Part shown: piece by piece, positions 1 to 64,000 of the stretch
How the letters are laid out: every line of letters begins with the position of its first letter
How positions within the stretch are numbered: the first letter of the stretch is position 1
Source of the DNA: a virus
Lineage: Duplodnaviria; Caudoviricetes
Virus record (IMG/VR): IMGVR_UViG_3300015608_002982
Span: 1-64,000 of that record
Length of the DNA: 64,000 nucleotides
Direction: 5' to 3' (one strand)
The notes under the pieces: model-generated
Seen by the model: the letters and a program-made list of their open reading frames with translations, nothing else
Told to the model about the DNA's origin: nothing
Database searches by the model: none
Made by a program: the position numbers and the translations under genes

Positions 1-504
1 ACGGAAGAGCATAAAAATAAAATTTCCTCTTCTAATTCTAAACCACATACTGAAGAAAGAAAAAAAAATATATCAAATTCTCATTTGGGTAAAAAAATAA
101 GTGAAGAACATAAAGATAAAATTAGATTAAAATTTATAGGATTGAGATTGGGTGATAAGCATCCGATGTGGAAAGGCGGTATTTCAAAAATTAGAAACAG
201 ATTATATCAATCATATAAATATAAAATTTGGAGAAGTTTAATATATGAGAGAGATAAATTTACTTGTCAAATGTGTCTTAATATTGGTATGAAATTAAAT
301 TCTCACCATATTGTGAAATTTTCTAAAATAATTGAGGATTATAATCTCTCAGATTATGAAGATTTTATCAATTGTAATCTTTTATGGAATATAGATAATG
401 GAATAACACTATGTGAAAATTGTCATCATGGTATAAAAGGAAAAGAAGAAGATTATGAACAGAAATTTAAAAATATAGTTTATGAAAAAAAGAAAAATGT
501 ATAA
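1..504 (+). CDS. HNH homing endonuclease with NUMOD3-type repeats (5' partial; frame is open from base 1)
   Basis: Frame 1 reads TEEHKNKIS..HTEERKKNIS..ISEEHKDKI (NUMOD3-like), then HPMWKGG, RDKFTCQMC, SHHI..GITLCENCH (HNH). Confidence 0.85.
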   Translation, partial: TEEHKNKISSSNSKPHTEERKKNISNSHLGKKISEEHKDKIRLKFIGLRLGDKHPMWKGGISKIRNRLYQSYKYKIWRSLIYERDKFTCQMCLNIGMKLNSHHIVKFSKIIEDYNLSDYEDFINCNLLWNIDNGITLCENCHHGIKGKEEDYEQKFKNIVYEKKKNV

Positions 505-1456
505 TTTGGTAGATGTGGTTAACTTAGTTCACCCTGTACCAACAGAAAGAAACAAAGCGGCTCTTGAGTCTCTTGTTAAAGGTGAGTTGAAAAACACTCA
601 AACTTGGGAATCTATGTTGTCTCAAGCTGGTCAAATGGCTGAGTCTGAAGAAGACTTGACCAAGTTGAAGGCTGATGCTTGGAGTGAGCTTATCTCTACA
701 AGAAAGGTTGGTTACTTTGCTCTTCTTAGAAACTTGAGAAACATCATCACTCAAGCTCCATCTGCTGTTAAGTCAGCTTGTGAATTGTTAGTTGATGAAA
801 AAATGATTAAGAATTCAAGAGTTCTTCCATTCCGTTTCTCAACTGCTTATGAAGAAATCTCTAAGTTAGGTTCTTCTAAAGAAGTTCGTGATGTTCTTGT
901 TGCTATTAACCAAGCATTGGATATCTCAGTATGTAACGTTCCTAAGTTTGACGGTGAAACACTTGTTGTTATGGACGTTTCTGGCTCAATGAGTGGAAGA
1001 CCATCAGAGATTGCGTCATTATTTGGTGCTATCTTGGCTAAAGTTAATAACTGCGATGTTATGACTTTCTCTACAAGTGCTCAATATAAGCAATACAACC
1101 TAATGGATTCTGTATTGACTATTAGAAGTTCTTTTAGATATTCTGGTGGTGGTACAAACTTCAAGGCTATCTTTGAGAAGGCTAACAAGAAGTATGATAG
1201 GGTTATTATCTTGTCAGATATGCAAGGTTGGATGGGTTATACCACTCCTGCTTCTGAGTTCGCTCAGTACAAGAAGAAGTACAATGCTAACCCATATGTA
1301 TATTCTTGGGATCTTGCTGGCTTGGGTACTTTACAGTTCCCAGAACAAAACGTCTTTGCACTTGCTGGTTTTAGTGACAAAGTGTTTGACATCATGAAGA
1401 TGATGGAGCTTGACAAGAAAGCTCTTTACAATGAGATTAAAGCTATCAAGCTTTAA
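482..1456 (+). CDS. Ro60/TROVE family RNA-binding protein, C-terminal half (end of TROVE + vWA); probable start ATG 497
   Basis: LVDVVNLVHPVP and TWES, GYFALLRNLRNI, SRVLPFRF TROVE motifs; vWA MIDAS DVSGSM, GGTN, IILSDMQ. The N-terminal half of TROVE is missing. Confidence 0.85.
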   Translation: MKKRKMYNLVDVVNLVHPVPTERNKAALESLVKGELKNTQTWESMLSQAGQMAESEEDLTKLKADAWSELISTRKVGYFALLRNLRNIITQAPSAVKSACELLVDEKMIKNSRVLPFRFSTAYEEISKLGSSKEVRDVLVAINQALDISVCNVPKFDGETLVVMDVSGSMSGRPSEIASLFGAILAKVNNCDVMTFSTSAQYKQYNLMDSVLTIRSSFRYSGGGTNFKAIFEKANKKYDRVIILSDMQGWMGYTTPASEFAQYKKKYNANPYVYSWDLAGLGTLQFPEQNVFALAGFSDKVFDIMKMMELDKKALYNEIKAIKL

Positions 1457-1458
1457 TT

Positions 1459-1488
1459 AAAAACCCACTCAATTGAGTGGGTTTTTTT
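1459..1488. terminator. Bidirectional intrinsic terminator
   Basis: AAAAACCCACTC-AATT-GAGTGGGTTTTTTT between convergent genes. Confidence 0.9.
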
Positions 1489-1489
1489 A

Positions 1490-2209
1490 TTAGTCTCTAA
1501 AAGTATGAGCATCTATTGAATTGGCTATTTCTTCTTGATCTATTGTGAATCTCTTAGTATTCCTATTATATGTACCTACTACATATAAATCTTCGTCTAT
1601 AAATACACCGACCATAATATGTTCTTCGTCTTCGGTTGTATCCATATATCTATCAAAGTCAATATTATCCTCTCTATAGATTTGTCTTAATCTTTTTAGA
1701 CCTTCTAAGTATTCTTTATCTTGAAAATTGGCATAATCCGTATAAGATTTTTTCAATTCTTCTGTATTTATTTCTTCGCCTAAAAATGATATAGAAAATG
1801 TGTGAATAACTCTTTCATGACCTGTTGTTTTATCTAATAAATATTCATTACTTTCAAGTTTTAATCCTTCTGATTCAACTCTATCAATCATTTCATCTAA
1901 TGATATTTTAATAGTATTTAAATTATCAAGAATTTTATTGAAATCATTTTTACCCGGAACTAAACTGTATTGAATTTGACAAGTGTAAAGCATTTTATAT
2001 CTTTCATTATCATAAACCTCTGTATTAACAGGGTGACCTTTTGAATCAACTAAATATCTGTAGTTATTAACTCTAGCAAATGTTTTTACATCAAATAAAC
2101 TATCATTAAATATATCACTTGGAATAGCCTTAGAAGTTAAGAAATCAGCATATTCTTGAGATGTTCCAAACGACTCATTGATAAAATCACCATATCTTTT
2201 TAACTTCAT
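1490..2209 (-). CDS. Hypothetical protein with capsid-targeting-like N-terminus
   Basis: MKLKRYGDFINES resembles the T4 internal-protein CTS (MKTYQEFIAE). Confidence 0.6.
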   Translation of the reverse strand: MKLKRYGDFINESFGTSQEYADFLTSKAIPSDIFNDSLFDVKTFARVNNYRYLVDSKGHPVNTEVYDNERYKMLYTCQIQYSLVPGKNDFNKILDNLNTIKISLDEMIDRVESEGLKLESNEYLLDKTTGHERVIHTFSISFLGEEINTEELKKSYTDYANFQDKEYLEGLKRLRQIYREDNIDFDRYMDTTEDEEHIMVGVFIDEDLYVVGTYNRNTKRFTIDQEEIANSIDAHTFRD

Positions 2210-3039
2210 TTGAATGATTGATTTTTTATTATCATTTTAACATGAGTAGAATGTGTTAATTCAACATTAAAGTCTCTTTTAACCTCTTGTCTTAGATATG
2301 GTAGTACAAAATCATCTTCATACGTTATTGAGTAGTCACTTGGTATTTTAGATTTAAGAGTTTCTAATGTTATAGGTAAGTAATTCTCATTCACTTCTCT
2401 ATCCCAATTGTCTGTGTATTTGTATTTTAATAAGAAATGTATAAAATTTCTATAGTCTGCATTTATACTACCCCAAACTTCTTCAAATGAAAGTAAATAT
2501 CTCTTATCTGCCTTTTGTCTCACCTTTCTAGCATCATCTTTATAGTTTGTAATCTCATTTCTTGTTAATTCTACCGATGGCATCATATCACGAATTGTGA
2601 TGTGTTTGAAGTTTCCAGCAAATACTTGTTGGTTCCAAAATTTACTAACAGTTTTACTATTAGAATATGAATACACTTCATGTATAACAGAGCTTAAATT
2701 TAATAAAGGATGCTTATAACCTGATATTTCTTTTATTACTTCATTCCAATTGTCAGTTAAAATAGCATTTTTTGGCAACTTACTACTTGCTTTATCTAAC
2801 ATAGTTTGGTCTAAGTCATATCCTATTATTTTAACATTTGGTCTCATTCTTGAAATACTCTGTAAAAAAGTACCATCTGCACAGCCAAAATCAACAATAA
2901 CATCAAATTTAATCTCATCTAAAAAGAATAACTTATCCGACATTGTTGTGTTCATGTCTATGATATATTGATCGTAGTTTGAAATTGGTTTTTCACCAAC
3001 TAACTCTTCTAAAAATAATTGCCAAGATAAAATTCTCAT
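2206..3039 (-). CDS. Class I SAM-dependent methyltransferase with CTS-like N-terminus
   Basis: VIVDFGCADG motif I; SSVIHEVYSY; N-terminus MRILSWQLFLEE. Confidence 0.75.
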   Translation of the reverse strand: MRILSWQLFLEELVGEKPISNYDQYIIDMNTTMSDKLFFLDEIKFDVIVDFGCADGTFLQSISRMRPNVKIIGYDLDQTMLDKASSKLPKNAILTDNWNEVIKEISGYKHPLLNLSSVIHEVYSYSNSKTVSKFWNQQVFAGNFKHITIRDMMPSVELTRNEITNYKDDARKVRQKADKRYLLSFEEVWGSINADYRNFIHFLLKYKYTDNWDREVNENYLPITLETLKSKIPSDYSITYEDDFVLPYLRQEVKRDFNVELTHSTHVKMIIKNQSFK

Positions 3040-3055
3040 TATTGTATATATTAAA

Positions 3056-3826
3056 TTACTTCCAAATTTTTTCTAAGTCTATCTTAGAATTTATTTCAAT
3101 TATTTTATTTCCTCTTTTAAGTGAGTACTTTTGAATTGGATTGAATGATTTTATAATCTTTTTAATCTTTTTTCTATCTTCTAATTCAATATCATAATTG
3201 AATATTTGAATTAAATTATCTACTTCATTAAATGTTACACTTCTTTTATTTCCTAAAAAGAATATGAAGTCATAATTATATTCATTGTATTTTACAGCAT
3301 CATGATCATCTGATTTACTAATTAAGTAATTAGTTACACAATTTTCTACGCCAATAGACGGTAAGCTGAATTTAAAATCTTCTATTATAAATTGTCTTGA
3401 TTTCTTATCGTAGTTTTTCAACATTGTTTCATCTAATCTAAAGTAGTTAAAATGGTTTGATGAGAACTCTATCATATTCTCTTTTCCTAATTCATCATCA
3501 AAGTAAGTAAGACTAACCGCTTTTCCTTTTGTGAATTTTACTATTTCTAAAAATAAAAATATTATATCAATACTTTTTAAGTCGTTAAACTCATATCCTT
3601 CTGAGAATATAGAATTTTTCTCTACTATTTTTTTAAGTTTATTGATAATTAACCCTAAATCATCTTTTATATAATTGTGTTCATACTCAATTATATCTTC
3701 AACATTGGCTTTTTTTATTGTAATTTCAAAGTCTTCTGGGTAGAATAAGCCTTGAGATGGAAGTGATCTAACATCTACATTTTTTTGAAGATTTAATAAC
3801 CCCTTTAATAGATTCACTAAGTTCAT
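3056..3826 (-). CDS. Baseplate hub protein, T4 gp26-like
   Basis: LPSQGLFYP N-terminal motif, DIIFLFLEIVKFT; AATATATA-type motif upstream. Confidence 0.6.
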   Translation of the reverse strand: MNLVNLLKGLLNLQKNVDVRSLPSQGLFYPEDFEITIKKANVEDIIEYEHNYIKDDLGLIINKLKKIVEKNSIFSEGYEFNDLKSIDIIFLFLEIVKFTKGKAVSLTYFDDELGKENMIEFSSNHFNYFRLDETMLKNYDKKSRQFIIEDFKFSLPSIGVENCVTNYLISKSDDHDAVKYNEYNYDFIFFLGNKRSVTFNEVDNLIQIFNYDIELEDRKKIKKIIKSFNPIQKYSLKRGNKIIEINSKIDLEKIWK

Positions 3827-3903
3827 TATATGGTTATATTTTTCTTATATATTATTTCTATGAAGGTCATGTTGTCTAATATATACTTTGATGATTTTAC
3901 AAG

Positions 3904-4608
3904 GTGATTTTTTATCACTCGTTTTTTCAATTTCAAATTTTAATATATACTAAAAAATCAATGATATATATGGGTAAAGTTATATATGAGAAGTTAGTGA
4001 TAAATAATATTGTAGAATTATATAGTAGTGGTTTAACTATTAAGGAAATATCAAAATTGTGTAATATTTGTAGAGTGAATATTAGTAGAATTTTAAAAAA
4101 TGAAGGTGTTAATGTTGTTAAAAAAACAAAACCTTTTTCAGAAGAGCATAGGAATAATATATCTAAAGGTTTGATGGGTAAAAAAAATTCATTGGGTATA
4201 AAAAGAACTAAAATGAATAATTATAAAAATATGAAAAACCATTTACTATTTGATGTTGATTTGGATTGGTTATGTCTATTTGATGATATTAATAAGTTAA
4301 AGTTTTTAAATAAAATAGTATCTAATATAAGAAAACACAACAAAAATGAATATTGGGAGACCGATTTTTATAAAAAATTCATAGAAAAATTTTACTATGA
4401 TGATAAATTTAATAAGATATATAACATCTGGTTGGATACTAAAGACAGTTGGAAAAAACCATCAATAGACCATATAAACTGTGATAATAGGTCTAATGAT
4501 TTGAATAATTTTCAGTTTTTAACTTGGTTTGAAAATAGATGTAAAAATAATATACCACAAAGCAAATGGATAAAAATGAAGGAGAATATAAATGAATACT
4601 TCATCTAA
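3904..4608 (+). CDS. HNH homing endonuclease with N-terminal HTH and NUMOD3 (likely start 3961 or 3970)
   Basis: ELYSSGLTIKEISK HTH, FSEEHRNNIS, PSIDHIN..NDLNNFQFLTWFENRCK. Confidence 0.75.
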   Translation: MIFYHSFFQFQILIYTKKSMIYMGKVIYEKLVINNIVELYSSGLTIKEISKLCNICRVNISRILKNEGVNVVKKTKPFSEEHRNNISKGLMGKKNSLGIKRTKMNNYKNMKNHLLFDVDLDWLCLFDDINKLKFLNKIVSNIRKHNKNEYWETDFYKKFIEKFYYDDKFNKIYNIWLDTKDSWKKPSIDHINCDNRSNDLNNFQFLTWFENRCKNNIPQSKWIKMKENINEYFI

Positions 4609-5323
4609 GATAATAAATGCTGACTGTTTTGATGAACTACCTAATATAGAAAGTAGATCGATATCTTTAATACTAATTGACCCTCCTTATCTAATATCCA
4701 AATCATCTGGATTTTCAAACATTTCTGAAAATACATCTAAAGAATTAGTAACTAAGTATGGTAATATCTCCATAGATTTTGGTGACTGGGATAAATCTGA
4801 GATTGATTGGAATTTTTTATTTAAGGAGTACCACCGAATCTTAAAAGATGGTGGTACGTTGATTATATTTTATGATATATGGAAGTCAAATGAGATTAAA
4901 CAAGTAGCTGATAAATATAAATTTAAACAACCAAGAGTTTGCCAATGGCAAAAAACTAATCCAGTTCCTATAAACTCAAAAACTAATTACTTATCAAATG
5001 CAATTGAGTATTTTTTCACATTTGTAAAAGGTAAGAAGCCAACATTTCACTCTGTATATGATAATGGTGTTTATAAATATCCTATTTGTCATGGTAAAGA
5101 AAGATATGAACATCCAACTCAAAAGCCATTACAGTTGATTGTGGATATAGTTAGTAAACATTCTAATCCAGATGATGTTGTACTTGACACATTTGCAGGT
5201 ACTGGTACAACAGCACACGCTTGTGTTTTGACTGATAGAAGGTATATAGCCATTGAAAGAGATGAGCAATATTTTAATATAATAAAATCAAGAATAGAAC
5301 CAATTATAAAATCTACAATATAA
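4592..5323 (+). CDS. DNA N6-adenine/N4-cytosine methyltransferase (beta class)
   Basis: LILIDPPY catalytic motif precedes HPTQKP and VLDTFAGTGTT SAM-binding motif. Confidence 0.92.
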   Translation: MNTSSKIINADCFDELPNIESRSISLILIDPPYLISKSSGFSNISENTSKELVTKYGNISIDFGDWDKSEIDWNFLFKEYHRILKDGGTLIIFYDIWKSNEIKQVADKYKFKQPRVCQWQKTNPVPINSKTNYLSNAIEYFFTFVKGKKPTFHSVYDNGVYKYPICHGKERYEHPTQKPLQLIVDIVSKHSNPDDVVLDTFAGTGTTAHACVLTDRRYIAIERDEQYFNIIKSRIEPIIKSTI

Positions 5324-5339
5324 AAATAAAAATAAAATT

Positions 5340-5741
5340 ATGTCTATAATAGTAAGAAACTCACAGCTAAATGATGAAACAGTTGCATCTCTAAATAAAT
5401 TAGTTGATGTTGATATTAATGCTAATGTTGCATTCAAATTAATGAGAATTATTAAAGAAATTTCTTCAATAATTGAAGATAAGACAAAGATGGAACAAAT
5501 GATTATTAATAAGCACGCTGAGAAAGACGAAAACGGTAAGGTAATTCAAGCAATGGATAATAATGATAATCCAATTCCAGGTGGTATCAATATTAAAGAT
5601 ATGGATGCCTTTTCAGCAGAGATGTCAAATTTGATGGAAGTTGAAAATGAGATTGGTTATGAAAAAATAAACTTTGAGGATTTAAATCTAAAAACTGCTA
5701 GAGTTAAAGATTTAATGAAACTAGAATTTTTATTCAATTAA
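5340..5741 (+). CDS. Hypothetical phage protein
   Basis: 133-aa ORF in operon context. Confidence 0.6.
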   Translation: MSIIVRNSQLNDETVASLNKLVDVDINANVAFKLMRIIKEISSIIEDKTKMEQMIINKHAEKDENGKVIQAMDNNDNPIPGGINIKDMDAFSAEMSNLMEVENEIGYEKINFEDLNLKTARVKDLMKLEFLFN

Positions 5742-5830
5742 TGGGACTTCCATACTTTTCAAAAATACTTATTAAAAGACAAATTAGAAAGTCTAAGATT
5801 AAAAATTTGTTTCCTAACGAATTTAAATAG
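5741..5830 (+). CDS. 29-aa micro-ORF MGLPYFSKILIKRQIRKSKIKNLFPNEFK (not in ORF track)
   Basis: ATG overlaps the previous TAA; carries the recurring RxxKIxxL motif. Confidence 0.5.
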   Translation: MGLPYFSKILIKRQIRKSKIKNLFPNEFK

Positions 5831-5836
5831 TTGGTC

Positions 5837-5865
5837 TTCTTTTTTTAATATATACAAAAAAAGAA
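5837..5865 (+). promoter_or_regulatory. Putative late promoter AATATATA in the loop of a 10-bp inverted repeat
   Basis: TTCTTTTTTT-AATATATAC-AAAAAAAGAA, 10 nt before ATG 5875. Confidence 0.55.
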
Positions 5866-5874
5866 TAAGACTAA

Positions 5875-7458
5875 ATGCCGGCTACATATAGTATAAATGT
5901 TGGAACATCAACAGAAGCTTTAAGAAAGCAAGATATTAATAGTGTATTGTTAGATTTACCTGATAATACTCAAAAATTAATATCACCTAAAGATGTAAGG
6001 GATGCCTTTTTAACATCATGGGCTAACTCTGCTTTTAAGCAAACAATTGGTCAGGCTAATATTGAGTACTTAGGTATTGACTCTGGTAATCCTTCAGATA
6101 GAGATATTAAACAAAAGATTTTTATTGGTAAAAGAAACTATGCTGGTTCTGATATTATGACCAGTAATCTTTTGAATGATAATAATTCTGATATTTATAT
6201 TTATAATACAAAGCCAGATAGTTATTCAACACAAAGCACATCTATAGTAATATTAGCTGGTACTAACTCATCGTTGCATCAAAATGCTCCTTATATACGT
6301 TCTAATGTTGTTGCTTCTGGTTCGGCTCTTAGTTTAGATTTTGTAAATCCTTCCATCTACTCTGGTCCAATAAATATTTATAGCTCAACTGGTAGAGTTG
6401 CTATAAATGGAATTATGTTTCCAACCGTTGCTGAAACATCAGCATCGGCTTCAAATGGTAAGATATTAAAGTACTTTGGTACTTATCCAAATGGTGTATT
6501 AAAATGGGCAGAACCTTCTGTTAGTATTGCTAACATTGGTAGTGTTGGATCACCAACAAACATTTATGGTAGTCCAAGTAATGTTAATGGTCATTCTCTA
6601 GAATTCGTTGATAATAGTATTGTTCCTCAAGATATTGGTGGTGTTTTACAAGGACAGTCCTTCCCGGCTGGTAATTTTAATGGTCAGAATTGGCCATTAT
6701 CTGAAGTTATTAGAAAGATACTTTATCCTTATGTATCACCTGCATTATCATTAAATATCAGTCTAGGTGGATATCCTTATTTTTCTACAGGTATAACACA
6801 ATCATCTTTATTTAGTTATTCTGTTTATAGATATTCAAATATTATTTATAGTTATAACATAAGTGGCACTACATATTCTGGATTATCATATAGTGGTTCT
6901 GTAGGAACTGGAATAAGTCCTACTTTTTCTTATAATGTTTATTCTAATTCAGAAGGAACACAGAGTTATGTTTTATCTGCAAGAGATAATCAGTCACTTA
7001 TTACTTTCTCTCATAGTGCTACAGCATCTATTAGATTTGTTCATCCAATTTTCTATGGATTTAATTCTACTATGGTTGATTTTTATACAACTGGAGTTCC
7101 AGCCGCAAACCTTAGAGCTTCACAGACAGGTACTATTATGAACAATTCAACAAGATATGCTTATCCTTATACTGGTGCTTCTCAATCAATGTCTTTTAAT
7201 ATTGCAGGATCTGGGTATGTTTATTTTATGATTCCTTTTACTACATTTCCATTGTTATCAAAAATAAAAGATCCAAATGGTTTTGTAGTTTTTGACTCTT
7301 CATTCACACAATCGATTACACCGTCAGCATTTACATATTCTCTGTCTATAACACCAACTGGTGCTAACAATCTACCAAGTGGGGTTTCTTATAGAGTTTA
7401 TAGAACCGCTGCAACTTGTAGTTACACAGGTAATGATAAATTTCAATTTATTTTTTAA
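5875..7458 (+). CDS. Virion structural/fibre protein (paralog of 7462..8979)
   Basis: S/T/G/N-rich beta-type composition; shares TYSIN.GTS, DNT.K.ISP..R..LTSW..SAFKQT with the next ORF. Confidence 0.65.
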   Translation: MPATYSINVGTSTEALRKQDINSVLLDLPDNTQKLISPKDVRDAFLTSWANSAFKQTIGQANIEYLGIDSGNPSDRDIKQKIFIGKRNYAGSDIMTSNLLNDNNSDIYIYNTKPDSYSTQSTSIVILAGTNSSLHQNAPYIRSNVVASGSALSLDFVNPSIYSGPINIYSSTGRVAINGIMFPTVAETSASASNGKILKYFGTYPNGVLKWAEPSVSIANIGSVGSPTNIYGSPSNVNGHSLEFVDNSIVPQDIGGVLQGQSFPAGNFNGQNWPLSEVIRKILYPYVSPALSLNISLGGYPYFSTGITQSSLFSYSVYRYSNIIYSYNISGTTYSGLSYSGSVGTGISPTFSYNVYSNSEGTQSYVLSARDNQSLITFSHSATASIRFVHPIFYGFNSTMVDFYTTGVPAANLRASQTGTIMNNSTRYAYPYTGASQSMSFNIAGSGYVYFMIPFTTFPLLSKIKDPNGFVVFDSSFTQSITPSAFTYSLSITPTGANNLPSGVSYRVYRTAATCSYTGNDKFQFIF

Positions 7459-7461
7459 TAT

Positions 7462-8979
7462 ATGATGACATATAGTATTAATACAGGAACTTCAATACAA
7501 GCAACCGTTTATAATATAATTGGTGCTACAGCTGTTGATTTGAGTCCAGTTTTAAATGCTTTACACGATAATACTAGTAAAGAGATAAGTCCAGAGGTGA
7601 TTAGAAATTCTATTTTAACCTCTTGGTCTAGTTCCGCTTTTAAACAAACACAATCCACTCAATCTAGTATATACTATATAGGAGTTGATAATGGTAACTA
7701 TGCGACAGCTAGTAAAGATGTTAAAAGTAAGATATTTTTAGGAAAAAGATCATACTCTGGTACATATTCATACTCATTAAATCATGATATAATGACATCT
7801 AATATGTTGAATAGACTTGACGATGTTTTTCTTTTTAATACTAAAAAAGATACAGTTACAAATTATAGAACTAGAGTTTCTATTTTGGCTGGTACAAAAT
7901 CTTCTTTATTTACAGATGCTCCATATATACAATCACAGATAGTTACTGTTGGTACATATTCTTCTTTATCACTAGATCTTATTAACCCAACACTTAATGG
8001 TGGAACATATTCGGTATTGAATATTAATAGTGTTTTTGGAACAGCTTCTATTAATAATATAGTCTTTCCAACTATTCAAAATTCATCTACAAATTCTGGA
8101 GATGGTAAAATTTTAAGTTGGAATAATGGAAATTTAGTTTGGGATATTGCGTCATTCTCTGCAACAAGTTATATTGGTGTTACTGGTAGTGCAATTAATA
8201 TTTACGGAACACCGGTTAATGTTAATGGTTATTCTTTAGAATTTACAGAGTCAAGACCTTGTCCTATACAAATTGGTGATATTAAGTTTGGTGAAACATT
8301 CACAAATGAATCAATAGGTGAGATGTTAAGAAGAATTATATATCCTTATCTACCACCATTATGTACATTGTCTTTACAACAACCTTACACATCTGGTTAT
8401 GTTGAGGTTGGTTCATCACCATTAATTAAGTTAGACTATACAATAACAAAGAGAAGCTTGCCTACACAAACTTCTATTTTATCATATATGATACCTAGTA
8501 GTTATCCAGTGATATCAACCCCTGGTAAAGTGGTTATCTCAGGATCCGCTAGTGGTGTTATTGTTACACCAGTTACTTCAGCTACTACTTCGTTTTATAT
8601 TACTGTATCTGATGGAACCCAATCAAATTCAGCAACTGCAAGTGTTAAAGGTATTTATCCATACTTTTACGGATTCTCTTCTGTTAATCCTATTACAACT
8701 GCGGGTTTAGCTTCTTTATCAAAACTTGTTGAGGCTAAGAGTAATAAAACTGTTGAAATTTATGGAAGTGGTAATTTATATTTTATGTATGATAGTGATT
8801 ATCCATTATTAAATAGCATACTTGATGAGTTTGGTAACAATATAACAGGTAGCTTCTCTTCGAGTTTAGTAACACTTTCATCACCTACTGGATTATGGGC
8901 TTCTAAACAATTTAGAGTTTATCAGTGGAATTCACATCCTTTAGTTTCACCATCAGTAAATTATCAATTCAAATATTAA
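7462..8979 (+). CDS. Virion structural/fibre protein (paralog of 5875..7458)
   Basis: Shared motifs KIFLGKRSY, APYI, GYSLEF, RIIYPY. Confidence 0.65.
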   Translation: MMTYSINTGTSIQATVYNIIGATAVDLSPVLNALHDNTSKEISPEVIRNSILTSWSSSAFKQTQSTQSSIYYIGVDNGNYATASKDVKSKIFLGKRSYSGTYSYSLNHDIMTSNMLNRLDDVFLFNTKKDTVTNYRTRVSILAGTKSSLFTDAPYIQSQIVTVGTYSSLSLDLINPTLNGGTYSVLNINSVFGTASINNIVFPTIQNSSTNSGDGKILSWNNGNLVWDIASFSATSYIGVTGSAINIYGTPVNVNGYSLEFTESRPCPIQIGDIKFGETFTNESIGEMLRRIIYPYLPPLCTLSLQQPYTSGYVEVGSSPLIKLDYTITKRSLPTQTSILSYMIPSSYPVISTPGKVVISGSASGVIVTPVTSATTSFYITVSDGTQSNSATASVKGIYPYFYGFSSVNPITTAGLASLSKLVEAKSNKTVEIYGSGNLYFMYDSDYPLLNSILDEFGNNITGSFSSSLVTLSSPTGLWASKQFRVYQWNSHPLVSPSVNYQFKY

Positions 8980-8997
8980 AAAATTTATATATAGATT

Positions 8998-10620
8998 ATG
9001 CCAATACAAATAATAGACGGATTTCAAGTTAATACAGCACTACCAATCGACAATAGAATTGTTGCTTCAGGTTCAGCTGCAAGAAATGCTCTGCCTTATA
9101 AATATGAGGGTTTAAGAGTTTTTGATACATCGGATAGTTTGGCATATGTTTGGGTAAATGGTGCTTGGGCAAATGAAAATGCTTCAGGGGTTAATGGTAG
9201 TGGGACAACAGCTAATTATGTTCCATTAATTACATCTAGTAATGTTATTGGTAATAGTGTTATCTATCAAAATACTAATAAGATAGGAATAAACACAACA
9301 TCACCTTCAGAGTTATTTGAGGTGGCGAACGGTAATATTAAAGTATCTGGAACGGGATATTTTATAGGAAATGGTCAGGCTATAACAAATCTAAATGCAT
9401 CTAACGTATCTTCTGGTTCTTTACCTCTTGCTAGAATATTTAATGGTTCTACTGGTTATTTACTTGCAGGTGGCTCAAGTGGTTCTCCAGTTTATCTTGA
9501 TCCAACTCAAGTTACTGTTGGTACTTCATCGACTTCTATTAATACTTCTGTTGTTAATAACAGTAGTAATGCTAGTAATTACGTTACTTTTGTGGGAAGT
9601 TTAGCTTCTCAGCCTTTGAGAGTTAATAATTCTTTATTATATAATCCTGCAATTAACTTATTAACAACTGGAACTATTAGTGTTGTTAAGATAAATTCAC
9701 CGGGTGGCAATTTATCAAGTACTAATGGATCTATAATAAATCATGCTAACTTTACATCATTTTCAACAAATGCTAATAGACTTGAAATAAATACATTCAG
9801 AAATTCGGCTGGTAGTAGTTGGATATCATCTGGTCATAGAATTCAAGCTAAGGTTGATAATGAATATATGGGTTATATTCAATTTAATGGCACTGGTAAT
9901 GAAACAGGTATTTCTTTTGGTACTGGTTATATGAATAATAATAACTATACTGATGCTTTTGAAAAAATGAGAATTAACTATAATGGTGTGGTTATAATTG
10001 CTGGTACAAGTAGTTATGGTAGTCCAATACAGACGAATTTAACAGCTCAGCTTTATGTTGGAACAACCCAGCCTTTGTATGGTCCAAATCTTGTTCAAGT
10101 TCAAGCTAATTCATATTCATATGATGGTTTAGTACACAGAGCTTGGAATAATACTAACTGGATATTTTCATTTCAAAATTCATCAGGTACAACCAGAGGT
10201 AATATTCAAGGTAATGGGTCTAGTGGCGTTGTATATAATACAAGCTCTGATAGAAGATTAAAGACTAGTATTGAGGATATGCCAAGTATGTATGATAAGA
10301 TTAAAAATCTAAAACCTTCTAAGTTCTTTTGGAAAGAAGATAAAAAAGAAGACTTTGGTTTTATTGCTCAAGATGTTTATAAAGTACTGCCAAATTTAAG
10401 AGGTGATATGTCTAGCGACTATTTTAATTTAGATGATCCAAATTTTGATATTGATAATCCAGTAAGAAAAGATGGAACTGATCACTATTATGGACTAGAC
10501 TATGGTAAATTTACACCGTATTTAACAAAGGCTCTTCAAGAAACTATGGAAAAACTTGAGACTTTAACTAATAAGATTAAGACGGCATCTTCACTAGAAG
10601 ATTTAAAGAATAGTTTGTAA
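8998..10620 (+). CDS. Tail fibre/spike with C-terminal intramolecular chaperone (peptidase S74) domain
   Basis: SSDRRLKTSIEDM..GFIAQDV..YGLDYGKF..KALQE followed by a coiled coil; IGINTTSP fibre motif. Confidence 0.85.
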   Translation: MPIQIIDGFQVNTALPIDNRIVASGSAARNALPYKYEGLRVFDTSDSLAYVWVNGAWANENASGVNGSGTTANYVPLITSSNVIGNSVIYQNTNKIGINTTSPSELFEVANGNIKVSGTGYFIGNGQAITNLNASNVSSGSLPLARIFNGSTGYLLAGGSSGSPVYLDPTQVTVGTSSTSINTSVVNNSSNASNYVTFVGSLASQPLRVNNSLLYNPAINLLTTGTISVVKINSPGGNLSSTNGSIINHANFTSFSTNANRLEINTFRNSAGSSWISSGHRIQAKVDNEYMGYIQFNGTGNETGISFGTGYMNNNNYTDAFEKMRINYNGVVIIAGTSSYGSPIQTNLTAQLYVGTTQPLYGPNLVQVQANSYSYDGLVHRAWNNTNWIFSFQNSSGTTRGNIQGNGSSGVVYNTSSDRRLKTSIEDMPSMYDKIKNLKPSKFFWKEDKKEDFGFIAQDVYKVLPNLRGDMSSDYFNLDDPNFDIDNPVRKDGTDHYYGLDYGKFTPYLTKALQETMEKLETLTNKIKTASSLEDLKNSL

Positions 10621-11304
10621 TTAGTCTTCTAATTTTTCAAACCACCAGTTGAAATAGATAAAGTTATCTCCAACTAAATTATAGTAATCACTCTCATTTT
10701 TTATAATGATTTTACTATCATGTGATCTTATTAATTCAACTTCAATTCCTTTTTCCATTCTTAGTTGCTTACCTGTTTCCGTAGAATAACAGATTACTTC
10801 ATCATTTATAAGTCTATACATACCCGGTTCTGGTTTAAGCCAAGTTTTGATAGCTTTAATTATAAGACCTTTTATTTTAATAACCCACTCTTTTGTTTGA
10901 TATAAATCATAGTCTTTAAAAACTTCGGATGTTAATTCTGGATTAGAACTCATTATGTTCTCTACAACACCCCAATATTCATAATCATCAATTACGAAAG
11001 TTATATAAACATCATAATTTATATTATTTGATTTTACTATTCTAAGAATTTTCATCTTTTGAATATCTTGATGTTCTAAAGCTAATTTACTTCTTAAACT
11101 ACGATAAGCACTTGTACCTGATAAATTGTAAAGAATGTCATTAATTCTTGACATTGCTTGTCTTATGGCATCTTGATGTTTATCAAATGCGTTTATAGAT
11201 AATTGAGGATCATCAACATGTGTTGATATATGTGCAGAATCCGGATTCATTTTTTGCAAATTGAATTCAGTAAATTCCAAAATTAGCTTGTTCTTACGTT
11301 TCAT
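10621..11304 (-). CDS. Hypothetical phage protein (start ATG 11304 preferred)
   Basis: Long ORF directly downstream of an AATATATA motif. Confidence 0.6.
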   Translation of the reverse strand: MKRKNKLILEFTEFNLQKMNPDSAHISTHVDDPQLSINAFDKHQDAIRQAMSRINDILYNLSGTSAYRSLRSKLALEHQDIQKMKILRIVKSNNINYDVYITFVIDDYEYWGVVENIMSSNPELTSEVFKDYDLYQTKEWVIKIKGLIIKAIKTWLKPEPGMYRLINDEVICYSTETGKQLRMEKGIEVELIRSHDSKIIIKNESDYYNLVGDNFIYFNWWFEKLED

Positions 11305-11340
11305 AATTAATATATATATTAAAATATCAAAACTATTATT

Positions 11341-11658
11341 ATGAAAATAAGAAGATTTAATGAAGATGAACAAGTAGATATCTCATCTGAGAGAGTTAAT
11401 GAAATAATTGAGGAGCTTAAAGAGTTTTCTGATATTATGAATGATAAGTCTAAGTATGTTGAGGCTTTGTTAAATGAGCTTAATAACTATAAAAGTGACT
11501 CTACAAAAGGTAACGACCAAATAGATGATTCTATTGCCGCACTTCAAGTAATTAAAAAGGACGCTGATGATTCTGCTGATAAAATTGATACTGTTGTTAA
11601 TAACCTATTAGACTACAACGAGAGTGGTAGAAAATATATGTACACTGAAAACAAGTAA
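11341..11658 (+). CDS. Coiled-coil protein with CTS-like N-terminus
   Basis: MKIRRFNEDE; heptad-rich acidic body. Confidence 0.6.
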   Translation: MKIRRFNEDEQVDISSERVNEIIEELKEFSDIMNDKSKYVEALLNELNNYKSDSTKGNDQIDDSIAALQVIKKDADDSADKIDTVVNNLLDYNESGRKYMYTENK

Positions 11659-11680
11659 TTAAATTTATTGTATAAATTTT

Positions 11681-11833
11681 ATGTCAATTTGGGAAAACAT
11701 ACCACTGTGTAAAAGAGAATCAATTACTAAGTCTTTATCTAAATTTAATAGAGTTTGGACTAGAAAACAAAAGATTAAAAGATTATGTCAATTGCAAGAG
11801 GTTGGGGCAAAGACGGTGAATCACATCGATTAG
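11681..11833 (+). CDS. 50-aa small ORF (MSIWENIPL..RKQKIKRLC..)
   Basis: Hand-translated; carries RxxKIxxL motif. Confidence 0.4.
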   Translation: MSIWENIPLCKRESITKSLSKFNRVWTRKQKIKRLCQLQEVGAKTVNHID

Positions 11834-11934
11834 AAGATGAGTTAAAGAAAGAAACTCTTATACTTTGGCGTAAAGAACTTAGACATAAATATAGAAAAAA
11901 TAAAATCAAAAGGATATTTAATGTTAATTGGTAA
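11785..11934 (+). CDS. 49-aa small ORF (MSIARGWGKD..RKNKIKRIFNVNW)
   Basis: Hand-translated; C-terminal RxxKIxxIF motif; overlaps the next start. Confidence 0.5.
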   Translation: MSIARGWGKDGESHRLEDELKKETLILWRKELRHKYRKNKIKRIFNVNW

Positions 11935-12178
11935 AAAAGGAAATTTAGAGCAAGGATACGTTTATGCTCCTTATATACCAATGACAACATCTCAAGTTAT
12001 AGTTGGTTATGGTTTTAAGAATATAAGTAGAAAAAGAAAGATTAATAAGATATTTGATTTAGGTTTAGATATTAAAGATGAGTTTTCACCTAATAAATCA
12101 GTTATGAGTAGATATTCTAAACAAGTTATAAATTCTAAATATTACGGAACTATAGAAATAAAAAAACCCACTTTGTAA
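11921..12178 (+). CDS. Small protein with gp23-like YAPYIP motif and RxxKIxxIF motif
   Basis: GYVYAPYIPM and SRKRKINKIFD. Confidence 0.6.
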   Translation: MLIGKKGNLEQGYVYAPYIPMTTSQVIVGYGFKNISRKRKINKIFDLGLDIKDEFSPNKSVMSRYSKQVINSKYYGTIEIKKPTL

Positions 12179-12190
12179 GTGGGTTTTTTT
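12160..12190. terminator. Bidirectional intrinsic terminator
   Basis: AAAAAACCCACTT-TGT-AAGTGGGTTTTTTT. Confidence 0.9.
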
Positions 12191-12759
12191 TATTTATTAT
12201 AAGTTAGTTTATATATTGTCTTGTATTGTAGAGCTATCAACTCGTCAATAATGTTGTGAATGTGTGTATCTTCTGCTTTAATGCAAGTTCTATTTGATTT
12301 AACAAACTCTACAGTTTCTTTGAAGTAATCTAATCTGTCCTTTGATCTAGAATCAGCTGTGTCGATTACATCATAACCTTCAATTAAACCATATTGACCT
12401 TGATATATTTCAACTATATCATCAATGAATTCAATAACTTCATTATAGTAAGCCTCAAGAGCTAAGTGAGCCGCGTGAGAACCCATATCACCTTTAACTG
12501 TCCAGTGATAAACTTGAGCCATCTCTCTACTTTCTAATAACTTAGAAATAAATTTTGAAACATCTCCAGATGCTTCAGATTTTTCAGAAGTACCTTCGGC
12601 TTTTTCTTCTTCAGATTCATCATCTCTATTTTCTTCTGATTTAGATTGACCAGACATTAACTTAATCAATTCTTCTTTTGACATATCTTCAAAATTTTCA
12701 GGAAGATTTGCCTCATTTATTTTCTTTTTAACGGGTTTGAAATCGGAAAACTTTTTCAT
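12190..12759 (-). CDS. CTS-bearing ferritin/Dps-like protein (DUF5856-like)
   Basis: MKKFSDFK..INEA N-terminus; VYHWTVKG, AAHLALEAYY..IDDIVEIYQGQYG. Confidence 0.7.
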   Translation of the reverse strand: MKKFSDFKPVKKKINEANLPENFEDMSKEELIKLMSGQSKSEENRDDESEEEKAEGTSEKSEASGDVSKFISKLLESREMAQVYHWTVKGDMGSHAAHLALEAYYNEVIEFIDDIVEIYQGQYGLIEGYDVIDTADSRSKDRLDYFKETVEFVKSNRTCIKAEDTHIHNIIDELIALQYKTIYKLTYNK

Positions 12760-12790
12760 ATTATCTTGTTTTATTTTATATTTTTATATA

Positions 12791-13189
12791 TTATTTTACC
12801 GAGTTCAAAAACTCTTCGTAATTAAATTTAATTTTTTCTTTTTTGAACTGTGATATCATATCATTAGCAATCTCCATTCTATTTTCTTTATCTTTGACTT
12901 TTTTAATTATGTCGATTATTCCTGATACCATTTGATAGTCATTTCCATCAATTTCTTTTTTAATATTTGATTTAGATTCACCCATAAAAGAATCAGAAAT
13001 TCTATCTTCTGTCTCTTCAATTAGTTGAATTGTGTAGTCATAACCATCTTCAACAGATGCTAGTGTTGAGTCTGCTATATAACCAGCTTCACCTTCGTTT
13101 TCAGCTGGTATAATTAATTCTATTTTCGCAAATACTTTGTAGTATTTTTGATTTGAATTATCTTCTAATATTTTAGTGAATTTTTTCAT
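12791..13189 (-). CDS. Hypothetical protein with CTS-like N-terminus
   Basis: MKKFTKILED. Confidence 0.55.
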   Translation of the reverse strand: MKKFTKILEDNSNQKYYKVFAKIELIIPAENEGEAGYIADSTLASVEDGYDYTIQLIEETEDRISDSFMGESKSNIKKEIDGNDYQMVSGIIDIIKKVKDKENRMEIANDMISQFKKEKIKFNYEEFLNSVK

Positions 13190-14309
13190 ATTCTACGTCA
13201 CTTTTAATTTTATTTATCTTCTTTTTAAGATATCTACCGTTTTTATTAAACTCTTTACCCCAGTAGTCAATAAATTGCTTACAACTCATTTTTTCTAAAG
13301 TTGATATAGAGATTATTGGACTGGCTTTTTGTTCTTTTAACTCATTTTTATAAACATCTACCCACATTTCTTTTAATTTATCTGCTACATCTTCTTCAGT
13401 TTCACATCCTACTAAAAGAGCATTGCCCATATCTTTCCAATTGTAATGGCTTGATATTTGATTAATCAATGATGTATAAAACATATCTGCATCGAATTTT
13501 TCCATCTCATTTGCAGTTCTCCATATTTTAAATTGACTTAGGTCTTTATCTGGATATGTATTTATGAAATAGTGAATCTCTTGAATGTTTGCGTTCATCT
13601 CATGTGACTCACTCATATAAATATATCTAATGAATTCTGTAGTCCATTTATACCATATCGCTTTTGGAAACTTCCATTTATTATTTTCTGCATAAGTTAA
13701 AGAAGTATTAAATGATCTACCATATATTGGCTTTCTATATTCACCTCTTTTAGGAGCTCTCATTGTTCTTTTATAGTGTTCGTAACAGTGGTTTAGTTCA
13801 TGATATAATGTAGAAACAATACCATCTATTAATGATTTTTTATTTTCTTCATTTTTAATATCAAACATTCTCTTATTAATATCGATACCAACACTAAGTT
13901 GAATTATTAATCCATGATCAGTAACCTTTTTAACTGGTTTTATAATTTTAGAATAGTTTTTCCAATTTTTATTTCCAAATCCAGAAGCCCAGCCACCTAT
14001 AGCAACGTGGTTTTCATAATTATCCCCATACAATGAGTGAAACTTCAAAGGTGTCATCTTTTTGAACTCTAATACTAATTCAAATCCAACTACTGGAAAT
14101 TCTTTATAAAGTTCTTTGTCTTTGATATAAGGGGTTAGATATCTATATTTTACTTCAACTGTTTCATCTAATCTTGTTTCTCTTGATTTTAAGAATTCAG
14201 TAAAAGCATAGTAGGTTTTTCTTTGTAAAATATCAACATACAATAAGCTTGCTTCAGAAGCTCCATGTCTTTCATTGATACTAAAGTCTTTAAAATTTAA
14301 AATCCCCAT
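13173..14309 (-). CDS. CTS-bearing putative zinc metallopeptidase
   Basis: MGILNFKDFSINE; HExxH (YHELNH) with downstream SESHEMNA as candidate third ligand. Confidence 0.6.
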   Translation of the reverse strand: MGILNFKDFSINERHGASEASLLYVDILQRKTYYAFTEFLKSRETRLDETVEVKYRYLTPYIKDKELYKEFPVVGFELVLEFKKMTPLKFHSLYGDNYENHVAIGGWASGFGNKNWKNYSKIIKPVKKVTDHGLIIQLSVGIDINKRMFDIKNEENKKSLIDGIVSTLYHELNHCYEHYKRTMRAPKRGEYRKPIYGRSFNTSLTYAENNKWKFPKAIWYKWTTEFIRYIYMSESHEMNANIQEIHYFINTYPDKDLSQFKIWRTANEMEKFDADMFYTSLINQISSHYNWKDMGNALLVGCETEEDVADKLKEMWVDVYKNELKEQKASPIISISTLEKMSCKQFIDYWGKEFNKNGRYLKKKINKIKSDVEYEKIH

Positions 14310-14340
14310 AGGTGTATATATTAAAAACCTATGGGGATTT
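14300..14340 (-). promoter_or_regulatory. Perfect 14-bp inverted repeat with late promoter in the loop and the start codon in one arm
   Basis: AAATCCCCATAGGT (14300-14313) / ACCTATGGGGATTT (14327-14340); the loop holds AATATATA on the minus strand; ATG at 14309. Confidence 0.8.
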
Positions 14341-14356
14341 ATTCTATTTTATTTAA

Positions 14357-14785
14357 TTAGTTTAATATTTGGCTTATTTGTTTCTCTCTTAAAGACTGCA
14401 AGTCAATATCTGTCTCAACAGCCTCATAAAAACTCAACTTAACCATTTTCATGTATTTTTCAGTTTCCTCTTCATTAGCCATTGGATGTAGTCTATTTTC
14501 AAAAGAATCCCATTTATTTTTAGATTCTGGCTTACCATACTTAGTATTTAGAGACTCATTGAAATCCTCATACTCACTAACTTCTACATTTAGAGAATCT
14601 TCTAAATCGTATGAGTATTCGTGTAAAGAACACTCTTTATACTCTTTAATATTTAACTCTTTTACCTTTAGATTTGCATCTTCTTTAGAAAATACAATTA
14701 AACTTGGACTACCACCTTCAGATTCATTGTATATATTATCATCATACTCAAAACCTTTCTTCAAAATTACATACGCTTTTTCCAT
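14357..14785 (-). CDS. Hypothetical protein with C-terminal RxxxIxxIL motif
   Basis: Ends LREKQISQILN. Confidence 0.6.
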   Translation of the reverse strand: MEKAYVILKKGFEYDDNIYNESEGGSPSLIVFSKEDANLKVKELNIKEYKECSLHEYSYDLEDSLNVEVSEYEDFNESLNTKYGKPESKNKWDSFENRLHPMANEEETEKYMKMVKLSFYEAVETDIDLQSLREKQISQILN

Positions 14786-14786
14786 A

Positions 14787-15272
14787 TTATTTTATCTCTA
14801 TATTTTTCATCCATTTATTAACTTGACTTTCCGCCATTTCACAAATCTCATCTTTTGAAAATTCCATTTGTGACATTATATCAAATATCATTATTAGACA
14901 GTCTGTTGATTCTAATAGAATATTTTTTCTAATTTCTTCTTTACTCTCGTTTGTTCTTTTATAATTGACAAGTTTTAGTATTTCTGCTGATAGTTCTCCA
15001 TATTCTTCACCTAGCTTTAATCCTCTTTCTATTAGACCTGGATTTTCAAACTTTGAAGCGTTTGTTACTAAATCATAGACGTAATCTATAAGTGGCTCTA
15101 AAACAGCATGTTCTTTTATCATTTCACCTTTTCTTTCAAAGTCTTCAATGAGTACTTCTAAGATAGCTACATTGTTTGACTCTTCAGGTGTTAGTTCTTT
15201 ATGAAAAACAGACTCTAAATATTTTTGAGCCTGGTTGTAATCATAGATATTTTTAATTGGTTTTATTTTCAT
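14787..15272 (-). CDS. Fusion of HigA-like antitoxin N-terminal domain and MazG-like NTP pyrophosphohydrolase
   Basis: MKIKPIK..DYNQA..LE..F..ILEVLIEDFE (HigA N-domain pattern, no HTH), then LKLGEEYGELSAE..LLESTDCLI (MazG EExxE..ExxD). Confidence 0.7.
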   Translation of the reverse strand: MKIKPIKNIYDYNQAQKYLESVFHKELTPEESNNVAILEVLIEDFERKGEMIKEHAVLEPLIDYVYDLVTNASKFENPGLIERGLKLGEEYGELSAEILKLVNYKRTNESKEEIRKNILLESTDCLIMIFDIMSQMEFSKDEICEMAESQVNKWMKNIEIK

Positions 15273-15322
15273 TTTTAACAATTAGAAATTAATATATAAG
15301 GAGTAAAAATATAAAGTTATAT

Positions 15323-15523
15323 ATGGGATTAATTAAAAAGTTTGATAGTTTTGTTTCCGAGAAATTAGTTGTAGAACTTAAACCAGTAAAGACCATTTCT
15401 AAGCCGGTTGAGGCAGAAATATCAGAAGAGGCCGCAGCACAGCAAGTAATTGATAGATTATCAAGAATTTATAAAGAATTACCAGCTGATAAAAAATCAG
15501 ATGTGGATAAATATTTCCAATAA
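15323..15523 (+). CDS. Small protein with CTS-like N-terminus
   Basis: MGLIKKFDSFVSE. Confidence 0.55.
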   Translation: MGLIKKFDSFVSEKLVVELKPVKTISKPVEAEISEEAAAQQVIDRLSRIYKELPADKKSDVDKYFQ

Positions 15524-15528
15524 TTAAT

Positions 15529-17244
15529 ATGAAAAGATTTTCAGATTTTATAAAAGAAGAAGTAGATTTAAGAGGAAGTAAAGGTATTCCTTCTGACTTT
15601 ATGTCAAAGGCGGACCAAGAAGCAAGAGCCTCTTTAGGTATTAGACCTGATGATGAAAGCCAGATGAGAACATTATGGCCCGAATTTGAAAGAAATATGA
15701 GAGAGTCTAACCAGATTCTAACTCAAGGTTTATCACAGGCTCAGGTTAAAGAAAGAGTTGAAAAACTTGAAAAATTAGCAGAAAAAGTTGTTAGAGATAG
15801 ATTTGATGAAATATTAGACTCTGCTATTAAACCAATTGAATTGAAAATTAAATTAGTTCCGATGGGTCAGGTTTCTCAAGAAATTAGAGATATTACTAAT
15901 GTGCCTCAACAAGCTAAACAACCAACTGAAGAACAACAAGAAGAACAAGACGAAAAAGACGAAGAAAATAGAAATAAGGAACAAGAGGAACAAACACCGG
16001 AAGAAAGACTTGAAGGTGAAGAGACTCCTGGTACTGATTTAGTTGCAGCAGTCGATAAGAAGAAAATTCTTAATATGATTACTCAAGCCGCTGGTAAATC
16101 CACAAAGGATATTATCAGAGCATCTGATATTGTTGATGAAGGCTTACAAGAAATATTTGGTGATTCCTGGAGAAGAATTTTAGATTGTTGGATTAGAATG
16201 TCTGATATCGCAGATAAGATGGATTGGGTTATTCCTATTGGTAGAAAATCTCAAATGATGAAAGATATGCCTGGTGGAATGGCTGGTGCTTGTCAAGTTA
16301 AGTGGGAAAGTCATTCAGGTAATTTTTATGACATGAAACTTCTTTTAGAAAAAGAAGCAACTAAAATTGTTATTCATGCTACTGGTGTTGATTTTCCAAT
16401 GTTAATACATGAAACAATTAAAGGTATTTATCTTTTCTTACAATCAGGTGCTATTAAAAAAGATAAAGAAACTGCTAAGATAGTTAAAGCGGCTACATCT
16501 TCTTTTTCAGATGAGGCTCAAGACTTTAGATATGGTCCTCCAGCCTTTCAAATGTTGTTAAATTTTGTAAATATGTTTCCTGAATCAAATCAATATAAAA
16601 GATTGGATACAAGAGTATTTACCATTTTAGCACTTGATAAAGAAAGAGCAATGGTTGAAGCAAAATCATCAAAGCCAGAGTTTAAGGAATACTTAGATAA
16701 AAAAGCTGATGTTGCTAGAACAGATGAACAATTTTTAGAGATAATGAAAAGTCTTTTCTCTGTATTTGATTTACAAGGTACTAATTATGTCGTAAATGAA
16801 GAAAAGTTCAATACATCTTTAGCTAAGAGAGAAATCAAAAAGATAATTGATTATATAGTCGATGATATAGAATCTTACAAGTCAGAAATTGAAGAGTGGG
16901 AAAAAGAACAAAGAGAAAGAGAAGAAGAATCTAAATATCGTCAAGAGTATAATGATGAAGAGGGAACTATAGAACCTGGTCAAGAAGAAGAATCAGATAT
17001 AGATGCTTTAATTAAAAAGACATTATATGGTGGTCAAGAAGAAGAATCTCCAGAATCAACTGAGGTTGATTATACACAGTTAAGTCAGAGAGAACTACAG
17101 GATCTTATTGATGATGCCTTAGATGCAGGTGATTATAAAAAAGTTCAAATGCTTGCTCAGTATATGAAAGAAGGTAAAGAAGTATATCTAAAAGAAATTG
17201 AGAGAATAAATGAATCTCATAATTTTCATACAAGAAGAAAATAA
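15529..17244 (+). CDS. Large acidic CTS-bearing protein with C-terminal IDEAL/UVR-like helix pair
   Basis: MKRFSDFIKEE; FPMLIHETIKG; LQDLIDDALDAGDYKKVQML. Confidence 0.65.
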   Translation: MKRFSDFIKEEVDLRGSKGIPSDFMSKADQEARASLGIRPDDESQMRTLWPEFERNMRESNQILTQGLSQAQVKERVEKLEKLAEKVVRDRFDEILDSAIKPIELKIKLVPMGQVSQEIRDITNVPQQAKQPTEEQQEEQDEKDEENRNKEQEEQTPEERLEGEETPGTDLVAAVDKKKILNMITQAAGKSTKDIIRASDIVDEGLQEIFGDSWRRILDCWIRMSDIADKMDWVIPIGRKSQMMKDMPGGMAGACQVKWESHSGNFYDMKLLLEKEATKIVIHATGVDFPMLIHETIKGIYLFLQSGAIKKDKETAKIVKAATSSFSDEAQDFRYGPPAFQMLLNFVNMFPESNQYKRLDTRVFTILALDKERAMVEAKSSKPEFKEYLDKKADVARTDEQFLEIMKSLFSVFDLQGTNYVVNEEKFNTSLAKREIKKIIDYIVDDIESYKSEIEEWEKEQREREEESKYRQEYNDEEGTIEPGQEEESDIDALIKKTLYGGQEEESPESTEVDYTQLSQRELQDLIDDALDAGDYKKVQMLAQYMKEGKEVYLKEIERINESHNFHTRRK

Positions 17245-17253
17245 ATTTAAACA

Positions 17254-19206
17254 ATGAAATTATTTAAGTATAACCAATTTTTAGGTGAAAAACCACTAAA
17301 TGAGAATCTTGATAAGGCAAAAAAGTTTATGAAAGAAACATATTTGCTGAAAACTGTTGCTACTGATCTTGGATTTATTGAAGGTGAATTAAAAGCACAG
17401 TTAGACCATAAAGAAAAGAGAAGTCTTACTTTAGGTGATTTTACTCCTGAGCAACAAGAAGAAATTAAACAAAAGTTAAGAACTACTAAATTAACAGACC
17501 AAGAAGTAAGAACTATTGAAAGAGATCCTGAATTCTTAAAGATTAGAGAGTTATTAGGTAATCAATATATTGGTTGGACTTATCCATTTACTTATTTCTA
17601 TTTTGTTGAAATGGTTTCATTAGATGAATTATTTAATAGTGAGGATTCTATATTTAATAAGTTAATTGAGTATAAAGGTTTGCTAGATAAACTACCAAAA
17701 AAGTTTGACCAAAACTTTATTGATGTTAATATTCCTAATAATGCTGAGGTTTTAATAGATGGCTTAGATTCATTAGAGGATTATAGAAAGATTAAGAAAG
17801 TATTTGATAAATTAACACCTGTTTTGAAAAAAGACTATACTGATTCACCTGAAGTTATTAAACAACAATTTGCTGAAGTTTGTAGAGGATTTGATCAATT
17901 AGGTGGTGATGATGAAGCCAAGAAAGAAAAACTTTGGAAATCATTTTTTGGTGAGGTGAGAACTATTGAAGCTGACCAAGTTATTCACGGTAGAGCATAT
18001 AAGAAAGGTGACAAGAGATACTTTGGTCCTCTTAACAGATATACAAATATTAGAGAATTCATCAAAGCTGGTCAAAACTATTTGAAATCATCTGAGAATG
18101 AAACAGTATTGGCTTTCTATGATAAGATTAATAACTGTAATGATAAATATGGTGCTTTAGGTGCTGATACAGTATTTGAAGAAAATGGTATCTTAATTAT
18201 TGAAGTTAAATCATTCCAAGCTAATCAATTCTTAAATGGACATACAAGACACTGTATTAAAGATTATTCTTCTCAGTGGGAAAACTATGTGGCTTCACAC
18301 GATAACAAACAGTATTATATCTATAACTTTAATATTCCTCAATATGATAACCTTTCAACAATTGGTATTACAATTGAGCCTGGTCAAAGAATTAGAGCTT
18401 GTCACGCTAAAGATGATGCTGGTATCTCAAGTAGAATTAAAGATATTCTAAAAGGCTGGGAAAGAGAATATGGTATTAAAGATGACCTTTTTGCTGAACT
18501 TAAACCAATGACCGGTGAAGAAGTTGAAAAGAGAAGAAGAGCTAAAGTTGCTGAAAGAGAGATTGTTAAGAAAGGTCTTACAATTGAACAAATCACAAGA
18601 TATGTAAAAGAAGATGGTGCTAACATCAATAAGGATAATTGTGTTGCTCTTTTACACGCAGTTGAGGAAAATGATTTAGATAAAGCAAAAGTAATTCTTG
18701 ATTTAGGTGGTTCGCCAAACTTGAGAAGTAAAGCAGATGCTATTATTAATAAAGCAACTACACTTGATATGATTAAGTTATTAGTTGCTAATGGTTCTGA
18801 ATTAACAGGTGAAGTATTTAATAATATTTGTGATGATTTAGATGCTGTTGAGTATTGCTTAAAGCAAGGATTAGATCCAAACTTTGATAACTTCCTTCCT
18901 ATTAGAAGATGTGTTAAAGGCTCTTGGAAAACTAAAGATGATATTGGTGAAGGTTACTTTGATGTGATGAAGCTACTTGTTAAATATGGTGCTAAATTAC
19001 AATCTGAGGGTAATAGATATATGCAACTTAAATGGGCAGCAGAATATGGTCGTTTAGATTTTATTGATTACATGATTGAAAAAGGTGTTAAAACTGGTTT
19101 CAAAGCGGCTCTTTCTTGGCTAAATCACAGTAGAAAAATTCCTGATGCTAAAAAGAAAGAAGTTGTTGCTTACTTAGAAGAGAAGATTAAACAATACGGA
19201 GAATAA
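17254..19206 (+). CDS. CTS-bearing protein with C-terminal ankyrin repeats
   Basis: MKLFKYNQFLGE; ALLHAVEENDLDKAKVILDLGG, LKWAAEYGRLDFIDYMIEKG. Confidence 0.75.
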   Translation: MKLFKYNQFLGEKPLNENLDKAKKFMKETYLLKTVATDLGFIEGELKAQLDHKEKRSLTLGDFTPEQQEEIKQKLRTTKLTDQEVRTIERDPEFLKIRELLGNQYIGWTYPFTYFYFVEMVSLDELFNSEDSIFNKLIEYKGLLDKLPKKFDQNFIDVNIPNNAEVLIDGLDSLEDYRKIKKVFDKLTPVLKKDYTDSPEVIKQQFAEVCRGFDQLGGDDEAKKEKLWKSFFGEVRTIEADQVIHGRAYKKGDKRYFGPLNRYTNIREFIKAGQNYLKSSENETVLAFYDKINNCNDKYGALGADTVFEENGILIIEVKSFQANQFLNGHTRHCIKDYSSQWENYVASHDNKQYYIYNFNIPQYDNLSTIGITIEPGQRIRACHAKDDAGISSRIKDILKGWEREYGIKDDLFAELKPMTGEEVEKRRRAKVAEREIVKKGLTIEQITRYVKEDGANINKDNCVALLHAVEENDLDKAKVILDLGGSPNLRSKADAIINKATTLDMIKLLVANGSELTGEVFNNICDDLDAVEYCLKQGLDPNFDNFLPIRRCVKGSWKTKDDIGEGYFDVMKLLVKYGAKLQSEGNRYMQLKWAAEYGRLDFIDYMIEKGVKTGFKAALSWLNHSRKIPDAKKKEVVAYLEEKIKQYGE

Positions 19207-19209
19207 AAT

Positions 19210-19236
19210 AAAAACCCACCAATTGGTGGGTTTTTT
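19210..19236. terminator. Bidirectional intrinsic terminator
   Basis: AAAAACCCACC-AATT-GGTGGGTTTTTT. Confidence 0.9.
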
Positions 19237-19237
19237 A

Positions 19238-19897
19238 TTAGATAGATAAGAATATTTCTTTATCACCGTTTACCTCTTGTAGTAAGTATTTCTCGCCGTG
19301 TAAGGCTTTTACTCGTTTAAGCCAATCTAAGGTTTTAACTTTTACCACCCAAACTTCATCCTTTTTGTTTTTTGTTTTTGTAATTCCTTTTACAATAACA
19401 CCTTCTTTTAGATTGTAATCATTATTTCTAATAGATTCTATAAAGTCAAGTGTATAAGGTCCCTGATATACAACATCCGGTATATGTAAGTGACCAAAGT
19501 CTTCAATAAAGTTTTTTGGTGTCACAAATCCATGCTTATACATATTAACATCAAATAAAATAATGTCTTTTTTATCTGAGTCGTAATGTCTACCGGCAAA
19601 TGAGTTCTCACCTACATATTCAGCAAAAACAACAAAGCTTTCAATTCTTTTATAGCTTTTGTTATCTCTGAATACTTTAGGTAAAGTATCACCATATTTA
19701 TTTTTAAATAAAGTAATAGCCTCACCAAATTGTTCATGTGTTTCATCTATCATCGTGTTTCTGGTACCAAACTTATACCAACCACGTTTAGGATTCCATT
19801 CAGCACGAATATTTGAACCATCAAGCTTATCAAAAGCATAGATGTATTCGTTGAATAAACCTTTATTATAATAAGGTATTTTACAATATGTCTTCAT
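19238..19897 (-). CDS. RNA ligase, Rnl2-like nucleotidyltransferase core
   Basis: Motif I FDKLDGSN, VFAEY, ILFDV, KEGVIVK, KVKT. Confidence 0.8.
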   Translation of the reverse strand: MKTYCKIPYYNKGLFNEYIYAFDKLDGSNIRAEWNPKRGWYKFGTRNTMIDETHEQFGEAITLFKNKYGDTLPKVFRDNKSYKRIESFVVFAEYVGENSFAGRHYDSDKKDIILFDVNMYKHGFVTPKNFIEDFGHLHIPDVVYQGPYTLDFIESIRNNDYNLKEGVIVKGITKTKNKKDEVWVVKVKTLDWLKRVKALHGEKYLLQEVNGDKEIFLSI

Positions 19898-20762
19898 TAA
19901 ATAGTATATTTAACCATTTATTTTTATATGATGCAGCGTATGCGCCTGAGTTATTTTTTTGAAAATCATTTTTGTTTTTATATTTTAATGACTCTTTTTT
20001 ACACTCCTCAAAGTTCCAGTGTCCCTTAGGTTTTCTTATAGATAACATGTGTGAGCATATTTCATTAAGCCATCCATTTTTTTGAGCAGATCGATAGGCA
20101 CTTTGAGATTTCACTTGAAATTCTGATCTATATTTATATTTTAATGATTCTTCAAGACATCTATCTTTTGTCCAATATAAAGACTTATTCATATCACCAG
20201 TGCTACCTATACCACCAGCTTTTATTTTATTTAAAATATTAAAGCCTTTTGTCTTATATAGACTAATATATTCAACCTCTTTTTTTATAGCCTCTTGTAT
20301 ATCTATATAATCTGTTAATTTAATCAATTTAAAATCCCCGCATTTTTTTAAGTGGTTAAAAACAGTTCCTTTTAACATGTGTTGTTGATTTCTCCTTTCT
20401 ATGTTTTTTGTCAATCCAACATAAATAAATTTATCAGCAAATTCATAAACATATATACATCTTTTATCGTTAACGTAGTTATTACTCATGTGTGAGAACA
20501 TATAAATCCATCCATTTTTAATTATTTTTTTATACACACTTGGATTATTTGAATATAATTTAGACCTATTTCCATACTTTAAGGATTCAATATGACATTC
20601 ATTTTTACTCCATATTTTTACTGGCATCATGTGAGTGCATATTTCATCTAACCAATTATTTTTTAAAGCTGACATATATGCTCCTCTGTGATTTTTTTCA
20701 AATTCGCTTCTTTTTTGATAATATGAAGCAACCCTTATACATTCATCCTTCGTCCATTTCAT
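19881..20762 (-). CDS. GIY-YIG-type homing endonuclease with repeated WTKDxC..ESLKY modules
   Basis: CIYVYEF..IYVGLT..RRNQQH..EVEYI..GFNILN. Confidence 0.75.
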   Translation of the reverse strand: MKWTKDECIRVASYYQKRSEFEKNHRGAYMSALKNNWLDEICTHMMPVKIWSKNECHIESLKYGNRSKLYSNNPSVYKKIIKNGWIYMFSHMSNNYVNDKRCIYVYEFADKFIYVGLTKNIERRNQQHMLKGTVFNHLKKCGDFKLIKLTDYIDIQEAIKKEVEYISLYKTKGFNILNKIKAGGIGSTGDMNKSLYWTKDRCLEESLKYKYRSEFQVKSQSAYRSAQKNGWLNEICSHMLSIRKPKGHWNFEECKKESLKYKNKNDFQKNNSGAYAASYKNKWLNILFNEDIL

Positions 20763-20804
20763 TTTTTTGATTTTTATTTTATATATTAAAATTAAAAAAT
20801 GAAA
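20757..20804 (-). promoter_or_regulatory. 11-bp inverted repeat enclosing a late promoter and occluding the HEG start codon
   Basis: TTTCATTTTTT (20757-20767, contains the start) / AAAAAATGAAA (20794-20804); AATATATA on the minus strand at 20780-20787. Confidence 0.6.
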
Positions 20805-20835
20805 AATTATACAATTACTACAATAAAGGATTTCA

Positions 20836-21540
20836 TTATTTTAATTTATTTTTAATTAGTTCTGATGTGTTGAAATCGTCTCTTCTTGTAAATTGACTAT
20901 TTACAATCTTAAATGATCTATCAACCCAACCATTTTTACATTGTTTAATAACAATACCTTCTCTTATACCATCTCTATAGTCAGACGATAGTTCTGATTC
21001 CATTACAATCTCATTAATGCTGTTGAATTTCATATATTTAGACTTTATGAAACTAATTTTAGTATTTGACATAAGTTCTTCAAATATATCTGTTGATAGA
21101 TATTTTTTATCCTCAACAACATAGATATCAAATGCTAAAAACCAATCAGGTAGTTTATCATAATGTATTGAGTGTTGCGCAATCATCCACTCACCATATA
21201 TTGTTATTGGAGACATTAACTTTTTTGAAAGGTATTTAATATCTTCGCTGTGTTCATGTATCCAATTCCAAGCTGGACGAAATTGTAGCTTTGCTGGTGT
21301 TTCTTTTTTGATATAACCTTTTCTTAGAACTTTATTTCTATTTCTAAGTATAGCTGAGTCAAGCCAAGAAACACCAACATTTGATCCATCTACTTTTTCT
21401 TGAACATAGCCCTCAAATGGTAGTTCAACATCAATCAAAATATCATCATGTGTCATATTAGATATGTTTTTATCTAAATGTGCAATCCTTGTATATTCTG
21501 GGGATATATTGTATAAATTATTTATCTGTTTCATTTTCAT
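20836..21540 (-). CDS. RNA ligase, Rnl2-like
   Basis: VQEKVDGSNV, IYGEW, FLAFDI, REGIVIK, FKIV. Confidence 0.85.
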   Translation of the reverse strand: MKMKQINNLYNISPEYTRIAHLDKNISNMTHDDILIDVELPFEGYVQEKVDGSNVGVSWLDSAILRNRNKVLRKGYIKKETPAKLQFRPAWNWIHEHSEDIKYLSKKLMSPITIYGEWMIAQHSIHYDKLPDWFLAFDIYVVEDKKYLSTDIFEELMSNTKISFIKSKYMKFNSINEIVMESELSSDYRDGIREGIVIKQCKNGWVDRSFKIVNSQFTRRDDFNTSELIKNKLK

Positions 21541-22168
21541 TTAGTATTAGTAATCTATCTACACCTATAGCGAAGCCTACTCCACCTTCATATGAACCAC
21601 CGCCACAAACTTGTTTTGATGATCCTAACTCAGGACAAGCAATTTCAAATCCTTTACCACCTTTATAGTAGTCAAGTCCTCTAGTTGCATCTAGATTGAT
21701 TTCATAATTTTTTGTAACTAATTCAATTAGTTTAGTAGCAATCTCAACCATTTCTTCTGAATAGTCTTTAGAAGGATTTAAAACTTCAACACCGAATTGA
21801 GTGAATTGTCTCCATCTTCCAGCTTGTGTGTTTTCACCTCTAAAACATTCACCAATGTAAAACATCTTTACATCTTTTGTGAACTTGAACTTTTCAGTTG
21901 ACAATTGTTGAACAATTGCTGTGTATTCAGGACTTAAACATAAATCACGATTACCTCTATCTTTGAAGTTAAACATCATGTTTCTGTTTTCGTCTCCTAC
22001 TTTAGATTGAAATGTTTCTTGTTTCTGGATAACGGGTATCATTATTTCTTGATACCCATATGATTCCAGAATTTCAATCATTTGATTGAGTAAAACTCTT
22101 TTACTTTTAGCTTTATTAGCAAAAAGGATTCTTGTTCCTTTATATGTGCTATTTAATTTGATTTCCAT
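21518..22168 (-). CDS. hisS: Minimal histidyl-tRNA synthetase (catalytic core only, no anticodon-binding domain)
   Basis: KGTR, YGYQEI..P (motif 1), DRGNRDLCLSPEYT, FRGENTQAGRWRQFTQ (motif 2), GLDYY, GGGSY..GFAIGVDRL (motif 3); only 216 aa. Confidence 0.8.
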   Translation of the reverse strand: MEIKLNSTYKGTRILFANKAKSKRVLLNQMIEILESYGYQEIMIPVIQKQETFQSKVGDENRNMMFNFKDRGNRDLCLSPEYTAIVQQLSTEKFKFTKDVKMFYIGECFRGENTQAGRWRQFTQFGVEVLNPSKDYSEEMVEIATKLIELVTKNYEINLDATRGLDYYKGGKGFEIACPELGSSKQVCGGGSYEGGVGFAIGVDRLLILNENETDK

Positions 22169-22204
22169 TTTTTTATTTTTTTTAGTCTTTGTTTAATCAC
22201 TATA

Positions 22205-22909
22205 TCATTCTTTATATCTAAAAATGTATTCACATTTAGCATATCTACCAGTTAGAAATTTACTAATTTTAGACCTATTTATATTTAAATTTCTAGATGC
22301 TTCGCTTATTGAGATGAACTCGTAAAGTAAGTTTCCTTCTCCATCATATACCAAAATAGATTTATTAAAAGCATTATTCTTTTTAATTAGATTAATTGTA
22401 TTTTCTGAATATACGCCACTTCTACCCTTGTTCCAGGGAACTTGACCAATATGTGATAATGATTGTTTTCTTCTATGTTCTTCACTTCTATTTGTTTTTT
22501 TAGTTCCTTTTAAGATTTTGGACATTTTTTTACCAAAGTCAACTTTATATTCATCTGAAACTTCTCTCCAAAATTTTTTAGACCTTTCTGATATTACCTT
22601 TTTATACTCTTCACTGTATGGTTTTCTACTTGAGTTTCCACTTCCACCATTTATCTTATTCACTAATTTAAATCCAATTTCATTGAATATGTTAATGCAG
22701 AATTTTTCAAAAAAATTAGCATCTTCTCTACTCATTTCCTTCTTTAGAAATCCATAATAGTAGCCTTCTTTGTCCACAATCTCATTCCACTCTTTACTTC
22801 TTCTTGATTTTGTCTTTATTCTATTCTTTTGTCCAAATCCTATGTAAAACGGTAGGTCTGTTTCTTTAGAAATATGTATATAAACATAAAATATATTTTC
22901 TTTATTCAT
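22205..22909 (-). CDS. GIY-YIG homing endonuclease with NUMOD3/NUMOD1 modules
   Basis: FYVYIH..PFYIG..NRI; RSEEHRRKQS, PWNKG, FISISEASRNL. Confidence 0.8.
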   Translation of the reverse strand: MNKENIFYVYIHISKETDLPFYIGFGQKNRIKTKSRRSKEWNEIVDKEGYYYGFLKKEMSREDANFFEKFCINIFNEIGFKLVNKINGGSGNSSRKPYSEEYKKVISERSKKFWREVSDEYKVDFGKKMSKILKGTKKTNRSEEHRRKQSLSHIGQVPWNKGRSGVYSENTINLIKKNNAFNKSILVYDGEGNLLYEFISISEASRNLNINRSKISKFLTGRYAKCEYIFRYKE

Positions 22910-23105
22910 AATAATTTTCTATTTCATTTTTTATGTATATATTAATATTTCTACGCTCTGCTCTTTTAGCCGCTCTTTGTTCTCTTTTAAGATCATCTTT
23001 AATTCTTTTTCTGACCTTAGGTTCAGTGATATGATGGAGTTTTCTTTTTCTTTTCCTGATACTTTCAACTTTGTCTTCGTACCAAGTTATATCTTTTGTT
23101 TTCAT
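22902..23105 (-). CDS. Small, highly basic protein; first gene after the attenuator
   Basis: 67 aa, K/R-rich (RKRKRK, KREQRAAKRAERR). Confidence 0.65.
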   Translation of the reverse strand: MKTKDITWYEDKVESIRKRKRKLHHITEPKVRKRIKDDLKREQRAAKRAERRNINIYIKNEIENYYE

Positions 23106-23131
23106 ACTTTATTTTCTAATTTTTTTAAAAT

Positions 23132-23160
23132 AAAAAAGCCCAGTCGTTGATTGACTGGGC
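23132..23160 (-). terminator. Attenuator terminator hairpin
   Basis: Minus strand GCCCAGTC-AATCAAC-GACTGGGC-TTTTTT, located between the leader ORF and the first gene. Confidence 0.9.
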
Positions 23161-23184
23161 CATACATAAAAATGCTTAGCTGGG

Positions 23185-23229
23185 CTATGTCCAGTCAATC
23201 GGAATTTTGTATGTATGTAAAGTTCTCAT
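23185..23229 (-). CDS. 14-aa leader peptide MRTLHTYKIPIDWT
   Basis: Its GATTGACTGG segment is complementary to CCAGTCAATC of the terminator 5' arm and loop. Confidence 0.75.
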   Translation of the reverse strand: MRTLHTYKIPIDWT

Positions 23230-23274
23230 TGTTCGTTATATATTACTTTTTAATATTGTTTATTTTCTACTATG

Positions 23275-23305
23275 CAAATATAGTAAATATTTTTTACTTA
23301 CCAAA
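23275..23305 (-). promoter_or_regulatory. Bacteroidota housekeeping-sigma promoter driving the leader
   Basis: Minus strand TTTG (23305-23302) - 19 nt - TATATTTG (23282-23275). Confidence 0.75.
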
Positions 23306-23343
23306 TTAAACATATCTAGTTTTTGTAATTTAATATATAACTT

Positions 23344-24144
23344 ATGGAAAATACAAAAGTTTGTAAAAACTGTTTAGATATTAAAACATTTGATTGTTTT
23401 TATAAAAAACCAAATGGTAAAAAAGGCTATATATCAATATGCAAAGAGTGTCATTTGAAAAAAAGTAAGAAATATAATACTAAAAATTCAGAGTCACTAA
23501 AGGAATATAAAAAACAATATAGAGAAGAAAATAAAGAATTTATCTTAAAAAAAGAAAAAGATAAAAGAGATAGTTTGACAGATTATGAAAAGGAGTTAAA
23601 AAGTTTATATCAAAAAGAGTGGAGACAGAAAAACGCTGATAAAATGAAAGAATATGATAAGAATTATTATAACGATAATAAAGATCTAATACTTACTAGA
23701 GCTTCAAAGTATAGAGTTGAGAATAGAGAGAAAATTAAAGAATATCTATCAAATTATAAGCCCATTAGAAATGAAAAAAGAAATGAAAGATTAAAAACTG
23801 ATATTGTTTTTTTATTAGAGAAAAAAATTAGAAATTATATATATGAATCATTTAAGAACAACGGGTATAAGAAATCTTCAAAAACTGAAAGTATTTTAGG
23901 TTGTTCATTTGACGACTTTAGACTATACTTAGAATCAAAATTTGAACCTTGGATGACCTGGGAAAATAGAGGTCTATATAACGGTGAGTTAAACTATGGT
24001 TGGGATATAGACCATATTATACCTATTTCGTCTGCAGAATCAGAAGATGATGTGATAAGATTAAACCATTATACTAACTTGCAACCTCTATGTAGTTATA
24101 TAAATAGATATATTAAGAGAGATTCAATAAATATTGATAGATGA
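23344..24144 (+). CDS. HNH-type homing endonuclease (Cys-rich N-terminus, long helical linker)
   Basis: CKNC..CKEC; LGCSFDDF..WMTWEN..WDIDHIIP..HYTNLQPL. Confidence 0.8.
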   Translation: MENTKVCKNCLDIKTFDCFYKKPNGKKGYISICKECHLKKSKKYNTKNSESLKEYKKQYREENKEFILKKEKDKRDSLTDYEKELKSLYQKEWRQKNADKMKEYDKNYYNDNKDLILTRASKYRVENREKIKEYLSNYKPIRNEKRNERLKTDIVFLLEKKIRNYIYESFKNNGYKKSSKTESILGCSFDDFRLYLESKFEPWMTWENRGLYNGELNYGWDIDHIIPISSAESEDDVIRLNHYTNLQPLCSYINRYIKRDSINIDR

Positions 24145-24829
24145 TATAAGAATCACAAAGATCTTCATATGGCTTTGGTGTAGTAGACATTGGTAGGATA
24201 TCATCTTTTATCTCAATACAGTGTTTTGTCCAAAAATCTTTATTTTTTTCATTTTCAACAATAGACCTAAATATTTCAGTTTTGGTAAATTTTCCACCAG
24301 GAATACCCATATTGTTTCTCCATATGTATTCAAATCTTGCCTTTTTACCACCTATTTCCTTTATTGTTGGTTTGTATGTTAATTTGCACGCCTCCAACTT
24401 GAGTGTTGACGGAGATAGAACTGTTATATCTTCTGAAACTCTATCAAATAGTTTCTTTCTTAAAAGTGTTGAGAAGGTAACAAGGTCAATAAGGTCACCT
24501 ACTTGAGCACCAAAGTTATAACCTTCAATTCCAATCTTAGTCTCTTTTAGAGGATCGATATTAGCAAGAATATCTTTAACTATTTCATCAGTAATTAAAT
24601 CATAATCTTTTAATTTAACTAACTCACCTTCAGAGTAATCCTCAAATTCTCTGTATTCAATAAATTTATAAGTTACATATTGTTCGGCTGATTTGAACCA
24701 CTTAGTGATTCCTTTCTTACCAAATACTTTAGATTCTCTACAATAGTTGTAGATTTTAAATGTATCACCAGAACTAACCACAAGTGCTGTTGATATTAAT
24801 GAAGGGTCAATTGCGACAATATTACACAT
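24113..24829 (-). CDS. RuvC-like Holliday junction resolvase
   Basis: IVAIDPSL, IGIEGY, SPSTLK, EDLCDSY acidic tetrad pattern. Confidence 0.75.
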   Translation of the reverse strand: MCNIVAIDPSLISTALVVSSGDTFKIYNYCRESKVFGKKGITKWFKSAEQYVTYKFIEYREFEDYSEGELVKLKDYDLITDEIVKDILANIDPLKETKIGIEGYNFGAQVGDLIDLVTFSTLLRKKLFDRVSEDITVLSPSTLKLEACKLTYKPTIKEIGGKKARFEYIWRNNMGIPGGKFTKTEIFRSIVENEKNKDFWTKHCIEIKDDILPMSTTPKPYEDLCDSYIIYQYLLNLS

Positions 24830-25442
24830 TAGCCTTATCTACTTTTATATCTCTGTTAAATTTAGAACAGAGTGGTTGTAGGTTTGTGTAGTGATTTAAC
24901 CTTATTATATCTTCTTCCGATATTGCACTTGATACTGGTATTATGTGGTCTATATCCCAACCATAATATAACTCACCGTTATATTTTCCGTAATTTTCCC
25001 AAGACATCCAAGATTCAAACTTTGATTCTAAATACGCCTTGAAATCTTCAAACTCACAACCAAGTATGTCTATAGTTTTTGATTTTTTTGAATATCCGTT
25101 TCTTCTTATAGAATTACCTATCAATGACCTTATTTGACCTTTTAATTTGTAAAAAGAATCTTTATCTCTCTTTTCTTTGTTGTATCTTTTCTTATTTTCG
25201 TTAAGTCTTTCTTTATTTAATTGGTAATATATTGATTTCTTTTCTTTTATCTTATTAGATGATTTTAATCTATATTCTTTATTCTTTATAAGAATAATTT
25301 CTTTATTTTCTTTATAGTGATCTTTTGCATAAGACTTTCTACATTCTTTGCATTGATTTCTATACCCATCAATTGAATTATCTCTCTTTGTAAAACAATT
25401 TATTTCTTTATTTTCTTTACAAGTTATACATATCTTATACAT
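24822..25442 (-). CDS. HNH-type homing endonuclease, paralog of 23344..24144
   Basis: CITC..CKEC; LGCEFEDF..WMSWEN..WDIDHIIP..HYTNLQPL. Confidence 0.8.
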   Translation of the reverse strand: MYKICITCKENKEINCFTKRDNSIDGYRNQCKECRKSYAKDHYKENKEIILIKNKEYRLKSSNKIKEKKSIYYQLNKERLNENKKRYNKEKRDKDSFYKLKGQIRSLIGNSIRRNGYSKKSKTIDILGCEFEDFKAYLESKFESWMSWENYGKYNGELYYGWDIDHIIPVSSAISEEDIIRLNHYTNLQPLCSKFNRDIKVDKANV

Positions 25443-25485
25443 ACAACTATATATTAAATTTATTGCCTTTAATCATTTAATATAT

Positions 25486-26109
25486 ATGATTATGAGAAAC
25501 ATCAAAAAATACGAAGACTTCCTAAATGAAGAAGTCAATTTAAAGAAAGCTTTAACAACTGGTGCTTTAGCTGCTGGTATGATGTTGAGTAATCCAGTTT
25601 ATTCACAGACAAAAACAAATACAACAAAAACAGAGGAAACTTCTAAAAAAGACAACCTATATTACATATCAACATCTTCTAAATCAGGTCTTAATGGACC
25701 TTACAATAAAGATCCTGTTAAAAATATTAAATTCGCAGTTACACCTTATGTTGTTGATACATTAGGTTTGAGTTTGGTAGAGTTAGAAAAAATTTATTTA
25801 AAAGCTCTTGAGACTGCCAAGATAAAACTATTATTATCTAGTAGTTTAAAAGATAAAAAAACATTTGATTATAAATCAAATGAAAATGGTATTATTGGTG
25901 GTATAGTTTCAATTGAAGAACTTCGTAGACAAGGTCCTGAATTTAGTAGTGATAAAGATTTATACATATCTTTTAGTTTTACTTGTGATGGTAATGAATA
26001 TGTTGTTGGTATAGAATGTTATCTCTCTGCTGCAAAAAGTGGAAATATCCCCTATAATGCTATAGGTGTTACAAAGGTATGTTGTGGTCCTTGGGAGCCA
26101 TTTGAATAA
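25486..26109 (+). CDS. CTS-bearing protein with internal signal-peptide-like segment
   Basis: MRNIKKYEDFLNEE then VNLKKALTTGALAAGMMLSNPVYS-Q. Confidence 0.65.
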   Translation: MIMRNIKKYEDFLNEEVNLKKALTTGALAAGMMLSNPVYSQTKTNTTKTEETSKKDNLYYISTSSKSGLNGPYNKDPVKNIKFAVTPYVVDTLGLSLVELEKIYLKALETAKIKLLLSSSLKDKKTFDYKSNENGIIGGIVSIEELRRQGPEFSSDKDLYISFSFTCDGNEYVVGIECYLSAAKSGNIPYNAIGVTKVCCGPWEPFE

Positions 26110-26511
26110 CTACCACCTCTTTTCTGTATCTTTTGGTGTGTGTCCTATTTTACTTACTACTAACTCATAATAAGCATCATTTACTCCAAAATCAGATGAA
26201 TAGACATAAAGATTAAACTCTTTTAGGTGTTCATTTACATCACGAATTAACTCAAATATTTTTGGCTCAACGTAATGTAAGACCGGTAAGTCACTTGGAA
26301 AATCTATATCTTTATGATTAAAAACCACAATAAAACATTTGTCATCTTTTTCTACTAATGATGATTGTAGAGAATCTTCAACATAATATTCTAGCGAAGG
26401 AAACTCATCAGTTATGTGATAAAGTATTTCGGATAAGTCTTGGTGTGTAATACCAAAATCATTTTTTAATGAAAATCCTTCAGTTATAAATTGTGAGTAT
26501 TTCTTTATCAT
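26110..26511 (-). CDS. Hypothetical protein with CTS-like N-terminus
   Basis: MIKKYSQFITE. Confidence 0.6.
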   Translation of the reverse strand: MIKKYSQFITEGFSLKNDFGITHQDLSEILYHITDEFPSLEYYVEDSLQSSLVEKDDKCFIVVFNHKDIDFPSDLPVLHYVEPKIFELIRDVNEHLKEFNLYVYSSDFGVNDAYYELVVSKIGHTPKDTEKRW

Positions 26512-26633
26512 TAAAACATTTTAATTGATTGTATAAAAGCTACTTGTAGTCTTATCCAAGCTCTTTTTCTCCAAGGAAGTTCCTTGAACTCTTTTGTTAA
26601 AAAAATATCTTCTAATTCCGTAGTTCTATATAT
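26511..26633 (-). CDS. Possible 40-aa ORF with ATA start (IYRTTELEDIFLTKEFKELPWRKRAWIRLQVAFIQSIKMF)
   Basis: Fills the intergenic gap and its stop abuts the next start; no ATG in frame. Confidence 0.35.
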   Translation of the reverse strand: MYRTTELEDIFLTKEFKELPWRKRAWIRLQVAFIQSIKMF

Positions 26634-26636
26634 TTA

Positions 26637-26668
26637 TTTGTATATTTTACTTATTTACCTTATATTTG
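26637..26668 (+). promoter_or_regulatory. Bacteroidota sigma-A-type promoter
   Basis: TTTG - 20 nt - TATATTTG. Confidence 0.75.
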
Positions 26669-26687
26669 TATTCTAAATCACTACAAA

Positions 26688-27140
26688 ATGGAAGGTCGTA
26701 AACTTAAAAACTCAGATGCTCTCAAATTTATGTTTGCTGGTAAATCAATTTTTACTTTTCTGAATACTCAGTCTGGTAACCGATTTACTTTTAAGATTAA
26801 AGCCGCTAAAGATTCTAACCTTTTCTTTGTTAGTGTTCTTACACGACCTGATACATATACTTATATTGGAACTTGCATTGAAGGTAACTTCAAGCACGGT
26901 CGTAAATCCTCAATCTCAGAAGATGCTCAAAGTGTAAAAGTTTTTCAATATGTTTTAAGTAAACTAAAGGCTGGTAATTTAGCTGAGTTTATTGAGGTTT
27001 GGCACGAAGGTCATTGTGGTAAATGTGGTAAACGATTGACTGTACCTTCTTCTATTGAGAATGGTTTGGGACCAGAGTGTATTAAAACTCTTTCAAAGAT
27101 GGAAAAAAGAGATAAATTTTTACAATTAATTTTGGGATAA
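26688..27140 (+). CDS. DUF6011-like zinc-binding protein
   Basis: GHCGKCGKRLTVPSSIENGLGPEC. Confidence 0.75.
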   Translation: MEGRKLKNSDALKFMFAGKSIFTFLNTQSGNRFTFKIKAAKDSNLFFVSVLTRPDTYTYIGTCIEGNFKHGRKSSISEDAQSVKVFQYVLSKLKAGNLAEFIEVWHEGHCGKCGKRLTVPSSIENGLGPECIKTLSKMEKRDKFLQLILG

Positions 27141-27141
27141 T

Positions 27142-27690
27142 ATGAGTGCTTTTATTAGTATATTAGTTTCTTTAACTCCTTTTATTTTTATCATTTATTA
27201 CTTTAGAATGATAAAAACAACAAAGTACATTTCTACCGACCTCCAAAGTGGTCAACGTTGTTATTCATGTAAACAAGATATTGAGATTGATAGTGATGAA
27301 CTTCTTGATATATTAGTACATAATAAAACTAACTATCGTCTGTGTAAATCTTGTCTTCGTGATGAAAAACTTGATAATCTAATTAATAAAAACAAATCAT
27401 CAAAGTTTCATAAACTAAAACTTTTACTTGTTAGTAAAGATTTTGATAAAATATCTAAAATCTTAATAGGGTCTATGGTCTTTTTACTTTGTGTTGACTT
27501 ATTATTAAAGATGTTATTTGATGTAAAGTGGTTTTCTTACTTCTATAACGCTTTTTTAGCTTGTTATTGGTCAATTATGATTTATAGACATAAAGTTATT
27601 TCAATAAAAAACCCTCAGAATAATCTGAGGGTTTTAGGGCCGACCGGAATTAACACGGTTCAGTTTCCACCAACTTATTTTTCTAAATAA
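27142..27690 (+). CDS. Membrane protein with CxxC zinc motifs
   Basis: N-terminal TM segment, CYSC..CKSC, two further hydrophobic segments. Confidence 0.55.
   Translation: MSAFISILVSLTPFIFIIYYFRMIKTTKYISTDLQSGQRCYSCKQDIEIDSDELLDILVHNKTNYRLCKSCLRDEKLDNLINKNKSSKFHKLKLLLVSKDFDKISKILIGSMVFLLCVDLLLKMLFDVKWFSYFYNAFLACYWSIMIYRHKVISIKNPQNNLRVLGPTGINTVQFPPTYFSK
27606..27635. terminator. Intrinsic terminator, strongest for the minus strand
   Basis: AAAAAACCCTCAG-AATAAT-CTGAGGGTTTT. Confidence 0.85.
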
Positions 27691-27893
27691 GTAAACTTAT
27701 TCTTTTCAATGTAGTTTATTATACCACGGATGAAAAGCTCTTTAATTACAGACTCACAGGTATATGTTTTGTCGTAATAAAATTCTATGTTATTTCTAAC
27801 ATTTTCCATTCCAACTTTATATAAAACTTCCAAAGGAAAGTTTTTATTTTCCACATTTCTTTCTAAAAGAAGTTCTTTAACTATGTGTATCAT
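27675..27893 (-). CDS. Hypothetical protein
   Basis: 72-aa ORF co-oriented with uvsX and the Hc1-like gene. Confidence 0.5.
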   Translation of the reverse strand: MIHIVKELLLERNVENKNFPLEVLYKVGMENVRNNIEFYYDKTYTCESVIKELFIRGIINYIEKNKFTYLEK

Positions 27894-27912
27894 TAGAATG
27901 GATTATTTTTTA

Positions 27913-28089
27913 TTACTTGCTTGCTTTACCTTCTTCTGTAGATGCTGCTCTATAAGGAGTAACTAATTTCTTAATTTCACCTAAAGCTTTACGAGCTCTA
28001 GCATCTGAAACTTTACTTGTAGCTGTGTGGTTTTTTTCAAACTCAGCCCAAAGTTGTTTTAATTGTTCAAAAATTTCATTCTTGTTCAT
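27913..28089 (-). CDS. Histone H1-like Hc1 family nucleoid protein (58 aa; not in ORF track)
   Basis: MNKNEIFEQLKQLWAEFEKNHTATSKVSDARARKALGEIKKLVTPYRAAS matches the ARARKA..EI.KL...R..S pattern. Confidence 0.7.
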   Translation of the reverse strand: MNKNEIFEQLKQLWAEFEKNHTATSKVSDARARKALGEIKKLVTPYRAASTEEGKASK

Positions 28090-28138
28090 TTTATTTACAT
28101 TTTATTTTTATAACCTCTTAGTATTAAAGAGGTTTTAA

Positions 28139-29368
28139 TTATCCAAAAATATCATCAGCATCAGAGGCATCAGTGAATCCGTTTGAATCATCTTCATCAC
28201 TTCCTATCATTTCATTAAACTGACTTTCTACTTTGTCCATTTCATCAATTGATTTGAAACGGAAGTAGTCATTAACAATTGGTGCCATTTTTTCTAAAAC
28301 TTCTTGTGTAAAGATTTCAGAATTAAAAAGTTGTTTTGTGGTCACAGTTTTATCAAGGTGTGATACATACCATCTGTTTCCACCTGGTGTAAATTTCATC
28401 TCACCTGTTGATTTATCAACTTCCATTTTACCCTGAGCAATACCAATTTGTTCAAAAAATTCTGGACGACAAAAAGCATCTAAGCCAGTATAAGGATTTA
28501 GACCATTTAAAAAAGATATATCAAATCTAATTTTCTTAGGTTTAGCTAAACGATTCTTTTGAGTTTTGAAGAGAACAGATATACCTGACTGACCTAAGTC
28601 CATATCATCTTCTTCACCAGTTTTTAATTTAGATTTAGAAAGAAAACCTAAAACACTTGCGGAATAAACTAGACCCATCCCACCCTTGCTAATCTCTTTT
28701 GGATAGAGATCTTGTGTTAGATATGTATGATTGCAGCATACCATAGGAATATCTAAATAACCTAAATCAGAACTAATACTTCTGAAAAGAGCATTTAATT
28801 GTTTTGCTCTTGTCATATCTTGTTTAATATCCCCTTTTAGTAAGTCCGCCTTTTCTTTATTAGAAGACATCATACCAATTGAATCTAGTACAATTAAAAT
28901 TTTTGGAATTTCATATCCACCCATTTTAGCCTCTTTTAACTCATCTAATAACTGAGTTAATGAGATATTGATATCTTCAACTTTGTTTGATCTTATTAAT
29001 CTAAATTTATCAGTGCTATTATCAATACCCATTTTAGTGATACCCTCTAAATCAATAGAGTTTTCTGTATCAATGTAGATTACAGAGTATCCATCTTTTT
29101 GTGCCGACTTACAAATAGAGTAAGCGATAAATGATTTACCTGCCCCTGATTCACCTAATAGACCAAAAATACGACCTGCTAAAATACCACCACCAACTAA
29201 TTTAGCAGATAAGGCAGCATCTAGTAAATAAACACCGGTAGAGATGTAACTCCTTTCTTTGATTTCTTTTTCAATTTGAATTGGAACGGATTTAGCGATA
29301 TTATCTAAAATTGTTCCTACTTTACTAAATTCAAACTTCTTTGTTTCTTTTCCTGTTGTTTTTGCCAT
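28139..29368 (-). CDS. uvsX: UvsX/RecA-like recombinase
   Basis: ISTGVYLLD, GESGAGKS Walker A, IDTEN, IVLDS, GGMG, KNR. Confidence 0.88.
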   Translation of the reverse strand: MAKTTGKETKKFEFSKVGTILDNIAKSVPIQIEKEIKERSYISTGVYLLDAALSAKLVGGGILAGRIFGLLGESGAGKSFIAYSICKSAQKDGYSVIYIDTENSIDLEGITKMGIDNSTDKFRLIRSNKVEDINISLTQLLDELKEAKMGGYEIPKILIVLDSIGMMSSNKEKADLLKGDIKQDMTRAKQLNALFRSISSDLGYLDIPMVCCNHTYLTQDLYPKEISKGGMGLVYSASVLGFLSKSKLKTGEEDDMDLGQSGISVLFKTQKNRLAKPKKIRFDISFLNGLNPYTGLDAFCRPEFFEQIGIAQGKMEVDKSTGEMKFTPGGNRWYVSHLDKTVTTKQLFNSEIFTQEVLEKMAPIVNDYFRFKSIDEMDKVESQFNEMIGSDEDDSNGFTDASDADDIFG

Positions 29369-29485
29369 TTTAATAATTTTTATTTTATAATTTATATATT
29401 AATAATGAATTCTCCCCTTTTAACTTTTTTATAAATTTTCACCATATTTTTCTTAAAGGAGGAAATATAATTTAATATATAGTAT

Positions 29486-30556
29486 ATGACTAAATATGAA
29501 TTTTTAGAAAAGGCGAGAGAAAAACATGGATATAAGTATCAATATCCTAATCTAAAAGATAAGATATTATCAACTGATGATATAGATATAGTTTATAATG
29601 GCGTTTTGTATAAACAAAAGGTTGTTAAACATATCCTACTAGGTAGATGTCCTGAAAAAAACACACCTGCTAAAACAACTGAGCAGTTTATTAAGGAAGC
29701 AAAGCAAGTTTGGGGTGATAAATATGACTACTCGTTGACCGAGTATAAAGGTGCATTAAAAAAATTAAAAATTATATATGATGGTATTATATTTGAACAG
29801 ACTGCCTCAAGTCACCTTAAATATGCACCAGAGTTAAGAATGAATAAAGAATATTTTATAAAGCTTGCTAAGTATAAATGGGGTGATAGGTATGATTACT
29901 CACTAGTTGAATATACGGATTGTAAATCAAAGGTAAAAATAGTTCTTAAAGAGACGAATGAATTATTTGAACAGACACCGTTTAATCATTTACAATATTC
30001 ACCAGAAAATATAAATAAAAGAAAATCAACAGAACAATTTATTAATGAATCAAACGCAGTTCATGATTTTAGGTATAACTATGATAAATCTGACTATATT
30101 TCTAATCAAACAAAAGTTACAATAACTTGCCCGGTTCATGGTGACTTTACACAGAGACCTTTATCACATATACAAGGGAATGGATGTCCAAATTGTAATG
30201 AATCTAAAGGAGAAAAAGAAATAGCTAAGTTTTTAGATAAATATAATATTTTCTACGAGAGACAAAAAAAATTTCATGATTGTCGTAATATATTTGAACT
30301 GCCTTTTGACTTTTACATACCAAGTGCTAGAACCTGTATAGAGTTTGATGGAAAACAACACTTTCAACCTATGAAGTTTTTTGGAGGATTAAAAGCATAT
30401 GAATCTCTTAAAATAAATGATAAAATAAAAGAGAATTATTGTGAGGATAATTACATAAATCTTATAAGGATAAGATACGATCAGTTTGATGAAATTTACC
30501 AGATATTGTGGAATAATTTAAAGAACTTGATAGTTCTTAACAATAAAATCAACTAA
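29486..30556 (+). CDS. Homing endonuclease: DUF723-like repeats + PD-(D/E)XK nuclease
   Basis: Repeated WGDKYDYSLxEY, CPVHG, GCPNC, SKGEKEI, LPFDFY..IEFDGKQH. Confidence 0.8.
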   Translation: MTKYEFLEKAREKHGYKYQYPNLKDKILSTDDIDIVYNGVLYKQKVVKHILLGRCPEKNTPAKTTEQFIKEAKQVWGDKYDYSLTEYKGALKKLKIIYDGIIFEQTASSHLKYAPELRMNKEYFIKLAKYKWGDRYDYSLVEYTDCKSKVKIVLKETNELFEQTPFNHLQYSPENINKRKSTEQFINESNAVHDFRYNYDKSDYISNQTKVTITCPVHGDFTQRPLSHIQGNGCPNCNESKGEKEIAKFLDKYNIFYERQKKFHDCRNIFELPFDFYIPSARTCIEFDGKQHFQPMKFFGGLKAYESLKINDKIKENYCEDNYINLIRIRYDQFDEIYQILWNNLKNLIVLNNKIN

Positions 30557-31141
30557 TTCATCGCAGAATTTTTGTATATCTGCTTTCATATCATCTGTGA
30601 TTTCAAATGATTCTTTCATGTATTGAGATAAAAACTTAACCTTATCAAAGTCTCTATCATCAAGAGCTTGGTCAATAAGTGCGTTTATTTCAGACTTAGA
30701 CATATCTTCATAGTCTTTTTCTTTAGCTTGCTTCCATTCTTCACCTTCGGATTCTGCTGACTTTTTAATAGCTTCTAAAAATTCTACAAAGAAATCAAGT
30801 GACTTATCAAGTCCTTCCTTAAATGATTTTTCAATAAATATTGATTTTGAGTTTTTTAATGATTTATCAAATTTTTCAAGAACTAAGTCTTTAAATTCTT
30901 CAGATAAATCAGGATTAGAATTTACAGATTGAACAAACATATTAAACAAAAGCTCAATTAAGCTATCAGCTCCTTCACTTAGGTTTTCAACATCACCAGT
31001 CATTCTTATATTTTTCTCCATAGAAAAAATAGGTTCTAACATAGCATAAAGTGATAATTTAAGATTTTCAAGCTTTCTCTTGAAATCATCATCATCTTTA
31101 ATACCTTCTAAAAATAGTTTATATGTTTTAATTCTTTTCAT
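30518..31141 (-). CDS. CTS-bearing protein with IDEAL/UVR-like motif
   Basis: MKRIKTYKLFLEG; INALIDQALDDRDFDKVKFL. Confidence 0.6.
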   Translation of the reverse strand: MKRIKTYKLFLEGIKDDDDFKRKLENLKLSLYAMLEPIFSMEKNIRMTGDVENLSEGADSLIELLFNMFVQSVNSNPDLSEEFKDLVLEKFDKSLKNSKSIFIEKSFKEGLDKSLDFFVEFLEAIKKSAESEGEEWKQAKEKDYEDMSKSEINALIDQALDDRDFDKVKFLSQYMKESFEITDDMKADIQKFCDELVDFIVKNYQVL

Positions 31142-31143
31142 AA

Positions 31144-31368
31144 TTATTCTTCTGGTTTTCCAGGTATTTCTAAATATTGGTCTAAAACTTCTTTAGTTTC
31201 AATATCTGATTCATCGTATTTTACTTCATCATCATATAAACTTACCTTCTTATCAGAAATAAGTTTTTGTAAAAGAGGTTCTTGATTAAATAAACCAACT
31301 TCTTCATCACTAAGTTTTATAGTCTTTGTGTGTGATTCTTTAATGAAATCTGCGTACTTCTTTATCAT
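31144..31368 (-). CDS. Small CTS-bearing protein
   Basis: MIKKYADFIKES. Confidence 0.6.
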   Translation of the reverse strand: MIKKYADFIKESHTKTIKLSDEEVGLFNQEPLLQKLISDKKVSLYDDEVKYDESDIETKEVLDQYLEIPGKPEE

Positions 31369-32125
31369 AATCTGCTGTTGTTTGTGGTTTTATTTTATAA
31401 TATAATATAACTGCCAATATTAAGATATTAGTAGCATAGTTTAATAATAATGGTAAATCTAATTTATCATACACATAAGCAAGTGCGAATATTTCACCAA
31501 ATGCCCAAAGTAAAACAAATCCCCATGAAATACCATATGAGTGTTTGTCTTTGAATGATTGCCAAGCCTGTGGAAGACCACATATAGCTAAACATATAGA
31601 ACCTAACCAACCAAGTATTTCAAAAATTGACATACCTTTTGTTTGTTCTGATATACCGGCTGATGATAACTCAGATAAGTCTTTTTGTTCAATTTTATAA
31701 TTATACTTAGATTCAACGTGACTAGATAGTCTATCAAATAATTCTTTATATTCTTCTTGACTACCTGATTCTAATTTACTTTGAATCTCTTGTAATATAT
31801 TACTTAACTCTACATCTTTTGGTGTAAGTTCTGTTTTTCTAATATCTGATAATTCAATTACTTGATTCTTTGCAACAACTACACCGTCTTTAGCCATTGG
31901 ATTTGTTAGCTCAGTTTTTATGGGAACTTGTGCTTGTAAGTTTGGAGAACTTGCTAATAAAGAAGCACCAAGTGTCGCACCAAGTATTCCTTTTTTCAAA
32001 TCAAGTTCTTCTTTTACTTTAGTAACTTTTACTTTAGGATCTGGCATCCAACCAAAAGTCTTTTTAGAAGGTTTTGGATTAAAATTGGACTTAATGAATT
32101 GATTATATGTTTTAATATTTTTCAT
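31340..32125 (-). CDS. CTS + signal-peptide-like segment + PQ-loop/SemiSWEET domain
   Basis: MKNIKTYNQFI; LKKGILGATLGASLLASSPNLQA-Q; GWLGSICLAICGLPQAWQS..GISWGF three-TM PQ-loop. Confidence 0.7.
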   Translation of the reverse strand: MKNIKTYNQFIKSNFNPKPSKKTFGWMPDPKVKVTKVKEELDLKKGILGATLGASLLASSPNLQAQVPIKTELTNPMAKDGVVVAKNQVIELSDIRKTELTPKDVELSNILQEIQSKLESGSQEEYKELFDRLSSHVESKYNYKIEQKDLSELSSAGISEQTKGMSIFEILGWLGSICLAICGLPQAWQSFKDKHSYGISWGFVLLWAFGEIFALAYVYDKLDLPLLLNYATNILILAVILYYKIKPQTTADYDKEVRRFH

Positions 32126-32136
32126 TATGATATATA

Positions 32137-33036
32137 TTAATTTGATTTAACAGTTTTTCCAAACCAATTTGAACTTGTTATAAACATCTCACAAAAAGAT
32201 ATTTTATAATCAATTGGATTCATCTCATCATCCATTATCCAACCTTTGTAAAATCTAATTTTATCCATTCTATTATTATGACTTTTTTCAGGTATGTATA
32301 TCTCTACACTATATCCTTTATCTGTCATAAAATCTTGTATTCTTTCTAAAGTTTCTTTTATATCATATATATTGAATGGTGACCTATAGCCTTTTCTAAA
32401 ATCATCAATAGTTACTTTAATTTTAATTTCACCTCTTTTAAAAGAAGGTATTTCATCAGCTTTAGTTCTAAAACCAATATCATTTAGTTCTAAGCAAATA
32501 TCTCTTATCTCTTGAACCTCTGGTTCTTCTTCAATTAATGATTCCTCAACCGGTTCATCTTCAATTAAATCAGCCGCCTTATTAATATTAACTTTAATTC
32601 TTTCAATTCTTCTGGCTTCCTTGTCATTTTCATATACTGACTTAACTAACTCAGCTAATTGTTTAAGAATCTTTGGCTTTGCTTTACAATTTTCCGGTTC
32701 ACCTTCACATATAACATTTAAGCCATAAAACTCTTTATCACTATATCTTGCTAACTTTTTACTAATTAAAAGATCTTGAGATTGTTCATCAAATCCATTT
32801 CCTCTCAATGAAATAACAGACCATAATTTAATAGGTGTATCTTCAAAATCAACTATCCATTTATCAATTTCAAAGTTATTTCCCTCTCTATTTCCAGGAT
32901 CATAAGTTATCTTATATGGTGAAATACCTTTAACCTTTTTTAGACGAGCAATATACTCTAAAGCAATCTCATCATCGGCTGATGGTTTGCTTTTGAAAAG
33001 GTCAAAAAATCCTTCATATGTTTTAAGACTTCTCAC
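32137..33036 (-). CDS. CTS-bearing protein, paralog of 33521..34333
   Basis: MRSLKTYEGFFDLFK; RIERIKVNINKAADLI. Confidence 0.6.
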   Translation of the reverse strand: MRSLKTYEGFFDLFKSKPSADDEIALEYIARLKKVKGISPYKITYDPGNREGNNFEIDKWIVDFEDTPIKLWSVISLRGNGFDEQSQDLLISKKLARYSDKEFYGLNVICEGEPENCKAKPKILKQLAELVKSVYENDKEARRIERIKVNINKAADLIEDEPVEESLIEEEPEVQEIRDICLELNDIGFRTKADEIPSFKRGEIKIKVTIDDFRKGYRSPFNIYDIKETLERIQDFMTDKGYSVEIYIPEKSHNNRMDKIRFYKGWIMDDEMNPIDYKISFCEMFITSSNWFGKTVKSN

Positions 33037-33524
33037 TATTTTGGTAGTTTTATTTTTATTGTAATATTTCTTTTTCTATTAGGTGAATCTGTTTTACTTA
33101 TTGTTTTGCCAATCATTGTCATAAATTCTGACCACTCTTTATCACTGGAACTACCTTCATCAAACCCCCAACCAATAAAAAATGACATCTTACAATTATA
33201 AATTTCTAATTTAGATTTACAATCTAATAATAGCTCATTTACTTCATTGTCCGATATTGAATTAGGTGAGTAAGTCATTTCAAATGATATTGCTGATTTA
33301 TTACCTGAGAAATTAAAGTCTCCAATTTTATGATTTGATACTTCTGATTTTCCCCAAATAACATCATCTGATGCAAAAATACCACCTAGTATATTACCTT
33401 TCTCAATTCTTGACTCGTCAATAATATCATATAAACATTCAATAATATCGTTATATGTTACTTCAACTTTTTCCTTTTTTTTGAAAAGGTCAAAAAATCC
33501 TTCGTATGTTTTTAAGTTTTTCAT
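33036..33524 (-). CDS. CTS-bearing protein
   Basis: MKNLKTYEGFFDLFK; 24-nt identity with the 5' end of the neighbour. Confidence 0.6.
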   Translation of the reverse strand: MKNLKTYEGFFDLFKKKEKVEVTYNDIIECLYDIIDESRIEKGNILGGIFASDDVIWGKSEVSNHKIGDFNFSGNKSAISFEMTYSPNSISDNEVNELLLDCKSKLEIYNCKMSFFIGWGFDEGSSSDKEWSEFMTMIGKTISKTDSPNRKRNITIKIKLPK

Positions 33525-34333
33525 TTGAATTTATTAGGAAAGATGTGTCTCCATTCATGTCCTTGAGGAACATCAGATGTTTTTACACCAAATATCTTTT
33601 TTTCTGGACAAGTATCTTTACCGTCCATTAAGAAGTTGTTATTACAAGCCCAAACTTCAACATTTCTTTGTAATAATTGACCAACTGAAAAAGGAAATCT
33701 AATACCAGTTTCATTTTCAATATTAGTAATTCTACCATCCGGTGATTTAGTTACAACTATTTCCAATCTTGGGTTTCTTTTATTAGTGAATTTAACTTCT
33801 CTTTCGTGTAATCCTTCATCAATTAAGTCCGCTGATGGATTAATTTCAGTTTGTATTCTTTCAATTCTTTTTCTTTCTCTATCCTCATTATAGATTTTAT
33901 CTACTAATTGAAATAATTTTTTACGATAAGATTCTTTGGATCTAATTCTCTCAGCTAATCCTGAGTTATTACCAATAAAAAATTTCCAAGGATTTTTACA
34001 CTTTTCATAGCCAACCATTACTCCGTTTTGATTAACTAAAGTGTGTCTATCATTTGATATTACAATGTCAACATCATCAAATCTAACTAAATATATTTTA
34101 CTGAAATATTCAGTTTCTTCGTTATTTCTATGATCTGGTGTTGGATCGCCTACAAATTTACTCATCCAAGATGGTAGTTGGGCAGCGGTATTCATTATCT
34201 CATCTATCTGATAAGGATTTCTGTCTTTAACTTTTTCAAGACGGTGTATAATATCTAGTGTGATTTTATCATCACCGGTATCTTTCTTAAAATAATCTAA
34301 GAAACCTTCGTTATATTTCTTTAAGTGTTTCAT
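33521..34333 (-). CDS. CTS-bearing protein
   Basis: MKHLKKYNEGFLDYFK; RIERIQTEINPSADLI. Confidence 0.6.
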   Translation of the reverse strand: MKHLKKYNEGFLDYFKKDTGDDKITLDIIHRLEKVKDRNPYQIDEIMNTAAQLPSWMSKFVGDPTPDHRNNEETEYFSKIYLVRFDDVDIVISNDRHTLVNQNGVMVGYEKCKNPWKFFIGNNSGLAERIRSKESYRKKLFQLVDKIYNEDRERKRIERIQTEINPSADLIDEGLHEREVKFTNKRNPRLEIVVTKSPDGRITNIENETGIRFPFSVGQLLQRNVEVWACNNNFLMDGKDTCPEKKIFGVKTSDVPQGHEWRHIFPNKFK

Positions 34334-34341
34334 TATACTAT

Positions 34342-34806
34342 TTATTTATTTTCAATTATCATGAAATCAAACTCGCCATTTTTATGAGTTGATAATAAAA
34401 AGAAATAACCCATAGACTCAATTCTATATTGAACATCTTTAGTTATTTCAAAAAATTTATATAAATTATTATTTGGTACACCAAATACTCTTTGATTATC
34501 ACCTCTTTGTATATCGGTTGCAAAGTAACCATCTTTAAAAAATTCACTAAAAGAAACTTGAATTCCTTTATGAAGATTTGGTTGGCTTTCCCAATAGTTA
34601 GCCGGAATGTTGACAAATCCTTTAGTCAATTCATTACCAACTGGCATGAAATCTTGACCATCAAAAATCTTAAATGCTTTATATTTCAATGTATATTTAG
34701 CGTCACATTCTACATACTCAGATAAAATGTCGTGGAGTATTGATTCGTCAGAGAAAATATCTTCTTCGTTTGATTCATTGAATTTTTTTAAGTGTTTCAT
34801 TAACAC
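34342..34806 (-). CDS. CTS-bearing protein
   Basis: MKHLKKFNESNEE. Confidence 0.6.
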   Translation of the reverse strand: MLMKHLKKFNESNEEDIFSDESILHDILSEYVECDAKYTLKYKAFKIFDGQDFMPVGNELTKGFVNIPANYWESQPNLHKGIQVSFSEFFKDGYFATDIQRGDNQRVFGVPNNNLYKFFEITKDVQYRIESMGYFFLLSTHKNGEFDFMIIENK

Positions 34807-34817
34807 TATATATTAAA

Positions 34818-34929
34818 TTAAAGACATGATAAATATCTTTCACCCCTATCACACAGTATAGTAATAACTCCACCTTCCTGATATTTTTAGAAGAGGTGTT
34901 TTACCGACTTCGGAAGATAATTTTTCCAT
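34818..34929 (-). pseudogene. Cysteine synthase (CysK/CysM family) remnant: N- and C-termini joined out of frame
   Basis: MEKLSSEVGKTPLLKIS (GxTPL) then, in the +1 frame, EGGVITILCDRGERYLSCL* (DxGERYLS). Confidence 0.75.
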
Positions 34930-34945
34930 TAAAAAGAAATAATTT

Positions 34946-35992
34946 TTATGTTTTATATAATTTATAAAATGTTTTTTTTGATATTTTTAGCTTTTTTATT
35001 ATGTCAGAGTTTTTAAATCCAACTCTTTGTAGCTTCAATATCTCATCTTTTACTATTATATATTTTTCTTGCCTTGTTAGTCTATCTTCGTCTATGTTAT
35101 CCCATTTTCTCTTCATAATAGGCAAATTTAATCTAAGGCATTCTTTTTTTATTTTCCTTAAAAGTATGTTATTTGATATTGTTAAAATTGAATATCCGTC
35201 ATTTCCTATTCTAGAATATGTTTTTTCTTTATTAATCAAGAAATATTCATATAGAAAATTTTCAATAAATAATAAATTATTTAACCATGATTTATGAAGA
35301 TGTATTCTTATATTTGAATCCTCTCTTTTATACACTTTTGATATATTACCATCACCATCAATGATTCCAATTATCAGAGAGAATATCAATTCTTTATTGA
35401 ATGTGTATAAATTGAAGTTCGGAGGATTATATGTCTTTTTTGGTCTAATCTGAAATTTTTCACATATTTTAGGACAAATTTCTTTATTTTGTATAGAAAC
35501 TAAGCACATTTTATCATTGATTATTATTTTCGAACATTCAATATAATTTTTAAACTTTTCTAAATGGTTAATATCCTTAGTGGATAATATTATTTTTATT
35601 CTTTCGCCGTTTAATATAGTACCATCTGCTAGTATAAATCCTATCCAATAAAAACTCTCTAATTCATCATTAATCAAAATAGACATATCAGAATCTCTGA
35701 GAAAATCATAACTCCTACTTAAATTTAGGCTATTTGATTTTAACTTTATTGAATCCCAACTCCTGTTTGGTAATAGATTTACTAAATCCTCTTTGATCAT
35801 ATTTTCGTAATTTTTTACAACTATATCTATTTCATCTTCTGTCCATTTTAGACAGCTTTTAATTTTATTTGGTAGTAACTTTTTTCTTTTTTTCCTTATT
35901 GAATTCCAATTTCTATTAATTAATATTCTCAATAAGTCTTCTTTACTTTCATAAGTCTTTAAAATCTCTATTTCATCTTCTGTCCATTTCAT
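34946..35992 (-). CDS. LAGLIDADG homing endonuclease with N-terminal Myb-like repeats
   Basis: KWTEDEI repeats; YWIGFILADG and LIIGIIDGDG; start MKWTE follows an ATATATA motif. Confidence 0.85.
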   Translation of the reverse strand: MKWTEDEIEILKTYESKEDLLRILINRNWNSIRKKRKKLLPNKIKSCLKWTEDEIDIVVKNYENMIKEDLVNLLPNRSWDSIKLKSNSLNLSRSYDFLRDSDMSILINDELESFYWIGFILADGTILNGERIKIILSTKDINHLEKFKNYIECSKIIINDKMCLVSIQNKEICPKICEKFQIRPKKTYNPPNFNLYTFNKELIFSLIIGIIDGDGNISKVYKREDSNIRIHLHKSWLNNLLFIENFLYEYFLINKEKTYSRIGNDGYSILTISNNILLRKIKKECLRLNLPIMKRKWDNIDEDRLTRQEKYIIVKDEILKLQRVGFKNSDIIKKLKISKKTFYKLYKT

Positions 35993-36072
35993 ATAAAGTC
36001 TAATATTTATTGTATATATAAAATTTTGTCCTCTTCCTTTCATGTTAATCAAAAATATACTATATTTGTGTT

Positions 36073-36681
36073 ATGAAAAATATATGGTTCACAAGTGATA
36101 CTCACTATTCTCATTCCAACATAGCCGGTGAGTCTGTTTCTCGTTGGCAAAGAGGTTACAGAGATTTTAACTCTGTTCATGAAATGAATATGGCACTTGT
36201 TAATGGTATTAATAAATATGTAAAGGAAGATGATATTCTTTATCATCTTGGTGATTGGAGTTTTGGCGGAGTTCATAATATATTTCAATTTAGGAACCTC
36301 ATTATTTGTAAAAATGTACATTTAATTTTAGGTAACCATGATCAACATATTGTTGATAAAGAAATAAAATATCATGACACCTCATTTAACCCAATTGAAC
36401 TTTTTTCATCTGTTCAAGATGTTTTAACTTTGAATATAGGTAAGACAAGATTATTTCTTTCTCACTATTCACACCGAGTTTGGTTGGGTAGTCATAAAGG
36501 TGTTATACATCTTTATGGCCACTCACATGGTTCAATTCCTGATTATGGAAAGTCAATGGATGTTGGAGTTGATGTTGCTTTTAAGAAATTTGGTGAGTAT
36601 CGTCCATTTAACATTGGTGATATTACTAACATAATGTCTAAAAGAGATATAGAGAAGATAGACCATCACGGGGATTTGTAA
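36073..36681 (+). CDS. Calcineurin-like metallophosphoesterase
   Basis: SDTH, LGD, GNHD, HLYGHSH; TATATTTG at 36061. Confidence 0.9.
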   Translation: MKNIWFTSDTHYSHSNIAGESVSRWQRGYRDFNSVHEMNMALVNGINKYVKEDDILYHLGDWSFGGVHNIFQFRNLIICKNVHLILGNHDQHIVDKEIKYHDTSFNPIELFSSVQDVLTLNIGKTRLFLSHYSHRVWLGSHKGVIHLYGHSHGSIPDYGKSMDVGVDVAFKKFGEYRPFNIGDITNIMSKRDIEKIDHHGDL

Positions 36682-36848
36682 TGAAGTATTTACAAAATAG
36701 ATTAGCAGTATTAAAAATAATGCTTAACTCACATTATGGTGAAGGTAAAATTATTAGTAATGTTTATGAGGAAACTTATAAAATAAAAAAGAAGATTTTT
36801 GTTATAAAAAGCCGAAGAGAAAAAATAAAAAGAATATTCAATGACTGA
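36681..36848 (+). CDS. 55-aa ORF ending RREKIKRIFND (not in ORF track)
   Basis: Overlaps both neighbours; RxxKIxxIF motif. Confidence 0.55.
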   Translation: MKYLQNRLAVLKIMLNSHYGEGKIISNVYEETYKIKKKIFVIKSRREKIKRIFND

Positions 36849-37164
36849 TAGATTTGAATTGGGTGATAGAGTGGTTTGTATTAAAGAATATGAAACACTT
36901 AAAGTTGGTTCACACTACCGAGTTAATGGTAGTGGTGATTTGAGTTGGAATGCTGCTACTGATAAAAAGGGTTATGGATTTATGATTGAAGATCAAAATT
37001 ACCTATATGTTTTAGGGGTAAAAGATAGTTGGAAGCTACCATATGAAAAACAGATTAAATATTACTATTTCACCGAAAAAGAAATGGATGAATATTTTAT
37101 TACAGAACAAGAAGATTATAAAGCTTATTTAAGAGACCAAAAAATAAAACAAGTATTATCATGA
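36841..37164 (+). CDS. SH3/KOW-like hypothetical protein
   Basis: LGDRVVCIK; ends LRDQKIKQVLS. Confidence 0.55.
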   Translation: MTDRFELGDRVVCIKEYETLKVGSHYRVNGSGDLSWNAATDKKGYGFMIEDQNYLYVLGVKDSWKLPYEKQIKYYYFTEKEMDEYFITEQEDYKAYLRDQKIKQVLS

Positions 37165-38030
37165 GAGACGTGAAAGGATTTTTTAAGCTTATGGATATAA
37201 GTGTTCCTTCTTATGAACACTATGATTATTATGTAGAACAACTTTCAAAAACCGAAAAGTGGAAAAATATAAAAGAACTTATTAAGTTGTTTGAAGATGC
37301 TGAAGAAAAGTATGGCGATCTTTATGAATATAGGTTCAAAAAAGCCAATGAAATTATAGAGTATTTAAAAAATACAAGAGCTTATAATGAGCTTATCTAT
37401 GATAATTTAATTCCTGATTACCCTACAACTAAAAGCTTTGAGTATTCAGAGCATAAAAAGTATCTTTCTATTGATATTAGAAAAGCTAACTGGGTAGTCT
37501 TGAAAAAGTATGATCCTGAATTTGCACCAGAGTTAGGAAACTCATATGATGATTTTATTTCTAAATTTGATGTACCTGAAATATTCAACCATTCTAAACA
37601 GCTAAGGCAGTTTATTTTTGGTAATATCAATCCCAAAAGACAAGGCAAGGCTCAACGAGTTATTGTCCAAGATTTAATAGACCGATATGCTCATTTGAAC
37701 CTTGATATAGCATGTATTAAGAATGATGAAATTATTTATTCTTTTGATACACTTGACCAAATAACTGAAATACTAAATTCAGTTGATACAGAAAAGTTTA
37801 AAACTAAACTTTTTACTGTTAAAAGAATAGAAGATTTCCGAATTAATACATACCTATCTGAATCAGGAGAAGTTCTATACAGTGAAATGGTTGGATGCAA
37901 TGGCAACTTGTTTTTTCTTTACTTAAAGAAATACATACTAAACGAACCTTTAGATATTAGAGACTTGTATTTTAGAATGGATGGTAATCTTGCTATCTGG
38001 AGTGTAGAAGGATTAAAAGTTAGCTTATGA
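37161..38030 (+). CDS. Hypothetical protein, possible polymerase-palm-like fold
   Basis: LSIDIRKAN, RQFIFG, KNDEII. Confidence 0.4.
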   Translation: MRDVKGFFKLMDISVPSYEHYDYYVEQLSKTEKWKNIKELIKLFEDAEEKYGDLYEYRFKKANEIIEYLKNTRAYNELIYDNLIPDYPTTKSFEYSEHKKYLSIDIRKANWVVLKKYDPEFAPELGNSYDDFISKFDVPEIFNHSKQLRQFIFGNINPKRQGKAQRVIVQDLIDRYAHLNLDIACIKNDEIIYSFDTLDQITEILNSVDTEKFKTKLFTVKRIEDFRINTYLSESGEVLYSEMVGCNGNLFFLYLKKYILNEPLDIRDLYFRMDGNLAIWSVEGLKVSL

Positions 38031-38281
38031 TTAGGATAAATATTTATTATAAAGGACAGCTTTCTGATGGATTTAATATACATACTGGTAGCAAAATAAA
38101 CACCATTGATGATGCAAGGTATGTTGTTATATCACATCTTGATAAATTCTATTCTGATGTTAAGTATAAACTAAATTTATTTAGACCACATGATGGTCAA
38201 TCAGAAATAAACTTATACTTTGAAGATGATTTGGGTTTATCAAGAGAACTTAAACTAAGACAAATATTAGAAAATGATTGA
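38027..38281 (+). CDS. Hypothetical protein
   Basis: Ends SRELKLRQILEND. Confidence 0.55.
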   Translation: MIRINIYYKGQLSDGFNIHTGSKINTIDDARYVVISHLDKFYSDVKYKLNLFRPHDGQSEINLYFEDDLGLSRELKLRQILEND

Positions 38282-38900
38282 TATTTTTGATAAAAAGCCT
38301 ATTGATAAGACAAATGTAGTTTGTCACTCTGGTGGCGCACCAGGTGCTGATACTGTTTGGGAAACCGACGGTTCACTATTTAGTGTTTCTACCAGAGCTT
38401 ATTCATATAAGACTCCAAAACATCAATCAGTCAACAAAGTTGAGATATCTGATGAAGACTATAAGGAAGGTATAGTTGAAGTCAATAAGGCTAATAAATG
38501 GTTAAATAGATACGGGATTCATAAATATATGAATCTCTTAGCACGCAACTGGGCTCAAGTAAAATACTCAGAACAGATTTTTGCCATTGGTACTATCATC
38601 AAACCTGGTGACAAAAACACAAAAGGTTACTACAATAAGGGAAAATATGAAATAGTTGATGGTGGTACTGGTTACGCTGTTATGATGGGTATAAACAATA
38701 AACGTGATGTTTTTGTATTTGACCAAACTAAAGATAAGTGGTTTAGATGGTCATATTCAACAATGAGTTTTATTGAAATGAAAGATATTCCTGAAATAAC
38801 CACTCAGAATTTTGCTGGAATAGGAACCAGAGAAATTAAAGCTAATGGTGAAAAAGCCATTAGAGATGTATATGAAAAGACATTTAAAAATAAAATATAG
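38274..38900 (+). CDS. SLOG-superfamily protein
   Basis: HSGGAPGAD, LARN, GGTG, FAGIGTR. Confidence 0.7.
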   Translation: MIDIFDKKPIDKTNVVCHSGGAPGADTVWETDGSLFSVSTRAYSYKTPKHQSVNKVEISDEDYKEGIVEVNKANKWLNRYGIHKYMNLLARNWAQVKYSEQIFAIGTIIKPGDKNTKGYYNKGKYEIVDGGTGYAVMMGINNKRDVFVFDQTKDKWFRWSYSTMSFIEMKDIPEITTQNFAGIGTREIKANGEKAIRDVYEKTFKNKI

Positions 38901-38902
38901 AA

Positions 38903-39370
38903 ATGAAAACAATCCTAACAAAAGAGGGTAAAGTGAAAATTCAAGAAGAGTTGAATTTTCTTCTAACAATAGAAAAGAATAGAGTTATAACTGAACTTGC
39001 GGATGCTCGCGAGGCTGGACAACTTGAAGAAAATACTCAGTACTTAGTAGCTAAAGACGAGTATGAAAAGTTACAATCAAAAATTGAGAAACTGCAATCT
39101 GTTTTATCAAATGCTACAATAGTTGACTCAAATGACTTAACAACTGATAAGGTAATGATTCTATCAAAAGTTAGAGTATTAAATACTAACAATGGTAAAG
39201 AAATGACTTTTAGTATTGTTCCTGAAAATGAAATTGACTTAAAATCTTTTAAGATTTCACCAAATAGTCCGATTGGTTCTGGTCTAATGGGTAGAAAAGT
39301 TGATGAAGTTTGCCAAGTAAAAACACCAGCCGGTACATTTGAATTTAAAATTCTTGAAATATCATTATGA
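38903..39370 (+). CDS. greA: GreA/GreB family factor with atypical acidic tip
   Basis: LTKEG, AREAGQLEENTQY (canonical GDLSENAEY), ISPNSPIGSGLMG, TPAG. Confidence 0.85.
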   Translation: MKTILTKEGKVKIQEELNFLLTIEKNRVITELADAREAGQLEENTQYLVAKDEYEKLQSKIEKLQSVLSNATIVDSNDLTTDKVMILSKVRVLNTNNGKEMTFSIVPENEIDLKSFKISPNSPIGSGLMGRKVDEVCQVKTPAGTFEFKILEISL

Positions 39371-39774
39371 AAAAATTAATTAGTTTTGACTTTGATGGTA
39401 CTTTAGTTGATGAGTTTGGAGGACACCCAATGAATAGTCAAAAAGATGAAATCCAATCACTTGCTAAAAAGTATATTAGTCAAGGTCATGAAGTTATAAT
39501 CGTTACAAAAAGGTATGGTCCTGAAAATCCACACCTTGGTCTTAAAAACGAGCATGTAGAAGTATATGAATTAGCTAAGAAATTAGGAATACAAAGAGTC
39601 TATTTTACAAATAGAGAATGGAAGTTTGGATATCTAATGAACTTAGGAGTTAATATGCATTTTGAAAACTCTGATAGTGAGATTGATTACATGAATAGAG
39701 CATTTGAAGAACAAAATTACAAGTGCTTAGTTGTTCCTGTAGAAGATCCATATTGGAGAGATTTAGTTTATTAA
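39367..39774 (+). CDS. HAD-superfamily hydrolase
   Basis: SFDFDGTL motif I, VTKR. Confidence 0.75.
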   Translation: MKKLISFDFDGTLVDEFGGHPMNSQKDEIQSLAKKYISQGHEVIIVTKRYGPENPHLGLKNEHVEVYELAKKLGIQRVYFTNREWKFGYLMNLGVNMHFENSDSEIDYMNRAFEEQNYKCLVVPVEDPYWRDLVY

Positions 39775-39786
39775 AATAAGTTTACT

Positions 39787-40182
39787 ATGATAAAGATGCC
39801 AGATAAGATTTATGTTGATAAATCACCAATACACGGCTGGGGTGTTTTTGCCAAGGAAAAAATACTAAAAGACGAAATAATTGAAGAGTGTCCTATTCTT
39901 ACCTTACCAATTAAAAAAGATGAGAGTACTTCTCTTCTAATTGACTATAGGTTTAATTTTCCAACTGGTACACAAGATTGGACTGAACAAGTTATTCCTT
40001 TTGGTTATGGTTGTCTTTATAATCACTCAAATCAACCAAATGCTTATTGGTGTTCTATTGGTGTTAAGAGAACATTTATTTTTGTCGCTTTAAGAGATAT
40101 AGAACCTGGTGAGGAAATATTTACCTATTACGGTGATGATAACTATTGGAATGATGGTAGAACACATACTGAAGTAAAATGA
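39787..40182 (+). CDS. SET-domain protein lysine methyltransferase
   Basis: HGWGVFA, YNHSNQPN, ALRDIEPGEEIFTYYG. Confidence 0.92.
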   Translation: MIKMPDKIYVDKSPIHGWGVFAKEKILKDEIIEECPILTLPIKKDESTSLLIDYRFNFPTGTQDWTEQVIPFGYGCLYNHSNQPNAYWCSIGVKRTFIFVALRDIEPGEEIFTYYGDDNYWNDGRTHTEVK

Positions 40183-40550
40183 CAAAAGAAGATTTTATAG
40201 AATTTATAAAAGAGTTAGGTTTTACTCAAACTTGGAGGTCAGAGGGTAATTCCTTTTCTATGGCAACTGATGTAGTTGGACTACCAAACTCAAACTATGC
40301 AGCTTTTGCTGACCAGTTAAATATAACTATAAGTGATGATCATGATTTGTTTCAATTATCACTTTCACAAATGAGTTCACACATGATGGGTGGTAAAAAC
40401 TTTGGTAAATTTAGTTTGAAGACATTTGGTGAAAAAAACGACTTTCAAATAGAGATATTTATGAGTTTTATTAAAGGCTCATTTAAAAAGGCACCTGATA
40501 GTATTATTCAGTTTATGAGAGATAGAAAAATCTCCGATATTTTAAAATAA
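40179..40550 (+). CDS. Hypothetical protein
   Basis: Ends MRDRKISDILK. Confidence 0.55.
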   Translation: MTKEDFIEFIKELGFTQTWRSEGNSFSMATDVVGLPNSNYAAFADQLNITISDDHDLFQLSLSQMSSHMMGGKNFGKFSLKTFGEKNDFQIEIFMSFIKGSFKKAPDSIIQFMRDRKISDILK

Positions 40551-40562
40551 TTTCATATATTT

Positions 40563-40946
40563 GTGACTATGAATGAAGGCGATGTAGTTATAGAAATGAC
40601 ACCGTTTATATTTGAAGATGGTAATACCTACTACTTTCAGATATTAAAGCGTAGTCACTCTAATGATTATCATGATATTTATGTATATGAGAAGATTAGA
40701 GAAGAAAAAAGCTTTTTTGGTATAAAAAGAGTTAATGAGTATTTTAAACAGATTAATAAAAGTCCAGAATTGGTATCAGTTGATTTAAATACTGATAAAA
40801 TTAAAAGAGATATCAAAAAAATATTGATAGCAACAAAAGCTTTTCACCAATTGAAAAATTGGGATGGTTTTGTTGGTGATATACCTAGTGATGTAAAAGT
40901 GGCTCTTAAACGAGAGAACTCTTTGAAAAACATTTTAGGTGAGTAA
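40563..40946 (+). CDS. Hypothetical protein
   Basis: Ends KRENSLKNILGE; TATATTTG at 40556. Confidence 0.55.
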   Translation: MTMNEGDVVIEMTPFIFEDGNTYYFQILKRSHSNDYHDIYVYEKIREEKSFFGIKRVNEYFKQINKSPELVSVDLNTDKIKRDIKKILIATKAFHQLKNWDGFVGDIPSDVKVALKRENSLKNILGE

Positions 40947-40956
40947 TATATACATT

Positions 40957-41442
40957 ATGATTAAATTTAGTGAAATGGTTAGTGAAAATGTAAGTGATAA
41001 ATCTAATTTTAAGTTAGGATTAGATGTACATGGTGTTGTTGATGCTCTTCCTGAGTTCTTTGCTTTTTTAGCAGACTCATTTATTAAAAATGGAGGAGAA
41101 GTACATATTTTAACAGGTGGACATTGGAATGAAGAATTTGAGAATCAACTAAAGTCTTTAGGTATTAAATGGACTCATAAGTTCTCAGTCTATGATTACT
41201 TGATTGAAAAAGAAACCGGAATAGTTGGTGAAATAGAATTTCCAGATGGAACTATTCAAAAGAAGTTTGAAGATGGTGCTTGGGATAAAGTAAAAGCAGA
41301 ATATTGTAGACAGAATAATATATCACTTCATATTGATGATACTCTTATCTATAATGATTTCTTTACAACACCATTTGCTAGATTGTGGTCACACAATCAA
41401 AAACCTAAAGCATCTCATAAAGATGTTAGACATTTAGACTAA
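40957..41442 (+). CDS. HAD-like hydrolase with CTS-like N-terminus
   Basis: MIKFSEMVSE after AATATATA; LGLDVHGV, LTG, HIDD. Confidence 0.65.
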   Translation: MIKFSEMVSENVSDKSNFKLGLDVHGVVDALPEFFAFLADSFIKNGGEVHILTGGHWNEEFENQLKSLGIKWTHKFSVYDYLIEKETGIVGEIEFPDGTIQKKFEDGAWDKVKAEYCRQNNISLHIDDTLIYNDFFTTPFARLWSHNQKPKASHKDVRHLD

Positions 41443-41921
41443 TGATTAATAAGATTAATAAATTTTTTGAATTTAACCCTTACGAAAGCAAAATGAAACA
41501 ATCAGCTGGTGTTATAATTATTTTAAATAATGAAAAAATATTAATTTGTCATCCATCAAATGCTAAGTGGATGGCATCATATTCATTTCCAAAGGGCGGA
41601 ATTGATGAAGGTGAAACTATTAAGCAAGCTGCTATAAGAGAGTTGTTTGAAGAAACATCAGTCCTTGTTGACGAATCTAAAATATCAAAAGAGCCTTTAG
41701 TTCTTGATTACATGAACTACAAGAAAAAAGATTTAGTTTATAAAAGAATATACCTTTACACTATGTATATTAATGATGTTTCTGAAATTGGATTAGACTC
41801 TGAGGTAATTCCTAAAGAAAAACTGCAATTAGAAGAAATTGACTGGGCTGGTTTTGTAACTAAGGAAGAAGCTAGAGTTAGACTTTTTCATAAGAGTGTT
41901 CCTATACTTGATAAGATTTAA
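41442..41921 (+). CDS. NUDIX hydrolase
   Basis: PKGGIDEGETIKQAAIRELFEET. Confidence 0.92.
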   Translation: MINKINKFFEFNPYESKMKQSAGVIIILNNEKILICHPSNAKWMASYSFPKGGIDEGETIKQAAIRELFEETSVLVDESKISKEPLVLDYMNYKKKDLVYKRIYLYTMYINDVSEIGLDSEVIPKEKLQLEEIDWAGFVTKEEARVRLFHKSVPILDKI

Positions 41922-41966
41922 ACAAATCTTAGTTATTTTGGTATAACTAAAAAATAAAATTTAGTT

Positions 41967-42395
41967 ATGCCTTTGCCATATTTTAATAATCCTAATAATG
42001 TTAATTTAAATTCTGCTATTAATTCTATTCCTTTTGCTATGAATTATCAGGTAGAAGAAAAAATTGAACTTGATTTAAATAATCCTATATTTGTAGCTTA
42101 TGTAAATACAAATGGTCATAGTAGACAAGCCGCAGAAGAACATTTACATAGTGTGAAAAAAATGTTTAGTGTTTATAAGAATATAACTGTTTGGGTTATA
42201 GCTTCTAATGAAACTAGAATTGAGTGCGTTTATGATGGTCAATGTAGAACTCGTGATATGGAAATAAGTGACCTAATAAAAGAAATAAATACAAGGATAG
42301 ATATAATGTCTAGATCAAACTCTTTTGACGATTTCAAAATTAACATTAGAGATTGGCGAATAAATGAACTTGTAAATGGCTCACAGGAAAAGTAA
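41967..42395 (+). CDS. Hypothetical protein
   Basis: Ends IRDWRINELV. Confidence 0.55.
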   Translation: MPLPYFNNPNNVNLNSAINSIPFAMNYQVEEKIELDLNNPIFVAYVNTNGHSRQAAEEHLHSVKKMFSVYKNITVWVIASNETRIECVYDGQCRTRDMEISDLIKEINTRIDIMSRSNSFDDFKINIRDWRINELVNGSQEK

Positions 42396-42753
42396 AATAG
42401 AAATACTTGATAAAATAATAACAAAACAAGAAATTCAGGAAGGTCTTGAATATGGTTGTTGGTGGGATTATGATGATTGGGACTATCATGATGATTATTG
42501 TGACTGTTATGCTTGTATGCCAATTGACTACGAATACTTACCTGATGAATTTCAACCTAAGTCAATTACACATATAAGCAAAAGAGGCATTAGAATAACT
42601 GAACACACATTTTCACCGGGGAAGCTTATAGATATGACTTCTATTTATTCTAAGGAAGTTTTAAGACAAAAAAGAATTAACCATATTTTAGGCATAGAAT
42701 TAATGGAAAATTCTCGTCCAACTTTAGCTGATATTTTGAATATTAAAAAATAA
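42376..42753 (+). CDS. Hypothetical protein with W/D/Y-rich and CxCxxC segment
   Basis: WWDYDDWDYHDDYCDCYAC; LRQKRINHIL. Confidence 0.55.
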   Translation: MAHRKSKIEILDKIITKQEIQEGLEYGCWWDYDDWDYHDDYCDCYACMPIDYEYLPDEFQPKSITHISKRGIRITEHTFSPGKLIDMTSIYSKEVLRQKRINHILGIELMENSRPTLADILNIKK

Positions 42754-42765
42754 TTCGTATCTTTG
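42735..42765 (+). promoter_or_regulatory. Bacteroidota sigma-A-type promoter
   Basis: TTTG - 19 nt - TATCTTTG. Confidence 0.75.
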
Positions 42766-42784
42766 TATAACAAACATAAAAGAT

Positions 42785-42925
42785 ATGGATACAACAACTG
42801 TAGTTTCGGATGTTCTTGATAAACAAGATTTAGATGTTAATTTGGTTGGTGATTTTCTTCAGATGGCTGAAGATTATAAGTATCAAGTCTTAATGGATGA
42901 ACTCAACGCTGAGTTAAATTCTTAA
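42785..42925 (+). CDS. 46-aa acidic protein (MDTTTVVSDVLDKQDLDVNLVGDFLQMAEDYKYQVLMDELNAELNS)
   Basis: Has its own host-type promoter; hand-translated. Confidence 0.65.
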   Translation: MDTTTVVSDVLDKQDLDVNLVGDFLQMAEDYKYQVLMDELNAELNS

Positions 42926-43760
42926 AATTAGGATATTTATTATTCCACTTTTCTATATCTTTAATTAATTCTTCTATAGAAATTGAGTTTTTAGTACCTT
43001 TAGATGAATTTTTTGTCTGTTGTATCAATTGACAATTAGCTGGGTGTGATATTATACTTGGATCTATTTTATTTTCAAATCCATATTTAACTGATACTTT
43101 GTGGTCCCTACTCACCCCAATTGGATTATCACCATTATTTTTTGCTTTATACCACCCAAAGGACTCTATTAGAGTAAAATCAAATTCTTCTTTGAAGTCA
43201 TTTAAATTGAAATTAAATGAACACATTTCTCTATAGTCTTGATAATTTTTATCTATATCTTTTGTTTTAATTTTTCTTTTTCCAGAAATTAAACTATATT
43301 GATAAGCTTCTTTTAGGCTTCTAAATTTTATCTTACCTTCTTTCTGAGCTTTTAATATTTTTTGAGGTGTAATTTTAAATTCATTAATAATATCTTTATA
43401 TGTTTTACCCGAATCATATTCATCTTGTAATTTACTCCAATTTATTGTCTCACTTTCTTTGTGTTTATAATTTGTTGAGACTTTTATATTTAATCTATTC
43501 ATTTTCTTTCTTACAGAATCAATTGATCTATTTAGTTCCTTTGAAATTTCAATTATATTTAATTTATCTTTTGTCATACTTATTAATTTAACTTCCTCAT
43601 CTTTTGTCCAAAATAAATTTCTACCATTATACTTATTCATTCTTTTTAATTTTTTGTATATTGATAGTTCACTTTTATTTAACTTTATTGACATTTCTTT
43701 TAGAGAAATATTTGAGTCATAGAGTAAAACTAAATTATTAACTTCTTCTTCTTTCCACAT
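42903..43760 (-). CDS. HNH homing endonuclease with Myb-like/HTH repeats
   Basis: MWKEEE, FWTKDEE; SRDHKV..HPANCQLI..NSSK. Confidence 0.75.
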   Translation of the reverse strand: MWKEEEVNNLVLLYDSNISLKEMSIKLNKSELSIYKKLKRMNKYNGRNLFWTKDEEVKLISMTKDKLNIIEISKELNRSIDSVRKKMNRLNIKVSTNYKHKESETINWSKLQDEYDSGKTYKDIINEFKITPQKILKAQKEGKIKFRSLKEAYQYSLISGKRKIKTKDIDKNYQDYREMCSFNFNLNDFKEEFDFTLIESFGWYKAKNNGDNPIGVSRDHKVSVKYGFENKIDPSIISHPANCQLIQQTKNSSKGTKNSISIEELIKDIEKWNNKYPNFKNLTQR

Positions 43761-43840
43761 ATAAGTATATATTAAAAATATACTCCTACATTTGACCATT
43801 AGGACATTTTTAACTATTTTTGTAAAAAATAAAAAATAAT

Positions 43841-44437
43841 ATGGCAAAGGTTCATACCAATTTTCTAACTACAGATGAACTAAAATCTGAATTTCGTGAT
43901 TATAAGTTGAAGGTTTTAAGTGGTGAGATTAAATTTACACCTTTAAATTATCCTTTAGATAGTGTTTATTTATCCTCTAAAAAGCATAAAGATTTACTTT
44001 ACTTTATTTCAGACACATTTCCTAACGATATTGTTAGTGGCTCATTAGCTTTAAGCTTGTTTGGTCTTTTGCATAGACAAACAAATGATATTGATATTAT
44101 CATTGATGATAGAAATCGTTATGATAAGTATGATAAAGATGGATATGCTGATGATGAATTCTCAACACCTAATAGATTAGGTTATAGAGAGTTCAAGTAT
44201 AAAAAAGGTATTTTTACTTCTGAAAAAGAATACATTGTTGATTTCTTTGAGAATGTTGGTGCCTCTTTTATCACAATTGATTTTGGTAGTAGGAAAATCA
44301 AAGTTCATAATCCTTTAGAAATTATGGATTATAAATTAAATATGGCTATCAACTCTAAAGTTATTAGATCTACTTCTCGAAAACATAATGAAGATTTGAC
44401 TCAAATTTTTGGTCAAGCTCCTTGGCAAGTTAAATAG
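43841..44437 (+). CDS. Pol-beta-type nucleotidyltransferase-like protein
   Basis: VSGSLAL..TNDIDII..VDFF; KHNED. Confidence 0.65.
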   Translation: MAKVHTNFLTTDELKSEFRDYKLKVLSGEIKFTPLNYPLDSVYLSSKKHKDLLYFISDTFPNDIVSGSLALSLFGLLHRQTNDIDIIIDDRNRYDKYDKDGYADDEFSTPNRLGYREFKYKKGIFTSEKEYIVDFFENVGASFITIDFGSRKIKVHNPLEIMDYKLNMAINSKVIRSTSRKHNEDLTQIFGQAPWQVK

Positions 44438-44456
44438 TTTTTCTTATCTTTGTGTT

Positions 44457-45092
44457 ATGGCAAAGTACCTCAACTATCGTTATATTTTTCCTCCAAGACC
44501 TAAGAACGCAATTCCCGATACGGAATTAAACTTCTGGGATAATGGTTCGTTGATTGCTCAACCAAAACTTAATGGTTCAAATTGTGTTATCTTTACAAAT
44601 GGTGTAAAGACAATTGTTATGAATCGTCATAATCAAAAACTTACTAATTTCAATATATCTGATAATGAAATCAAAGACATTTATCGTGGAAATGGTTGGA
44701 TGATTTTGAATGGTGAGTATATGAATAAGTCTAAATCGGACGAAAACTCTCAAGTATTTAATCATAAGTTTGTAATCTTTGATATTCTTGCCTTTGATGG
44801 TGAATATCTTGTTGGTAAAACATTTGAAGAAAGAATTAAACTACTTGATGAATTATATGGTCAAGTAGATTCTGAAAAAGAATACCTTTTCAAAGTAACT
44901 GAAAATGTTTATCGTGTAAAATCTTATTTAGCAAATTTCAAAAATATTTTTGATAGACTAACTCCAATTGATATGATTGAGGGTTTAGTTATGAAACGTA
45001 AGAACGCACGTTTAGAATTGGGTACTTCTGAGAATAATAATACTAAAAGTCAGTTGAAATGTCGTAAGGCAACCAAAAACTACAAGTATTAA
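44457..45092 (+). CDS. ATP-dependent ligase, adenylation domain only
   Basis: AQPKLNGSN, ILNGEY, FVIFDIL, IEGLVMK, QLKCR; TATCTTTG at 44445. Confidence 0.75.
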   Translation: MAKYLNYRYIFPPRPKNAIPDTELNFWDNGSLIAQPKLNGSNCVIFTNGVKTIVMNRHNQKLTNFNISDNEIKDIYRGNGWMILNGEYMNKSKSDENSQVFNHKFVIFDILAFDGEYLVGKTFEERIKLLDELYGQVDSEKEYLFKVTENVYRVKSYLANFKNIFDRLTPIDMIEGLVMKRKNARLELGTSENNNTKSQLKCRKATKNYKY

Positions 45093-45123
45093 TTTAATAT
45101 ATAAGAAAAACAATTAAATTAAC

Positions 45124-45693
45124 GTGGATAAGTTCTCAAAATTAAAACCGAAATCAGAGTTTGAACAAGATAAAGAAAAAGTACTTTACCAAGACAATCA
45201 TTTTCAAATAGTTCAGTTTGAGGACTGGTCAATTCTAAAAGAAAGAGACGCTGTTGTTTGTATTCCTTATTTGATTGAAACTAATCAAGTAGTTTTAAGA
45301 TATGAATATATTCCTACGTTTAAGTATGCTGATGGTCAAGAATATCATCTAACTTTAGTTTGTGGTGGTATTGAACAGGGTGAAACCGTTGAGAAGGCTT
45401 TGAGAAGAGAGCTTGAAGAAGAAGCGGGTATTGTTTTAAGAGAAGACTTTCAATTTGAAGAAGTTTTAAAGCCACTTTTTATTAATAAAGCATCGGCTAA
45501 TAAATATTATCCTTATATCTTACCTCTTAATGAAAGAGACTATCACGAGGTAGTTGCTAAAGGTGACGGTTCTAAAGAAGAGCAAATGTCTAAATCTGTT
45601 AAGGTTGATGCTAAATATATTAGCTCGTTAAATGCTTCCGATTTGATAACAGACTATATGTTGTTAAAGTTGAAAGAGTATTTGAATGCTTAA
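45124..45693 (+). CDS. NUDIX hydrolase (GTG start)
   Basis: CGGIEQGETVEKALRRELEEEAG. Confidence 0.9.
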   Translation: MDKFSKLKPKSEFEQDKEKVLYQDNHFQIVQFEDWSILKERDAVVCIPYLIETNQVVLRYEYIPTFKYADGQEYHLTLVCGGIEQGETVEKALRRELEEEAGIVLREDFQFEEVLKPLFINKASANKYYPYILPLNERDYHEVVAKGDGSKEEQMSKSVKVDAKYISSLNASDLITDYMLLKLKEYLNA

Positions 45694-47027
45694 TTTTTTA
45701 AGTATCTTTCTAAATCTCCTTTTATTTCTCTATTAAGTGCTTTTGAATCTACATCACCGTAGTCTGAGAAATTTGGATCCATTCTATAAGTGAAGTATTG
45801 TTCTCCACACCATTGTTTGAATATATCAACTAAGCTATTACCTTTTAATCTTTCAGCATCTTCATTATCTATCCAATCATTGTTGTAAGGAATAGTATAA
45901 AATGTATCAATATCTTGATACTCTTTTCTTGTTTGAGTACCGTCAGCATTTTTTTGAGTGTAGTATTTAGTAACCTCTCTCTTTTCCTTTGTGAATGTAA
46001 ATTCTTTTTCAACGATTTCATCAAATTCATCAAGAATTGATTGATAGTTTGCATCAACGTGAGCATTCATTTCCCAATCACCAATAGTTTGTTTAACCTC
46101 TTGACAGATTTCAGAATCTTTACACATTGATTTTAAAGTTTCATAGAATCTCTCTTTTAGTAAAAACTCAATAGCTTCTTCTTCAGACATACCGGCTATG
46201 TTATCATTCTCAATTTGCTCTAAGCCACCCATTTCTTTAATCATAGCTTTAACTAATAATTGAGCATTCTCTTTATCTAATGTATATTGAAACATTGATA
46301 CAGTATCTGGTTGATAGTCAGATCCGTAATAGTTATCATACATATTTTCTTCACCTTTTACTAAAATATCTTTATAACTGGAATCTCTTGATAACATAAT
46401 ATCAGACATATCTTCTATATCTAATTCGACATAAACTTTGTCTTCTTTTATAATAGCATCTGACCAATTGTAATATTCAACAAGATCTTTTTCTTTGAAT
46501 GTAACTGTTTCTTTACATTTAGCAAAAATAGCAATATAATCACCATTTGCTTCTAATAATTCAGGTTCTGATGAATTCCAATTATCTGTATAGAAAAAAC
46601 CACCTTTAATTTCTATTTCATCTACATCTCCAAGATTACCATCTTGGTCATGTATTGATATTTCTACATTAGCTTCTTCTTGTATAATTGAACAAGCAAA
46701 TTGAAATGTAGAAGTAACATCAGTGTCTTTAATCTTACGACCGTATGCTTTGTGAATAGATATCCAGTAGGCAGGTATAACCTCATCACCTGATTTAACC
46801 TTTTCCGTAAAAACATCTTTTTCGGTTTCTACCCATTCACCATTCTTATAAGCACCTTTTTTAACTTTTTCTGAAAAGCCGAATTCTACTGAAACATAAT
46901 ATCCAGCATCTGTTATCTCTAACATATATTCTTCAATATCTTGTTCAGTGAGTTTCCATAACTTACCTTCCTCAATATCTTCTTTGAGTGATTCTTTAAT
47001 AAAGTGGATATACCTTTTAAGTTTCAT
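45690..47027 (-). CDS. Acidic CTS-bearing protein
   Basis: MKLKRYIHFIKES. Confidence 0.6.
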   Translation of the reverse strand: MKLKRYIHFIKESLKEDIEEGKLWKLTEQDIEEYMLEITDAGYYVSVEFGFSEKVKKGAYKNGEWVETEKDVFTEKVKSGDEVIPAYWISIHKAYGRKIKDTDVTSTFQFACSIIQEEANVEISIHDQDGNLGDVDEIEIKGGFFYTDNWNSSEPELLEANGDYIAIFAKCKETVTFKEKDLVEYYNWSDAIIKEDKVYVELDIEDMSDIMLSRDSSYKDILVKGEENMYDNYYGSDYQPDTVSMFQYTLDKENAQLLVKAMIKEMGGLEQIENDNIAGMSEEEAIEFLLKERFYETLKSMCKDSEICQEVKQTIGDWEMNAHVDANYQSILDEFDEIVEKEFTFTKEKREVTKYYTQKNADGTQTRKEYQDIDTFYTIPYNNDWIDNEDAERLKGNSLVDIFKQWCGEQYFTYRMDPNFSDYGDVDSKALNREIKGDLERYLKN

Positions 47028-47040
47028 TAGTGTATATATA

Positions 47041-47070
47041 AAAAAAGAGAGACCATTTTAGTCTCTCTTC
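47041..47070 (-). terminator. Intrinsic terminator
   Basis: Minus strand AAGAGAGAC-TAAAATG-GTCTCTCTT followed by a T run. Confidence 0.85.
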
Positions 47071-48146
47071 TTAGCTGTTCGTTTATTTGTTTTAGATTTT
47101 AGATAGTAGTTCTGCTTTCTTTTCTGAGAACTCTTCATCTGTTAAGATACCAGCTGAATGTAAGTCTGCTAATTTTTTAATTAGTTCGATTACATCTTCT
47201 GCTTCTTTCTTAAACTTAATTTCACCAGTTTTTTTATTGAATACTTCTTTTACTTCTGCTGGTTTTCTACTTTCTGGTAAGATTTGAATAATAGTAGAAG
47301 CAATATAATGTTTCTCAAAATCCATATCTACTTCAGTAAATTTTTGTTTTGATACTTCACCTTTTTCAACTCTACCTGTTTCAATCGAATTGATAGGTGT
47401 CATATTACTTGAAAGTGATCCACCAATGTTTAGATTTGATAAATCAACACTACTACTGTAACTACAATTTACAGCATTATTACTTGAGTAATAAGCATTT
47501 GTAGTTGTTGTTCCACCGATTAATCCAGAACCATTTGTAGTTACACAATTACCACCAATTGTAGGTGATGATGTACCAAACCAAACACTTGGTCTATAGT
47601 AAGGATAAACAGGGTAAGTTGGGTAATAAACAGGATACCACTTTTCAACAATTACTCTATCGAATTTAGACTTCCAGTTATCTAAAGTGATAACATCTTC
47701 TTTATAAAAGAAAACTTCTAAAAGACCATTGTTCTGAGTAGCATCTAATGATTCGCCAGAGTTTTCAATTTCGTAAGTTGAAAATTTGAATTTTTTTCTA
47801 TCATCAATAAAGCAGTCTAAATAAACCCTTTGTCCTGGTTTTACTACTAATCCTGTTTTTGAGATTGATTGACCGTTTAATTTAATATCAGCGAGAACTG
47901 AAACGGTTAGTGGGTTGAATAATTCGATTTCGAATTCGTCTCCATCATTTAAGAAGACTTTCCCATTTTTAATTGATTTTCTCCCTCTGTCGTTAGGAGA
48001 TACAATCCAAGCATTTGGCTTGGAATTGCTACTTGCAATTTGTTTTGCCATAGTTATTCTTTTTTATTTTATCCTATATCTTTGATTCATTTCTAAATCT
48101 CAATGGCATCCTATTGATACCCGACATAAGTGTAGCGAACAGCTAA
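47071..48146 (-). repeat. 11-bp perfect inverted repeat bracketing the transcription unit
   Basis: TTAGCTGTTCG at 47071-47081 and CGAACAGCTAA at 48136-48146. Confidence 0.75.
47092..48051 (-). CDS. Hypothetical protein with C-terminal SHOCT domain
   Basis: IKKLADLHSAGILTDEEFSEKKAELL; beta-rich N-domain; Y/P-rich and low-complexity linker. Confidence 0.7.
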   Translation of the reverse strand: MAKQIASSNSKPNAWIVSPNDRGRKSIKNGKVFLNDGDEFEIELFNPLTVSVLADIKLNGQSISKTGLVVKPGQRVYLDCFIDDRKKFKFSTYEIENSGESLDATQNNGLLEVFFYKEDVITLDNWKSKFDRVIVEKWYPVYYPTYPVYPYYRPSVWFGTSSPTIGGNCVTTNGSGLIGGTTTTNAYYSSNNAVNCSYSSSVDLSNLNIGGSLSSNMTPINSIETGRVEKGEVSKQKFTEVDMDFEKHYIASTIIQILPESRKPAEVKEVFNKKTGEIKFKKEAEDVIELIKKLADLHSAGILTDEEFSEKKAELLSKI

Positions 48147-48164
48147 ATTATATATTGAAAAGTT

Positions 48165-48704
48165 TTACGCCTGTTTTAAATTTGTTCCACAGTTTGGACA
48201 GAATTTAAATCCTTTGTTTTCGGTTCCACAGTTAAAACAGAATTTGAAATTGTTATTGACTACAATATTTTTCTCAACTACTTCTGTTTTTTTCATGTGT
48301 ATTATATTTTTATTTAAGTATATTTTATTGGCTCTTCCTAATATGTCAATTACTGGGTTTCTATGAACTTCAAATGTCCAAGGACTTCTAATCCATCTTG
48401 TAAATACTTTGGTCTTTTTTTCCATCTCGTCTTTATCGTCTGCTTGAATTATAGAAACGATTTCCTTGATATTTTTACTTTCTAATAATCCATCTTTTTC
48501 GGTTAGAACTTCAAACACTTTACCCATTGTTTGATATATTTCTTTGGCATTTGGTTTATTACTATCAGACATCAATATTAGGTCTAAGAACCAGATATTT
48601 GAATCTTCTGCCGTTTCAGTCATTAATATCTTATAAGCCACTCCTGATTCAGATCTGAGTGTTATTTGATTCCATTCTAATTCTCTTTCTATTGAATATG
48701 ACAT
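48165..48704 (-). CDS. Protein with C-terminal double zinc ribbon
   Basis: KFCFNCG..KFCPNCGTNL. Confidence 0.65.
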   Translation of the reverse strand: MSYSIERELEWNQITLRSESGVAYKILMTETAEDSNIWFLDLILMSDSNKPNAKEIYQTMGKVFEVLTEKDGLLESKNIKEIVSIIQADDKDEMEKKTKVFTRWIRSPWTFEVHRNPVIDILGRANKIYLNKNIIHMKKTEVVEKNIVVNNNFKFCFNCGTENKGFKFCPNCGTNLKQA

Positions 48705-48722
48705 AATTTATATATTGAAAAG

Positions 48723-48754
48723 TTTGTTTTTTGTTAAAAAATGTCTTATATTTG
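48723..48754 (+). promoter_or_regulatory. Bacteroidota sigma-A-type promoter
   Basis: TTTG - 20 nt - TATATTTG. Confidence 0.75.
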
Positions 48755-48779
48755 TGTATTATAAATAAATTATACCAAA

Positions 48780-49985
48780 GTGGATAGACAAGAAAACCTT
48801 ATTTTAGAAACCTTTTTACGATTAACAAGTCGTACATATCCTTATGGTACTGAGGATGATTTGGTGCAGTCTATGATTGAGCAAGGTGTTTTTCCATCTG
48901 ATTTGCAGAAGGATGAACATGGAAACTATTTTTATAAAATTGGAAACTCAAGAACTATATTCGCCTCTCACTTAGATACTGTTAGCAAAGAATCAACGGA
49001 AGTTATACATACCTTTGAAGATTATATTATTGGTACAGATGGAAAGACTACATTAGGCGCAGATGATAAAGCCGGTGTTACTGTACTTCTTCATTTAATG
49101 AAACATAATGTTCCAGGTCTTTATTATTTTTTCATTGGTGAAGAGGTTGGATGTATTGGTTCTGGCTTAGCATCTTCTAAGTCTATTTCTCAATTCAAAG
49201 GAAAATATGACAGGATTATTTCTTTTGACCGCAGAGGTACAGACTCTGTTATTACTTACCAATCATCAACAAGATGTTGTTCAGATGAATTTGCTGATTC
49301 TTTGGCAAAACAATTGAATATTTCTGGAATGTCTTACAAAAAAGACGACGGTGGTGTTTATACAGACTCTGCTGAATTTACTGATATTATTCCTGAATGT
49401 ACTAACATTTCTGTTGGTTATTATAAAGAACACACTGTAAATGAAATTCAAGATATTAAACATCTTGAGTTATTGTCAAATGCTTGTCTTTTAGTTGATT
49501 GGGAAAATCTTCCAACTAAGAGAGATATGACTAAAAAAGAATACAAGGCTTACAAATCTTGGGGTAGCTCATACGGTAACTATGGAAACTACGGTGGTTC
49601 ATACACTGGTAGAAACTGGAGAAGTAGAGACTATGGATATCATGACGATTGGTATGACCAGTCAACTGTTTCAAATTTCAAAACTAATGATGGTTTAGAA
49701 GATTGGGAAGTTGAATACAGTAAGTATAAAAAATCTCGTAGAAGTAACAAGAAAAAGGGTAGAGAGTTTTTTGATGCTGGAGGTGGTAATTTAGTTCCGT
49801 TCAAGAACTCTAGTAAAGTTACTATTAATCATGATAGAAACTATTATGATAGTCTTATTGATAAAATTGTTAAAGAAGATTTAACAAGAGAAGAATTAGA
49901 GATTATAAAAGACCAGTATCTTGATATGAGTACAGAAAGTGATAGAGCTTTCTATCAGTACCTATTGGGAAATATTATCGACTAA
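48780..49985 (+). CDS. M28/M20-family zinc peptidase-like protein (GTG start) with low-complexity tail
   Basis: SHLDTV, LGADDKAG, GEEVG, SFDRRG, ECTNISVGY..EH. Confidence 0.8.
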   Translation: MDRQENLILETFLRLTSRTYPYGTEDDLVQSMIEQGVFPSDLQKDEHGNYFYKIGNSRTIFASHLDTVSKESTEVIHTFEDYIIGTDGKTTLGADDKAGVTVLLHLMKHNVPGLYYFFIGEEVGCIGSGLASSKSISQFKGKYDRIISFDRRGTDSVITYQSSTRCCSDEFADSLAKQLNISGMSYKKDDGGVYTDSAEFTDIIPECTNISVGYYKEHTVNEIQDIKHLELLSNACLLVDWENLPTKRDMTKKEYKAYKSWGSSYGNYGNYGGSYTGRNWRSRDYGYHDDWYDQSTVSNFKTNDGLEDWEVEYSKYKKSRRSNKKKGREFFDAGGGNLVPFKNSSKVTINHDRNYYDSLIDKIVKEDLTREELEIIKDQYLDMSTESDRAFYQYLLGNIID

Positions 49986-51207
49986 AATCAATAATATCTG
50001 AGGATTTTATGATTTCATCAGGAGCATTAAAAATTTTAGAATTTGGTACATTATGACTAACTTTGTAACTCCTTCCAATCTTATCTATTATTACAACTTC
50101 ACATATCATATCATTATACCAATATTCTATAAGAACTCTATCTCCTATTTTATAAAACTCGTTTCTCTCAATTAAATATTTTAACTTTTCATTTTCATTT
50201 TTCTCTTCTATGACTTTCATATGTGAAGTAAATTCTTTTAATAAGCCCAAATAGTGTAATTTATTATAAATATTTTTTTGTTCTTTAATAAACTTTGAAT
50301 AATCATTATACTTTAGACAGATATTTTTGATTTTATCAATATCAAATAGATTTTTAAAAACATTTTCTTTTTTTATTTTAAATTTGTCTATATCTTCTTT
50401 TGTAATTTTTGTATTTAAGTAAAAATTCATATCATCAAGGCTTTGTTTAATTTGATTTTTTATATTAATAATATATGATTCGAATCCCCTTCTTGTTAAA
50501 TTTGTTTCTCTTATTGTTATTAATTTTATATTTTTAGCTTTACAAATATTATCCTTTATAGATGATATATCATGATAGTATGAACCATCATACTCAATTC
50601 CCATATTATAATTTTTAAAATAAATATCAATTTCATATGGTCTAATTGCTTCTCTGTCATTATAATTAAAGTCTCTATTGAATATTTTAACAATTTCTGA
50701 TAATATCAACTGGGGTGTGCTATAAGATATATTCATCATATGTTTGCTAACATCCTTGATTTTACCATTTTTATATAACCAAGCATATAGATTGGGATCA
50801 GCTAATCTTAATTCCGATTTTGTTATATACTTTAAACATTCCTTTTCAATATATTCTTTATTATATTTTCTATCTCTTTTAATATCTAACCTACCAAACA
50901 TAGATACAATCGAATCTATACTTCTATTTAGTGATACTGAAAGTTCTTTATTATCTAAAGTATTTATATTATCTACTAAAAAGTTAATATCATCTTTAGT
51001 CCATGTTTTTTCTTTCCATCTTTTATTAATTACTCTATCTTTATTTATTTGACTGATATAATCACTATTTTTTTTAAGATTTAATTTCAATGACTTAGAA
51101 TTAATTGATAATAGGCTTTTATTCAAATAATTAGATATTTCTTTATTTGACATCTTACTGTGGTTTTTTATTAAAAAATCAACTTCTTCTTTTGTCCATT
51201 TATTCAT
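49975..51207 (-). CDS. PD-(D/E)XK homing endonuclease with Myb-like repeats, fused to a C-terminal SH3-like domain
   Basis: KWTKEE/TWTKDD; EIDIYF..GIEYDGSYYH; tail IGDRVLIEYW. Confidence 0.65.
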   Translation of the reverse strand: MNKWTKEEVDFLIKNHSKMSNKEISNYLNKSLLSINSKSLKLNLKKNSDYISQINKDRVINKRWKEKTWTKDDINFLVDNINTLDNKELSVSLNRSIDSIVSMFGRLDIKRDRKYNKEYIEKECLKYITKSELRLADPNLYAWLYKNGKIKDVSKHMMNISYSTPQLILSEIVKIFNRDFNYNDREAIRPYEIDIYFKNYNMGIEYDGSYYHDISSIKDNICKAKNIKLITIRETNLTRRGFESYIINIKNQIKQSLDDMNFYLNTKITKEDIDKFKIKKENVFKNLFDIDKIKNICLKYNDYSKFIKEQKNIYNKLHYLGLLKEFTSHMKVIEEKNENEKLKYLIERNEFYKIGDRVLIEYWYNDMICEVVIIDKIGRSYKVSHNVPNSKIFNAPDEIIKSSDIIDFSR

Positions 51208-51246
51208 TTTTTCTTATATTTGTATTTATATACTATATATTAAAAT

Positions 51247-52194
51247 ATGTCAATGCTTATTTTCAATGATGATATGATTAACTTTTTGAACTTTGCTCAA
51301 AAAGAATCAATTATTGCAGCACTTCTACTTCAAGGCAATGAGTCACATCTTTTAGATGAAGGTAACTATATTAAGATAGAGCCAACCGAAGTTGATGTTA
51401 TATCTTTTTTACCTAAATCCAAGTATGATAAAGTAGAAAATCCCTGGGAGAATGGTCGTGTTAAAATTAAAATAGGAAGATTTGTTAAAAAGTTTTTAAC
51501 TGAGTTTTCAGTTAAAAATTTCAGTGTAGATGATAAACTAATTGAGAAGTTTGTAAATATCTATAAGTCTTACTTTTCAAGAGACACATCTAAACTAAAA
51601 ATTGTTGAGGGTGATGATATTCTAAAATACTACTTAGAGTATAACTATCATACTTCTAATGGTAATAGAAATGGTTCACTTTGGAACTCTTGTATGAGAC
51701 AGAGTGAGAGAAATAAGTTTATGAGACTTTATTCAGAAAATCCTGATAAAGTTAAAATGCTTGTTTTCTTTTCAGATGAAGGTAAAGTTAGAGCAAGAGC
51801 ACTACTTTGGTATGGTGTCAAGGATCACAAAAATCCTGATGCTGAGTATAAGTTTATGGATAGAATTTATTTCTACTATGATCATGATGTTAACTTTTTT
51901 AAGGATTGGGCTAAAGAAAATGGTTACTTAACTAAGATGGAACAAAGTGCAAAAAGTCAAATTTACTTTATTGAGAATGGAGTTGTTGTCGCTAAGAACC
52001 TTTATGTAATTTTAGATAAGGTTGATTTTTCTTACTACCCTTATTTAGATACTTTTAAGTTTTTTAACTATAATAGATCAAGATTTTCTAATTCTGACTC
52101 TTACAACTTTGACTATATTTTGGTTCAAAGTAATGGAATGACAGAAAGAGAACCTGAGCCAGAACCAGAAGAGTTCTATGATGAAGAAGATTAA
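51247..52194 (+). CDS. Conserved phage protein of the NSCM / MDRIY type (often near amidoligase modules)
   Basis: KIGRFV, LWNSCMR, RARALLW, FMDRIY, YPYLDTF; TATATTTG at 51216. Confidence 0.5.
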   Translation: MSMLIFNDDMINFLNFAQKESIIAALLLQGNESHLLDEGNYIKIEPTEVDVISFLPKSKYDKVENPWENGRVKIKIGRFVKKFLTEFSVKNFSVDDKLIEKFVNIYKSYFSRDTSKLKIVEGDDILKYYLEYNYHTSNGNRNGSLWNSCMRQSERNKFMRLYSENPDKVKMLVFFSDEGKVRARALLWYGVKDHKNPDAEYKFMDRIYFYYDHDVNFFKDWAKENGYLTKMEQSAKSQIYFIENGVVVAKNLYVILDKVDFSYYPYLDTFKFFNYNRSRFSNSDSYNFDYILVQSNGMTEREPEPEPEEFYDEED

Positions 52195-52196
52195 AT

Positions 52197-52225
52197 AAAA
52201 AAACCCACTTAATTGTGGGTTTTTT
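52197..52225. terminator. Bidirectional intrinsic terminator
   Basis: AAAAAAACCCAC-TTAATT-GTGGGTTTTTT. Confidence 0.9.
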
Positions 52226-52227
52226 AT

Positions 52228-55161
52228 TTATAAGTCTTTTTGTTCAGATCTATATTTATCGTATCTATTTGCTATTTCAACTAAGAATTTATTTCTAACT
52301 ATATCTTCGTTTGTAAATTCATGCATATATAAATCATTCATTCCGTCTACCATCTTTATAAAGTCATTATATCCTGAGTCTCTTCTTTTAACATCATATT
52401 GTGATGTATCTCCCATCATTACTGCTTTTGAATCCTTACCTAAACGAGTTACCCATAACATAAGTTGTTTAATTGAAGCATTTTGGCAGTTATGAACCAA
52501 TATATTTTCAACAAAATAATTGTGATTACCATCAACCTCTATGTTATATACATAATCTGGTTCAGAATCTTCAATATTTACAATCTCGGTTGTTGATAAA
52601 TTTTTGTTATATGATATTCTATATAAACTATTATCAAAATTATTAGTATCACTATTCAATTTATAAGACATTGATGGGTGTATATATTTTGATATAATAT
52701 CAAACATTTTTAAAGAGTTAATTCTATTTAAACATAGTATTACACCTTTTGATGTTTTATAAATACTACTATCTAAACTGAATTTATTTTTCAATATTTT
52801 AGATAATACATTGACTTCCTCGTAACTCATGGAATTGGTTGAGAATGTTACAGACCCACTTGATTTTGAAATAGATCCATCATCCATATACCATATAGCT
52901 AAAGTTCTTTCTGTGAACCATCTACTTATCTCACTACTTATGAACTTCTTAGACCCATTATACATAGAGTTATAAAACTCATTTGATATATTTATAGATT
53001 TTGTTTGAAATCCACACTGCTCTTCACCTGTATATCCAGACTTTAAAGAATTTCTATATGATGATATTTCACCAAAAATATTTTTTTTGAAATTCATATA
53101 GTCATATTGTTTAATAGAATGATTTGTTAGTATTCTATATGACTTTTTAACTTGCTTATTTTGTAGTAATGATGAATCACCCAGACACATTCCTAAAATT
53201 ATATCATATGAGTCATTTGTAATAATTGTGGAATCATTTGTGTTATAGCCTTTATACCTACATATACTATCACCTATGTTTAAGTTGTCAACTTCAATCC
53301 ATTTAATTTCTCCATCTTTAAATATCGCAAATGGATGATTTTTTGTTGTCTTTATAGGTTTTATTCTATCCTTTGTATATATTTTAGTGATATTTTTTAT
53401 ACCATTTTCAAAAACTCCAGTTACTTTTCTATTTTCTAAAATTTTCATATCTTCATTCCAACTAGAAACATACACATCTTTACCTAATTTAAACATATTA
53501 ACGATATCTTTTATTCTAAGATAATTAAAAGATCCTCTAGTTCCATGTTTTGTAACAACCCTTGTGTCACCCGTGAAACACTCATCTAACAACATTATGC
53601 AATTGTCATAAGTTGATCCTCTCATGTAAGCTAAAGGTTCAAAACAAATTTCTTCAGTAGCAAACAAAAAGTCAATTGTTGGTTTTCCCAAAATTTTACA
53701 AAATGTTGTGTAATATGATTGTTTGTATGGATCTATTTTTTCTGCAATGTTACCAGGAAGTGCTCCTAAGTTTTCACCACTTTCCTGAATTGGCTTAGTG
53801 ATAATGATTTTTTCTATTTTTTTATCAGCTAATAATGCTAGAGCTGTGTAACAGGTTGTATATGTATTGTGTGTTACAATATAATCATTTGTCAAATAGA
53901 GATGAGATGGATTATCCACACTAATACACTGAGCTTTCTTTTTACCAATTAGTTTAGCAGATACTATATATCTAGTTGGTTTATATTTTGACTTTGGTTT
54001 TACTAATTTAAATTTTCTATTTAATGAAAATGGATTTATTTCCGAATTCATTTTTATAGTTATTTTATATGACGTTTTTCCATATATTTTTTCACCAGAT
54101 TTAATATAGTAACTATCTGATGGAGTGTGATCTGTTGCAACTCCACCTAGTGATTGAACCAACTCTTTAACATCATTGATTAATCTTTTGGATGTTGATG
54201 AGAAGCTTACAAAGGTACCATCTTTAGATACAGATCCGTCCGAATCCATCAGTCCTCTTAATATAGATATTCTATTTTCTATAGAATTGAATTTATAACA
54301 ATCCGGGATAAATTTTTCTTGTGAGAGTTTATTCCAAAGTCCTATTTTAGTTAAATATTGTTTAATTTTGTTTTCTCTTACTTCGGGTTCTTTTACCAAT
54401 GAGTAGTCATAACAACCTCTATAAATTACAGAAATTTCTTCATCAATTAAATTTTCAATACGTTCTACTATCTCTAAATCAGATGTCGTGAAATTAACAC
54501 TTCCTCTAAAACATCCATCTCCAATTAGGAATCCCATAATATATGGATCTATGTCTACTTTTATTTCGTTAAATTGAACAGGCTTTGTAATAGGAATTGT
54601 GTGGTTTATCCTACCTCTTTTAGTATAGAGTGTTTCTATAATTTCCGAAGTTGATTTAACACTTCCTTCCTTTTCATCTTTATGTCTACTTCTTTTACCA
54701 TTTATGGTTTTAGTCCATTTCCTATTATTTCTATCACTTTCGGTTTGAGTAAACCATAAATGGTCACCACAGCACTCTACTTTAGAACTATCAGAAAAAG
54801 TTAGCTCCCAAATATCTTTTTCACCTTGTGGATAAACTCCCGTGACAATTGTTGGTAAGCCATCAACAGAGATAACTCTATCACCTATTTGTATTTCACC
54901 CATCTTAACCCAACCATTTGGTGTTAAAATTGGTGAATCTAATGGTTGGGCTTTGCTTGTCCCGGCTGGCCCATGAACTACTGACAAAATATTGTTTCTT
55001 ATTCCTTTGTATAAGAGTTGTTGTTTATCAGATAAATGTACATTTGATTTTTGAAATTCCTCTTTAGTTAAAGAGTTCTTTTTTCTAAGATTCTTTTTGT
55101 ATTCAAATTCTTGAATTCCGTCCTGAATCTGACCGTTAAGTTCGCTTTTGTACTTGCTCAT
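52228..55161 (-). CDS. phoH: PhoH-family ATPase containing two inteins (about 251 aa after splicing)
   Basis: GPAGTSK/T Walker A, EPLAYMRGSTYDN, LLDE/CQN, TRLG, GDTSQYD, DIVRN. Confidence 0.9.
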   Translation of the reverse strand: MSKYKSELNGQIQDGIQEFEYKKNLRKKNSLTKEEFQKSNVHLSDKQQLLYKGIRNNILSVVHGPAGTSKAQPLDSPILTPNGWVKMGEIQIGDRVISVDGLPTIVTGVYPQGEKDIWELTFSDSSKVECCGDHLWFTQTESDRNNRKWTKTINGKRSRHKDEKEGSVKSTSEIIETLYTKRGRINHTIPITKPVQFNEIKVDIDPYIMGFLIGDGCFRGSVNFTTSDLEIVERIENLIDEEISVIYRGCYDYSLVKEPEVRENKIKQYLTKIGLWNKLSQEKFIPDCYKFNSIENRISILRGLMDSDGSVSKDGTFVSFSSTSKRLINDVKELVQSLGGVATDHTPSDSYYIKSGEKIYGKTSYKITIKMNSEINPFSLNRKFKLVKPKSKYKPTRYIVSAKLIGKKKAQCISVDNPSHLYLTNDYIVTHNTYTTCYTALALLADKKIEKIIITKPIQESGENLGALPGNIAEKIDPYKQSYYTTFCKILGKPTIDFLFATEEICFEPLAYMRGSTYDNCIMLLDECFTGDTRVVTKHGTRGSFNYLRIKDIVNMFKLGKDVYVSSWNEDMKILENRKVTGVFENGIKNITKIYTKDRIKPIKTTKNHPFAIFKDGEIKWIEVDNLNIGDSICRYKGYNTNDSTIITNDSYDIILGMCLGDSSLLQNKQVKKSYRILTNHSIKQYDYMNFKKNIFGEISSYRNSLKSGYTGEEQCGFQTKSINISNEFYNSMYNGSKKFISSEISRWFTERTLAIWYMDDGSISKSSGSVTFSTNSMSYEEVNVLSKILKNKFSLDSSIYKTSKGVILCLNRINSLKMFDIISKYIHPSMSYKLNSDTNNFDNSLYRISYNKNLSTTEIVNIEDSEPDYVYNIEVDGNHNYFVENILVHNCQNASIKQLMLWVTRLGKDSKAVMMGDTSQYDVKRRDSGYNDFIKMVDGMNDLYMHEFTNEDIVRNKFLVEIANRYDKYRSEQKDL
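52489..53580 (-). mobile_element. Class 1 (Cys1) intein with LAGLIDADG endonuclease, 364 aa
   Basis: Starts CFTGDT, TKNHPF, VYNIEV, ends LVHN/C; LGMCLGDS, IWYMDDG. Confidence 0.88.
53866..54951 (-). mobile_element. Class 3 (Ala1, WCT) intein with LAGLIDADG endonuclease, 362 aa
   Basis: Starts AQPL, block B DHLW, block F AQCISV, ends VTHN/T; MGFLIGDG, LRGLMDSDG. Confidence 0.85.
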
Positions 55162-55264
55162 TAAAAATGATTTTTCTTTTATATATTGATATCTTTTATA
55201 CTCCTTTTTCTAATTATAAGAGCTACCATATTTTAATATATAAGTCAAATAGTATTCTACTCGG

Positions 55265-55483
55265 ATGAAAAAAAACGAAGATGACTTAATTTATGATTTG
55301 ATTTTTTCTGATAAAGAAAATTTTAAAATCGATATTTCTGACTACTTATCGGATATATACAAGTACGAAGAATTCATTGAGAAGATTAAAAAAATATTAA
55401 AAAAATCAAAAGTTAAAATAATCATTAGTGACACACTAATGATTAGTAAAACTGTGATTTGGGAACTAAAAGTTAAAAAATAA
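55265..55483 (+). CDS. Hypothetical protein
   Basis: 72-aa ORF after AATATATA. Confidence 0.55.
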   Translation: MKKNEDDLIYDLIFSDKENFKIDISDYLSDIYKYEEFIEKIKKILKKSKVKIIISDTLMISKTVIWELKVKK

Positions 55484-55485
55484 TT

Positions 55486-58400
55486 ATGTGGATATATAAT
55501 AGCGATTATAAGAAGTGGTTTGCCAAAGATGACTCAATTTCCAAAAATGACTTTGATTATCTAAAACAAGAACTAAAATCAACTAGACTTTACTCAAGAG
55601 TATTGAGTGGTGCTACTTATTTGCCGGTAAATGACTTAAATAACTTATATGATATATTAGTTGATTATCAACAAAGAGATTGGTATGTAAGTGCTGATCC
55701 TACAAATGGTTCTTTATATAGTGCTACTTCTATACCACCGCAACATGCAAGTCCAATAGATAAAAACTCTTCAAATAACTATTATACAAAATATTTATCT
55801 GAATATGGTTTGACACTTAAAAATCTATTCACACCTTATCGACTTATTAAAGATTCTTCAAAGAATTATTATGATGTTGATGTTGCTACAACTGAGACCT
55901 TAGACCTTACCAATATACCTAAGTCTATAGATGGAGTTAATCTTATAGAAGGTCATAGAGTTTTAGTTAAGGATCAAGTTTCTACAACTGTTTTGTTAGC
56001 AACTGCTGATCCAACTACTTATTTTACAGGTAACTATATAATCACACAGGACTTAGGTGCTACAATAGAATATCAGTACTATAACGAAGAAAATGGTATT
56101 TACAAATTTACAAATGGTAGCTTAGTTAGAGAGAAAGACCTTGATGATTATAGTAAGTGTGTAAGATATAGTGTTCTTGTAAAGTTAGGCTTATCTAATG
56201 CAAATAAACAATATCATTTATCAAGACTATTAGATGGTTACTACCCATCAACTTCTCTTACACAGCCTATTGAGTTTAAGGAAAAACATAATTGGATATT
56301 AAGAAATAGAGTTGATTATAATAACCTATTTGAGATTAATTATTATGATGTTCTAAAACATGGAACACAATCTTATAACTTTGAAGGAATGACTTATAGT
56401 ATTCCAGAACGAACAATAGCTATTGGTGAGTTTGGAGTTATATTAAATACACAAGAAGGTAAATCAAATATTATAAAAAACAAATATAAGGTAAATCTTA
56501 GAGGTATTACTCAAACTTCTAAATACTATTGGATTTGTGGAGATGAAAATACACTTTTAAAAGTTAGAAAACATGACTTTTTTATTGATAGAATTATCGT
56601 TGAGAATATACCAACTACTCTTCCTAATATAATTAAGTCTAATCTTTCATCTGTTTCATTTTTTGATGATTTGAATGGTGCTGTTGTTGGTGAGTTAAAT
56701 ACAATTCTTTATACAAAAAATGGTGGTCTAAATTGGAATCGTATAGAAGTTTCTGATTTTACCGGTTATAACTATAATAAAGTTTTATATTCAACAAACT
56801 CTAGCTTTTTTGTTGCCGGTAATACTGGTGTTTTAATAGAGTTTGTTAATACTTTAGCTGGTTGGGTTGCTTATAAAAGAAGAGTTTCAAAAATTGAGGA
56901 TTCAGTTGATGAGTATTTGTTAGTTGAAAATATTAATGATTTATATAAAACAACTTTAACATCTTGGTCAATATCTTATAATTATTATACGCAATCAATA
57001 CCGACTAATAAAGAGCTTTTGTTCTTAGTAACAAATAATAATAACATTATTGCTTATGATATCAACAATTCTTTTTCACAAGTAGGAACAGACTTTATTT
57101 ATTTTGATTTTGGCAAAAATTATGGAGATGTTAGAAACATTACACAGAAAGCTGGTACAAATAAATTTTATTTTACCGGAACTGATCCTATAAGTGGAAA
57201 TGATGGTATTTTCTCTTTTGATATTTCAACTTTTAACCTACTAGGTACTGGTAGTTCTTATTCAAATACTACCGTTGCGAATACTACCGCTGTTTATGAA
57301 TATTCATCATATCTTAATAAAATATTTGATTATAACGGCAATCAAATGTTGGCTTGTGGTAATAATTCTATTTTAGGAATTTCTACATATCCTACATTAA
57401 GTTTCAGTACATTAGATTCTACATTTAATAACAAGTTAAAATCTAAGATGCTATTTGTTGATTATGATATTGCATCTAAATTAAACTTCTTTACAGACCA
57501 AGGAGAGTATAGATTGCCAACATCTCTTACATTTAGTACTTCATTAACTGCATCGGGTAGTAAATTAGAGTTTTTACCAATTCAACACGGAATAACATCT
57601 ACGAATAATGGTACTTATTCAGAAACTAACTGGATTACATATATGACAGATAGTATGAAAACATTTGAGTACTACAGTAATGCTCCTTTAGATGAATCAA
57701 CTAAGGTTTTAATCTCAACTACTTTCTCATATACTAGTCAAATAACATCAATTACATATAGTAATGTGAATATTACTGCATCTGCTTCGCAAATTAGCTA
57801 TTTAGCACCAATGATAACATATGCAACCGCTAGCAGATATGATGGTCAGTTTTTACCTGCCATAACAGCACCTCCATCAAGTTCTTATAATATATACCTA
57901 TATGATTACTTAATGGTTTATAAAGTACCTACAAGTTATCTTGTTTCAAAGGGAGATGTTTTACTATTTAAGAGTCCGATGGTCGATACTCATCTAACTG
58001 TAAATAAAATAGTTGATATTGGTTCTTGGAGATATATTTATTTATATACTGAGTTTAATCAAAATATTATTACCGATTTAACAAAGACATCTGGTGTTAT
58101 TACTGTAACTAACTTGAATAAGTACTCTAATATGGGTCAATTAAAGTATAGATTTAATAATCATCCAATCTCTGATGGTTATAAAATAGAATATGTTGAT
58201 ACATATGGAAATGTTACTTCAGCAACAACTAGTGTTTTTCAAATAACACCTAGATTTAACTATGAGACTGCCTACTATAATTTACAATATAGAGGATTAG
58301 TAAGTGCGGCATCTCAAAATATTAATTATAATAATACTTATTATTTTAATGGTGGTGCGACTGCTACAGTAGCTACTTCTTTGAATTATTTTGGTGGTGG

Positions 58401-61400
58401 TCATACTCAAAATAACTATCCTGCTTGGTCAGGTCAGTTATTAAATATGATTAATCTACCAATTCCTGGTGAGCAAGTTATTGTAAAACTCAACAACATA
58501 GCTCAAATATTTACATTCACTGCAGGTCCTTCAAGTGGATTAAATGTTAATATAGACACAGATCCTTTTAATGGAATACCAAATACACTTAATAATTTAT
58601 TAAATGCTATTACAACCAATCCAACATTAGCTCCGTTTTTATACATTCCACTTTGTCAGGTTGGCTCTTTACCACCTTCATTAAATTGGCTCGAATTATG
58701 GACTAATCCAATCTTTGGTTCTCTTCCAAATAGTAATCCGGCTTGGCAAATAGTAACCAATCCTGCTTATCCAGCATCTATAACTTGGCAGTTTGCTGGT
58801 CCATCTATTCAATTTACTGGTGGTATAACTGATCCAATACCTACTACATCAGCAACTGTTAGTGCTACAATGTCTTCTTTGCCATTAAATAATGACACTT
58901 GCTTAGTTTATGTCGGTTCTACGCCATATACATTTACTTTTAAAAACTCGCCTATTTTATCAACAGATGTTCAAATTACAGGTAGTATTAATTCTACATT
59001 GATAGACCTTAAAAACAAGATACTTGCATTGACTGGTCTAAATGCTAAGGTTAGTTCAGCTACAGTTGTTGGTAATCAAATACAACTTTCTGCTTTTTCT
59101 ACTTTTGGCTCTACACCTAACACTAATTGGTATATAAGATTTAATTTAACAACATCTTTAGGCTCTTTCTCATATGTTAATGCAACTATGTCAATAGTAC
59201 CAAGTAATGGTGATACATGTGTTGTTACAGTTAATTCTACACCATATACATTTACATTTGTAAGTCCTGGTCCTGCTGTTGGTTCATATCAAGTTCAAGT
59301 AGGTGGTACAATAAACACAACATTAACTAATTTAAGAACAAAGATAAACTCATCTCCTGTATTGTCTTTCTTATCCGGTTCATCTGTTAATGGTAATCAG
59401 ATTGGATTGACTGCTACACCAATTGGACCTACACCAAATAACAATTGGAATATTAATTTTTCACTAAATACTGGATCGTATTTTACTTCATCTATATATG
59501 ATGCTAAATACACAGATTCATTTTTGAAATTTGGATATTCACCTACTTATAATCTAATGGATTATTTAACAGGTATAAATGATCCAAATGATGTTAATCC
59601 TAAGTTCTACGCAACTAAAGAGTATTTAGCAATGCCAATTTATAATGGATTGCCTTTAGGTAGCTTATCAACATCAACAGTTTATATTGATTATAACGGT
59701 ATGACATATTCTGGTGGTAGTTATAGCTTGCCGGTAAATAAGATTTTATTTGGCTCAGACTTTAAATTAGAATGGGAAAGTATATTCTTAAATACATTTG
59801 TTGATGTAAAGATACATGGTATCTCTCAAACATATACTACTGAGAAAATGCTAGTTACTGATAAGTATTATGATTCAATAAATGATACTTATATTGTTGA
59901 ATTTCATAAGAGATTTAACTTGCCTTTAGGTATTAATATTTTACAATCAGGTTGTACTTTAGATATTATCTCAAGAAGACATTTATATCAGATAAGTGAA
60001 GATCTACAAGAATTGAATAATATTCAAAGAACAAAAGGCAAAGTTAATAAAGTTCATCCAGATTCAAGTAGGGTAAATTACTCATATGAATCTTATGAAA
60101 ATGAGTTAAATTATAAGATACCTACAGATTCTTATGCTAAAATTCTTTTATCGGACTCAGATACAATTCAACAATTATCAGCTGTTATTTATATTGACTA
60201 TAAGAATGAACTTGCTATGAATATAACAAGGCTAGTAAAAGAGTATAATGTGCCTATAGTTAATACTATAGATTACAGCGGTAAGCTTTATATTTCATGC
60301 GCACAAAATCATGATTTAATAACTGGAGATGGTGTTGTACTTGATTTTATAGGCGGTACAGGATCTTCTCAAGAATTAAATCCACAATACTCTGGTTATC
60401 ATGTTATTACTAAAATAAATAACACAGACTTTGTAACAGATATTAACTATGGAGTTGCACCTACTGTTGGTTTAGATAGTGGTTATGTTAGATATACTAA
60501 ACAAGATCCTTTCTTAAATTATCAACCAGTTGATTTAATTGACTTGGGAATTGATGGTAAGGGTAAAATAGCTATAGAGTTATCAGTAGATAATGTAAAA
60601 CTTTCTGAAGGTATTTATAGCCTTGTTGATGTAGATTTTGAGAAATATAGATTTAGATTAATAGATGGTCTAAACATAGAAACAGTCAATCTTCAATACT
60701 CTTGGTTACTTGAGGCGGAGTTGTCAGATGCTTTAATTGGATTTAATGGTCAGTTAATTTGGTACAAAGGAACTTGGGTATATGGTAGATGGTTTGGTGG
60801 TGTTTGGCAGTCGGGTGTCTGGATGGCAGGTGATTGGTATGGTGGTGTTTGGAATTCAAATATAGAATCAATTTGGTATTCAGGTAGATGGTTTGATGGT
60901 ACTTGGAACGGTGGTGTTTGGAATAATGGTAGATGGTATGGAGGTACTTGGAATAACGGTATGTGGCACAGAGGTACTTGGAATGATGGCACTTGGAACG
61001 AAGGTTCTTTTGAAGGAGGTATCTGGGTTTTAGGAACTTGGAATAAAGGTGTATTTAGTTGTAAAAACGAACCAGCTTACTGGTTAGATGGTAAGTGGTA
61101 TGGTGGTGATTTTGAGAATGGTATGTGGTACAACGGTTACTGGGAACAAAAAAATAAACTTGCAAGATTTGGTACTAAGTCTTTCAATAGTAGAACAGCC
61201 AACTGGCAAGCAGGTATCTGGGTTAGTGGATCATTCTATTCTTATATAAATACAAATGATCAAGGAATACTTGATGTTTCTGATGTACATAAATATTCTA
61301 TTTGGAAAACTGGACAATGGTTATCAGGTGAGTGGTATGGTGGTATTGCTTACAATATGGATTTCAAAACAGGTACTTGGTATGGTGGTATATTAGAAGA

Positions 61401-61788
61401 AATAGAGGTTATTGGAATAGACGCGGTTAATAACACATTTATACTTAATGGTATATTCAAATTCAATATAGGTGATAAAATATACATCATAGATAATGAA
61501 CTAAATAATTCTAACTCGGTTTATGGTAGTAACTTATCACCAGGTGAGTATGTTGTTCTTTATCAAAAAGAAGACTCCCTAAACAAAAGAACTATACTAT
61601 ATGTAGATACTAAATTATCTACACTTGGTTCATCTGTAACTCCTGCGGTTGATACTGGTTTAAGAGTTGTTTCTAGATTTAGAAATCTAAACTGGAAGTC
61701 TGGTATATGGACAAATGGTATCTATGATTCTGGTCTTTGGGAAGGTGGTATTTGGTATAATGGTGTATTTAGTGGTACTTGGACATAA
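55486..61788 (+). CDS. Very large virion structural protein (2100 aa)
   Basis: IDGVNLIEGHRVLVKDQ..ENGIY baseplate/fibre-type motif, beta-propeller-like GGLNW region, duplicated YTFTF domains, C-terminal W-G repeats. Confidence 0.7.
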   Translation: MWIYNSDYKKWFAKDDSISKNDFDYLKQELKSTRLYSRVLSGATYLPVNDLNNLYDILVDYQQRDWYVSADPTNGSLYSATSIPPQHASPIDKNSSNNYYTKYLSEYGLTLKNLFTPYRLIKDSSKNYYDVDVATTETLDLTNIPKSIDGVNLIEGHRVLVKDQVSTTVLLATADPTTYFTGNYIITQDLGATIEYQYYNEENGIYKFTNGSLVREKDLDDYSKCVRYSVLVKLGLSNANKQYHLSRLLDGYYPSTSLTQPIEFKEKHNWILRNRVDYNNLFEINYYDVLKHGTQSYNFEGMTYSIPERTIAIGEFGVILNTQEGKSNIIKNKYKVNLRGITQTSKYYWICGDENTLLKVRKHDFFIDRIIVENIPTTLPNIIKSNLSSVSFFDDLNGAVVGELNTILYTKNGGLNWNRIEVSDFTGYNYNKVLYSTNSSFFVAGNTGVLIEFVNTLAGWVAYKRRVSKIEDSVDEYLLVENINDLYKTTLTSWSISYNYYTQSIPTNKELLFLVTNNNNIIAYDINNSFSQVGTDFIYFDFGKNYGDVRNITQKAGTNKFYFTGTDPISGNDGIFSFDISTFNLLGTGSSYSNTTVANTTAVYEYSSYLNKIFDYNGNQMLACGNNSILGISTYPTLSFSTLDSTFNNKLKSKMLFVDYDIASKLNFFTDQGEYRLPTSLTFSTSLTASGSKLEFLPIQHGITSTNNGTYSETNWITYMTDSMKTFEYYSNAPLDESTKVLISTTFSYTSQITSITYSNVNITASASQISYLAPMITYATASRYDGQFLPAITAPPSSSYNIYLYDYLMVYKVPTSYLVSKGDVLLFKSPMVDTHLTVNKIVDIGSWRYIYLYTEFNQNIITDLTKTSGVITVTNLNKYSNMGQLKYRFNNHPISDGYKIEYVDTYGNVTSATTSVFQITPRFNYETAYYNLQYRGLVSAASQNINYNNTYYFNGGATATVATSLNYFGGGHTQNNYPAWSGQLLNMINLPIPGEQVIVKLNNIAQIFTFTAGPSSGLNVNIDTDPFNGIPNTLNNLLNAITTNPTLAPFLYIPLCQVGSLPPSLNWLELWTNPIFGSLPNSNPAWQIVTNPAYPASITWQFAGPSIQFTGGITDPIPTTSATVSATMSSLPLNNDTCLVYVGSTPYTFTFKNSPILSTDVQITGSINSTLIDLKNKILALTGLNAKVSSATVVGNQIQLSAFSTFGSTPNTNWYIRFNLTTSLGSFSYVNATMSIVPSNGDTCVVTVNSTPYTFTFVSPGPAVGSYQVQVGGTINTTLTNLRTKINSSPVLSFLSGSSVNGNQIGLTATPIGPTPNNNWNINFSLNTGSYFTSSIYDAKYTDSFLKFGYSPTYNLMDYLTGINDPNDVNPKFYATKEYLAMPIYNGLPLGSLSTSTVYIDYNGMTYSGGSYSLPVNKILFGSDFKLEWESIFLNTFVDVKIHGISQTYTTEKMLVTDKYYDSINDTYIVEFHKRFNLPLGINILQSGCTLDIISRRHLYQISEDLQELNNIQRTKGKVNKVHPDSSRVNYSYESYENELNYKIPTDSYAKILLSDSDTIQQLSAVIYIDYKNELAMNITRLVKEYNVPIVNTIDYSGKLYISCAQNHDLITGDGVVLDFIGGTGSSQELNPQYSGYHVITKINNTDFVTDINYGVAPTVGLDSGYVRYTKQDPFLNYQPVDLIDLGIDGKGKIAIELSVDNVKLSEGIYSLVDVDFEKYRFRLIDGLNIETVNLQYSWLLEAELSDALIGFNGQLIWYKGTWVYGRWFGGVWQSGVWMAGDWYGGVWNSNIESIWYSGRWFDGTWNGGVWNNGRWYGGTWNNGMWHRGTWNDGTWNEGSFEGGIWVLGTWNKGVFSCKNEPAYWLDGKWYGGDFENGMWYNGYWEQKNKLARFGTKSFNSRTANWQAGIWVSGSFYSYINTNDQGILDVSDVHKYSIWKTGQWLSGEWYGGIAYNMDFKTGTWYGGILEEIEVIGIDAVNNTFILNGIFKFNIGDKIYIIDNELNNSNSVYGSNLSPGEYVVLYQKEDSLNKRTILYVDTKLSTLGSSVTPAVDTGLRVVSRFRNLNWKSGIWTNGIYDSGLWEGGIWYNGVFSGTWT
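60760..61785 (+). repeat. Five-residue W-x-x-G-x coding repeats
   Basis: e.g. RWFDGTWNGGVWNNGRWYGGTWNNGMWHRGTWNDG. Confidence 0.85.
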
Positions 61789-61816
61789 ATTTAAAATTTA
61801 ATTTAATATATACATT

Positions 61817-62182
61817 ATGATTAAGAAATATCTTCAATTTATAAAAGAAGCTGATGAGCCTGTAAAAGATAATAATAAATATACAGAGCTTAAAGAAGAA
61901 ATCAAATCAATGATTGAAAAAACTATCGAGAAGAGTGGTGGTGAGTATAAATCATTTGTAGATAAGTTTATTAAGTCACCTGATGATGTTAAGATAGAGG
62001 GTCTTATAAATGATTCAGATATATATGACTTCTATCTTAAATTTAGAAATGATATAGATGAATTGCTTAATGATATTAAGTACTTTGATGAAGTTCCAAG
62101 CGAGTCTAATACTTTTGGACTATATGACTATATCATAAATGGCACAGAGAAAGCAATTATAGAGGCTGTTAAACTTTTATAA
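61817..62182 (+). CDS. CTS-bearing protein
   Basis: MIKKYLQFIKEA after AATATATA (61805). Confidence 0.6.
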   Translation: MIKKYLQFIKEADEPVKDNNKYTELKEEIKSMIEKTIEKSGGEYKSFVDKFIKSPDDVKIEGLINDSDIYDFYLKFRNDIDELLNDIKYFDEVPSESNTFGLYDYIINGTEKAIIEAVKLL

Positions 62183-62618
62183 TTCTTCTTTTTTCTGACC
62201 TAATAAATGTAATACCCTTAAATTTTAATAATTTATCTGATATGTCAAAGTGATGTAGTGTATTTATAACTACGATAAGTTGAAATTTATTATATTCTTT
62301 TTCTAATTCTAAAAGCTCTAATAGGAAATTAAATAAGTTTTTTTTATCATACTTTAAAAAGTTTATAGGGTCTATGACAACATAAGATAGATTATTATTA
62401 AGTAACCCACCATGATTTAATATCTCATATTCTAAATCATCTAGGTGAGTGCTTTTATTTGGAAAGGCAGTAACTTGAATATTTTTGTTTTTTAATTCAA
62501 TACTTTTTATTCTCTTATCAAAATCAAGTGCAAAGTATAAAGTTTTTTTAGACTTATCAATTAGATTAAAAACCTTACTTGATTTACCCGAATTTCTTTC
62601 ACCATGAATTACTATCAT
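62169..62618 (-). CDS. Small degenerate P-loop protein
   Basis: IVIHGERNSGKSS; YVVIDPI. Confidence 0.5.
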   Translation of the reverse strand: MIVIHGERNSGKSSKVFNLIDKSKKTLYFALDFDKRIKSIELKNKNIQVTAFPNKSTHLDDLEYEILNHGGLLNNNLSYVVIDPINFLKYDKKNLFNFLLELLELEKEYNKFQLIVVINTLHHFDISDKLLKFKGITFIRSEKRRIIKV

Positions 62619-63058
62619 TTTGATATTTTGTTTAGTATAAAGCTATATGTATCTATGTGTAGATAAAAATGATTAACTACCAAGTACAAATATAACGATA
62701 TCTTTACTAAAAGAAAAAGAAATAATGATATTTTGTAAAATATTGTCCATTTAATCGGCTTTAATATCCAGTTTAATATAAATGATAATGATAAAAGAAA
62801 GCCAAAAATATACCAATTGTGTGTAAATAATCCAATAAATACCCAAAATAGTTCAAATAGTGATAGTATGTGATAAGCTTCAATTATAGAATATTCCTTC
62901 TTAGTTCTAAACTCTCTTCTATTGGGTTTTTTACCTATTACTTTTTCATACTTTTCTTTCCATTCTTTTATTGAATAGATTTTACCAAATCTTACAGTAC
63001 TTGATAATGTTGATAGTAGTACTAAAATTCCTATTGCGTAATATATAGTTGCTAACAT
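62615..63058 (-). CDS. Multi-pass membrane protein
   Basis: About four hydrophobic segments. Confidence 0.6.
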   Translation of the reverse strand: MLATIYYAIGILVLLSTLSSTVRFGKIYSIKEWKEKYEKVIGKKPNRREFRTKKEYSIIEAYHILSLFELFWVFIGLFTHNWYIFGFLLSLSFILNWILKPIKWTIFYKISLFLFLLVKISLYLYLVVNHFYLHIDTYSFILNKISK

Positions 63059-63155
63059 ATGTTTTATATCTATTAAAAATCTGTTTGTTTCTTTTTTAAA
63101 ACAAACAGAAGATGTAAATAATTATATATAGATAATAAAATTAATTGACAATTAA

Positions 63156-64000
63156 ATGGCATCTACACCTCTTTATAAATTTTTAAAGTCAAACGGAACA
63201 TCATTCTATGCTTTTCCAGGTGCGGCTGAAGATATATCAGCAGCTTATCAGAATTCAAACTACAAGATGTATTTTTCAAAATTTGTCTTGTTAAATTTCC
63301 CTAAGCAAAATTTGACATCGGGTACAATGTCAAACCCTATTGTTTTTGACTTTGATGGTTCATTTCAAAAATCAGTTAATGCGACACCTCCAGGTACTTT
63401 TAATGAGTCTATAATAGAATCTCTAAGAAACTATGTAGCTAATCATGAAGTTGTAATGAGAGAAAGTAGATTAAACAATACTAAGTATTATTATGATACT
63501 AATGCTTTAGAAACACCTACTGAGAAAATATTCTTTAAATGGGCTAAAAAGTTGAATCTTATTGACTTTGAACCTGCTATTCCAGATGATGAGTATTTCA
63601 GTAATCTTAAAGAGTTCGAAAGAGGAAATATAAATGATGATGCTTATTTTCCAGAATATTTATGGAAGGAAAGAGAAGTTATTTCTTGGGATGCTATTTC
63701 TTTTTATCAAAGTGGTGTTTCTGGATATGGCACTAACTTAGAAGTTGAGTTTGCTGGTACTACAAATTTTAAAGTAGGTGATAAAGTAAGAATATTTAAT
63801 GTTAGTAACTCTGCAATTTATTCTGATCCAGGTTTAGCTGGTTCAAATACTGTAGATGGTATTCAGACTGATGTTCTTTATATAACACCAGCTGGTGCTA
63901 CACAAGGTCAAAAAATAGTATTTGATATAAATACTACAATTTCTCAACAGTTTGAAACTACTGGTCAAATAGAATTGGTTTATAACAGATTTGTTCAATA
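63156..64000 (+). CDS. Probable virion structural protein (3' partial; not in ORF track)
   Basis: MASTPLYKFLKSNGTSFYAFPGAAEDIS..; frame appears open toward the window end; follows an ATATATA motif. Confidence 0.65.
   Translation, partial: MASTPLYKFLKSNGTSFYAFPGAAEDISAAYQNSNYKMYFSKFVLLNFPKQNLTSGTMSNPIVFDFDGSFQKSVNATPPGTFNESIIESLRNYVANHEVVMRESRLNNTKYYYDTNALETPTEKIFFKWAKKLNLIDFEPAIPDDEYFSNLKEFERGNINDDAYFPEYLWKEREVISWDAISFYQSGVSGYGTNLEVEFAGTTNFKVGDKVRIFNVSNSAIYSDPGLAGSNTVDGIQTDVLYITPAGATQGQKIVFDINTTISQQFETTGQIELVYNRFVQ

Follow-up and report, generated by a model that had tools for sequence, protein, structure and literature searches.

A T4-like N-terminal tag shared by unrelated proteins of a Mahaphage-type megaphage suggests an enlarged set of head-targeted cargo

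The capsid targeting sequence (CTS) of the phage T4 internal proteins was reportedly described by Mullaney and Black in 1996. The CTS of IpI, IpII, and IpIII and the propeptide of Alt are cut off by the gp21 prohead protease (PMC9026906, PMC3012670), and mutagenesis of the T4 tag assigned targeting to residues 4 and 7 (Tyr4 and Phe7) and processing to residues 8 and 10 (Ile8 and Glu10) (PMC9026906). Reading of AF158101 confirmed that IpII and IpIII start with M-K-T-Y-Q-E-F-I-A-E, as the initial annotation of the present sequence had stated; the N-terminus of T4 gp22 resembles the CTS. In the giant phages phiKZ, 201phi2-1, and SPN3US, a gp21-related protease cuts many head-internal proteins behind Glu; transmembrane helices occur in some ejection proteins of phiKZ-like phages, and the N-termini of their paralogues are conserved (PMC5694885). 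Unlike the tag described here, the propeptides of phiKZ-like phages mostly exceed 100 residues, have A/S/G-x-E sites, and share no short tag (PMC5694885); their head genes are unrelated in sequence, and their hosts are Proteobacteria. We found no paper describing such a tag set on giant-phage proteins.

The window analysed here comprises 64,000 nt of an 89-kb contig, which represents part of a Mahaphage-type megaphage genome. All 21 ORFs initially listed in it as sharing a T4-like start exist, and in each a basic opening leads to an aromatic residue at position 4–7. The positions first given for them are left ORF ends, that is to say, the stop ends rather than the starts of 13 minus-strand genes, so the tag of these genes lies at the right end (1490–2209, for example, has its start at 2209). 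The true starts are probably 25492 instead of 25486, 34800 instead of 34806, and 40957 as listed instead of a longer GTG frame from 40939.

The tag motif is real, occurs strictly at the N-terminus, and is under selection at the amino-acid level. A strict regular expression, [KR][KRT][YF]xxF[ILF]xE, had 7 N-terminal matches in the 82 window ORFs, every one at residues 2–7, and no internal match in the contig (28,943 residues); when residues 2–18 of each ORF were shuffled 5000 times, the mean was 0.0046 matches and the maximum 1. The tag profile was also scanned as a scoring matrix built from 12 N-terminal contig matches (10 inside the window), and a score of at least 10 bits was taken as a strong tag. 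The estimate of about 20 tagged genes holds in part: 11 of the 21 listed genes are strong and approximately 6 are diverged yet kept in orthologues, but approximately 4 are doubtful (Table 1; one gene, 12190, is intermediate at approximately 6 bits). About one-third of the listed members are weak, and several lack the Glu or the Phe. In the independent relative LR745206.1 (634 kb), the matrix found 24 matches in the first nine positions among 965 ORFs and 11 internal matches, an N-terminal rate approximately 44 times the internal rate; 2 or 3 of the 11 "internal" matches are mis-called starts. The tag is not accounted for by base composition, because the Lak-A1 genome, of equal A+T content, has approximately 1 match. 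Among 47 tags from three genomes, the conserved columns are aromatic (45/47), Phe (47/47), Ile/Leu/Val/Met (42/47), and Glu (35/47), which coincide with the T4 targeting and processing residues, and the column preceding Phe prefers Gln, Asp, or Glu, as in T4-type tags. Synonymous codons at the conserved columns vary, largely matching genome usage, and Ile and Leu are swapped via unrelated codons; selection therefore acts on the protein.

Table 1. Tagged and candidate tagged genes of the window (scores are those of the tag matrix)
Position	Strand	Length (aa)	Class	Tag	Body and other features
1490..2209	-	239	strong	nt 2174-2209; 25.5 bits at residue 4; strict regex match	no Pfam or PHROG match to body; no homologue in LR745206 or LR756504
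2206..3039	-	277	diverged	W-x-x-F-L-E-E; low score	methyltransferase-like; N-terminus kept in LR745206 orthologue, still tag-like in LR756504; TAATATATA 5 nt upstream
11341..11658	+	105	doubtful	basic-aromatic start only; score <0	orthologue N-terminus tag-like in first residues only
12190..12759	-	189	intermediate	IpI-like variant, 6.2 bits; K-K-F-x-x-F, then I-N-E at residues 14-16	acidic linker, then Dps-like DUF5856 (53 bits, residues 94-185); phrog_858 match; orthologue retains start and I-N-E despite an indel separating them
12791..13189	-	132	diverged	weak, K-K-F-x-x-I-L-E; low score	N-terminus kept in LR745206 orthologue
13173..14309	-	378	diverged	one-residue insertion, F-x-x-F-S-I-N-E	HExxH at residue 170; orthologue retains aromatic-x-x-F-S-I-N-E; TAATATATA 5 nt upstream
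15323..15523	+	66	strong	15.8 bits	opens three-gene tagged run; promoter-like motif 24 nt upstream
15529..17244	+	571	strong	nt 15529-15558; 25.1 bits	tag kept in orthologues of LR745206 (32% identical), LR756502 (36.5%, tblastn), and G002
17254..19206	+	650	strong	11.8 bits	ankyrin repeats, Ank_2 29.6 bits, above cut-off; orthologue start near-identical, but Ile instead of Glu in cut-site column
25492..26109	+	205	strong	22.7 bits	signal-peptide-like or transmembrane-like hydrophobic stretch after tag, residues about 22-40; start is second ATG, 5 nt after TAATATATA
26110..26511	-	133	strong	25.4 bits	tag-like start in LR745206 orthologue; tag present in IMG/VR loci
30518..31141	-	207	strong	14.5 bits; ends F-L-E-G	48-residue stretch in common with 15529 protein
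31144..31368	-	74	strong	26.3 bits	N-terminus near-identical in G002 and other IMG/VR contigs
31340..32125	-	261	strong	21.7 bits; no Glu at tenth position	signal-like stretch; C-terminal PQ-loop, 45 bits, above cut-off; transmembrane-like windows at 164, 198, 222
32137..33036	-	299	diverged	K-T-Y-x-x-F-F-D; score 0.4	GTG start, overlaps upstream stop; paralogue of 33521 (BLASTP E 1e-12)
33036..33524	-	162	diverged	first 14 residues match those of 32137 except one	
33521..34333	-	270	doubtful/diverged	K-K-Y-N-E-G-F-L-D; score <0	C-terminal 100 residues match 106-aa LR745206 protein with similar start
34342..34800	-	152	doubtful	K-K-F-N-E only; score 1.7	first in seven-gene minus-strand run; TAATATATA 6 nt upstream
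40179..40550	+	123	possible extra member	D-F-x-x-F-I-K-E; 4.9 bits	G002 orthologue scores 16.1 bits
40957..41442	+	161	diverged	weak, K-F-x-x-M-V-x-E; score 0.2	HAD-like by motif only; phrog_13623; LR745206 orthologue retains extension; LR756504 orthologue begins 13 residues later without it
45690..47027	-	445	strong	nt 46992-47027; 25.3 bits	folded body; K, Y, F, I, E invariant across six orthologues
61817..62182	+	121	strong	26.5 bits	first 14 residues identical in LR745206 orthologue; TAATATATA 4 nt upstream

Comparison with the T4 CTS revealed that (i) both are N-terminal peptides of approximately 10 residues on otherwise unrelated proteins, with an aromatic residue and Phe three apart, followed by Ile/Leu-x-Glu; (ii) the aromatic residue, fixed at position 4 in T4, varies from 4 to 7 here, after a leader of 3 to 6 residues with Lys-Lys instead of Lys-Thr; (iii) the Glu is followed mostly by Ser, Glu, or Asn, not by Ala; (iv) approximately 11–21 carriers occur in 64 kb and approximately 25 in the complete 634-kb relative, whereas T4 has three internal proteins; (v) the genes are partly clustered in both, with p 0.004 for the tagged genes along the window; and (vi) unlike the small basic T4 internal proteins, the putative cargo ranges from 66 to 650 aa and is significantly acidic (median pI 4.5–4.8 versus 5.4–6.7).

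The bodies behind the tag are unrelated, with only 2 BLASTP pairs among 23 bodies. The ankyrin, PQ-loop, and Dps-like assignments agree with profile matches (Table 1). The proposed methyltransferase (2206) matches eight methyltransferase families, all below the Pfam cut-off, the supposed peptidase (13173) carries the bare HExxH motif, and the HAD protein (40957) has the motif but no Pfam support. The members include a PQ-loop membrane protein, and signal-like stretches occur in two of them. Orthologues with bodies only 28–65% identical retain the tag, and one distant orthologue lacks it. For about a quarter of the tagged genes, neither complete relative searched yielded a homologue; the turnover of the tagged genes is no faster than that of untagged genes. 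In the AlphaFold2 model of the 45690 protein, which had no Foldseek match, residues 1–21 form a detached low-confidence helix (pLDDT 35–38), and the body has pLDDT values mostly of 62–92 (10-residue block means; three blocks lower). The unrelated bodies, the tagless orthologue, and the detached helix point to a portable add-on.

Because a search of the 89-kb contig did not find the head module, we infer this module from relatives. A contig syntenic with window positions 1–48 kb (G002, DNA approximately 80% identical) and complete relatives (385–735 kb) encode a portal, a Gp23-type major capsid protein, and a gp21-like S77 protease, all of T4 type. In LR745206.1, whose UvsX is 76% identical, an S77-like ORF lies between the Portal_T4 (E 4e-58) and Gp23 (E 7e-26) matches, and two tag-like genes directly follow the capsid gene. 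The S77-like ORF was found in 10/10 tag-bearing genomes or contigs searched, G002 included; its S77 match is under the Pfam cut-off in most relatives and passes in Lak-A1 and G004 only, and its AlphaFold2 model is poor. A profile from five megaphage proteases had gp21 as its sole match among the searched T4 ORFs (39.7 bits), and the His and Ser motifs of the two align.

In the relatives, this protease shares one ORF (655–810 residues, pI 4.3–4.5) with an acidic scaffold-like region of 10–14 tandem 14-residue repeats, the core of which, Y-x-x-Y-[LIV]-x-E, has a spacing identical to that of the tag. The [LI]xE density of this ORF is 4.2–4.5 per 100 residues versus 1.4 ± 0.8, the highest or second highest in 2/3 proteomes examined; the tagged bodies show no [LI]xE enrichment over other proteins. 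As in the T4 core of gp22 and gp21, an acidic helical [LI]-x-Glu-rich scaffold adjoins the protease and lies with it between the genes for portal and capsid. Unlike the separate gp22 and gp21 of T4, the two parts occupy one ORF, as seen in relatives only, and unlike gp22 the scaffold region consists of regularly arrayed tag-like repeats. Lak-A1 has neither the scaffold repeats nor the tags.

We consider that the shared N-terminus is probably a capsid-targeting propeptide of T4 type carried by an enlarged set of cargo proteins. The tag would form a short helix of approximately 10–13 residues, with the aromatic residue, the invariant Phe, and Ile/Leu on one face. During head assembly, it may dock the protein onto a scaffolding core, which would be the long acidic repeat region joined to the S77 prohead protease of gp21 type; after shell closure, the protease would cut behind the Glu of F-[IL]-x-E and remove the tag, and the mature protein would remain in the head with the DNA, ready for ejection into a Bacteroidota host. 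The claim of the initial annotation, a portable capsid tag that loads effectors, is thus partly supported: the T4-like portable N-terminus holds as far as sequence allows, and we infer scaffold binding, cleavage, virion retention, and injection of the tagged proteins. Because unrelated proteins start with the T4 head-loading peptide, it should probably be possible to read from the genomes of such phages which proteins are packed and perhaps injected.

A TATATATA-type promoter-like motif stands ahead of the portal, protease, capsid, and sheath genes and is enriched at tagged genes in two complete genomes (odds ratios 5.3, p 1e-4, and 15.5, p 6e-5); in the contig itself the association is non-significant (p 0.1). 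Many tagged genes do lie behind AATATATA, as the initial annotation stated, but the motif lacks specificity, since TAATATATA-type motifs, 41 of which stand 4–26 nt ahead of starts in the 89 kb, also precede tail-fibre, UvsX-like, and endonuclease-like genes.

These features bear on other readings of the tag. It could target the prohead and be cut on auxiliary core or scaffold proteins of a very large head that, instead of being delivered to the host, are broken down or expelled before DNA packaging or in its course; the acidity that tagged proteins share with T4 gp22, gp67, and gp68 and the scaffold repeat region, the lack of an enzymatic family in most of them, the two tag-like genes right after the LR745206 capsid gene, and the complex core that heads for genomes larger than 600 kb may need would all suit such a role. 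We regard it as unlikely, given that [LI]xE sites are enriched in the scaffold region and not in the tagged bodies, that several bodies resemble recruited domains (ankyrin, Dps-like, PQ-loop, and methyltransferase-like), and that homologues missing for about a quarter of the genes and one tagless orthologue are unlike essential core parts. That the helix is instead a handle for a non-head process, such as chaperone binding, a signal for degradation or timing, or targeting to a membrane site or a replication compartment, with a convergent likeness to the T4 CTS, is quite improbable: although the variable offset from Met, the acidic cargo, the membrane protein and signal-like stretches, and the reach of the upstream motif beyond structural genes favour it, the tag matches the four functional T4 columns plus the fifth-column preference, tags are found alongside a T4-type protease and tag-like scaffold repeats and are missing together with these repeats in Lak-A1, the head-gene motif is enriched at tagged genes, and transmembrane ejection proteins are known in giant phages (PMC5694885).

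The similarity might also be kept at the DNA or RNA level, as a translation-start context of near-leaderless mRNAs in a host that lacks Shine-Dalgarno sites or as a short homology box through which gene cassettes recombine behind a common promoter. In nine tagged genes, TAATATATA stands 4–6 nt before the ATG, and their mRNAs would therefore be almost leaderless. Translation is commonly enhanced by A-rich second and third codons, which also agrees with a translation-start context. The polymorphism of T-even internal-protein loci (PMC3012670) is likewise in keeping with similarity at this level. Such an origin is nevertheless very improbable, because of the codon variation and Ile/Leu interchange at the tag columns, the many tagged genes in operons without the motif, the same 4–6-nt spacing in six untagged genes, and the turnover of tagged genes, which does not exceed that of untagged ones.

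Tags of the T4-like kind extend beyond the genes first listed. A candidate at 40179–40550 had been passed over, and three further tags lie just past the window (68942, 69911, and 76122). In IMG/VR, the T4-type form M-K-T-Y-x-x-F-I-x-E begins more than 130 ORFs with diverse bodies, and the M-I-K-K-Y form is found at approximately 70 ORF starts on low-GC contigs of up to 483 kb.

The N-terminal peptide shared by the tagged genes of the window is best explained as a T4-type capsid-targeting propeptide, a reading that we consider probable on the basis of sequence comparison. The window covers the initial 64 kb of the source contig, an IMG/VR virus of 89,285 bp and 29% G+C. The contig's UvsX-like recombinase is most similar to those of LR745206.1 (634 kb; 76% identity) and LR756502.1 (642 kb; 72%), with LR756504.1, LR756501.1 (735 kb), and the Lak phages ranking next. 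The 634–735-kb genomes belong to the Mahaphage clade, the predicted hosts of which are Bacteroidetes (PMC7162821). The 143-kb IMG/VR contig G002 is syntenic with the window at approximately 80% DNA identity, with 1–48 kb of the window corresponding to 106–143 kb of G002.

Translation of the 21 ORFs for which the initial annotation had claimed a capsid-targeting N-terminus revealed that all 21 have a basic start with an aromatic residue at position 4–7, which confirms the shared tag. The ORFs exist, but the coordinates listed for them are left ends, and the tags of minus-strand genes are located at the opposite end. The claimed membership of about 20 genes held in part: a scoring matrix derived from 12 N-terminal matches in the contig identified 11 strong members (at least 10 bits) and 1 intermediate member, but left 9 weak ones, of which approximately 6 are credible through conserved orthologous N-termini and 3 or 4 are doubtful. 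Gene 40179 is an additional candidate absent from that list, and 3 further tagged candidates are located directly beyond the window end. The strict pattern [KR][KRT][YF]xxF[ILF]xE has 9 matches in the contig ORFs (7 in the window), each starting at residues 2–7; no internal match exists in the 28,943 residues of the contig, and shuffling of residues 2–18 within each window ORF yielded 0.0046 strict matches on average. For 20 of the 21 starts, the upstream in-frame stop codon is 1–17 codons away; for gene 25492, the distance is 45 codons. The tag is thus located at the extreme N-terminus, as is the T4 capsid targeting sequence (CTS).

The T4 genes, read directly, show that IpII and IpIII start with the 10 residues M-K-T-Y-Q-E-F-I-A-E and IpI with the related M-K-T-F-x-x-F. 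In T4, the first 10 residues are enough for packaging, residues 4 and 7 being the main targeting determinants and residues 8 and 10 the determinants of processing (review of Black's work, PMC9026906). Among 47 tags from three megaphage genomes, the equivalent of T4 column 4 is aromatic in 45, that of column 7 is Phe in all 47, that of column 8 is Ile, Leu, Val, or Met in 42, and that of column 10 is Glu in 35; the column preceding the Phe favors Gln, Asp, or Glu, as it does in T4-type tags. In the window, the targeting residues (an aromatic one three positions before a Phe) are present in the 11 strong members and partly in the weak ones. The processing residues (Ile/Leu and a Glu two positions later) also agree with those of T4; they are missing from genes 31340, 32137, and 33036, which would need a later cleavage site, like T4 IpI. 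The megaphage tags fit the T4 pattern less well in that the spacing between the Met and the aromatic residue is variable. The tagged proteins are acidic, whereas the T4 internal proteins are basic. The median pI of the tagged proteins is 4.5–4.8, versus 5.4–6.7 for the rest of the proteome (p ~1e-3; the whole 89-kb contig, LR745206.1, and LR756504.1).

A scan of IMG/VR for M-K-T-Y-x-x-F-I-x-E revealed more than 130 ORF starts among the matches listed, with diverse bodies and 30–45% G+C. The M-I-K-K-Y form had 74 matches, approximately 70 of which were true ORF starts, mostly preceded by a TATATATA-type motif, on contigs of up to 483 kb with 22–35% G+C (one at 39%). On these grounds, we regard the window tag as a megaphage dialect of a peptide that T4-type phages widely share. 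The mechanism is already known; new here are the many more carriers, the acidic cargo, the variable leader, and a protease-fused scaffold of tag-like repeats. Literature searches returned no description of such a tag in huge phages.

Base composition as the cause of the tag is ruled out by the Lak phage genome Lak-A1, which yielded about one match in the matrix scan despite equal A+T richness (26% GC); the scan yielded 24 N-terminal versus 11 internal matches in LR745206, approximately 44 times the internal rate, and 10 N-terminal matches in LR756504. Synonymous codons at the conserved tag columns mostly track genome-wide usage, and Ile and Leu swap, which argues for selection on the tag peptide itself. 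A Sec-type signal peptide, in which a hydrophobic core of 7–15 residues comes after a basic n-region, was also considered as the identity of the tag and rejected: the tag has just three hydrophobic positions and a terminal Glu, and no member has a transmembrane-like window within its first 20 residues.

The bodies are unrelated, as initially proposed: BLASTP found two similar pairs among 23 bodies from which the first 18 residues had been removed. Most orthologues keep the tag while their bodies are 28–65% identical; the LR756504 orthologue of gene 40957 starts 13 residues later and has no tag. AlphaFold2 modelled the first 21 residues of the 45690 protein as a detached helix (pLDDT below 50), and the 10-residue block means of the body are mostly 62–92 (three blocks lower). 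The unrelated bodies, the untagged orthologue, and the detached helix are consistent with the portability of a CTS. The 45690 body (mean pLDDT 75) had no Foldseek match in the PDB, the protein atlas likewise returned no result, and PHROGs and Pfam searches assigned no named family to most tagged bodies. Among the tagged members are one PQ-loop membrane protein and two proteins in which a signal-like stretch follows the tag; giant phages are known to have ejection proteins that carry transmembrane helices (PMC5694885). A faster turnover of tagged genes was rejected (28% versus 32% without a homologue in relatives), the tagged genes being not more variable. The idea that the tagged bodies are scaffold-like, [LI]xE-rich substrates was also discarded, as [LI]xE sites are neither enriched nor depleted in them.

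The head module is absent from the 89-kb contig, in which Pfam S77 and Gp23 searches returned two weak Gp23 fragments only. Outside this fragment, a T4-type prohead module is present in LR745206, LR756502, LR756504, LR756501, and the IMG/VR contigs G001–G005, including G002. In LR745206, the Portal_T4 gene (E 4e-58) and the Gp23-type capsid gene (E 7e-26) flank an ORF of 707 residues that matches S77 weakly, and this S77-like ORF recurs in LR756502, LR756504, LR756501, Lak-A1, and five IMG/VR contigs including G002. Scores against Pfam PF03420 were above the cut-off for Lak-A1 (57.6 bits) and G004 (36.3 bits), and 19.6–24.7 bits for the other eight. A profile built from five of the protease ORFs had gp21 as its sole match among the T4 ORFs searched (39.7 bits), and the His and Ser motifs, G-E-x-x-H-P and S-S-R, align between the megaphage ORFs and gp21. 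The sequence match and these catalytic motifs support assignment of the relatives' ORF to peptidase family S77. A phmmer search of PDB sequences with the LR745206 protease ORF returned no match; a PDB profile search gave three hits, among which T4 gp21 (5jbl_A) was weak (E 0.03) and ranked second, narrowly below an unrelated protein. The AlphaFold2 model (mean pLDDT 47) was too poor for a fold search. A conserved [LI]-N-E-S follows the protease domain of the megaphage ORFs, and the megaphage capsid proteins have I-[NH]-E near residue 45; both are candidate sites, compatible with T4-like specificity for [LI]-x-Glu.

The protease ORF has an acidic C-terminal part (pI 4.3–4.5). Wherever the ORF was read in a tag-bearing genome or contig (nine of nine), this part contains 10–14 tandem repeats of fourteen residues, whose core is Y-x-x-Y-[LIV]-x-E; the repeats were not found in the Lak-A1 protease ORF. 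Three proteomes were examined for [LI]xE density, and in two of them this protease-scaffold ORF ranks first or second. The motif aromatic-x-x-aromatic-[LIVM]-x-E occurs 95 times in LR745206: 26 times at N-termini, 11 times in the protease-scaffold ORF, and 58 times elsewhere (200,000 residues). These likenesses hint that the tag may imitate one scaffold repeat. We tentatively suggest, as a possibility that we rate below that of a capsid-targeting propeptide as such, that a protein is addressed to the head by carrying one copy of the repeat from which the scaffold is built. In this model, the tag helix (aromatic-x-x-Phe-[IL]-x-Glu) would fit into a coiled coil that the protease-scaffold fusion forms with its 10–14 repeats (Tyr-x-x-Tyr-[LI]-x-Glu), and the tethered protease would cut the helix at the site whose cleavage also dismantles the scaffold; any protein gaining one repeat-like helix would become head cargo. 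Such mimicry would also account for the T4 CTS, which the N-terminus of T4 gp22 resembles. The tag-like repeats offer a concrete, testable answer to the old T4 question of the CTS binding partner, and, if the mimicry is true, the packed proteome of uncultured T4-type phages would be predictable from sequence.

If the tag works as in T4, sequence alone marks the head-packed proteins of the largest known phages (in the complete 634-kb relative, a list of approximately 25 proteins, mostly of no known function), and the host would encounter these before any other phage product. The tagged proteins may then be injected effectors, as the initial annotation had read them. Because no member of the clade has been cultured, a sequence-readable address is at present the sole route to such a list. 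Protein loading of phage heads is a further area in which a tag tolerant of varied leaders and many cargoes is of interest.

Tagged genes are clustered in the window, with five adjacent strong pairs versus 1.4 expected (p 0.004). TAATATATA-type motifs occur at 41 sites in the 89-kb contig, 4–26 nt upstream of starts. Specificity for tagged genes was ruled out, as the motif also lies upstream of UvsX-like and endonuclease-like genes. In LR745206, similar motifs stand upstream of the portal, protease, capsid, and sheath genes, and the motif may thus serve the clade as its late promoter. TATATATA-type motifs, which are found ahead of head and sheath genes and also of non-structural ones, are enriched at tagged genes in both complete relatives (p 1e-4 for one and 6e-5 for the other), and not significantly in the source contig (p 0.1). 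The spacing of the TAATATATA-type motif falls into two classes, 4–6 nt and 17–26 nt, the former of which would yield almost leaderless mRNAs.

Coordinates of features in the window and of the protease-scaffold ORF in two relatives
Feature	Position	Strand	Observation
Tagged runs	11341-19206; 30518-34806		
TAATATATA-type motif, examples	3045-3053	-	
	8984-8993	+	
	25478-25486	+	
	61804-61812	+	
Three consecutive genes, 505-540 residues	5875-10620	+	First two with similar N-termini; third matches phage tail-fibre families (phrog_5668, E 4e-25)
Endonuclease-like genes behind TAATATATA	23344-24144	+	
	24822-25442	-	
	29486-30556	+	Two internal K-[TS]-T-E-Q-F-I-[KN]-E copies
Tagged gene 25492	25492-26109	+	Post-tag signal-peptide-like/transmembrane-like stretch
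Tagged gene 31340	31340-32125	-	Similar stretch; C-terminal PQ-loop with three transmembrane-like segments
977-residue ORF	52228-55161	-	P-loop ATPase matches (PhoH-like, DnaB/DnaC-like helicase, terminase type); LAGLIDADG homing-endonuclease match at residues 647-838
2100-residue ORF, no assigned function	55486-61788	+	Internal TAATATATA at 57888
Protease-scaffold ORF, G002	62725-64869 (L186:2725-4869)		Extended repeat core Y-S-E-Y-[LI]-A-E-N-L-D-K-N-I, then poly-acidic stretch, then helical C-terminal domain
Protease-scaffold ORF, LR745206.1	198546-200669		As in G002

The stretches that follow the tags of 25492 and 31340 consist of a basic pair followed by a segment rich in Gly, Ala, and Leu that stops close to a Gln. 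The internal copies in the endonuclease-like gene mimic the tag in matrix scans and lack the aromatic residue; the same holds for the LR745206 orthologue of this gene. The 977-residue ORF may encode an intein-bearing ATPase, and the internal motif of the 2100-residue ORF could drive a 1291-residue product.

Follow-up and report, generated by a model that had tools for sequence, protein, structure and literature searches.

What kind of protein results when the start of an antitoxin is joined to a nucleotide-hydrolyzing enzyme, and what might it do for the phage that carries it? The question is raised by a gene in a 64-kb window (the whole stretch of DNA analyzed here) of an 89-kb IMG/VR virus record with a G+C content of ~29%. 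The open reading frame list and its translation place the gene at 14787-15272 on the minus strand, with the ATG at 15272 and the stop codon at 14787-14789, and its product is a protein of 161 amino acids in which a hairpin of the type found at the N-terminus of HigA is fused to MazG. An initial annotation had read the protein in this way, and had proposed that it is an antitoxin mimic directed against abortive infection based on toxin-antitoxin (TA) modules, linked to an eraser of a nucleotide signal. The anatomy proposed there is correct, with stronger support than that annotation could draw on, and the proposed function would be a reasonable reading, so that the interpretation as a whole is partly supported; the fusion may disarm host toxin-antitoxin defense.

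In the AlphaFold model (pLDDT 84.8) the N-terminal part of the protein (residues 1-50; 15123-15272, minus strand) begins with an extended segment of sequence MKIKPIK, residues 1-8 being extended, and continues with two helices comprising residues 9-22 and 29-47. This is the predicted HigA-type N-terminal hairpin. It is followed by a linker (residues 51-60; 15093-15122, minus strand) that is variable in the alignment and of low confidence in the model, with residues 51-58 disordered at pLDDT below 50. The remainder (residues 61-161; 14790-15092, minus strand) is a putative single-domain MazG-like NTP pyrophosphohydrolase, all alpha and made of four helices. The hairpin sits on the disordered linker and is not packed on the enzyme (model pTM 0.56). 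The linker includes Met51, from which the initial annotation had suggested that a separate product might be made. This methionine is present in 2 of 24 sequences. It is therefore not conserved, a separate internal product is not a feature of the family, and we rejected Met51 as a second start.

The kinship of the hairpin with HigA emerged from profile-profile comparison, from the PHROG families and from a more HigA-like member of the family, P0125. A single BLASTP comparison matches the protein, from Met1 through residue 48, to residues 1-50 of a HigB-linked 119-aa plasmid protein named 'transcriptional regulator', with 41% identity and E 4e-6. The hairpin profile and the same plasmid protein are aligned by hhalign over 53 columns at 97.8% (P 9e-13). 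Against the family of E. coli K-12 HigA the value is 86.8% (P 4e-6), and 92.6% (P 5e-7) after adding the plasmid HigAs to that family; the part of E. coli HigA aligned to the phage hairpin is residues 24-65. Ten of 11 family hairpins match phrog_10398, with a best E of 2e-16, and for nine of 11 the top PHROG match is to the first 58 positions of phrog_1373. E. coli HigA likewise finds its best PHROG in phrog_1373, with the match starting at HigA residue 24.

The hairpin of P0125 is 46% identical to that of the 161-aa protein, and P0125 retains the HigA junction KNYPIE. A tblastn search with this hairpin matched 372 plasmid records (best E 4e-11), with 46-50% identity over all 54 residues, and also a phage D6 gene whose annotation is 'HigA family antitoxin'. 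The three matched regions that we inspected encode proteins of 119-121 aa annotated as HigA antitoxin or 'transcriptional regulator'. In the two plasmid regions a gap of 5 nt separates an annotated HigB toxin gene from the HigA-like gene that follows it, and in phage D6 the gene sits in a RelE-toxin/HigA cluster. Identity of the hairpin to genuine HigA N-termini is 33-50%, and the non-helical KPI(K/R) segment at the N-terminus is conserved in HigA and the phage family alike. In two Klebsiella plasmids (L022 and L023) the gene for an E. coli-type HigA comes after a RelE/ParE toxin gene and a small HTH gene, an arrangement of three genes and not a plain higBA pair. The ESM Atlas contains only short bacterial look-alikes of the hairpin, one cluster being named 'transcriptional regulator', and we treat these as a lead only.

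Might the resemblance be due to chance, or to convergence between helical hairpins? The segment is short (~50 aa) and helical, and searches with the single sequence and with HMMER profiles against Pfam, NCBIfam, PDB sequences and the E. coli K-12 chromosome gave nothing useful, both of which would suit such an explanation. Against it, the alignment is in register from Met1 at the identity given above, and the P value from hhalign and the E value from tblastn with P0125 are both very small. The hhalign score for the real pair is 34.2, compared with 8-10 for reversed sequences and a maximum of 17.8 in 200 column shuffles, so that both controls lie far below the real score. A single family, phrog_1373, is moreover common to the phage hairpins and E. 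coli HigA. We consider a fortuitous resemblance scarcely credible. The comparisons indicate that the phage hairpin is homologous to the N-terminus of the short HigA antitoxins that are partnered by HigB. The initial annotation had seen the HigA pattern in the first ~48 residues, as the alignment bears out, and had regarded a HigA profile match as indispensable to its reading; such a match is present in the hhalign comparison.

The similarity to HigA stops near residue 50. Beyond this point the HigAs run into their HTH, whereas the phage proteins run into the linker and MazG. No HTH family was found in the 161-aa protein among Pfam and NCBIfam matches at E<=10, and the absence of the HTH noted in the initial annotation is thus confirmed. 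Nor does a higB-like gene lie beside the fusion gene, where the neighbors are unrelated. The HigB family PF09907 gave no convincing match in the record itself or in four relatives of 385-642 kb, two of which are 95-97% complete. Its sole match is sub-threshold, in LR756502 and far from the fusion gene, with E 0.0115, 15.5 bits against a cut-off of 27 bits, and an internal stop. PF09907 gave no match in a Bacteroides thetaiotaomicron control either. The ParE/RelE family PF05016 had no match in the record or the four relatives. There is no second copy of the hairpin in the record or in near-complete relatives, giving one per genome, and phrog_10398 is matched uniquely in each huge-phage genome searched. 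Since it lacks an Xre-type HTH and an adjacent higB, and MazG replaces the DNA-binding half, the fusion could not be an autoregulating antitoxin. Judged by its sequence, the protein is an orphan antitoxin fragment carried on an enzyme, and not a HigA.

The enzyme part has many relatives of its own. A scan of 1.8 billion representative proteins found more than 100 stand-alone proteins of ~100 aa matching residues 62-160, and in an alignment of 55 of these stand-alone relatives K86, E89, E90, G92, E93, E121 and D124 are invariant. These residues constitute the EExxE...ExxD metal site of MazG-type enzymes. The first predicted metal-binding motif, K86-L-G-E89-E90-Y-G92-E93 (14994-15017, minus strand), aligns with LTEEMGEL of 5IE9 and 2GTA, and the second, E121-S-T-D124 (14901-14912, minus strand), aligns with EExxD of the same two proteins. 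Searched against the PDB, the family profile matches 5IE9 (Bacillus MazG; E 4e-9) and 2GTA (YpjD; E 9e-9) with the motifs in register, and also the integron iMazG (E 3e-6). AlphaFold places the four helices at residues 61-73, 80-101, 111-135 and 140-156, with pLDDT 82-98. Residues 56-153 of the model superpose on YpjD (2GTA) with Z 9.8 and an rmsd of 2.7 Å over 95 of 98 residues using VIA-align, and the best 32 structural matches from VIA-align all belong to the MazG-like NTP-PPase superfamily. Foldseek with the whole model returned no match at E<=0.001, and the MazG fold was ranked by VIA-align instead.

Taken alone, the 161-aa protein (P0001) falls below the Pfam and NCBIfam thresholds, and its PHROG MazG matches are weak (E 0.03-0.7). 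Between six and nine of the 55 relatives reach each of PF03819, PF12643, PF01503 or PF08761 (MazG, MazG-like, PRA-PH and dUTPase_2), with E from 5e-4 to 2e-5. The predicted membership of residues 61-161 in the MazG-like superfamily is well supported by the invariant metal site, the profile matches and the YpjD-like predicted fold. This is the MazG-like domain that the initial annotation had placed after the hairpin, with its EExxE and ExxD motifs intact.

The fusion gene is the first of a leftward run, in which it is followed by genes for a 142-aa protein, a 378-aa HExxH protein, a 132-aa protein and a DUF5856 protein. Diverging from it are rightward genes for 66-aa, 571-aa and 650-aa ankyrin-repeat proteins, and the two sets are separated by an A+T-rich intergenic region of 50 bp (15273-15322, no strand assigned), in which a scan for sigma-70 promoters and terminators was uninformative. 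Wherever a relative has enough flanking sequence, the 571-aa orthologue is again divergent from the fusion gene. The 142-aa protein is acidic, and its gene (14357-14785, minus strand) starts 1 nt past the stop of the fusion gene. The tblastn synteny places it beside the gene in L002-L005, L011, L013-L015, L017 and L053, and it was not found at the locus by tblastn in L006, L007 and L012; it is thus a frequent but not an obligatory neighbor. The 142-aa protein, modeled by AlphaFold at pLDDT 77, has no Pfam, PHROG or PDB fold match. We considered this gene as a hidden toxin partner and rejected it, given that it matches no RelE-like or other fold and is missing in some relatives.

Other genes of the window deserve mention in their own right. 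The 378-aa protein (13173-14309, minus strand) contains an HELNH motif and is possibly a metalloprotease; it had no Pfam or PHROG match, and its gene is syntenic in several relatives including LR756502. The DUF5856 protein (12190-12759, minus strand) looks like a Dps/ferritin-type protein and has a second match, to phrog_858, 'starvation-inducible transcriptional regulator'; across the clade its gene stays beside the fusion gene. The 650-aa protein (17254-19206, plus strand) has its ankyrin repeats at the C-terminal end, and in most relatives with enough flank its gene adjoins that of the 571-aa protein, at 33-88% identity. More distantly, a 977-aa PhoH-like protein (52228-55161, minus strand) is split by intein splicing and LAGLIDADG homing-endonuclease domains.

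How widespread is the fusion, and are both of its parts kept? A 90%-clustered collection contains 167 homologues (E<=0.01), nearly all of 160-161 aa, and the contigs that carry some of them measure 254-630 kb. Huge phages of the Mahaphage type account for more than 160 protein clusters with the fusion, and orthologues with the same neighbors are found on viral contigs of 134-476 kb and in LR756502.1. The largest phage genomes described by Al-Shayeb et al. fall in the 'Mahaphage' clade, for which Bacteroidetes hosts are predicted (PMC7162821). Searching with the hairpin profile for longer proteins gave 238 matches; all 120 of those listed belong to the fusion family, and among these 120 of the 238 none has the hairpin fused to another partner. 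A scan of GTDB genomes found no fusion in cellular genomes, and only MazG-domain matches in MAGs. For the hairpin we obtain a dN/dS of 0.05-0.23 and for MazG one of 0.05-0.18, synonymous sites being close to saturation, and both parts are under purifying selection. Together the sequence comparisons indicate that the fusion is real and conserved.

The hairpin and the enzyme have not always traveled together. Complete MazG-only genes (P0128, P0129 and P0134) are found in sister lineages at the same locus, either divergent from the 571-aa orthologue or within the same NAD-salvage block. Their MazG part is 51-64% identical, and there is no hairpin-coding sequence upstream of any of the three. The existence of MazG-only orthologues at the same locus leads us to conclude that the enzyme does not need the hairpin, which is a dispensable add-on. 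In a tree of the MazG module, which is short and only partly resolved, fused and MazG-only proteins interleave such that about six changes are needed. On account of this interleaving we rejected the idea that the fusion arose only once on the MazG tree. Taken with the hairpin-less locus, the interleaving implies several losses or gains of the hairpin, through which the enzyme was kept.

A distant fused orthologue, 41% identical, is found in L013:1-6388, and a MazG-only sister in L053:1-5369, which is from a contig of 711.8 kb. Both loci contain genes for CTP_transf_like, isochorismatase and NAD synthase, then the gene in question, a 142-aa-like gene, NUDIX, PspC and SmpB, and L013 has NAPRTase and Macro upstream. 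An NMNAT-like gene and a nicotinamidase-like gene also belong to this NAD-salvage block, which resembles the NAD-reconstitution loci that phages use in counter-defense and may be an island of that kind. The neighbors of the fusion gene in the window are, by comparison, uninformative. At a further locus (L052:1554-2038) the hairpin is encoded apart from the enzyme, in a 68-aa ORF whose reading frame differs from that of the 99-aa MazG ORF it overlaps, and the MazG ORF has an ATG of its own; either the fusion is naturally split here or the Logan assembly contains a frameshift.

We turn now to what the fusion might do. The reading that we favor, to which we assign a probability of a little under two in five, is that of an accessory counter-defense add-on, in which the hairpin would neutralize a host HigB-type toxin and MazG would remove a nucleotide on the same axis. 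The HigA hairpin has been captured without its DNA-binding HTH and is joined to MazG by a flexible linker. When the labile antitoxin of the host drops in infection, the hairpin would act as an orphan piece of antitoxin and bind a HigB/RelE-fold mRNA-cleaving toxin. The MazG module would hydrolyze a nucleotide, such as a (p)ppGpp-like alarmone or a (d)NTP, that drives or accompanies activation of the toxin, and the two parts would in this way both act on one abortive-infection axis.

HigB is a ribosome-dependent toxin that cleaves mRNA, and the HigBAC system gives immunity to phage (PMC11980606; 10.1101/2024.02.24.581848). In HigAs of the E. coli type the N-terminal part is involved in interaction with the toxin as well as in homo- and heterodimerization (PMC7160566). 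The conserved KPI(K/R) segment would fit contact with a partner better than packing of a core. The orphan state of the hairpin, the constraint on both parts, the accessory character of the hairpin and the NAD-salvage block around a distant orthologue likewise speak for this reading. A HigB of Bacteroidota as the target would derive only from the host predicted for related huge phages (PMC7162821).

Several observations count against counter-defense. The hairpin is well conserved across many phages, while a type II antitoxin usually recognizes only the toxin of its own pair, which speaks against a decoy for HigB. The locus in the window is a conserved block beside large uncharacterized proteins, with no obvious anti-defense island, and this too argues against the reading, as does the failure of P0001 to reach the Pfam thresholds for MazG. 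Related small MazG enzymes act mostly on (d)NTPs and not on alarmones, which weighs against the erasure of an alarmone. That one protein would be a two-in-one anti-TA effector, capturing a RelE-family (HigB) toxin and also erasing the nucleotide signal that releases the toxin, is doubtful.

The main rival to a role in counter-defense is that the hairpin is a handle for self-association or regulation. The protein would then be an enzyme of the nucleotide pool that clears non-canonical or unwanted (d)NTPs, and the hairpin would alter only its oligomeric state, stability or regulation, with no host toxin involved. Mutation of Y32, L42, L52 and I60 in the HigA homologue SehB impairs homodimerization and does not impair toxin binding (PMC7160566). 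By an approximate mapping, some of these residues fall at conserved positions that are shared with the phage hairpin (Y12, and more roughly others such as I42), so that the conservation of the hairpin may reflect folding or dimerization only. Small MazGs work as dimers or tetramers, and three of them (2GTA, 5IE9 and 2Q73) are the top structural matches. The gene belongs to a conserved core block and not to a variable island, and jumbo phages commonly carry small MazG genes that stand alone. Against such a role are the MazG-only orthologues at the same locus, from which it appears that the enzyme folds and persists without the hairpin, and a model in which the predicted hairpin lies unpacked from the enzyme on its disordered linker. 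The extended and conserved KPIK segment would also be difficult to account for by packing of the hairpin alone. On balance we hold self-association or regulation as the sole role of the hairpin to be only somewhat less likely than counter-defense.

Two further possibilities retain a binding partner for the hairpin and change its identity or its consequence. The hairpin might heterodimerize with the N-domain of a host HigA, so recruiting MazG or upsetting the autoregulation of higBA, or it might dock on some other hairpin-bearing protein. The dimerizing role of this region in E. coli-type HigA (PMC7160566) and the level of identity to real HigA N-termini would allow this, but the single hairpin gene in the record and in near-complete relatives makes such a partner from the phage itself unlikely, and a host antitoxin disturbed in this manner would tend to free its toxin, with no obvious gain for the phage. 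We consider it improbable. Alternatively, a RelE-fold or ribosome-bound toxin held on the hairpin might switch MazG or localize it, so that the protein would sense toxin release. According to the summary in PMC10135005, which cites Jadhav et al. 2020, E. coli HigA shows a large change in conformation when it binds HigB, and in the phage protein a flexible linker joins two modules that are both under purifying selection. Yet gating by a toxin is no more than speculation; the two domains are predicted to make no allosteric contact, and the MazG-only orthologues exist. We consider it improbable as well.

Bacteria abound in TA modules of the RelE/HigB type, and little has been learned of the ways in which phages deal with RNase toxins of type II. 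The conserved hairpin-MazG protein offers a concrete and cheap test case of whether a stolen antitoxin fragment can neutralize HigB and the enzyme remove (p)ppGpp or another nucleotide. If the counter-defense reading is true, a piece of an antitoxin would here for the first time be seen reused on an enzyme, as a module for targeting or neutralization. It would link orphan antitoxins and alarmone-erasing MazG in one polypeptide, and would define the minimal toxin-binding unit of this class of HigA. If it is not true, the protein would still be a clear example of huge phages capturing a domain from a TA module of the host.

We found no description of a HigA-MazG fusion in the literature that we searched, and each half can be compared with known proteins. 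The short HigAs, exemplified by the 119-aa WP_241424551.1 that follows HigB on a Citrobacter cronae plasmid, by orf72 of Escherichia phage D6 and, more distantly, by E. coli K-12 HigA (b3082), share with the phage protein their first ~50 residues (M-x-IKPIK, DY..A, LE..F and L..LI..[FYW]E.K), starting at Met1. They differ in having an Xre-type HTH and an adjacent higB, where the phage protein has MazG instead. A hairpin-sized phage family of 66 positions and unknown function, phrog_10398, matches the hairpin. B. subtilis YpjD (2GTA), the Bacillus-conserved MazG 5IE9 and integron iMazG (2Q73 and 2Q5Z) have in common with the phage module the four-helix fold, a length of ~100 aa and the EExxE...ExxD site, with profile E values of 4e-9 to 5e-6 and Z of 8.1-9.8. 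Unlike the phage module these enzymes stand alone, and they have ~15-20% identity to it.

A precedent for the proposed activity is Atd1, a MazG-like pyrophosphatase of Pectobacterium phage PcCB7V, which is reported to deplete (p)ppGpp and thereby to keep TA toxins (MazF) silent in TIR-driven abortive infection (bioRxiv 10.1101/2022.06.09.495361). It is likewise a phage-encoded single-domain MazG-like enzyme, and lies on the axis to which the hairpin points. It differs in being described as a MazG catalytic domain only, with no antitoxin-derived part mentioned (10.1101/2022.06.09.495361). Atd1 was absent among the tblastn matches in the phage collection. A dual anti-defense role for the fusion would be plausible, helped by the precedents of Atd1 and HigBAC.

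Phages are also armed against TA toxins by other proteins. The Dmd protein of phage T4 acts against RnlA/LsoA. Orphan antitoxin-like counter-defense is provided by DarG-like enzymes directed against DarTG (PMC11257639; 10.1101/2023.12.14.571748). In these, as in the fusion, the phage carries an antitoxin-derived or antitoxin-mimicking part without a cognate toxin. The DarG-like proteins and Dmd are however whole antitoxins or unrelated mimics, whereas here only the hairpin of HigA is present, joined to an unrelated enzyme. The HigA-MazG fusion thus combines two known kinds of component, an orphan antitoxin module and a phage MazG.

Follow-up and report, generated by a model that had tools for sequence, protein, structure and literature searches.

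The first 64,000 nt of a viral sequence (IMGVR_UViG_3300015608_002982:1-64000, hereafter the window) carry, on the minus strand, a cluster of genes for a small basic protein, a HisRS-like enzyme and RNA ligases, preceded by a promoter, a very short open reading frame (ORF) and a terminator. The arrangement raises the question of whether entry of RNA polymerase into these genes depends on translation of the leader and, if so, what a translating ribosome might report. Our analysis of the sequence and its relatives indicates that the p67 / HisRS-like / PF09414 ligase operon is probably gated by a ribosome-operated (leader-peptide) transcription attenuator.

The promoter, the 14-codon ORF and the strong terminator all lie where an earlier note on this DNA had placed them; these and all other features described here are on the minus strand. 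The promoter is of the Bacteroidota type (23275-23305), with TTTG at 23305-23302 separated by a 19-nt gap from TATATTTG at 23282-23275. The window contains 9 copies of the pattern TTTG-N19-TATATTTG, where 4.1 would be expected. The leader ORF (23185-23229; MRTLHTYKIPIDWT) runs from an ATG at 23229 through 14 codons to a TAG at 23187-23185, and a gene-start motif, TAATATATAA (23236-23245; 9 copies against 2.3 expected), is located 6 nt 5' of the ATG. The intrinsic terminator (23127-23161) comprises a 9-bp stem (23161-23137), a 7-nt loop and the T tract TTTTTATTTT, and is one of only three terminator-like sites between positions 17000 and 26000.

Segment A (GATTGACTGG, 23200-23191), the putative antiterminator strand, occupies codons 10-13 of the ORF and is the exact reverse complement of CCAGTCAATC (23158-23149) in the terminator 5' arm and loop. 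This 10-nt match, which the earlier note had described as perfect, is far beyond chance: a perfect complement of at least 10 nt arose at a frequency of 7e-5 in 200,000 shuffles of the 92 nt upstream. The partner of segment C (23149-23159; terminator 5' arm and start of the loop) can be either A or segment D, the terminator 3' arm (23145-23137), which is a near copy of A. The A/C word has no repeats beyond chance elsewhere in the window. Pairing between segment B (CCCAG, 23180-23184) and the 3' end of A gives a mini-hairpin that has the stop codon in its loop. In the minimum free energy fold A and B are enclosed by P1, an AU-rich stem whose 5' arm covers codons 5-9 (23204-23217) and whose 3' arm lies at 23161-23173; GATTGA, the 5' part of A, is left unpaired. 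This anti-antiterminator hairpin (P1 plus A:B), which is conserved, did not figure in the earlier note.

About 22-30 nt separate the end of the T tract from the ATG of p67 (22902-23105), which leaves no space for a promoter, so the operon relies on read-through from the leader promoter. The 67-aa basic protein encoded by p67 matches no Pfam, PHROG or NCBIfam family and has no informative Atlas neighbour; its homologues hold the same position in L054, L100, L097 and most relatives. It is followed by a NUMOD1-type homing endonuclease (22205-22909), a variable insert, and by a HisRS-like protein (21518-22168; PF13393, 2.5e-24) that is a minimal class II catalytic core of 216 aa. Motif 2, RGLDYY, GGGSY and motif 3 of this core align to solved HisRS structures (1qe0, 5e3i). 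The protein stops after motif 3, without the insertion and anticodon-binding domains, and scores 155 bits with TIGR00442, below the equivalog cut-off of 287. An RNA ligase comes next (20836-21540; PF09414, 3.4e-26; phrog_548, RNA ligase), with no close solved structure by sequence, then a GIY-YIG homing endonuclease (19881-20762), also a variable insert, and finally p219 (19238-19897), a divergent ligase-type nucleotidyltransferase of 219 aa. A direct scan gave no Pfam match for p219; its KLDGSN (motif I) and EGVIVK motifs align with the neighbouring ligase, and precomputed assignments place its cluster, as well as most of its 1,088 homologues, in PF09414. The next minus-strand terminator after that of the leader, palindromic and flanked by A and T runs, closes the operon at 19235-19210, as expected from the claim that no obvious terminator intervenes before about 19236. 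The gene content claimed earlier (a 67-aa basic protein, a homing endonuclease, a minimal HisRS and two ligases) stands but omitted the GIY-YIG endonuclease. L025, a near-identical contig, is without both endonucleases and the first ligase. ARAGORN detected no tRNA or tmRNA in the window or the 89-kb record, so this copy of the leader is not beside a tRNA array.

Fourteen distinct relatives (13 plus the diverged L054), from uncultured huge phages, keep the whole layout: the ATG, a 14-15-codon ORF, the stop codon in the A:B loop, P1, C, D and the T tract. Both the -7 box and the TTTG/TTGG -33 element of the promoter are also kept (alignment A1). The same genes lie downstream (small basic protein, minimal HisRS-like enzyme, PF09414 ligases), and the leader precedes p67 and/or the HisRS-like gene at every locus with enough sequence. 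Only two partial matches, at 82-83% and covering 14% of the query, came from a phage collection, both in uncultured phages of 630-640 kb. When 185,579 prokaryote genomes were scanned for the pattern there were 0 matches; the element is thus not seen in cellular genomes. Viral contigs scanned for Met-Lys/Arg-x-Leu-His-Thr-Tyr, a degenerate leader start, gave only chance matches beyond the known copies.

The pairing is kept in these phages, where the earlier note had proposed to look for covariation. The A:C helix is 10-11 bp long and 97-98% paired in the 14 copies, C:D is 97% paired and A:B 95% paired; P1 is 83% paired across 13 relatives, with compensatory U-A to C-G changes. L054 alters A, C and D in concert, two positions together (GA to AG in A, TC to CT in C, GA to AG in D). 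Once it is counted, 2 pairs of A:C (1/500 shuffles as high) and 3 pairs of C:D (0/500 shuffles as high) are changed on both sides, the covariation of A, C and D coming from this one diverged lineage and from register shifts in L100 and L098. L054 also preserves P1 through changed letters and keeps the A:B hairpin with other letters. The counts leave out the covariance-model alignment A3, in which weak and reverse-strand matches were mixed. Inside the main family A, C and D are almost invariant. The conservation and concerted compensatory change, together with the coding signatures of the ORF, support the proposal made earlier that antiterminator and terminator are mutually exclusive and that the leader is of the translated type.

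Four features, all read from sequence, are the coding evidence that the leader ORF bears: third-position variation, indels that keep the frame, a phased stop codon and a gene-start motif. Of the six variable columns in codons 4-9, five are third positions (hypergeometric p=0.0039), and a single tRNA reads both members of each synonymous codon pair in the leader. Indels in L009 and L026 (-1 shift), L037 (+2/-2) and L003 (+3) keep the frame, with all of these ORFs ending in frame within the loop; the stop codon is always in the small hairpin loop beside A. The sequence TAATATATA is found 29 times in the window, 14 of them with an ATG-initiated ORF 4-8 nt downstream, the leader included; 12 of the 13 other ORFs in this TAATATATA-N4-8-ATG context are 121-378 codons long. 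Part of the conservation lies at the RNA level, as seen in L037, where the P1-arm nucleotides are preserved while the peptide differs. In the L005/L040-type copies 8 nt separate the -7 box from the ATG; the mRNA of the leader would be close to leaderless there, and we assume that such mRNAs are translated in these hosts.

We infer the following positions and timing of the ribosome. In the OFF state, a ribosome reaching the stop codon in the A:B loop would cover A, C would pair with D, and RNA polymerase would terminate at the T tract. In the ON state, a ribosome whose A site is halted at codons ~4-7 (Leu-His-Thr-Tyr) would melt the P1 5' arm while A stays exposed; the 10-bp A:C helix would form once C emerges, leaving D unpaired and allowing transcription into the operon. 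Constrained folds of the nascent RNA with and without a ribosome footprint, a comparison that the earlier note had called for, are consistent with this scheme. With a mask at codon 4 or 5, A:C forms in 13/13 copies (8-11 bp); with a mask at the stop codon it forms in 0/13, largely because the mask covers A, the footprint size in these folds being an assumption. The two states differ little in energy until D is transcribed, whereupon the terminator state becomes the lower by 4-13 kcal/mol, so the switch is predicted to be kinetic. P1 plus the A:B hairpin sequesters the antiterminator strand and may turn the switch OFF without ribosomes, although the computed energies are compatible with either state; the earlier suggestion that a lack of translation leaves it ON is uncertain.

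The default state separates this mechanism from general surveillance of translation, in which A:C would form by default (ON), only fast and complete translation of the leader would mask A (OFF), and no codon would be sensed. On nascent RNA extending through C, with no ribosome, A:C is the lowest-energy fold in 12/13 copies. The unpaired GATTGA of A could serve as a toehold, the barrier from P1 to A:C is only 3-7 kcal/mol in L002, L005, L034 and L041, and the mycobacterial whiB7 uORF attenuator reacts to many translation defects (PMC10274678). However, the barrier is 8.4 kcal/mol in L030, 9.1 kcal/mol in L040 and 10-17 kcal/mol in 7/13 copies, and codons 4-7 are kept at the amino-acid or tRNA level. 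P1 and A:B are moreover conserved and partly compensated, L054 included, which is hard to explain unless sequestration of A matters. We regard surveillance of this general kind as unlikely.

We give a still smaller chance to a trans-acting factor that would control the switch by binding to A or P1, with the ORF incidental; candidates are p67 regulating its own expression, some other RNA-binding protein of phage or host origin, and an uncharged tRNA. The highly basic p67 is the first to follow the switch in most copies, and A, C and D are kept in sequence as well as in pairing, also between leader families whose peptides differ. That invariance is already explained by the three-way pairing constraint, however, and the L005/L040-type copies retain the switch with p67 missing from the locus. 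An incidental ORF also fits poorly with the third-position variation, the frame-restoring indels and the phased stop, and at the gathering score no Rfam family matched anywhere in the window, including T-box and the His, Trp, Phe, Thr and Leu leaders. It is highly improbable that the product is simply the short terminated RNA or the 14-residue peptide (a small RNA or micropeptide) made ahead of a leaky, unregulated terminator. With its promoter, ORF and strong terminator the leader does make up a complete small gene, and RNAs and peptides from attenuators are capable of acting in trans (rnTrpL, peTrpL: PMC6614838, PMC7298713). This reading nevertheless leaves unexplained both the conserved, co-varying A:C complement and why the stop codon lies next to A; past the terminator there is no promoter dedicated to the operon, and in L009 and L026 the C-terminal half of the peptide differs by frame while the nucleotides are constant.

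For the leader-peptide attenuator, the natural signal would be slow decoding of codons ~4-7, for example through shortage or damage of tRNA-His, tRNA-Tyr or others. His starvation and the cutting of tRNAs by abortive-infection nucleases, both raised in the earlier note, would be putative triggers. Amino-acid specificity is weak, because only one His codon is conserved before the HisRS-like gene (two in L037) and there is no run of regulatory codons. A strict linkage between the His codon and the HisRS-like gene was considered and rejected: L100 and L098 keep the codon with no HisRS-like gene in the locus, and L097 has neither. L098, whose ORF extends 10 codons beyond A, fits the simple model poorly.

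In the phage clade of this locus, analogous units of a short ORF with A, C and D stand ahead of tRNA arrays and share the same design (promoter, short ORF, A-C-D, T tract), and in some of them (L018, L021, L028, L032, L039) the A, C and D words are identical to those here. The peptides of these units correspond to the tRNAs that follow: of 40,320 permutations, the true pairing of peptides with tRNA sets is the best. By analogy, these codon-matched leaders argue that ribosomes operate the switches. They gate tRNA genes, with a peptide that spells the downstream tRNA set, whereas the genes gated here code for proteins, and so it is not obvious what the codons of this leader stand for. One tentative reading, which we consider possible but doubtful, is that Leu-His-Thr-Tyr(-Lys) is a dedicated sensor of tRNA loss during infection (cleavage, deacylation or depletion, for example by host anticodon nucleases), and that it would turn on two ligases, a minimal HisRS and a basic cofactor as a repair-and-recharge module. 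It would then be one channel of a genome-wide code in which each tRNA array or tRNA-servicing operon has its own codon-matched test peptide.

Leader-peptide attenuation is the textbook control of bacterial amino-acid operons. As in the enterobacterial trpL, hisL, pheL, thrL and leuL leaders, a promoter, a short ORF, alternative hairpins and an intrinsic terminator precede the first structural gene here; in both, the ribosome position would select antiterminator or terminator and a third hairpin would sequester the antiterminator strand. In contrast to those leaders, the one here has no run of regulatory codons, only the conserved Leu-His-Thr-Tyr window, and its antiterminator strand lies inside the ORF beside the stop codon, so that a finishing ribosome would mask that strand directly. 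It also differs in being phage-encoded, in regulating genes that are not biosynthetic, and in having no Rfam match. T-box leaders bind tRNA directly and need no translation. They likewise use a terminator/antiterminator switch, which puts synthetase genes under the control of tRNA charging, but the leader here is only about 105 nt long, contains an ORF and has no T-box match. We dropped the idea that A might act like a T-box, its UGG pairing to the CCA end of tRNA, for which there was no supporting evidence.

An aminoacyl-tRNA-synthetase gene is under leader-peptide attenuation in E. coli, where pheM is the leader of pheST. In bacilli, His-codon leaders lie upstream of hisS paralogues and hisZ (PMC2965389). 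The likeness to our locus is a synthetase-type gene under attenuation, in the bacillus case one of the HisRS family. The pheM and bacillus leaders carry stretches of cognate codons, whereas here there is a single His codon, and the regulated enzyme, a 216-aa core, lacks an anticodon-binding domain and shares its regulation with RNA ligases. The mycobacterial whiB7 attenuator, in which stalling on a short uORF leads to antitermination, is triggered by loss of tRNA, synthetase or amino acid (PMC10274678). It resembles the leader here as a sensor of translation stress rather than of a single amino acid, and differs in being cellular, in controlling a transcription factor and in its unrelated sequence.

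Our literature searches, mostly phage-specific, found no published phage leader-peptide attenuator, none acting on RNA ligases or on a synthetase-like gene next to tRNA arrays, and no publication on codon-matched leader attenuators before phage tRNA arrays. If the proposed mechanism is correct, huge phages would gauge the decoding of particular codons in real time and would respond with functions for tRNA supply, repair and charging, using a 105-nt switch that is small, portable and conserved. The purpose of phage tRNA and ligase genes, the host defences that they counter, and the roles of the minimal HisRS and p67 would then become testable.

The leader runs along the minus strand from a promoter (TTTG-19 nt-TATATTTG, 23305–23275) through a 45-nt untranslated stretch ending in TAATATATAA (23245–23236), a 14-codon leader ORF (MRTLHTYKIPIDWT, 23229–23185) and a hairpin-rich spacer to a terminator with a 9-bp stem (23161–23137) followed by TTTTTATTTT. 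The ATG of p67, a 67-aa basic protein, is at 23105, ~22 nt past the terminator tract. Segment A, GATTGACTGG (23200–23191), spans codons 10–13 of the leader ORF and is the exact reverse complement of segment C, CCAGTCAATC (23158–23149), which spans the 5' arm of the terminator and the first part of its loop. The promoter, ORF, terminator and exact complement had been proposed in an earlier note, and all were confirmed on the minus strand. Shuffling the upstream 92 nt 200,000 times yields a perfect complement of at least 10 nt with a frequency of 7e-5, and the 146-nt leader region folds better than its own shuffles (z = -4.4). The only other minus-strand terminator-like site closing the gene row between 26000 and 17000 is at 19235–19210. 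We infer the host assignment from the promoter type alone.

The minimum-energy fold contains a second element, overlooked in the earlier note: an AU-rich stem (P1, minus strand, 23217–23204 paired with 23173–23161) that encloses a mini-hairpin. Here CTGG, at the 3' end of A, is paired with CCAG of segment B, directly past the stop codon, which is located in the mini-hairpin loop. Four parts of the leader interact: A with B within P1, A with C as the antiterminator alternative, and C with D (the terminator 3' arm, a near copy of A) as the terminator.

We collected relatives through viral-contig searches with p67 and the HisRS-like protein of the operon, through an A/C/D-pattern scan of viral and metagenome contigs, and from contigs encoding homologues of p219, the 219-aa divergent ligase-type protein. 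These gave 13 distinct leader copies (alignments A1 and A2), a further copy, more diverged, from a phage of 617 kb (L054:7563–7745; L-numbers denote contigs bearing related loci) and remote variants at L100:3438–3543, L097:2536–2627 and L098:2657–2784; no leader copy was found in 185,579 prokaryote genomes scanned. Across the 13 copies, A, C and D are nearly invariant amid variable surroundings (mean column identity 82%), as expected for bases of C that each have two required partners, one in A and one in D. Pairing is 97.9% for A:C and 92% for the terminator-state helices, and P1 shows U-A to C-G exchanges. The covariation in related phages that the earlier note proposed to look for is seen in L054, where A is GATTAGCTGG, C is CCCAGCTAAT and D is ATTAGTTGGG; two adjacent positions are therefore altered jointly in all three segments, with pairing retained. 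With L054 added, two A:C pairs are changed on both sides (1/500 shuffles as high) and three C:D pairs (0/500 shuffles as high). L054 also retains P1 (AAAA:TTTT to GAAA:TTTC) and the mini-hairpin with new letters (GGAT/ATCC), again with the stop codon in the loop. L100 and L098 retain a 10–11 nt A:C complement in a register shifted toward the loop. Since it comes from few lineages, this covariation is good, not overwhelming, evidence for an RNA switch.

The substitution pattern points to translation of the leader ORF. In codons 4–9 of the 12 copies without indels, third positions account for 5/6 variable columns (p = 0.0039), and in codons 4–7 with L054 included for 3/3 (p = 0.018); each synonymous codon pair is decoded by a single tRNA. 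In the indel-bearing copies the ORF is still open and ends in the mini-hairpin loop: L009 and L026 have a -1 shift past codon 9 and a stop codon brought back into phase by one base, paired indels (+2/-2) occur in L037, and L003 has a +3 insertion in the loop. L037 argues against a peptide-specific role, as its P1-arm nucleotides are kept while the peptide is altered; the part conserved in all copies, L037 counted, is Met-Lys/Arg-x-Leu-His. The context of the leader ATG, TAATATATA-N4-8-ATG, recurs at 13 further ATG-ORFs of the window, of which 12 have 121–378 codons. TAATATATA is over-represented in the window (10-mer form 9 times versus 2.3 expected), and an ATG-ORF starts 4–8 nt downstream of 14 of its 29 sites [examples: 23331–23339(+), 25478–25486(+), 29473–29481(+), 43774–43766(-), 14323–14315(-) and 3053–3045(-)]. 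It is a candidate phage promoter giving leaderless or near-leaderless mRNAs, or else a candidate start-site signal.

Folding was computed for nascent RNA truncated at the end of C, under a ribosome mask extending 15 nt past the first base of the A-site codon, a size assumed from known footprints. Under this footprint folding, also suggested in the earlier note, A:C forms in 13/13 copies (8–11 bp) when codon 4 or 5 occupies the A site, partially (5–6 bp) in 12/13 at codon 7 (none in L009), and in 0/13 with the ribosome at the stop codon, the last mostly a consequence of the mask itself, which lies over A. Until D is made, little energy separates the P1 state (-10.6 to -21.7 kcal/mol) from the A:C state (-14.6 to -22.1 kcal/mol); after D is made, the terminator state is 4–13 kcal/mol lower. 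As computed, this energy profile is that of a kinetically decided switch. On the basis of masked folding and state energies, the most likely model is one in which ribosome position sets the outcome. A ribosome completing the leader ORF would hide A, and transcription would terminate; a ribosome held at the conserved Leu-His-Thr-Tyr window would open P1 and leave A free, giving read-through. The main rival variant concerns the leader without translation, which would give read-through rather than termination where barriers are low. Computed barriers are low (3–7 kcal/mol) in L002, L005, L034 and L041, and in 12/13 copies A:C is the state of lower energy; an untranslated leader would terminate if P1 were trapped, and barriers reach 10–17 kcal/mol in 7/13 copies and 8.4 and 9.1 kcal/mol in L030 and L040. 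The ribosome-position model has one exception in its simple form: in the ligase-operon leader variant at L098:2657–2784 the ORF runs 10 codons past segment A, which a ribosome at the stop codon would leave uncovered.

The single His codon of the focal leader is a weak specificity signal. Its link to the HisRS-like gene is suggestive because bacilli have His leaders upstream of hisS paralogues (PMC2965389). A strict link was rejected: L100 and L098 keep the His codon without the gene in the locus, and L097 lacks both. Defence nucleases that cleave tRNA are an attractive candidate trigger, by inference only.

The operon past the switch encodes p67 (no known family), a NUMOD1 homing endonuclease, a 216-aa HisRS-like class II core, a PF09414 RNA ligase, a GIY-YIG homing endonuclease and p219, in that order. 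p67 could be an RNA-binding regulator. The HisRS-like core has neither the insertion domain nor the anticodon-binding domain; its motif 2, RGLDYY, GGGSY and motif 3 align to solved HisRS enzymes. p219 has the ligase motifs KLDGSN and EGVIVK, and its cluster is precomputed as PF09414. Wherever the downstream sequence is long enough to tell, p67 and/or the HisRS-like gene lie behind the leader, along with one ligase or both; the presence of the endonucleases varies. A p67 homologue is the first gene past the switch also in L054, L100 and L097. L025 (metagenome contig Ga0214921_10046370), a contig of 98–100% identity (95–100% when set against window 19238–23105), has the order leader-p67-HisRS-like-p219. 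It lacks both endonucleases (NUMOD1 and GIY-YIG) as well as the first RNA ligase, and these three genes therefore resemble mobile elements recently inserted into the operon. An HNH-type endonuclease gene [23344–24144(+)] separates the attenuator promoter from the next minus-strand gene upstream (24113–24829), whose 3' end it overlaps by 32 nt; an endonuclease VII-like gene is at 24822–25442, and the surrounding region is dense in homing endonucleases. In the sub-lineage L005/L006/L036/L038/L040 (e.g. L006:4830–4953), a deletion shortens the 5' untranslated region by ~27 nt, leaving TATATTTG only 8 nt upstream of the leader ATG; the switch is directly upstream of the HisRS-like gene, without p67, and a C-to-T change in C retains G-U pairs with both A and D. 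L008 has a different 14-codon ORF (L008:4957–5001) with two His codons, just past a TAcaTTTG box and immediately upstream of a HisRS-like gene; it overlaps a hairpin without a T tract, and its control may be translational rather than transcriptional.

The 89-kb viral record containing the window (CheckV completeness estimate 45%) has no tRNA genes, and two uncultured phages of 630–640 kb supply the closest deposited DNA. In related loci, units of this same design lie directly upstream of tRNA arrays. Each consists of a short ORF that stops at or close to a copy of the terminator 3' arm, then the terminator. The amino acids abundant in their peptides are exactly those of the downstream tRNAs. 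Ser/Arg-rich leaders precede tRNA-Ser and tRNA-Arg sets (L052:3714–3824, L100:864–984, L054:5005–5133, L050, L097, L029, L030, L034), His/Phe/Lys/Trp leaders those four tRNAs (L007:3014–3171, L010:2806–2962, L054:2789–2940), an Asn/Ile/His/Trp leader the matching set (L011:3406–3558, L014:8528–8695), and a Gln-rich leader two tRNA-Gln genes (L012:8997–9127). Other matches are Pro/Ile/Val/Glu/Asp/Ala, Tyr/Lys/Gly/Pro, Cys/Asp/Tyr/Arg/Asn/Ile/Glu/Met and Tyr/Glu; further units are at L100:7877–8003, L012:847–995, L018:6011–6160, L021:13019–13182, L047, L048 and L028. When eight non-homologous leader types were permuted against their arrays, the true assignment had the top score among all 40,320 arrangements. 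A:C co-varies between tRNA-leader families (e.g. GACTGG/CCAGTC to GAACTGGGT/ACCCAGTTC), and some tRNA-side leaders have A, C and D words identical to those of the focal element. Separately, a tRNA-like sequence with a long insert past the anticodon stem (L007:4814–4975) lies between a tRNA-Lys array and the HisRS-like gene; it gave no ARAGORN call and may be an intron-containing tRNA.

By analogy, the focal element is mechanistically a putative case of classical leader-peptide attenuation, closest to trpL and hisL, pheM-pheST and the bacillus His leaders; in likely breadth of signals the nearest case is the whiB7 uORF switch (PMC10274678). It matches no Rfam leader family. Unlike known leader-peptide attenuators, it is viral, would gate ligase and synthetase-like genes, has its antiterminator strand inside the ORF adjoining the stop codon, and is without a codon run. 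A literature search, only partly phage-specific, found no published phage case. The tRNA-array leaders raise confidence in the focal switch: from the common design, the peptide-tRNA match and the identical words, it is predicted to belong to a clade-wide set of ribosome-read switches around phage translation genes.

Follow-up and report, generated by a model that had tools for sequence, protein, structure and literature searches.

Can a histidyl-tRNA synthetase (HisRS) reduced to little more than its catalytic core still attach histidine to tRNA, and if so, which part of the tRNA would it recognize? This question is raised by a 216-aa protein, here called mini-HisRS, encoded on the minus strand of the 64,000-nucleotide stretch of viral DNA that we analyzed (the window), which belongs to an 89 kb IMG/VR contig. 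On the minus strand, a promoter-like site, a leader, a terminator, a 67-aa ORF and a NUMOD gene precede mini-HisRS in this order, and an RNA ligase, a GIY-YIG gene, a ligase-like gene and a closing terminator follow it:

23277..23304, minus strand: promoter-like site TTGGTA-16-TATATT upstream of the leader (consensus match)
23185..23229, minus strand: leader ORF of 14 codons, MRTLHTYKIPIDWT, with one His codon (homology to the leader of the related loci L019/L020)
23127..23161, minus strand: intrinsic-terminator-like hairpin (23161-23137, 9 bp, 6 GC) plus T-tract, the putative attenuator terminator
22902..23105, minus strand: very basic 67-aa ORF of no family, with a conserved position upstream of mini-HisRS in 4 nearest-clade loci
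22205..22909, minus strand: homing-endonuclease-like gene (NUMOD1/NUMOD3; profile match) between the attenuator and mini-HisRS
21518..22168, minus strand: mini-HisRS, 216-aa HisRS catalytic core (ORF, profile matches, alignment, AF2)
20836..21540, minus strand: RNA ligase (Pfam RNA_ligase PF09414, phrog_548); its first 23 nt overlap the end of mini-HisRS
19881..20762, minus strand: GIY-YIG homing-endonuclease-like gene (profile match)
19238..19897, minus strand: 219-aa protein with ligase-type KxDGxN and EGxxxK-like motifs
19210..19235, minus strand: terminator-like hairpin ending the minus-strand gene string

The mini-HisRS reading frame begins with ATG and contains zero internal stops. Its product matched the Pfam profile tRNA-synt_His (2.5e-24) and scored 86.5 bits against PF13393, above the cut-off of 25. 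Scores of 155.5 bits against the NCBIfam hisS model TIGR00442 (cut-off 286.75) and 98 bits against the HisZ model TIGR00443 (cut-off 271.65) fell below both cut-offs, since the protein lacks the part that corresponds to half of each model. A phmmer search against the PDB paired residues 30-147 of E. coli HisRS with residues 31-143 of mini-HisRS, and residues 240-315 with residues 144-209, a two-block alignment showing that the insertion domain (about 90-100 residues) and everything beyond motif 3 are missing. A preliminary description of the locus had reported class II motifs 1-3 and the segments GLDYY and GGGSY, all of which were borne out by alignment with HisRS: motif 2 reads FRGE..GRWRQF..Q..E and motif 3 GFAIGVDRL, the TxE histidine-binding loop is PEYT (residues 80-83, within LSPEYT), and the HisA loop RGLDYY and the HisB loop GGGSYE occupy residues 163-168 and 189-194, respectively. 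The class II invariant residues P45, R110 and R205 are at least 95% conserved across 95 family members.

The same alignment agreed with the earlier observation that the protein ends right past motif 3 and has no anticodon-binding domain, the median number of residues beyond motif 3 being 3 in 95 mini forms versus 108 in 67 full-length enzymes; the stop of the mini-HisRS ORF lies 11 residues past the motif 3 arginine. The insertion domain had been described as shortened but is in fact absent, as the median spacing between motif 2 and the HisA loop is 31 residues in the mini forms versus 134 in the full-length ones. Profile searches for the HGTP anticodon-binding domain (PF03129) returned no match on the window's contig or anywhere in a 642 kb relative, LR756502.1. 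Bacterial HisS (class IIa; E. coli structures 1KMM, 1KMN and 2EL9, T. thermophilus 4RDX) shares with mini-HisRS the fold, motifs 1-3, HisA, HisB, all ATP, histidine and catalytic residues and the motif 2 loop residues that would read G-1; it is twice as big, and both its insertion of about 90-100 residues and its C-terminal domain of about 105 residues are absent from mini-HisRS.

This layout recurs throughout a large family. A word-indexed search with mini-HisRS returned 1572 clusters at 90% identity inside the length band, the best 120 of which are all 209-220 aa long, and an exhaustive search of representatives returned about 40 clusters at 50% identity, 196-232 aa long and reaching 33% identity. 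Each of these roughly 40 clusters aligned over the whole query in one stretch, and full-length HisRS (about 420 aa, aligning in two stretches) ranked below all of them. Among 80 IMG/VR loci, nearly all have a reading frame that closes 0-13 residues past motif 3, and a tree built together with the 40 closest full-length HisRS placed the mini forms in one clade with 100% SH-aLRT branch support. Estimates of dN/dS between mini-HisRS and 13 relatives ranged from 0.07 to 0.25 (0.07-0.13 for the closest relatives, at a saturating dS of 0.9-2.3), indicating that the family is under strong purifying selection. The preliminary description had allowed for a truncated copy, in which case homologs would carry an anticodon domain; the relatives are uniformly about 210 aa. 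We conclude from these comparisons that mini-HisRS is not a truncated copy but a real, widespread and selected minimal HisRS.

Among 95 distinct mini proteins, every residue that serves ATP binding, histidine binding or catalysis shows conservation of at least 90%, as in 67 full-length HisRS. In E. coli numbering, the conserved positions are E83, T85, R113, E115, R121, F125, Q127 and E131, together with R259, Y263/264, Y288 and R311, positions that in the E. coli enzyme contact ATP or histidine or help to stabilize the transition state. Also conserved in the mini forms are the motif 2 loop equivalents of E. coli Q118 and R123, which we take to be the readers of G-1 and the 5′ phosphate. In one family member, P0122, a LAGLIDADG intein sits exactly between the Y and the T of the PEYT loop. 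Inteins usually occupy such sites in essential active sites, and its position would argue for a working active site. What had been described as a HisRS core without an anticodon domain is genuine, conserved and catalytically equipped, and no known domain in it would be able to read the anticodon.

Mini-HisRS contains no histidine, nor do 119 of its 120 close relatives. We considered a His-free composition as a feedback-proof design and rejected it as not significant: the frequency of histidine is 1.2% in the mini family, 1.1% in full-length HisRS and 1.4% in the window background, a protein of 216 aa would contain no His by chance with a probability of about 0.05, and His is also missing from 4 of the 52 ORFs of the window.

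Structure prediction, which the preliminary description had proposed as a check, gave a confident AF2 model (pLDDT 91.3, pTM 0.88, with 44 family members as input) with a predicted HisRS core fold. The model superposed best on the catalytic domain of E. coli HisRS (TM 0.86-0.87), compared to 0.77-0.79 for HisZ and about 0.7 for PylRS cores. The mean net charge was 0.0 for mini cores versus -3.1 for full-length cores (p = 1.6e-5), a shift that hints, though not decisively, at compensation for the RNA-binding surface that was lost. Like mini-HisRS, the PylSn-less PylRS of Methanomethylophilus alvus (about 275 aa) is a natural class II enzyme with little beyond its catalytic domain that is not known to read the anticodon. 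It differs in using another amino acid and another tRNA-binding surface, in being about 60 residues longer and in being cellular, not viral.

Mini-HisRS is 87% identical to genes of two genomes deposited as 'uncultured phage', the 642 kb LR756502.1 and the 634 kb LR745206.1. These sizes agree with two of the four largest reported by Al-Shayeb et al. (634, 636, 642 and 735 kb), who place every genome above 634 kb in the Mahaphage clade and predict Bacteroidetes as its hosts (PMC7162821). A Flavobacterium MAG holds a 55%-identical copy. On the strength of these matches, we identify the window as a fragment of a Mahaphage-type huge phage of Bacteroidota. The family extends beyond this clade, as the cultured 469 kb Sinorhizobium phage Phosso encodes a 44%-identical, 196-aa copy annotated as 'histidyl-tRNA synthetase', and cultured Alphaproteobacteria (Thalassospira, Pararhizobium and Azospirillum) have compact forms too, located inside Pro/His/Leu/Tyr tRNA arrays with a G-1:C73 tRNA-His. 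Full-length HisS was also found in all three cultured alphaproteobacterial genomes searched. In each of two complete relatives, LR756502.1 and Phosso, the mini form is the sole PF13393 gene, and in LR756502.1 it is the single class IIa core gene. Since LR756502.1 has no HGTP domain and the single one of Phosso lies inside a separate 665-aa class IIa synthetase ORF, neither genome encodes a detached HGTP-type partner domain.

Genes of the family usually lie among tRNA genes. In 43 of 66 distinct IMG/VR loci, a tRNA gene occurs no more than 10 kb from the mini form, often on the same strand and at a distance below 100 nt. The nearest tRNA is tRNA-His in 5 of these 43 loci, which is not significantly above its 5.7% share; we therefore rejected a specific adjacency to tRNA-His, and the gene appears to be linked to tRNA arrays generally. 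LR756502.1 contains 50 tRNA matches, including a tRNA-His with encoded G-1, C73 and CCA located 5.5 kb upstream of mini-HisRS, and in Phosso a tRNA-His(GUG) gene lies 275 nt upstream. No tRNA gene was found on the window's own 89 kb contig, so that the search for tRNA-His advocated in the preliminary description came up empty there and was rewarded in the 642 kb relative.

For tRNA-His the major identity element is G-1, as the preliminary description had also stated, and E. coli HisRS charges a tRNA-His bearing a CUA anticodon (PMC3875453). A genomic G at position -1 is present in 28 of 29 distinct tRNA-His genes in the flanks of the family versus 8 of 466 other tRNAs, and the discriminator base of those 29 genes is C73 in 22 and A73 in six. 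Caulobacter lacks G-1, and its HisRS/tRNA-His pair is orthogonal to the E. coli type (PMC3875453). In Phosso and Pararhizobium, a G-1:C73 tRNA-His accompanies the mini enzyme on the phage or island. Rhizobiales, too, are not known to carry G-1 or to have a pair of the E. coli type, and a G-1 tRNA-His together with a mini enzyme in Rhizobiales would then be as expected for a self-contained pair.

In the window, the 3′ part of the leader, GATTGACTGG, is complementary over 10 nt to the terminator hairpin, covering its 5′ arm and loop. A homologous leader-terminator unit, with the leader MKHLHTYKIMIDWG, lies about 40 nt before mini-HisRS in L019/L020 (86% identical). A His-codon leader followed by a terminator was found 85-160 nt upstream of mini-HisRS in L022/L025 (MKMKTTYKLHHHTEKSGS, with ..LHHH..), L023 (..THFHFHF..), L032 (MNMSTHTHQRTHYM), L037 (three His codons) and L019; the leaders of these relatives (L022, L023, L032, L037 and L019) hold 2-4 His codons, those of the relatives more distant than L019/L020 being the richer ones. 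No Rfam His_leader or other cis-regulatory family was detected near the gene in L001-L003, and short His-rich ORFs were not enriched upstream family-wide (34 versus about 38 per control stretch), so that the case for an attenuator comes from position and structure in one clade. Classical hisL-type attenuators likewise consist of a short ORF with a His-codon cluster, a complementary segment that acts as antiterminator, and a terminator, all of which are also seen before mini-HisRS in the relatives; they control biosynthetic genes and have seven His codons, whereas the mini-HisRS units would control a synthetase and have 1-4. We read the leader-terminator units as the putative ancestral His-sensing attenuator of mini-HisRS in the window's clade. 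The copy in the window appears to have decayed to one His codon, and two inserted ORFs now separate it from the enzyme. That single His codon and the two intervening genes count against the attenuator reading. Where they persist, His-codon leaders would tie mini-HisRS expression to the supply of charged tRNA-His.

We consider that mini-HisRS is probably a natural minimal histidine-tRNA ligase that works from the acceptor end only and does not read the anticodon. According to this model, a stand-alone class II core, whose dimer state we infer, would activate histidine with ATP and then transfer it to tRNA-His, recognizing the acceptor end alone (G-1, the discriminator base and the 5′ phosphate) via the motif 2 loop. 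In huge and jumbo phages it would be part of the phage's own translation kit, usually within tRNA arrays, and would charge the phage-encoded G-1 tRNA-His and probably host tRNA-His too. In the window's clade, scarcity of charged tRNA-His would cause more mini-HisRS to be made, originally through the leader-peptide attenuator. A more ambitious version, which we put forward tentatively, is that mini-HisRS may be a fully autonomous smallest natural synthetase of about 210 aa that follows the 'operational code' of the acceptor end (G-1/N73) alone, forms a self-contained, anticodon-independent pair with the phage tRNA-His, is tuned by the attenuator and could also histidylate unusual phage RNAs with a His-type acceptor end; the candidate substrates could include tRNA-His species that have A73 or a long variable arm, and even tRNAs with other anticodons.

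There is precedent for an acceptor-end-only HisRS in the charging of the CUA-anticodon tRNA-His and in reduced forms of the E. coli enzyme: a 320-aa catalytic fragment (Augustine & Francklyn 1997), as summarized in PMC3060492, is active at a level about 2000-fold down, and HisRS urzymes of 119-145 aa retain activity with large losses (PMC3060492). Such engineered fragments resemble mini-HisRS in being cores without an anticodon-binding domain, activate histidine and embody the same acceptor-end-only idea; they are laboratory constructs with activity losses from 2000-fold to 10^6-10^7-fold, whereas mini-HisRS is natural and selected. Mini-HisRS also drops the insertion domain but retains HisA, HisB and motif 3, which are missing from the urzymes. 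The loss of the insertion domain counts against acceptor-end-only recognition, as this domain is thought to clamp the acceptor stem in HisRS. The hisS score below the cut-off, the link to tRNA arrays in general instead of to tRNA-His and the lack of tRNA genes on the window's contig also count against the model. Moreover, a Bacteroidota host already has a HisRS, which speaks against an obvious benefit of mini-HisRS to the phage.

Removal of the anticodon-binding domain left engineered HisRS inactive in vivo, and this domain reportedly aids dimerization and acceptor discrimination (PMC7590224). The poor or absent activity of such cores (PMC7590224, PMC3060492) would fit a non-autonomous subunit that needs a partner, which could be either host full-length HisRS, in a heterodimer formed through motif 1 that alters activity or specificity, or a phage tRNA-binding protein acting in trans. 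Conservation of the motif 1 proline in 91 of 95 mini members speaks for such a subunit, as does the very basic 67-aa ORF that accompanies mini-HisRS in the operon of the nearest clade. However, this ORF is limited to 4 close loci, and no protein-coding neighbor of mini-HisRS is conserved across 67 loci, the best one recurring in 6. The lack of any HGTP anticodon domain in the 642 kb relative also argues against a partner in trans, and a heterodimer with host HisRS would have to form across 25-40% identity. We thus regard a partner-dependent subunit as unlikely.

Both tRNA-holding domains have been lost from mini-HisRS, and truncated aminoacyl-tRNA synthetase paralogs often work outside translation (PMC9437257), which would be compatible with a histidine-adenylating enzyme that has a non-tRNA acceptor or a signaling role, on the model of AsnA, PoxA/EpmA or amino acid:carrier-protein ligases. 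Against such a role, the equivalents of Q118 and R123 are conserved as in true HisRS, the gene lies within tRNA arrays, no recurrent carrier-protein or other acceptor gene was found nearby, and the His-codon leaders would couple expression to the charging of tRNA-His. A function away from tRNA is, in our view, quite improbable.

The overlap between the start of the RNA ligase gene and the stop of mini-HisRS points to another possible role, that of a recharge enzyme in a tRNA repair module that would, together with the adjacent RNA ligases, handle tRNAs whose anticodon loop has been nicked or altered by anticodon nucleases of the host. Huge phages do carry genes for the ligation of cleaved tRNAs (PMC7162821), and the second, ligase-like gene is linked to mini-HisRS in the window, in L017 and L026 (at 5 nt) and in L018 and L024 (at 1-7.7 kb). 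Its 219-aa product had no Pfam, PHROG or PDB match, reached 10% probability against the RNA ligase in hhalign and gave an unusable AF2 model (pLDDT 42). The PF09414 RNA ligase itself accompanies mini-HisRS in the window, L017 and L026 only, and ligase linkage is missing elsewhere in the family, including in other relatives at 73-86% identity (L019-L025). The RNA-ligase linkage is local to the nearest clade and does not define the family. In addition, no end-healing kinase or phosphatase was present among the neighbors scanned, and religated tRNAs would regain a normal anticodon and would thus be charged by host HisRS. The charging of cleaved-and-religated tRNAs envisaged in the preliminary description is very unlikely to be what mini-HisRS is for.

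Finally, we rejected as highly improbable the suggestion, also made in the preliminary description, of a HisZ-like or catalytically dead regulatory protein: HisZ is a HisRS paralog that likewise lacks the anticodon-binding domain, and the ESM Atlas auto-names some clusters as HisZ family, but HisZ retains the insertion region, is 300-400 aa long, needs HisG and has no adenylation activity (PMC9437257), whereas mini-HisRS conserves all catalytic residues, scores higher against the HisS profile (155 bits) than against HisZ (98 bits) and has no HisG alongside it in the two complete relatives, LR756502.1 and Phosso.

The mini-HisRS family is large, conserved and unstudied, and its architecture is already visible in databases. 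Their labels are inconsistent, JGI and GenBank using 'histidyl-tRNA synthetase' and the ESM Atlas either HisZ-family or HisRS-family, and PHROGs v4 contains no family for mini-HisRS. Al-Shayeb et al. make no mention of histidyl (PMC7162821), a 2022 review of aminoacyl-tRNA synthetase duplicates and paralogs names HisZ alone for HisRS (PMC9437257), and full-text literature searches returned no study of a natural phage mini-HisRS. If mini-HisRS is active alone, it would be the smallest natural aminoacyl-tRNA synthetase and a natural equivalent of the engineered catalytic cores and urzymes. These constructs have served to argue that synthetases began as acceptor-stem readers, an old idea that would become testable on an enzyme shaped by selection. 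If the acceptor-end-only model is true, genetic-code engineering would gain a very small synthetase/tRNA pair that is independent of the anticodon, and one route by which huge phages take over translation would be explained.

Five distinct phage tRNA-His(GUG) genes, located close to genes of the mini-HisRS family and in some cases next to a tRNA-His of normal size, code for tRNAs of 86-90 nt whose variable arm is long, giving them a class II-like shape, and all five retain G-1:C73:

L034:8687-8775, long-variable-arm tRNA-His(GUG)
L039:8026-8115, long-variable-arm tRNA-His(GUG)
L040:5893-5982, long-variable-arm tRNA-His(GUG)
L055:9814-9903, long-variable-arm tRNA-His(GUG)
L056:7672-7757, long-variable-arm tRNA-His(GUG)

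The tRNA-His of the 642-kb phage genome LR756502.1 (373257-373333, corresponding to L005:13257-13333) has the acceptor stem GTGATTG/CTTTCAC, with U:U mismatches at 5:68 and 6:67. An identical stem is found in the second tRNA-His of L023, and a one-mismatch variant of it in the tRNA-His of L018. LR756502.1 also carries tRNA-Lys, tRNA-Glu and tRNA-Gln genes of 85-89 nt.

A shortened mini-HisRS frame is followed directly by L083:10448-10522, which codes for a tRNA combining a Tyr anticodon (GTA) with a His-type acceptor end, namely an encoded G-1, a GTG.../...CAC stem and A73. This tRNA might be a substrate of an anticodon-blind HisRS.

In the family member P0122 (564 aa), the mini-HisRS is split by an intein carrying a LAGLIDADG endonuclease. 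The insertion point falls precisely between the Y and the T of the histidine-binding PEYT loop; the intein starts with Cys and ends with HN|T. The mini-HisRS region of the window is itself rich in homing endonucleases, comprising the GIY-YIG and NUMOD genes of the operon, a LAGLIDADG gene and two HNH paralogs whose C-terminal halves are near-identical. These last three genes and two others of the window are as follows:

23344-24144 (+), HNH endonuclease, paralog 1
24822-25442 (-), HNH endonuclease, paralog 2
34946-36052 (-), LAGLIDADG gene
482-1456 (+), 324-aa protein combining a vWA domain with a Ro60-like TROVE segment, suggestive of a role in RNA quality control
12190-12759 (-), 189-aa protein with a match (1e-16) to phrog_858, 'starvation-inducible transcriptional regulator'

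A NADAR-domain gene (L012:6635-7138) lies 10 nt downstream of P0133, a 45%-identical mini-HisRS. The Sinorhizobium phage Phosso (PV764938.1) contains a second short class IIa core at 172624-173127, a tRNA-synt_2b match within a 251-aa frame that may represent another minimal synthetase.

In two bacterial chromosomes, mini-HisRS genes are flanked by arrays of Pro, His, Leu and Tyr tRNAs only:

L100:4545-6775, Pro/His/Leu/Tyr tRNA array, Thalassospira xianhensis
L101:2572-4788, Pro/His/Leu/Tyr tRNA array, Pararhizobium sp. BT-229

The Pararhizobium array includes a tRNA-His with G-1:C73, a GTG-anticodon tRNA lacking G-1 (G73) and a tRNA-His-like gene with an ATG anticodon. Both genomes additionally encode a full-length HisS. 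A HisRS-like ESM Atlas cluster of 213 aa, mostly assigned to Candidatus Zambryskiibacteriota (score 0.89), provides a lead only; if this 213-aa form were the sole HisRS of these bacteria, it would bear on autonomous function.
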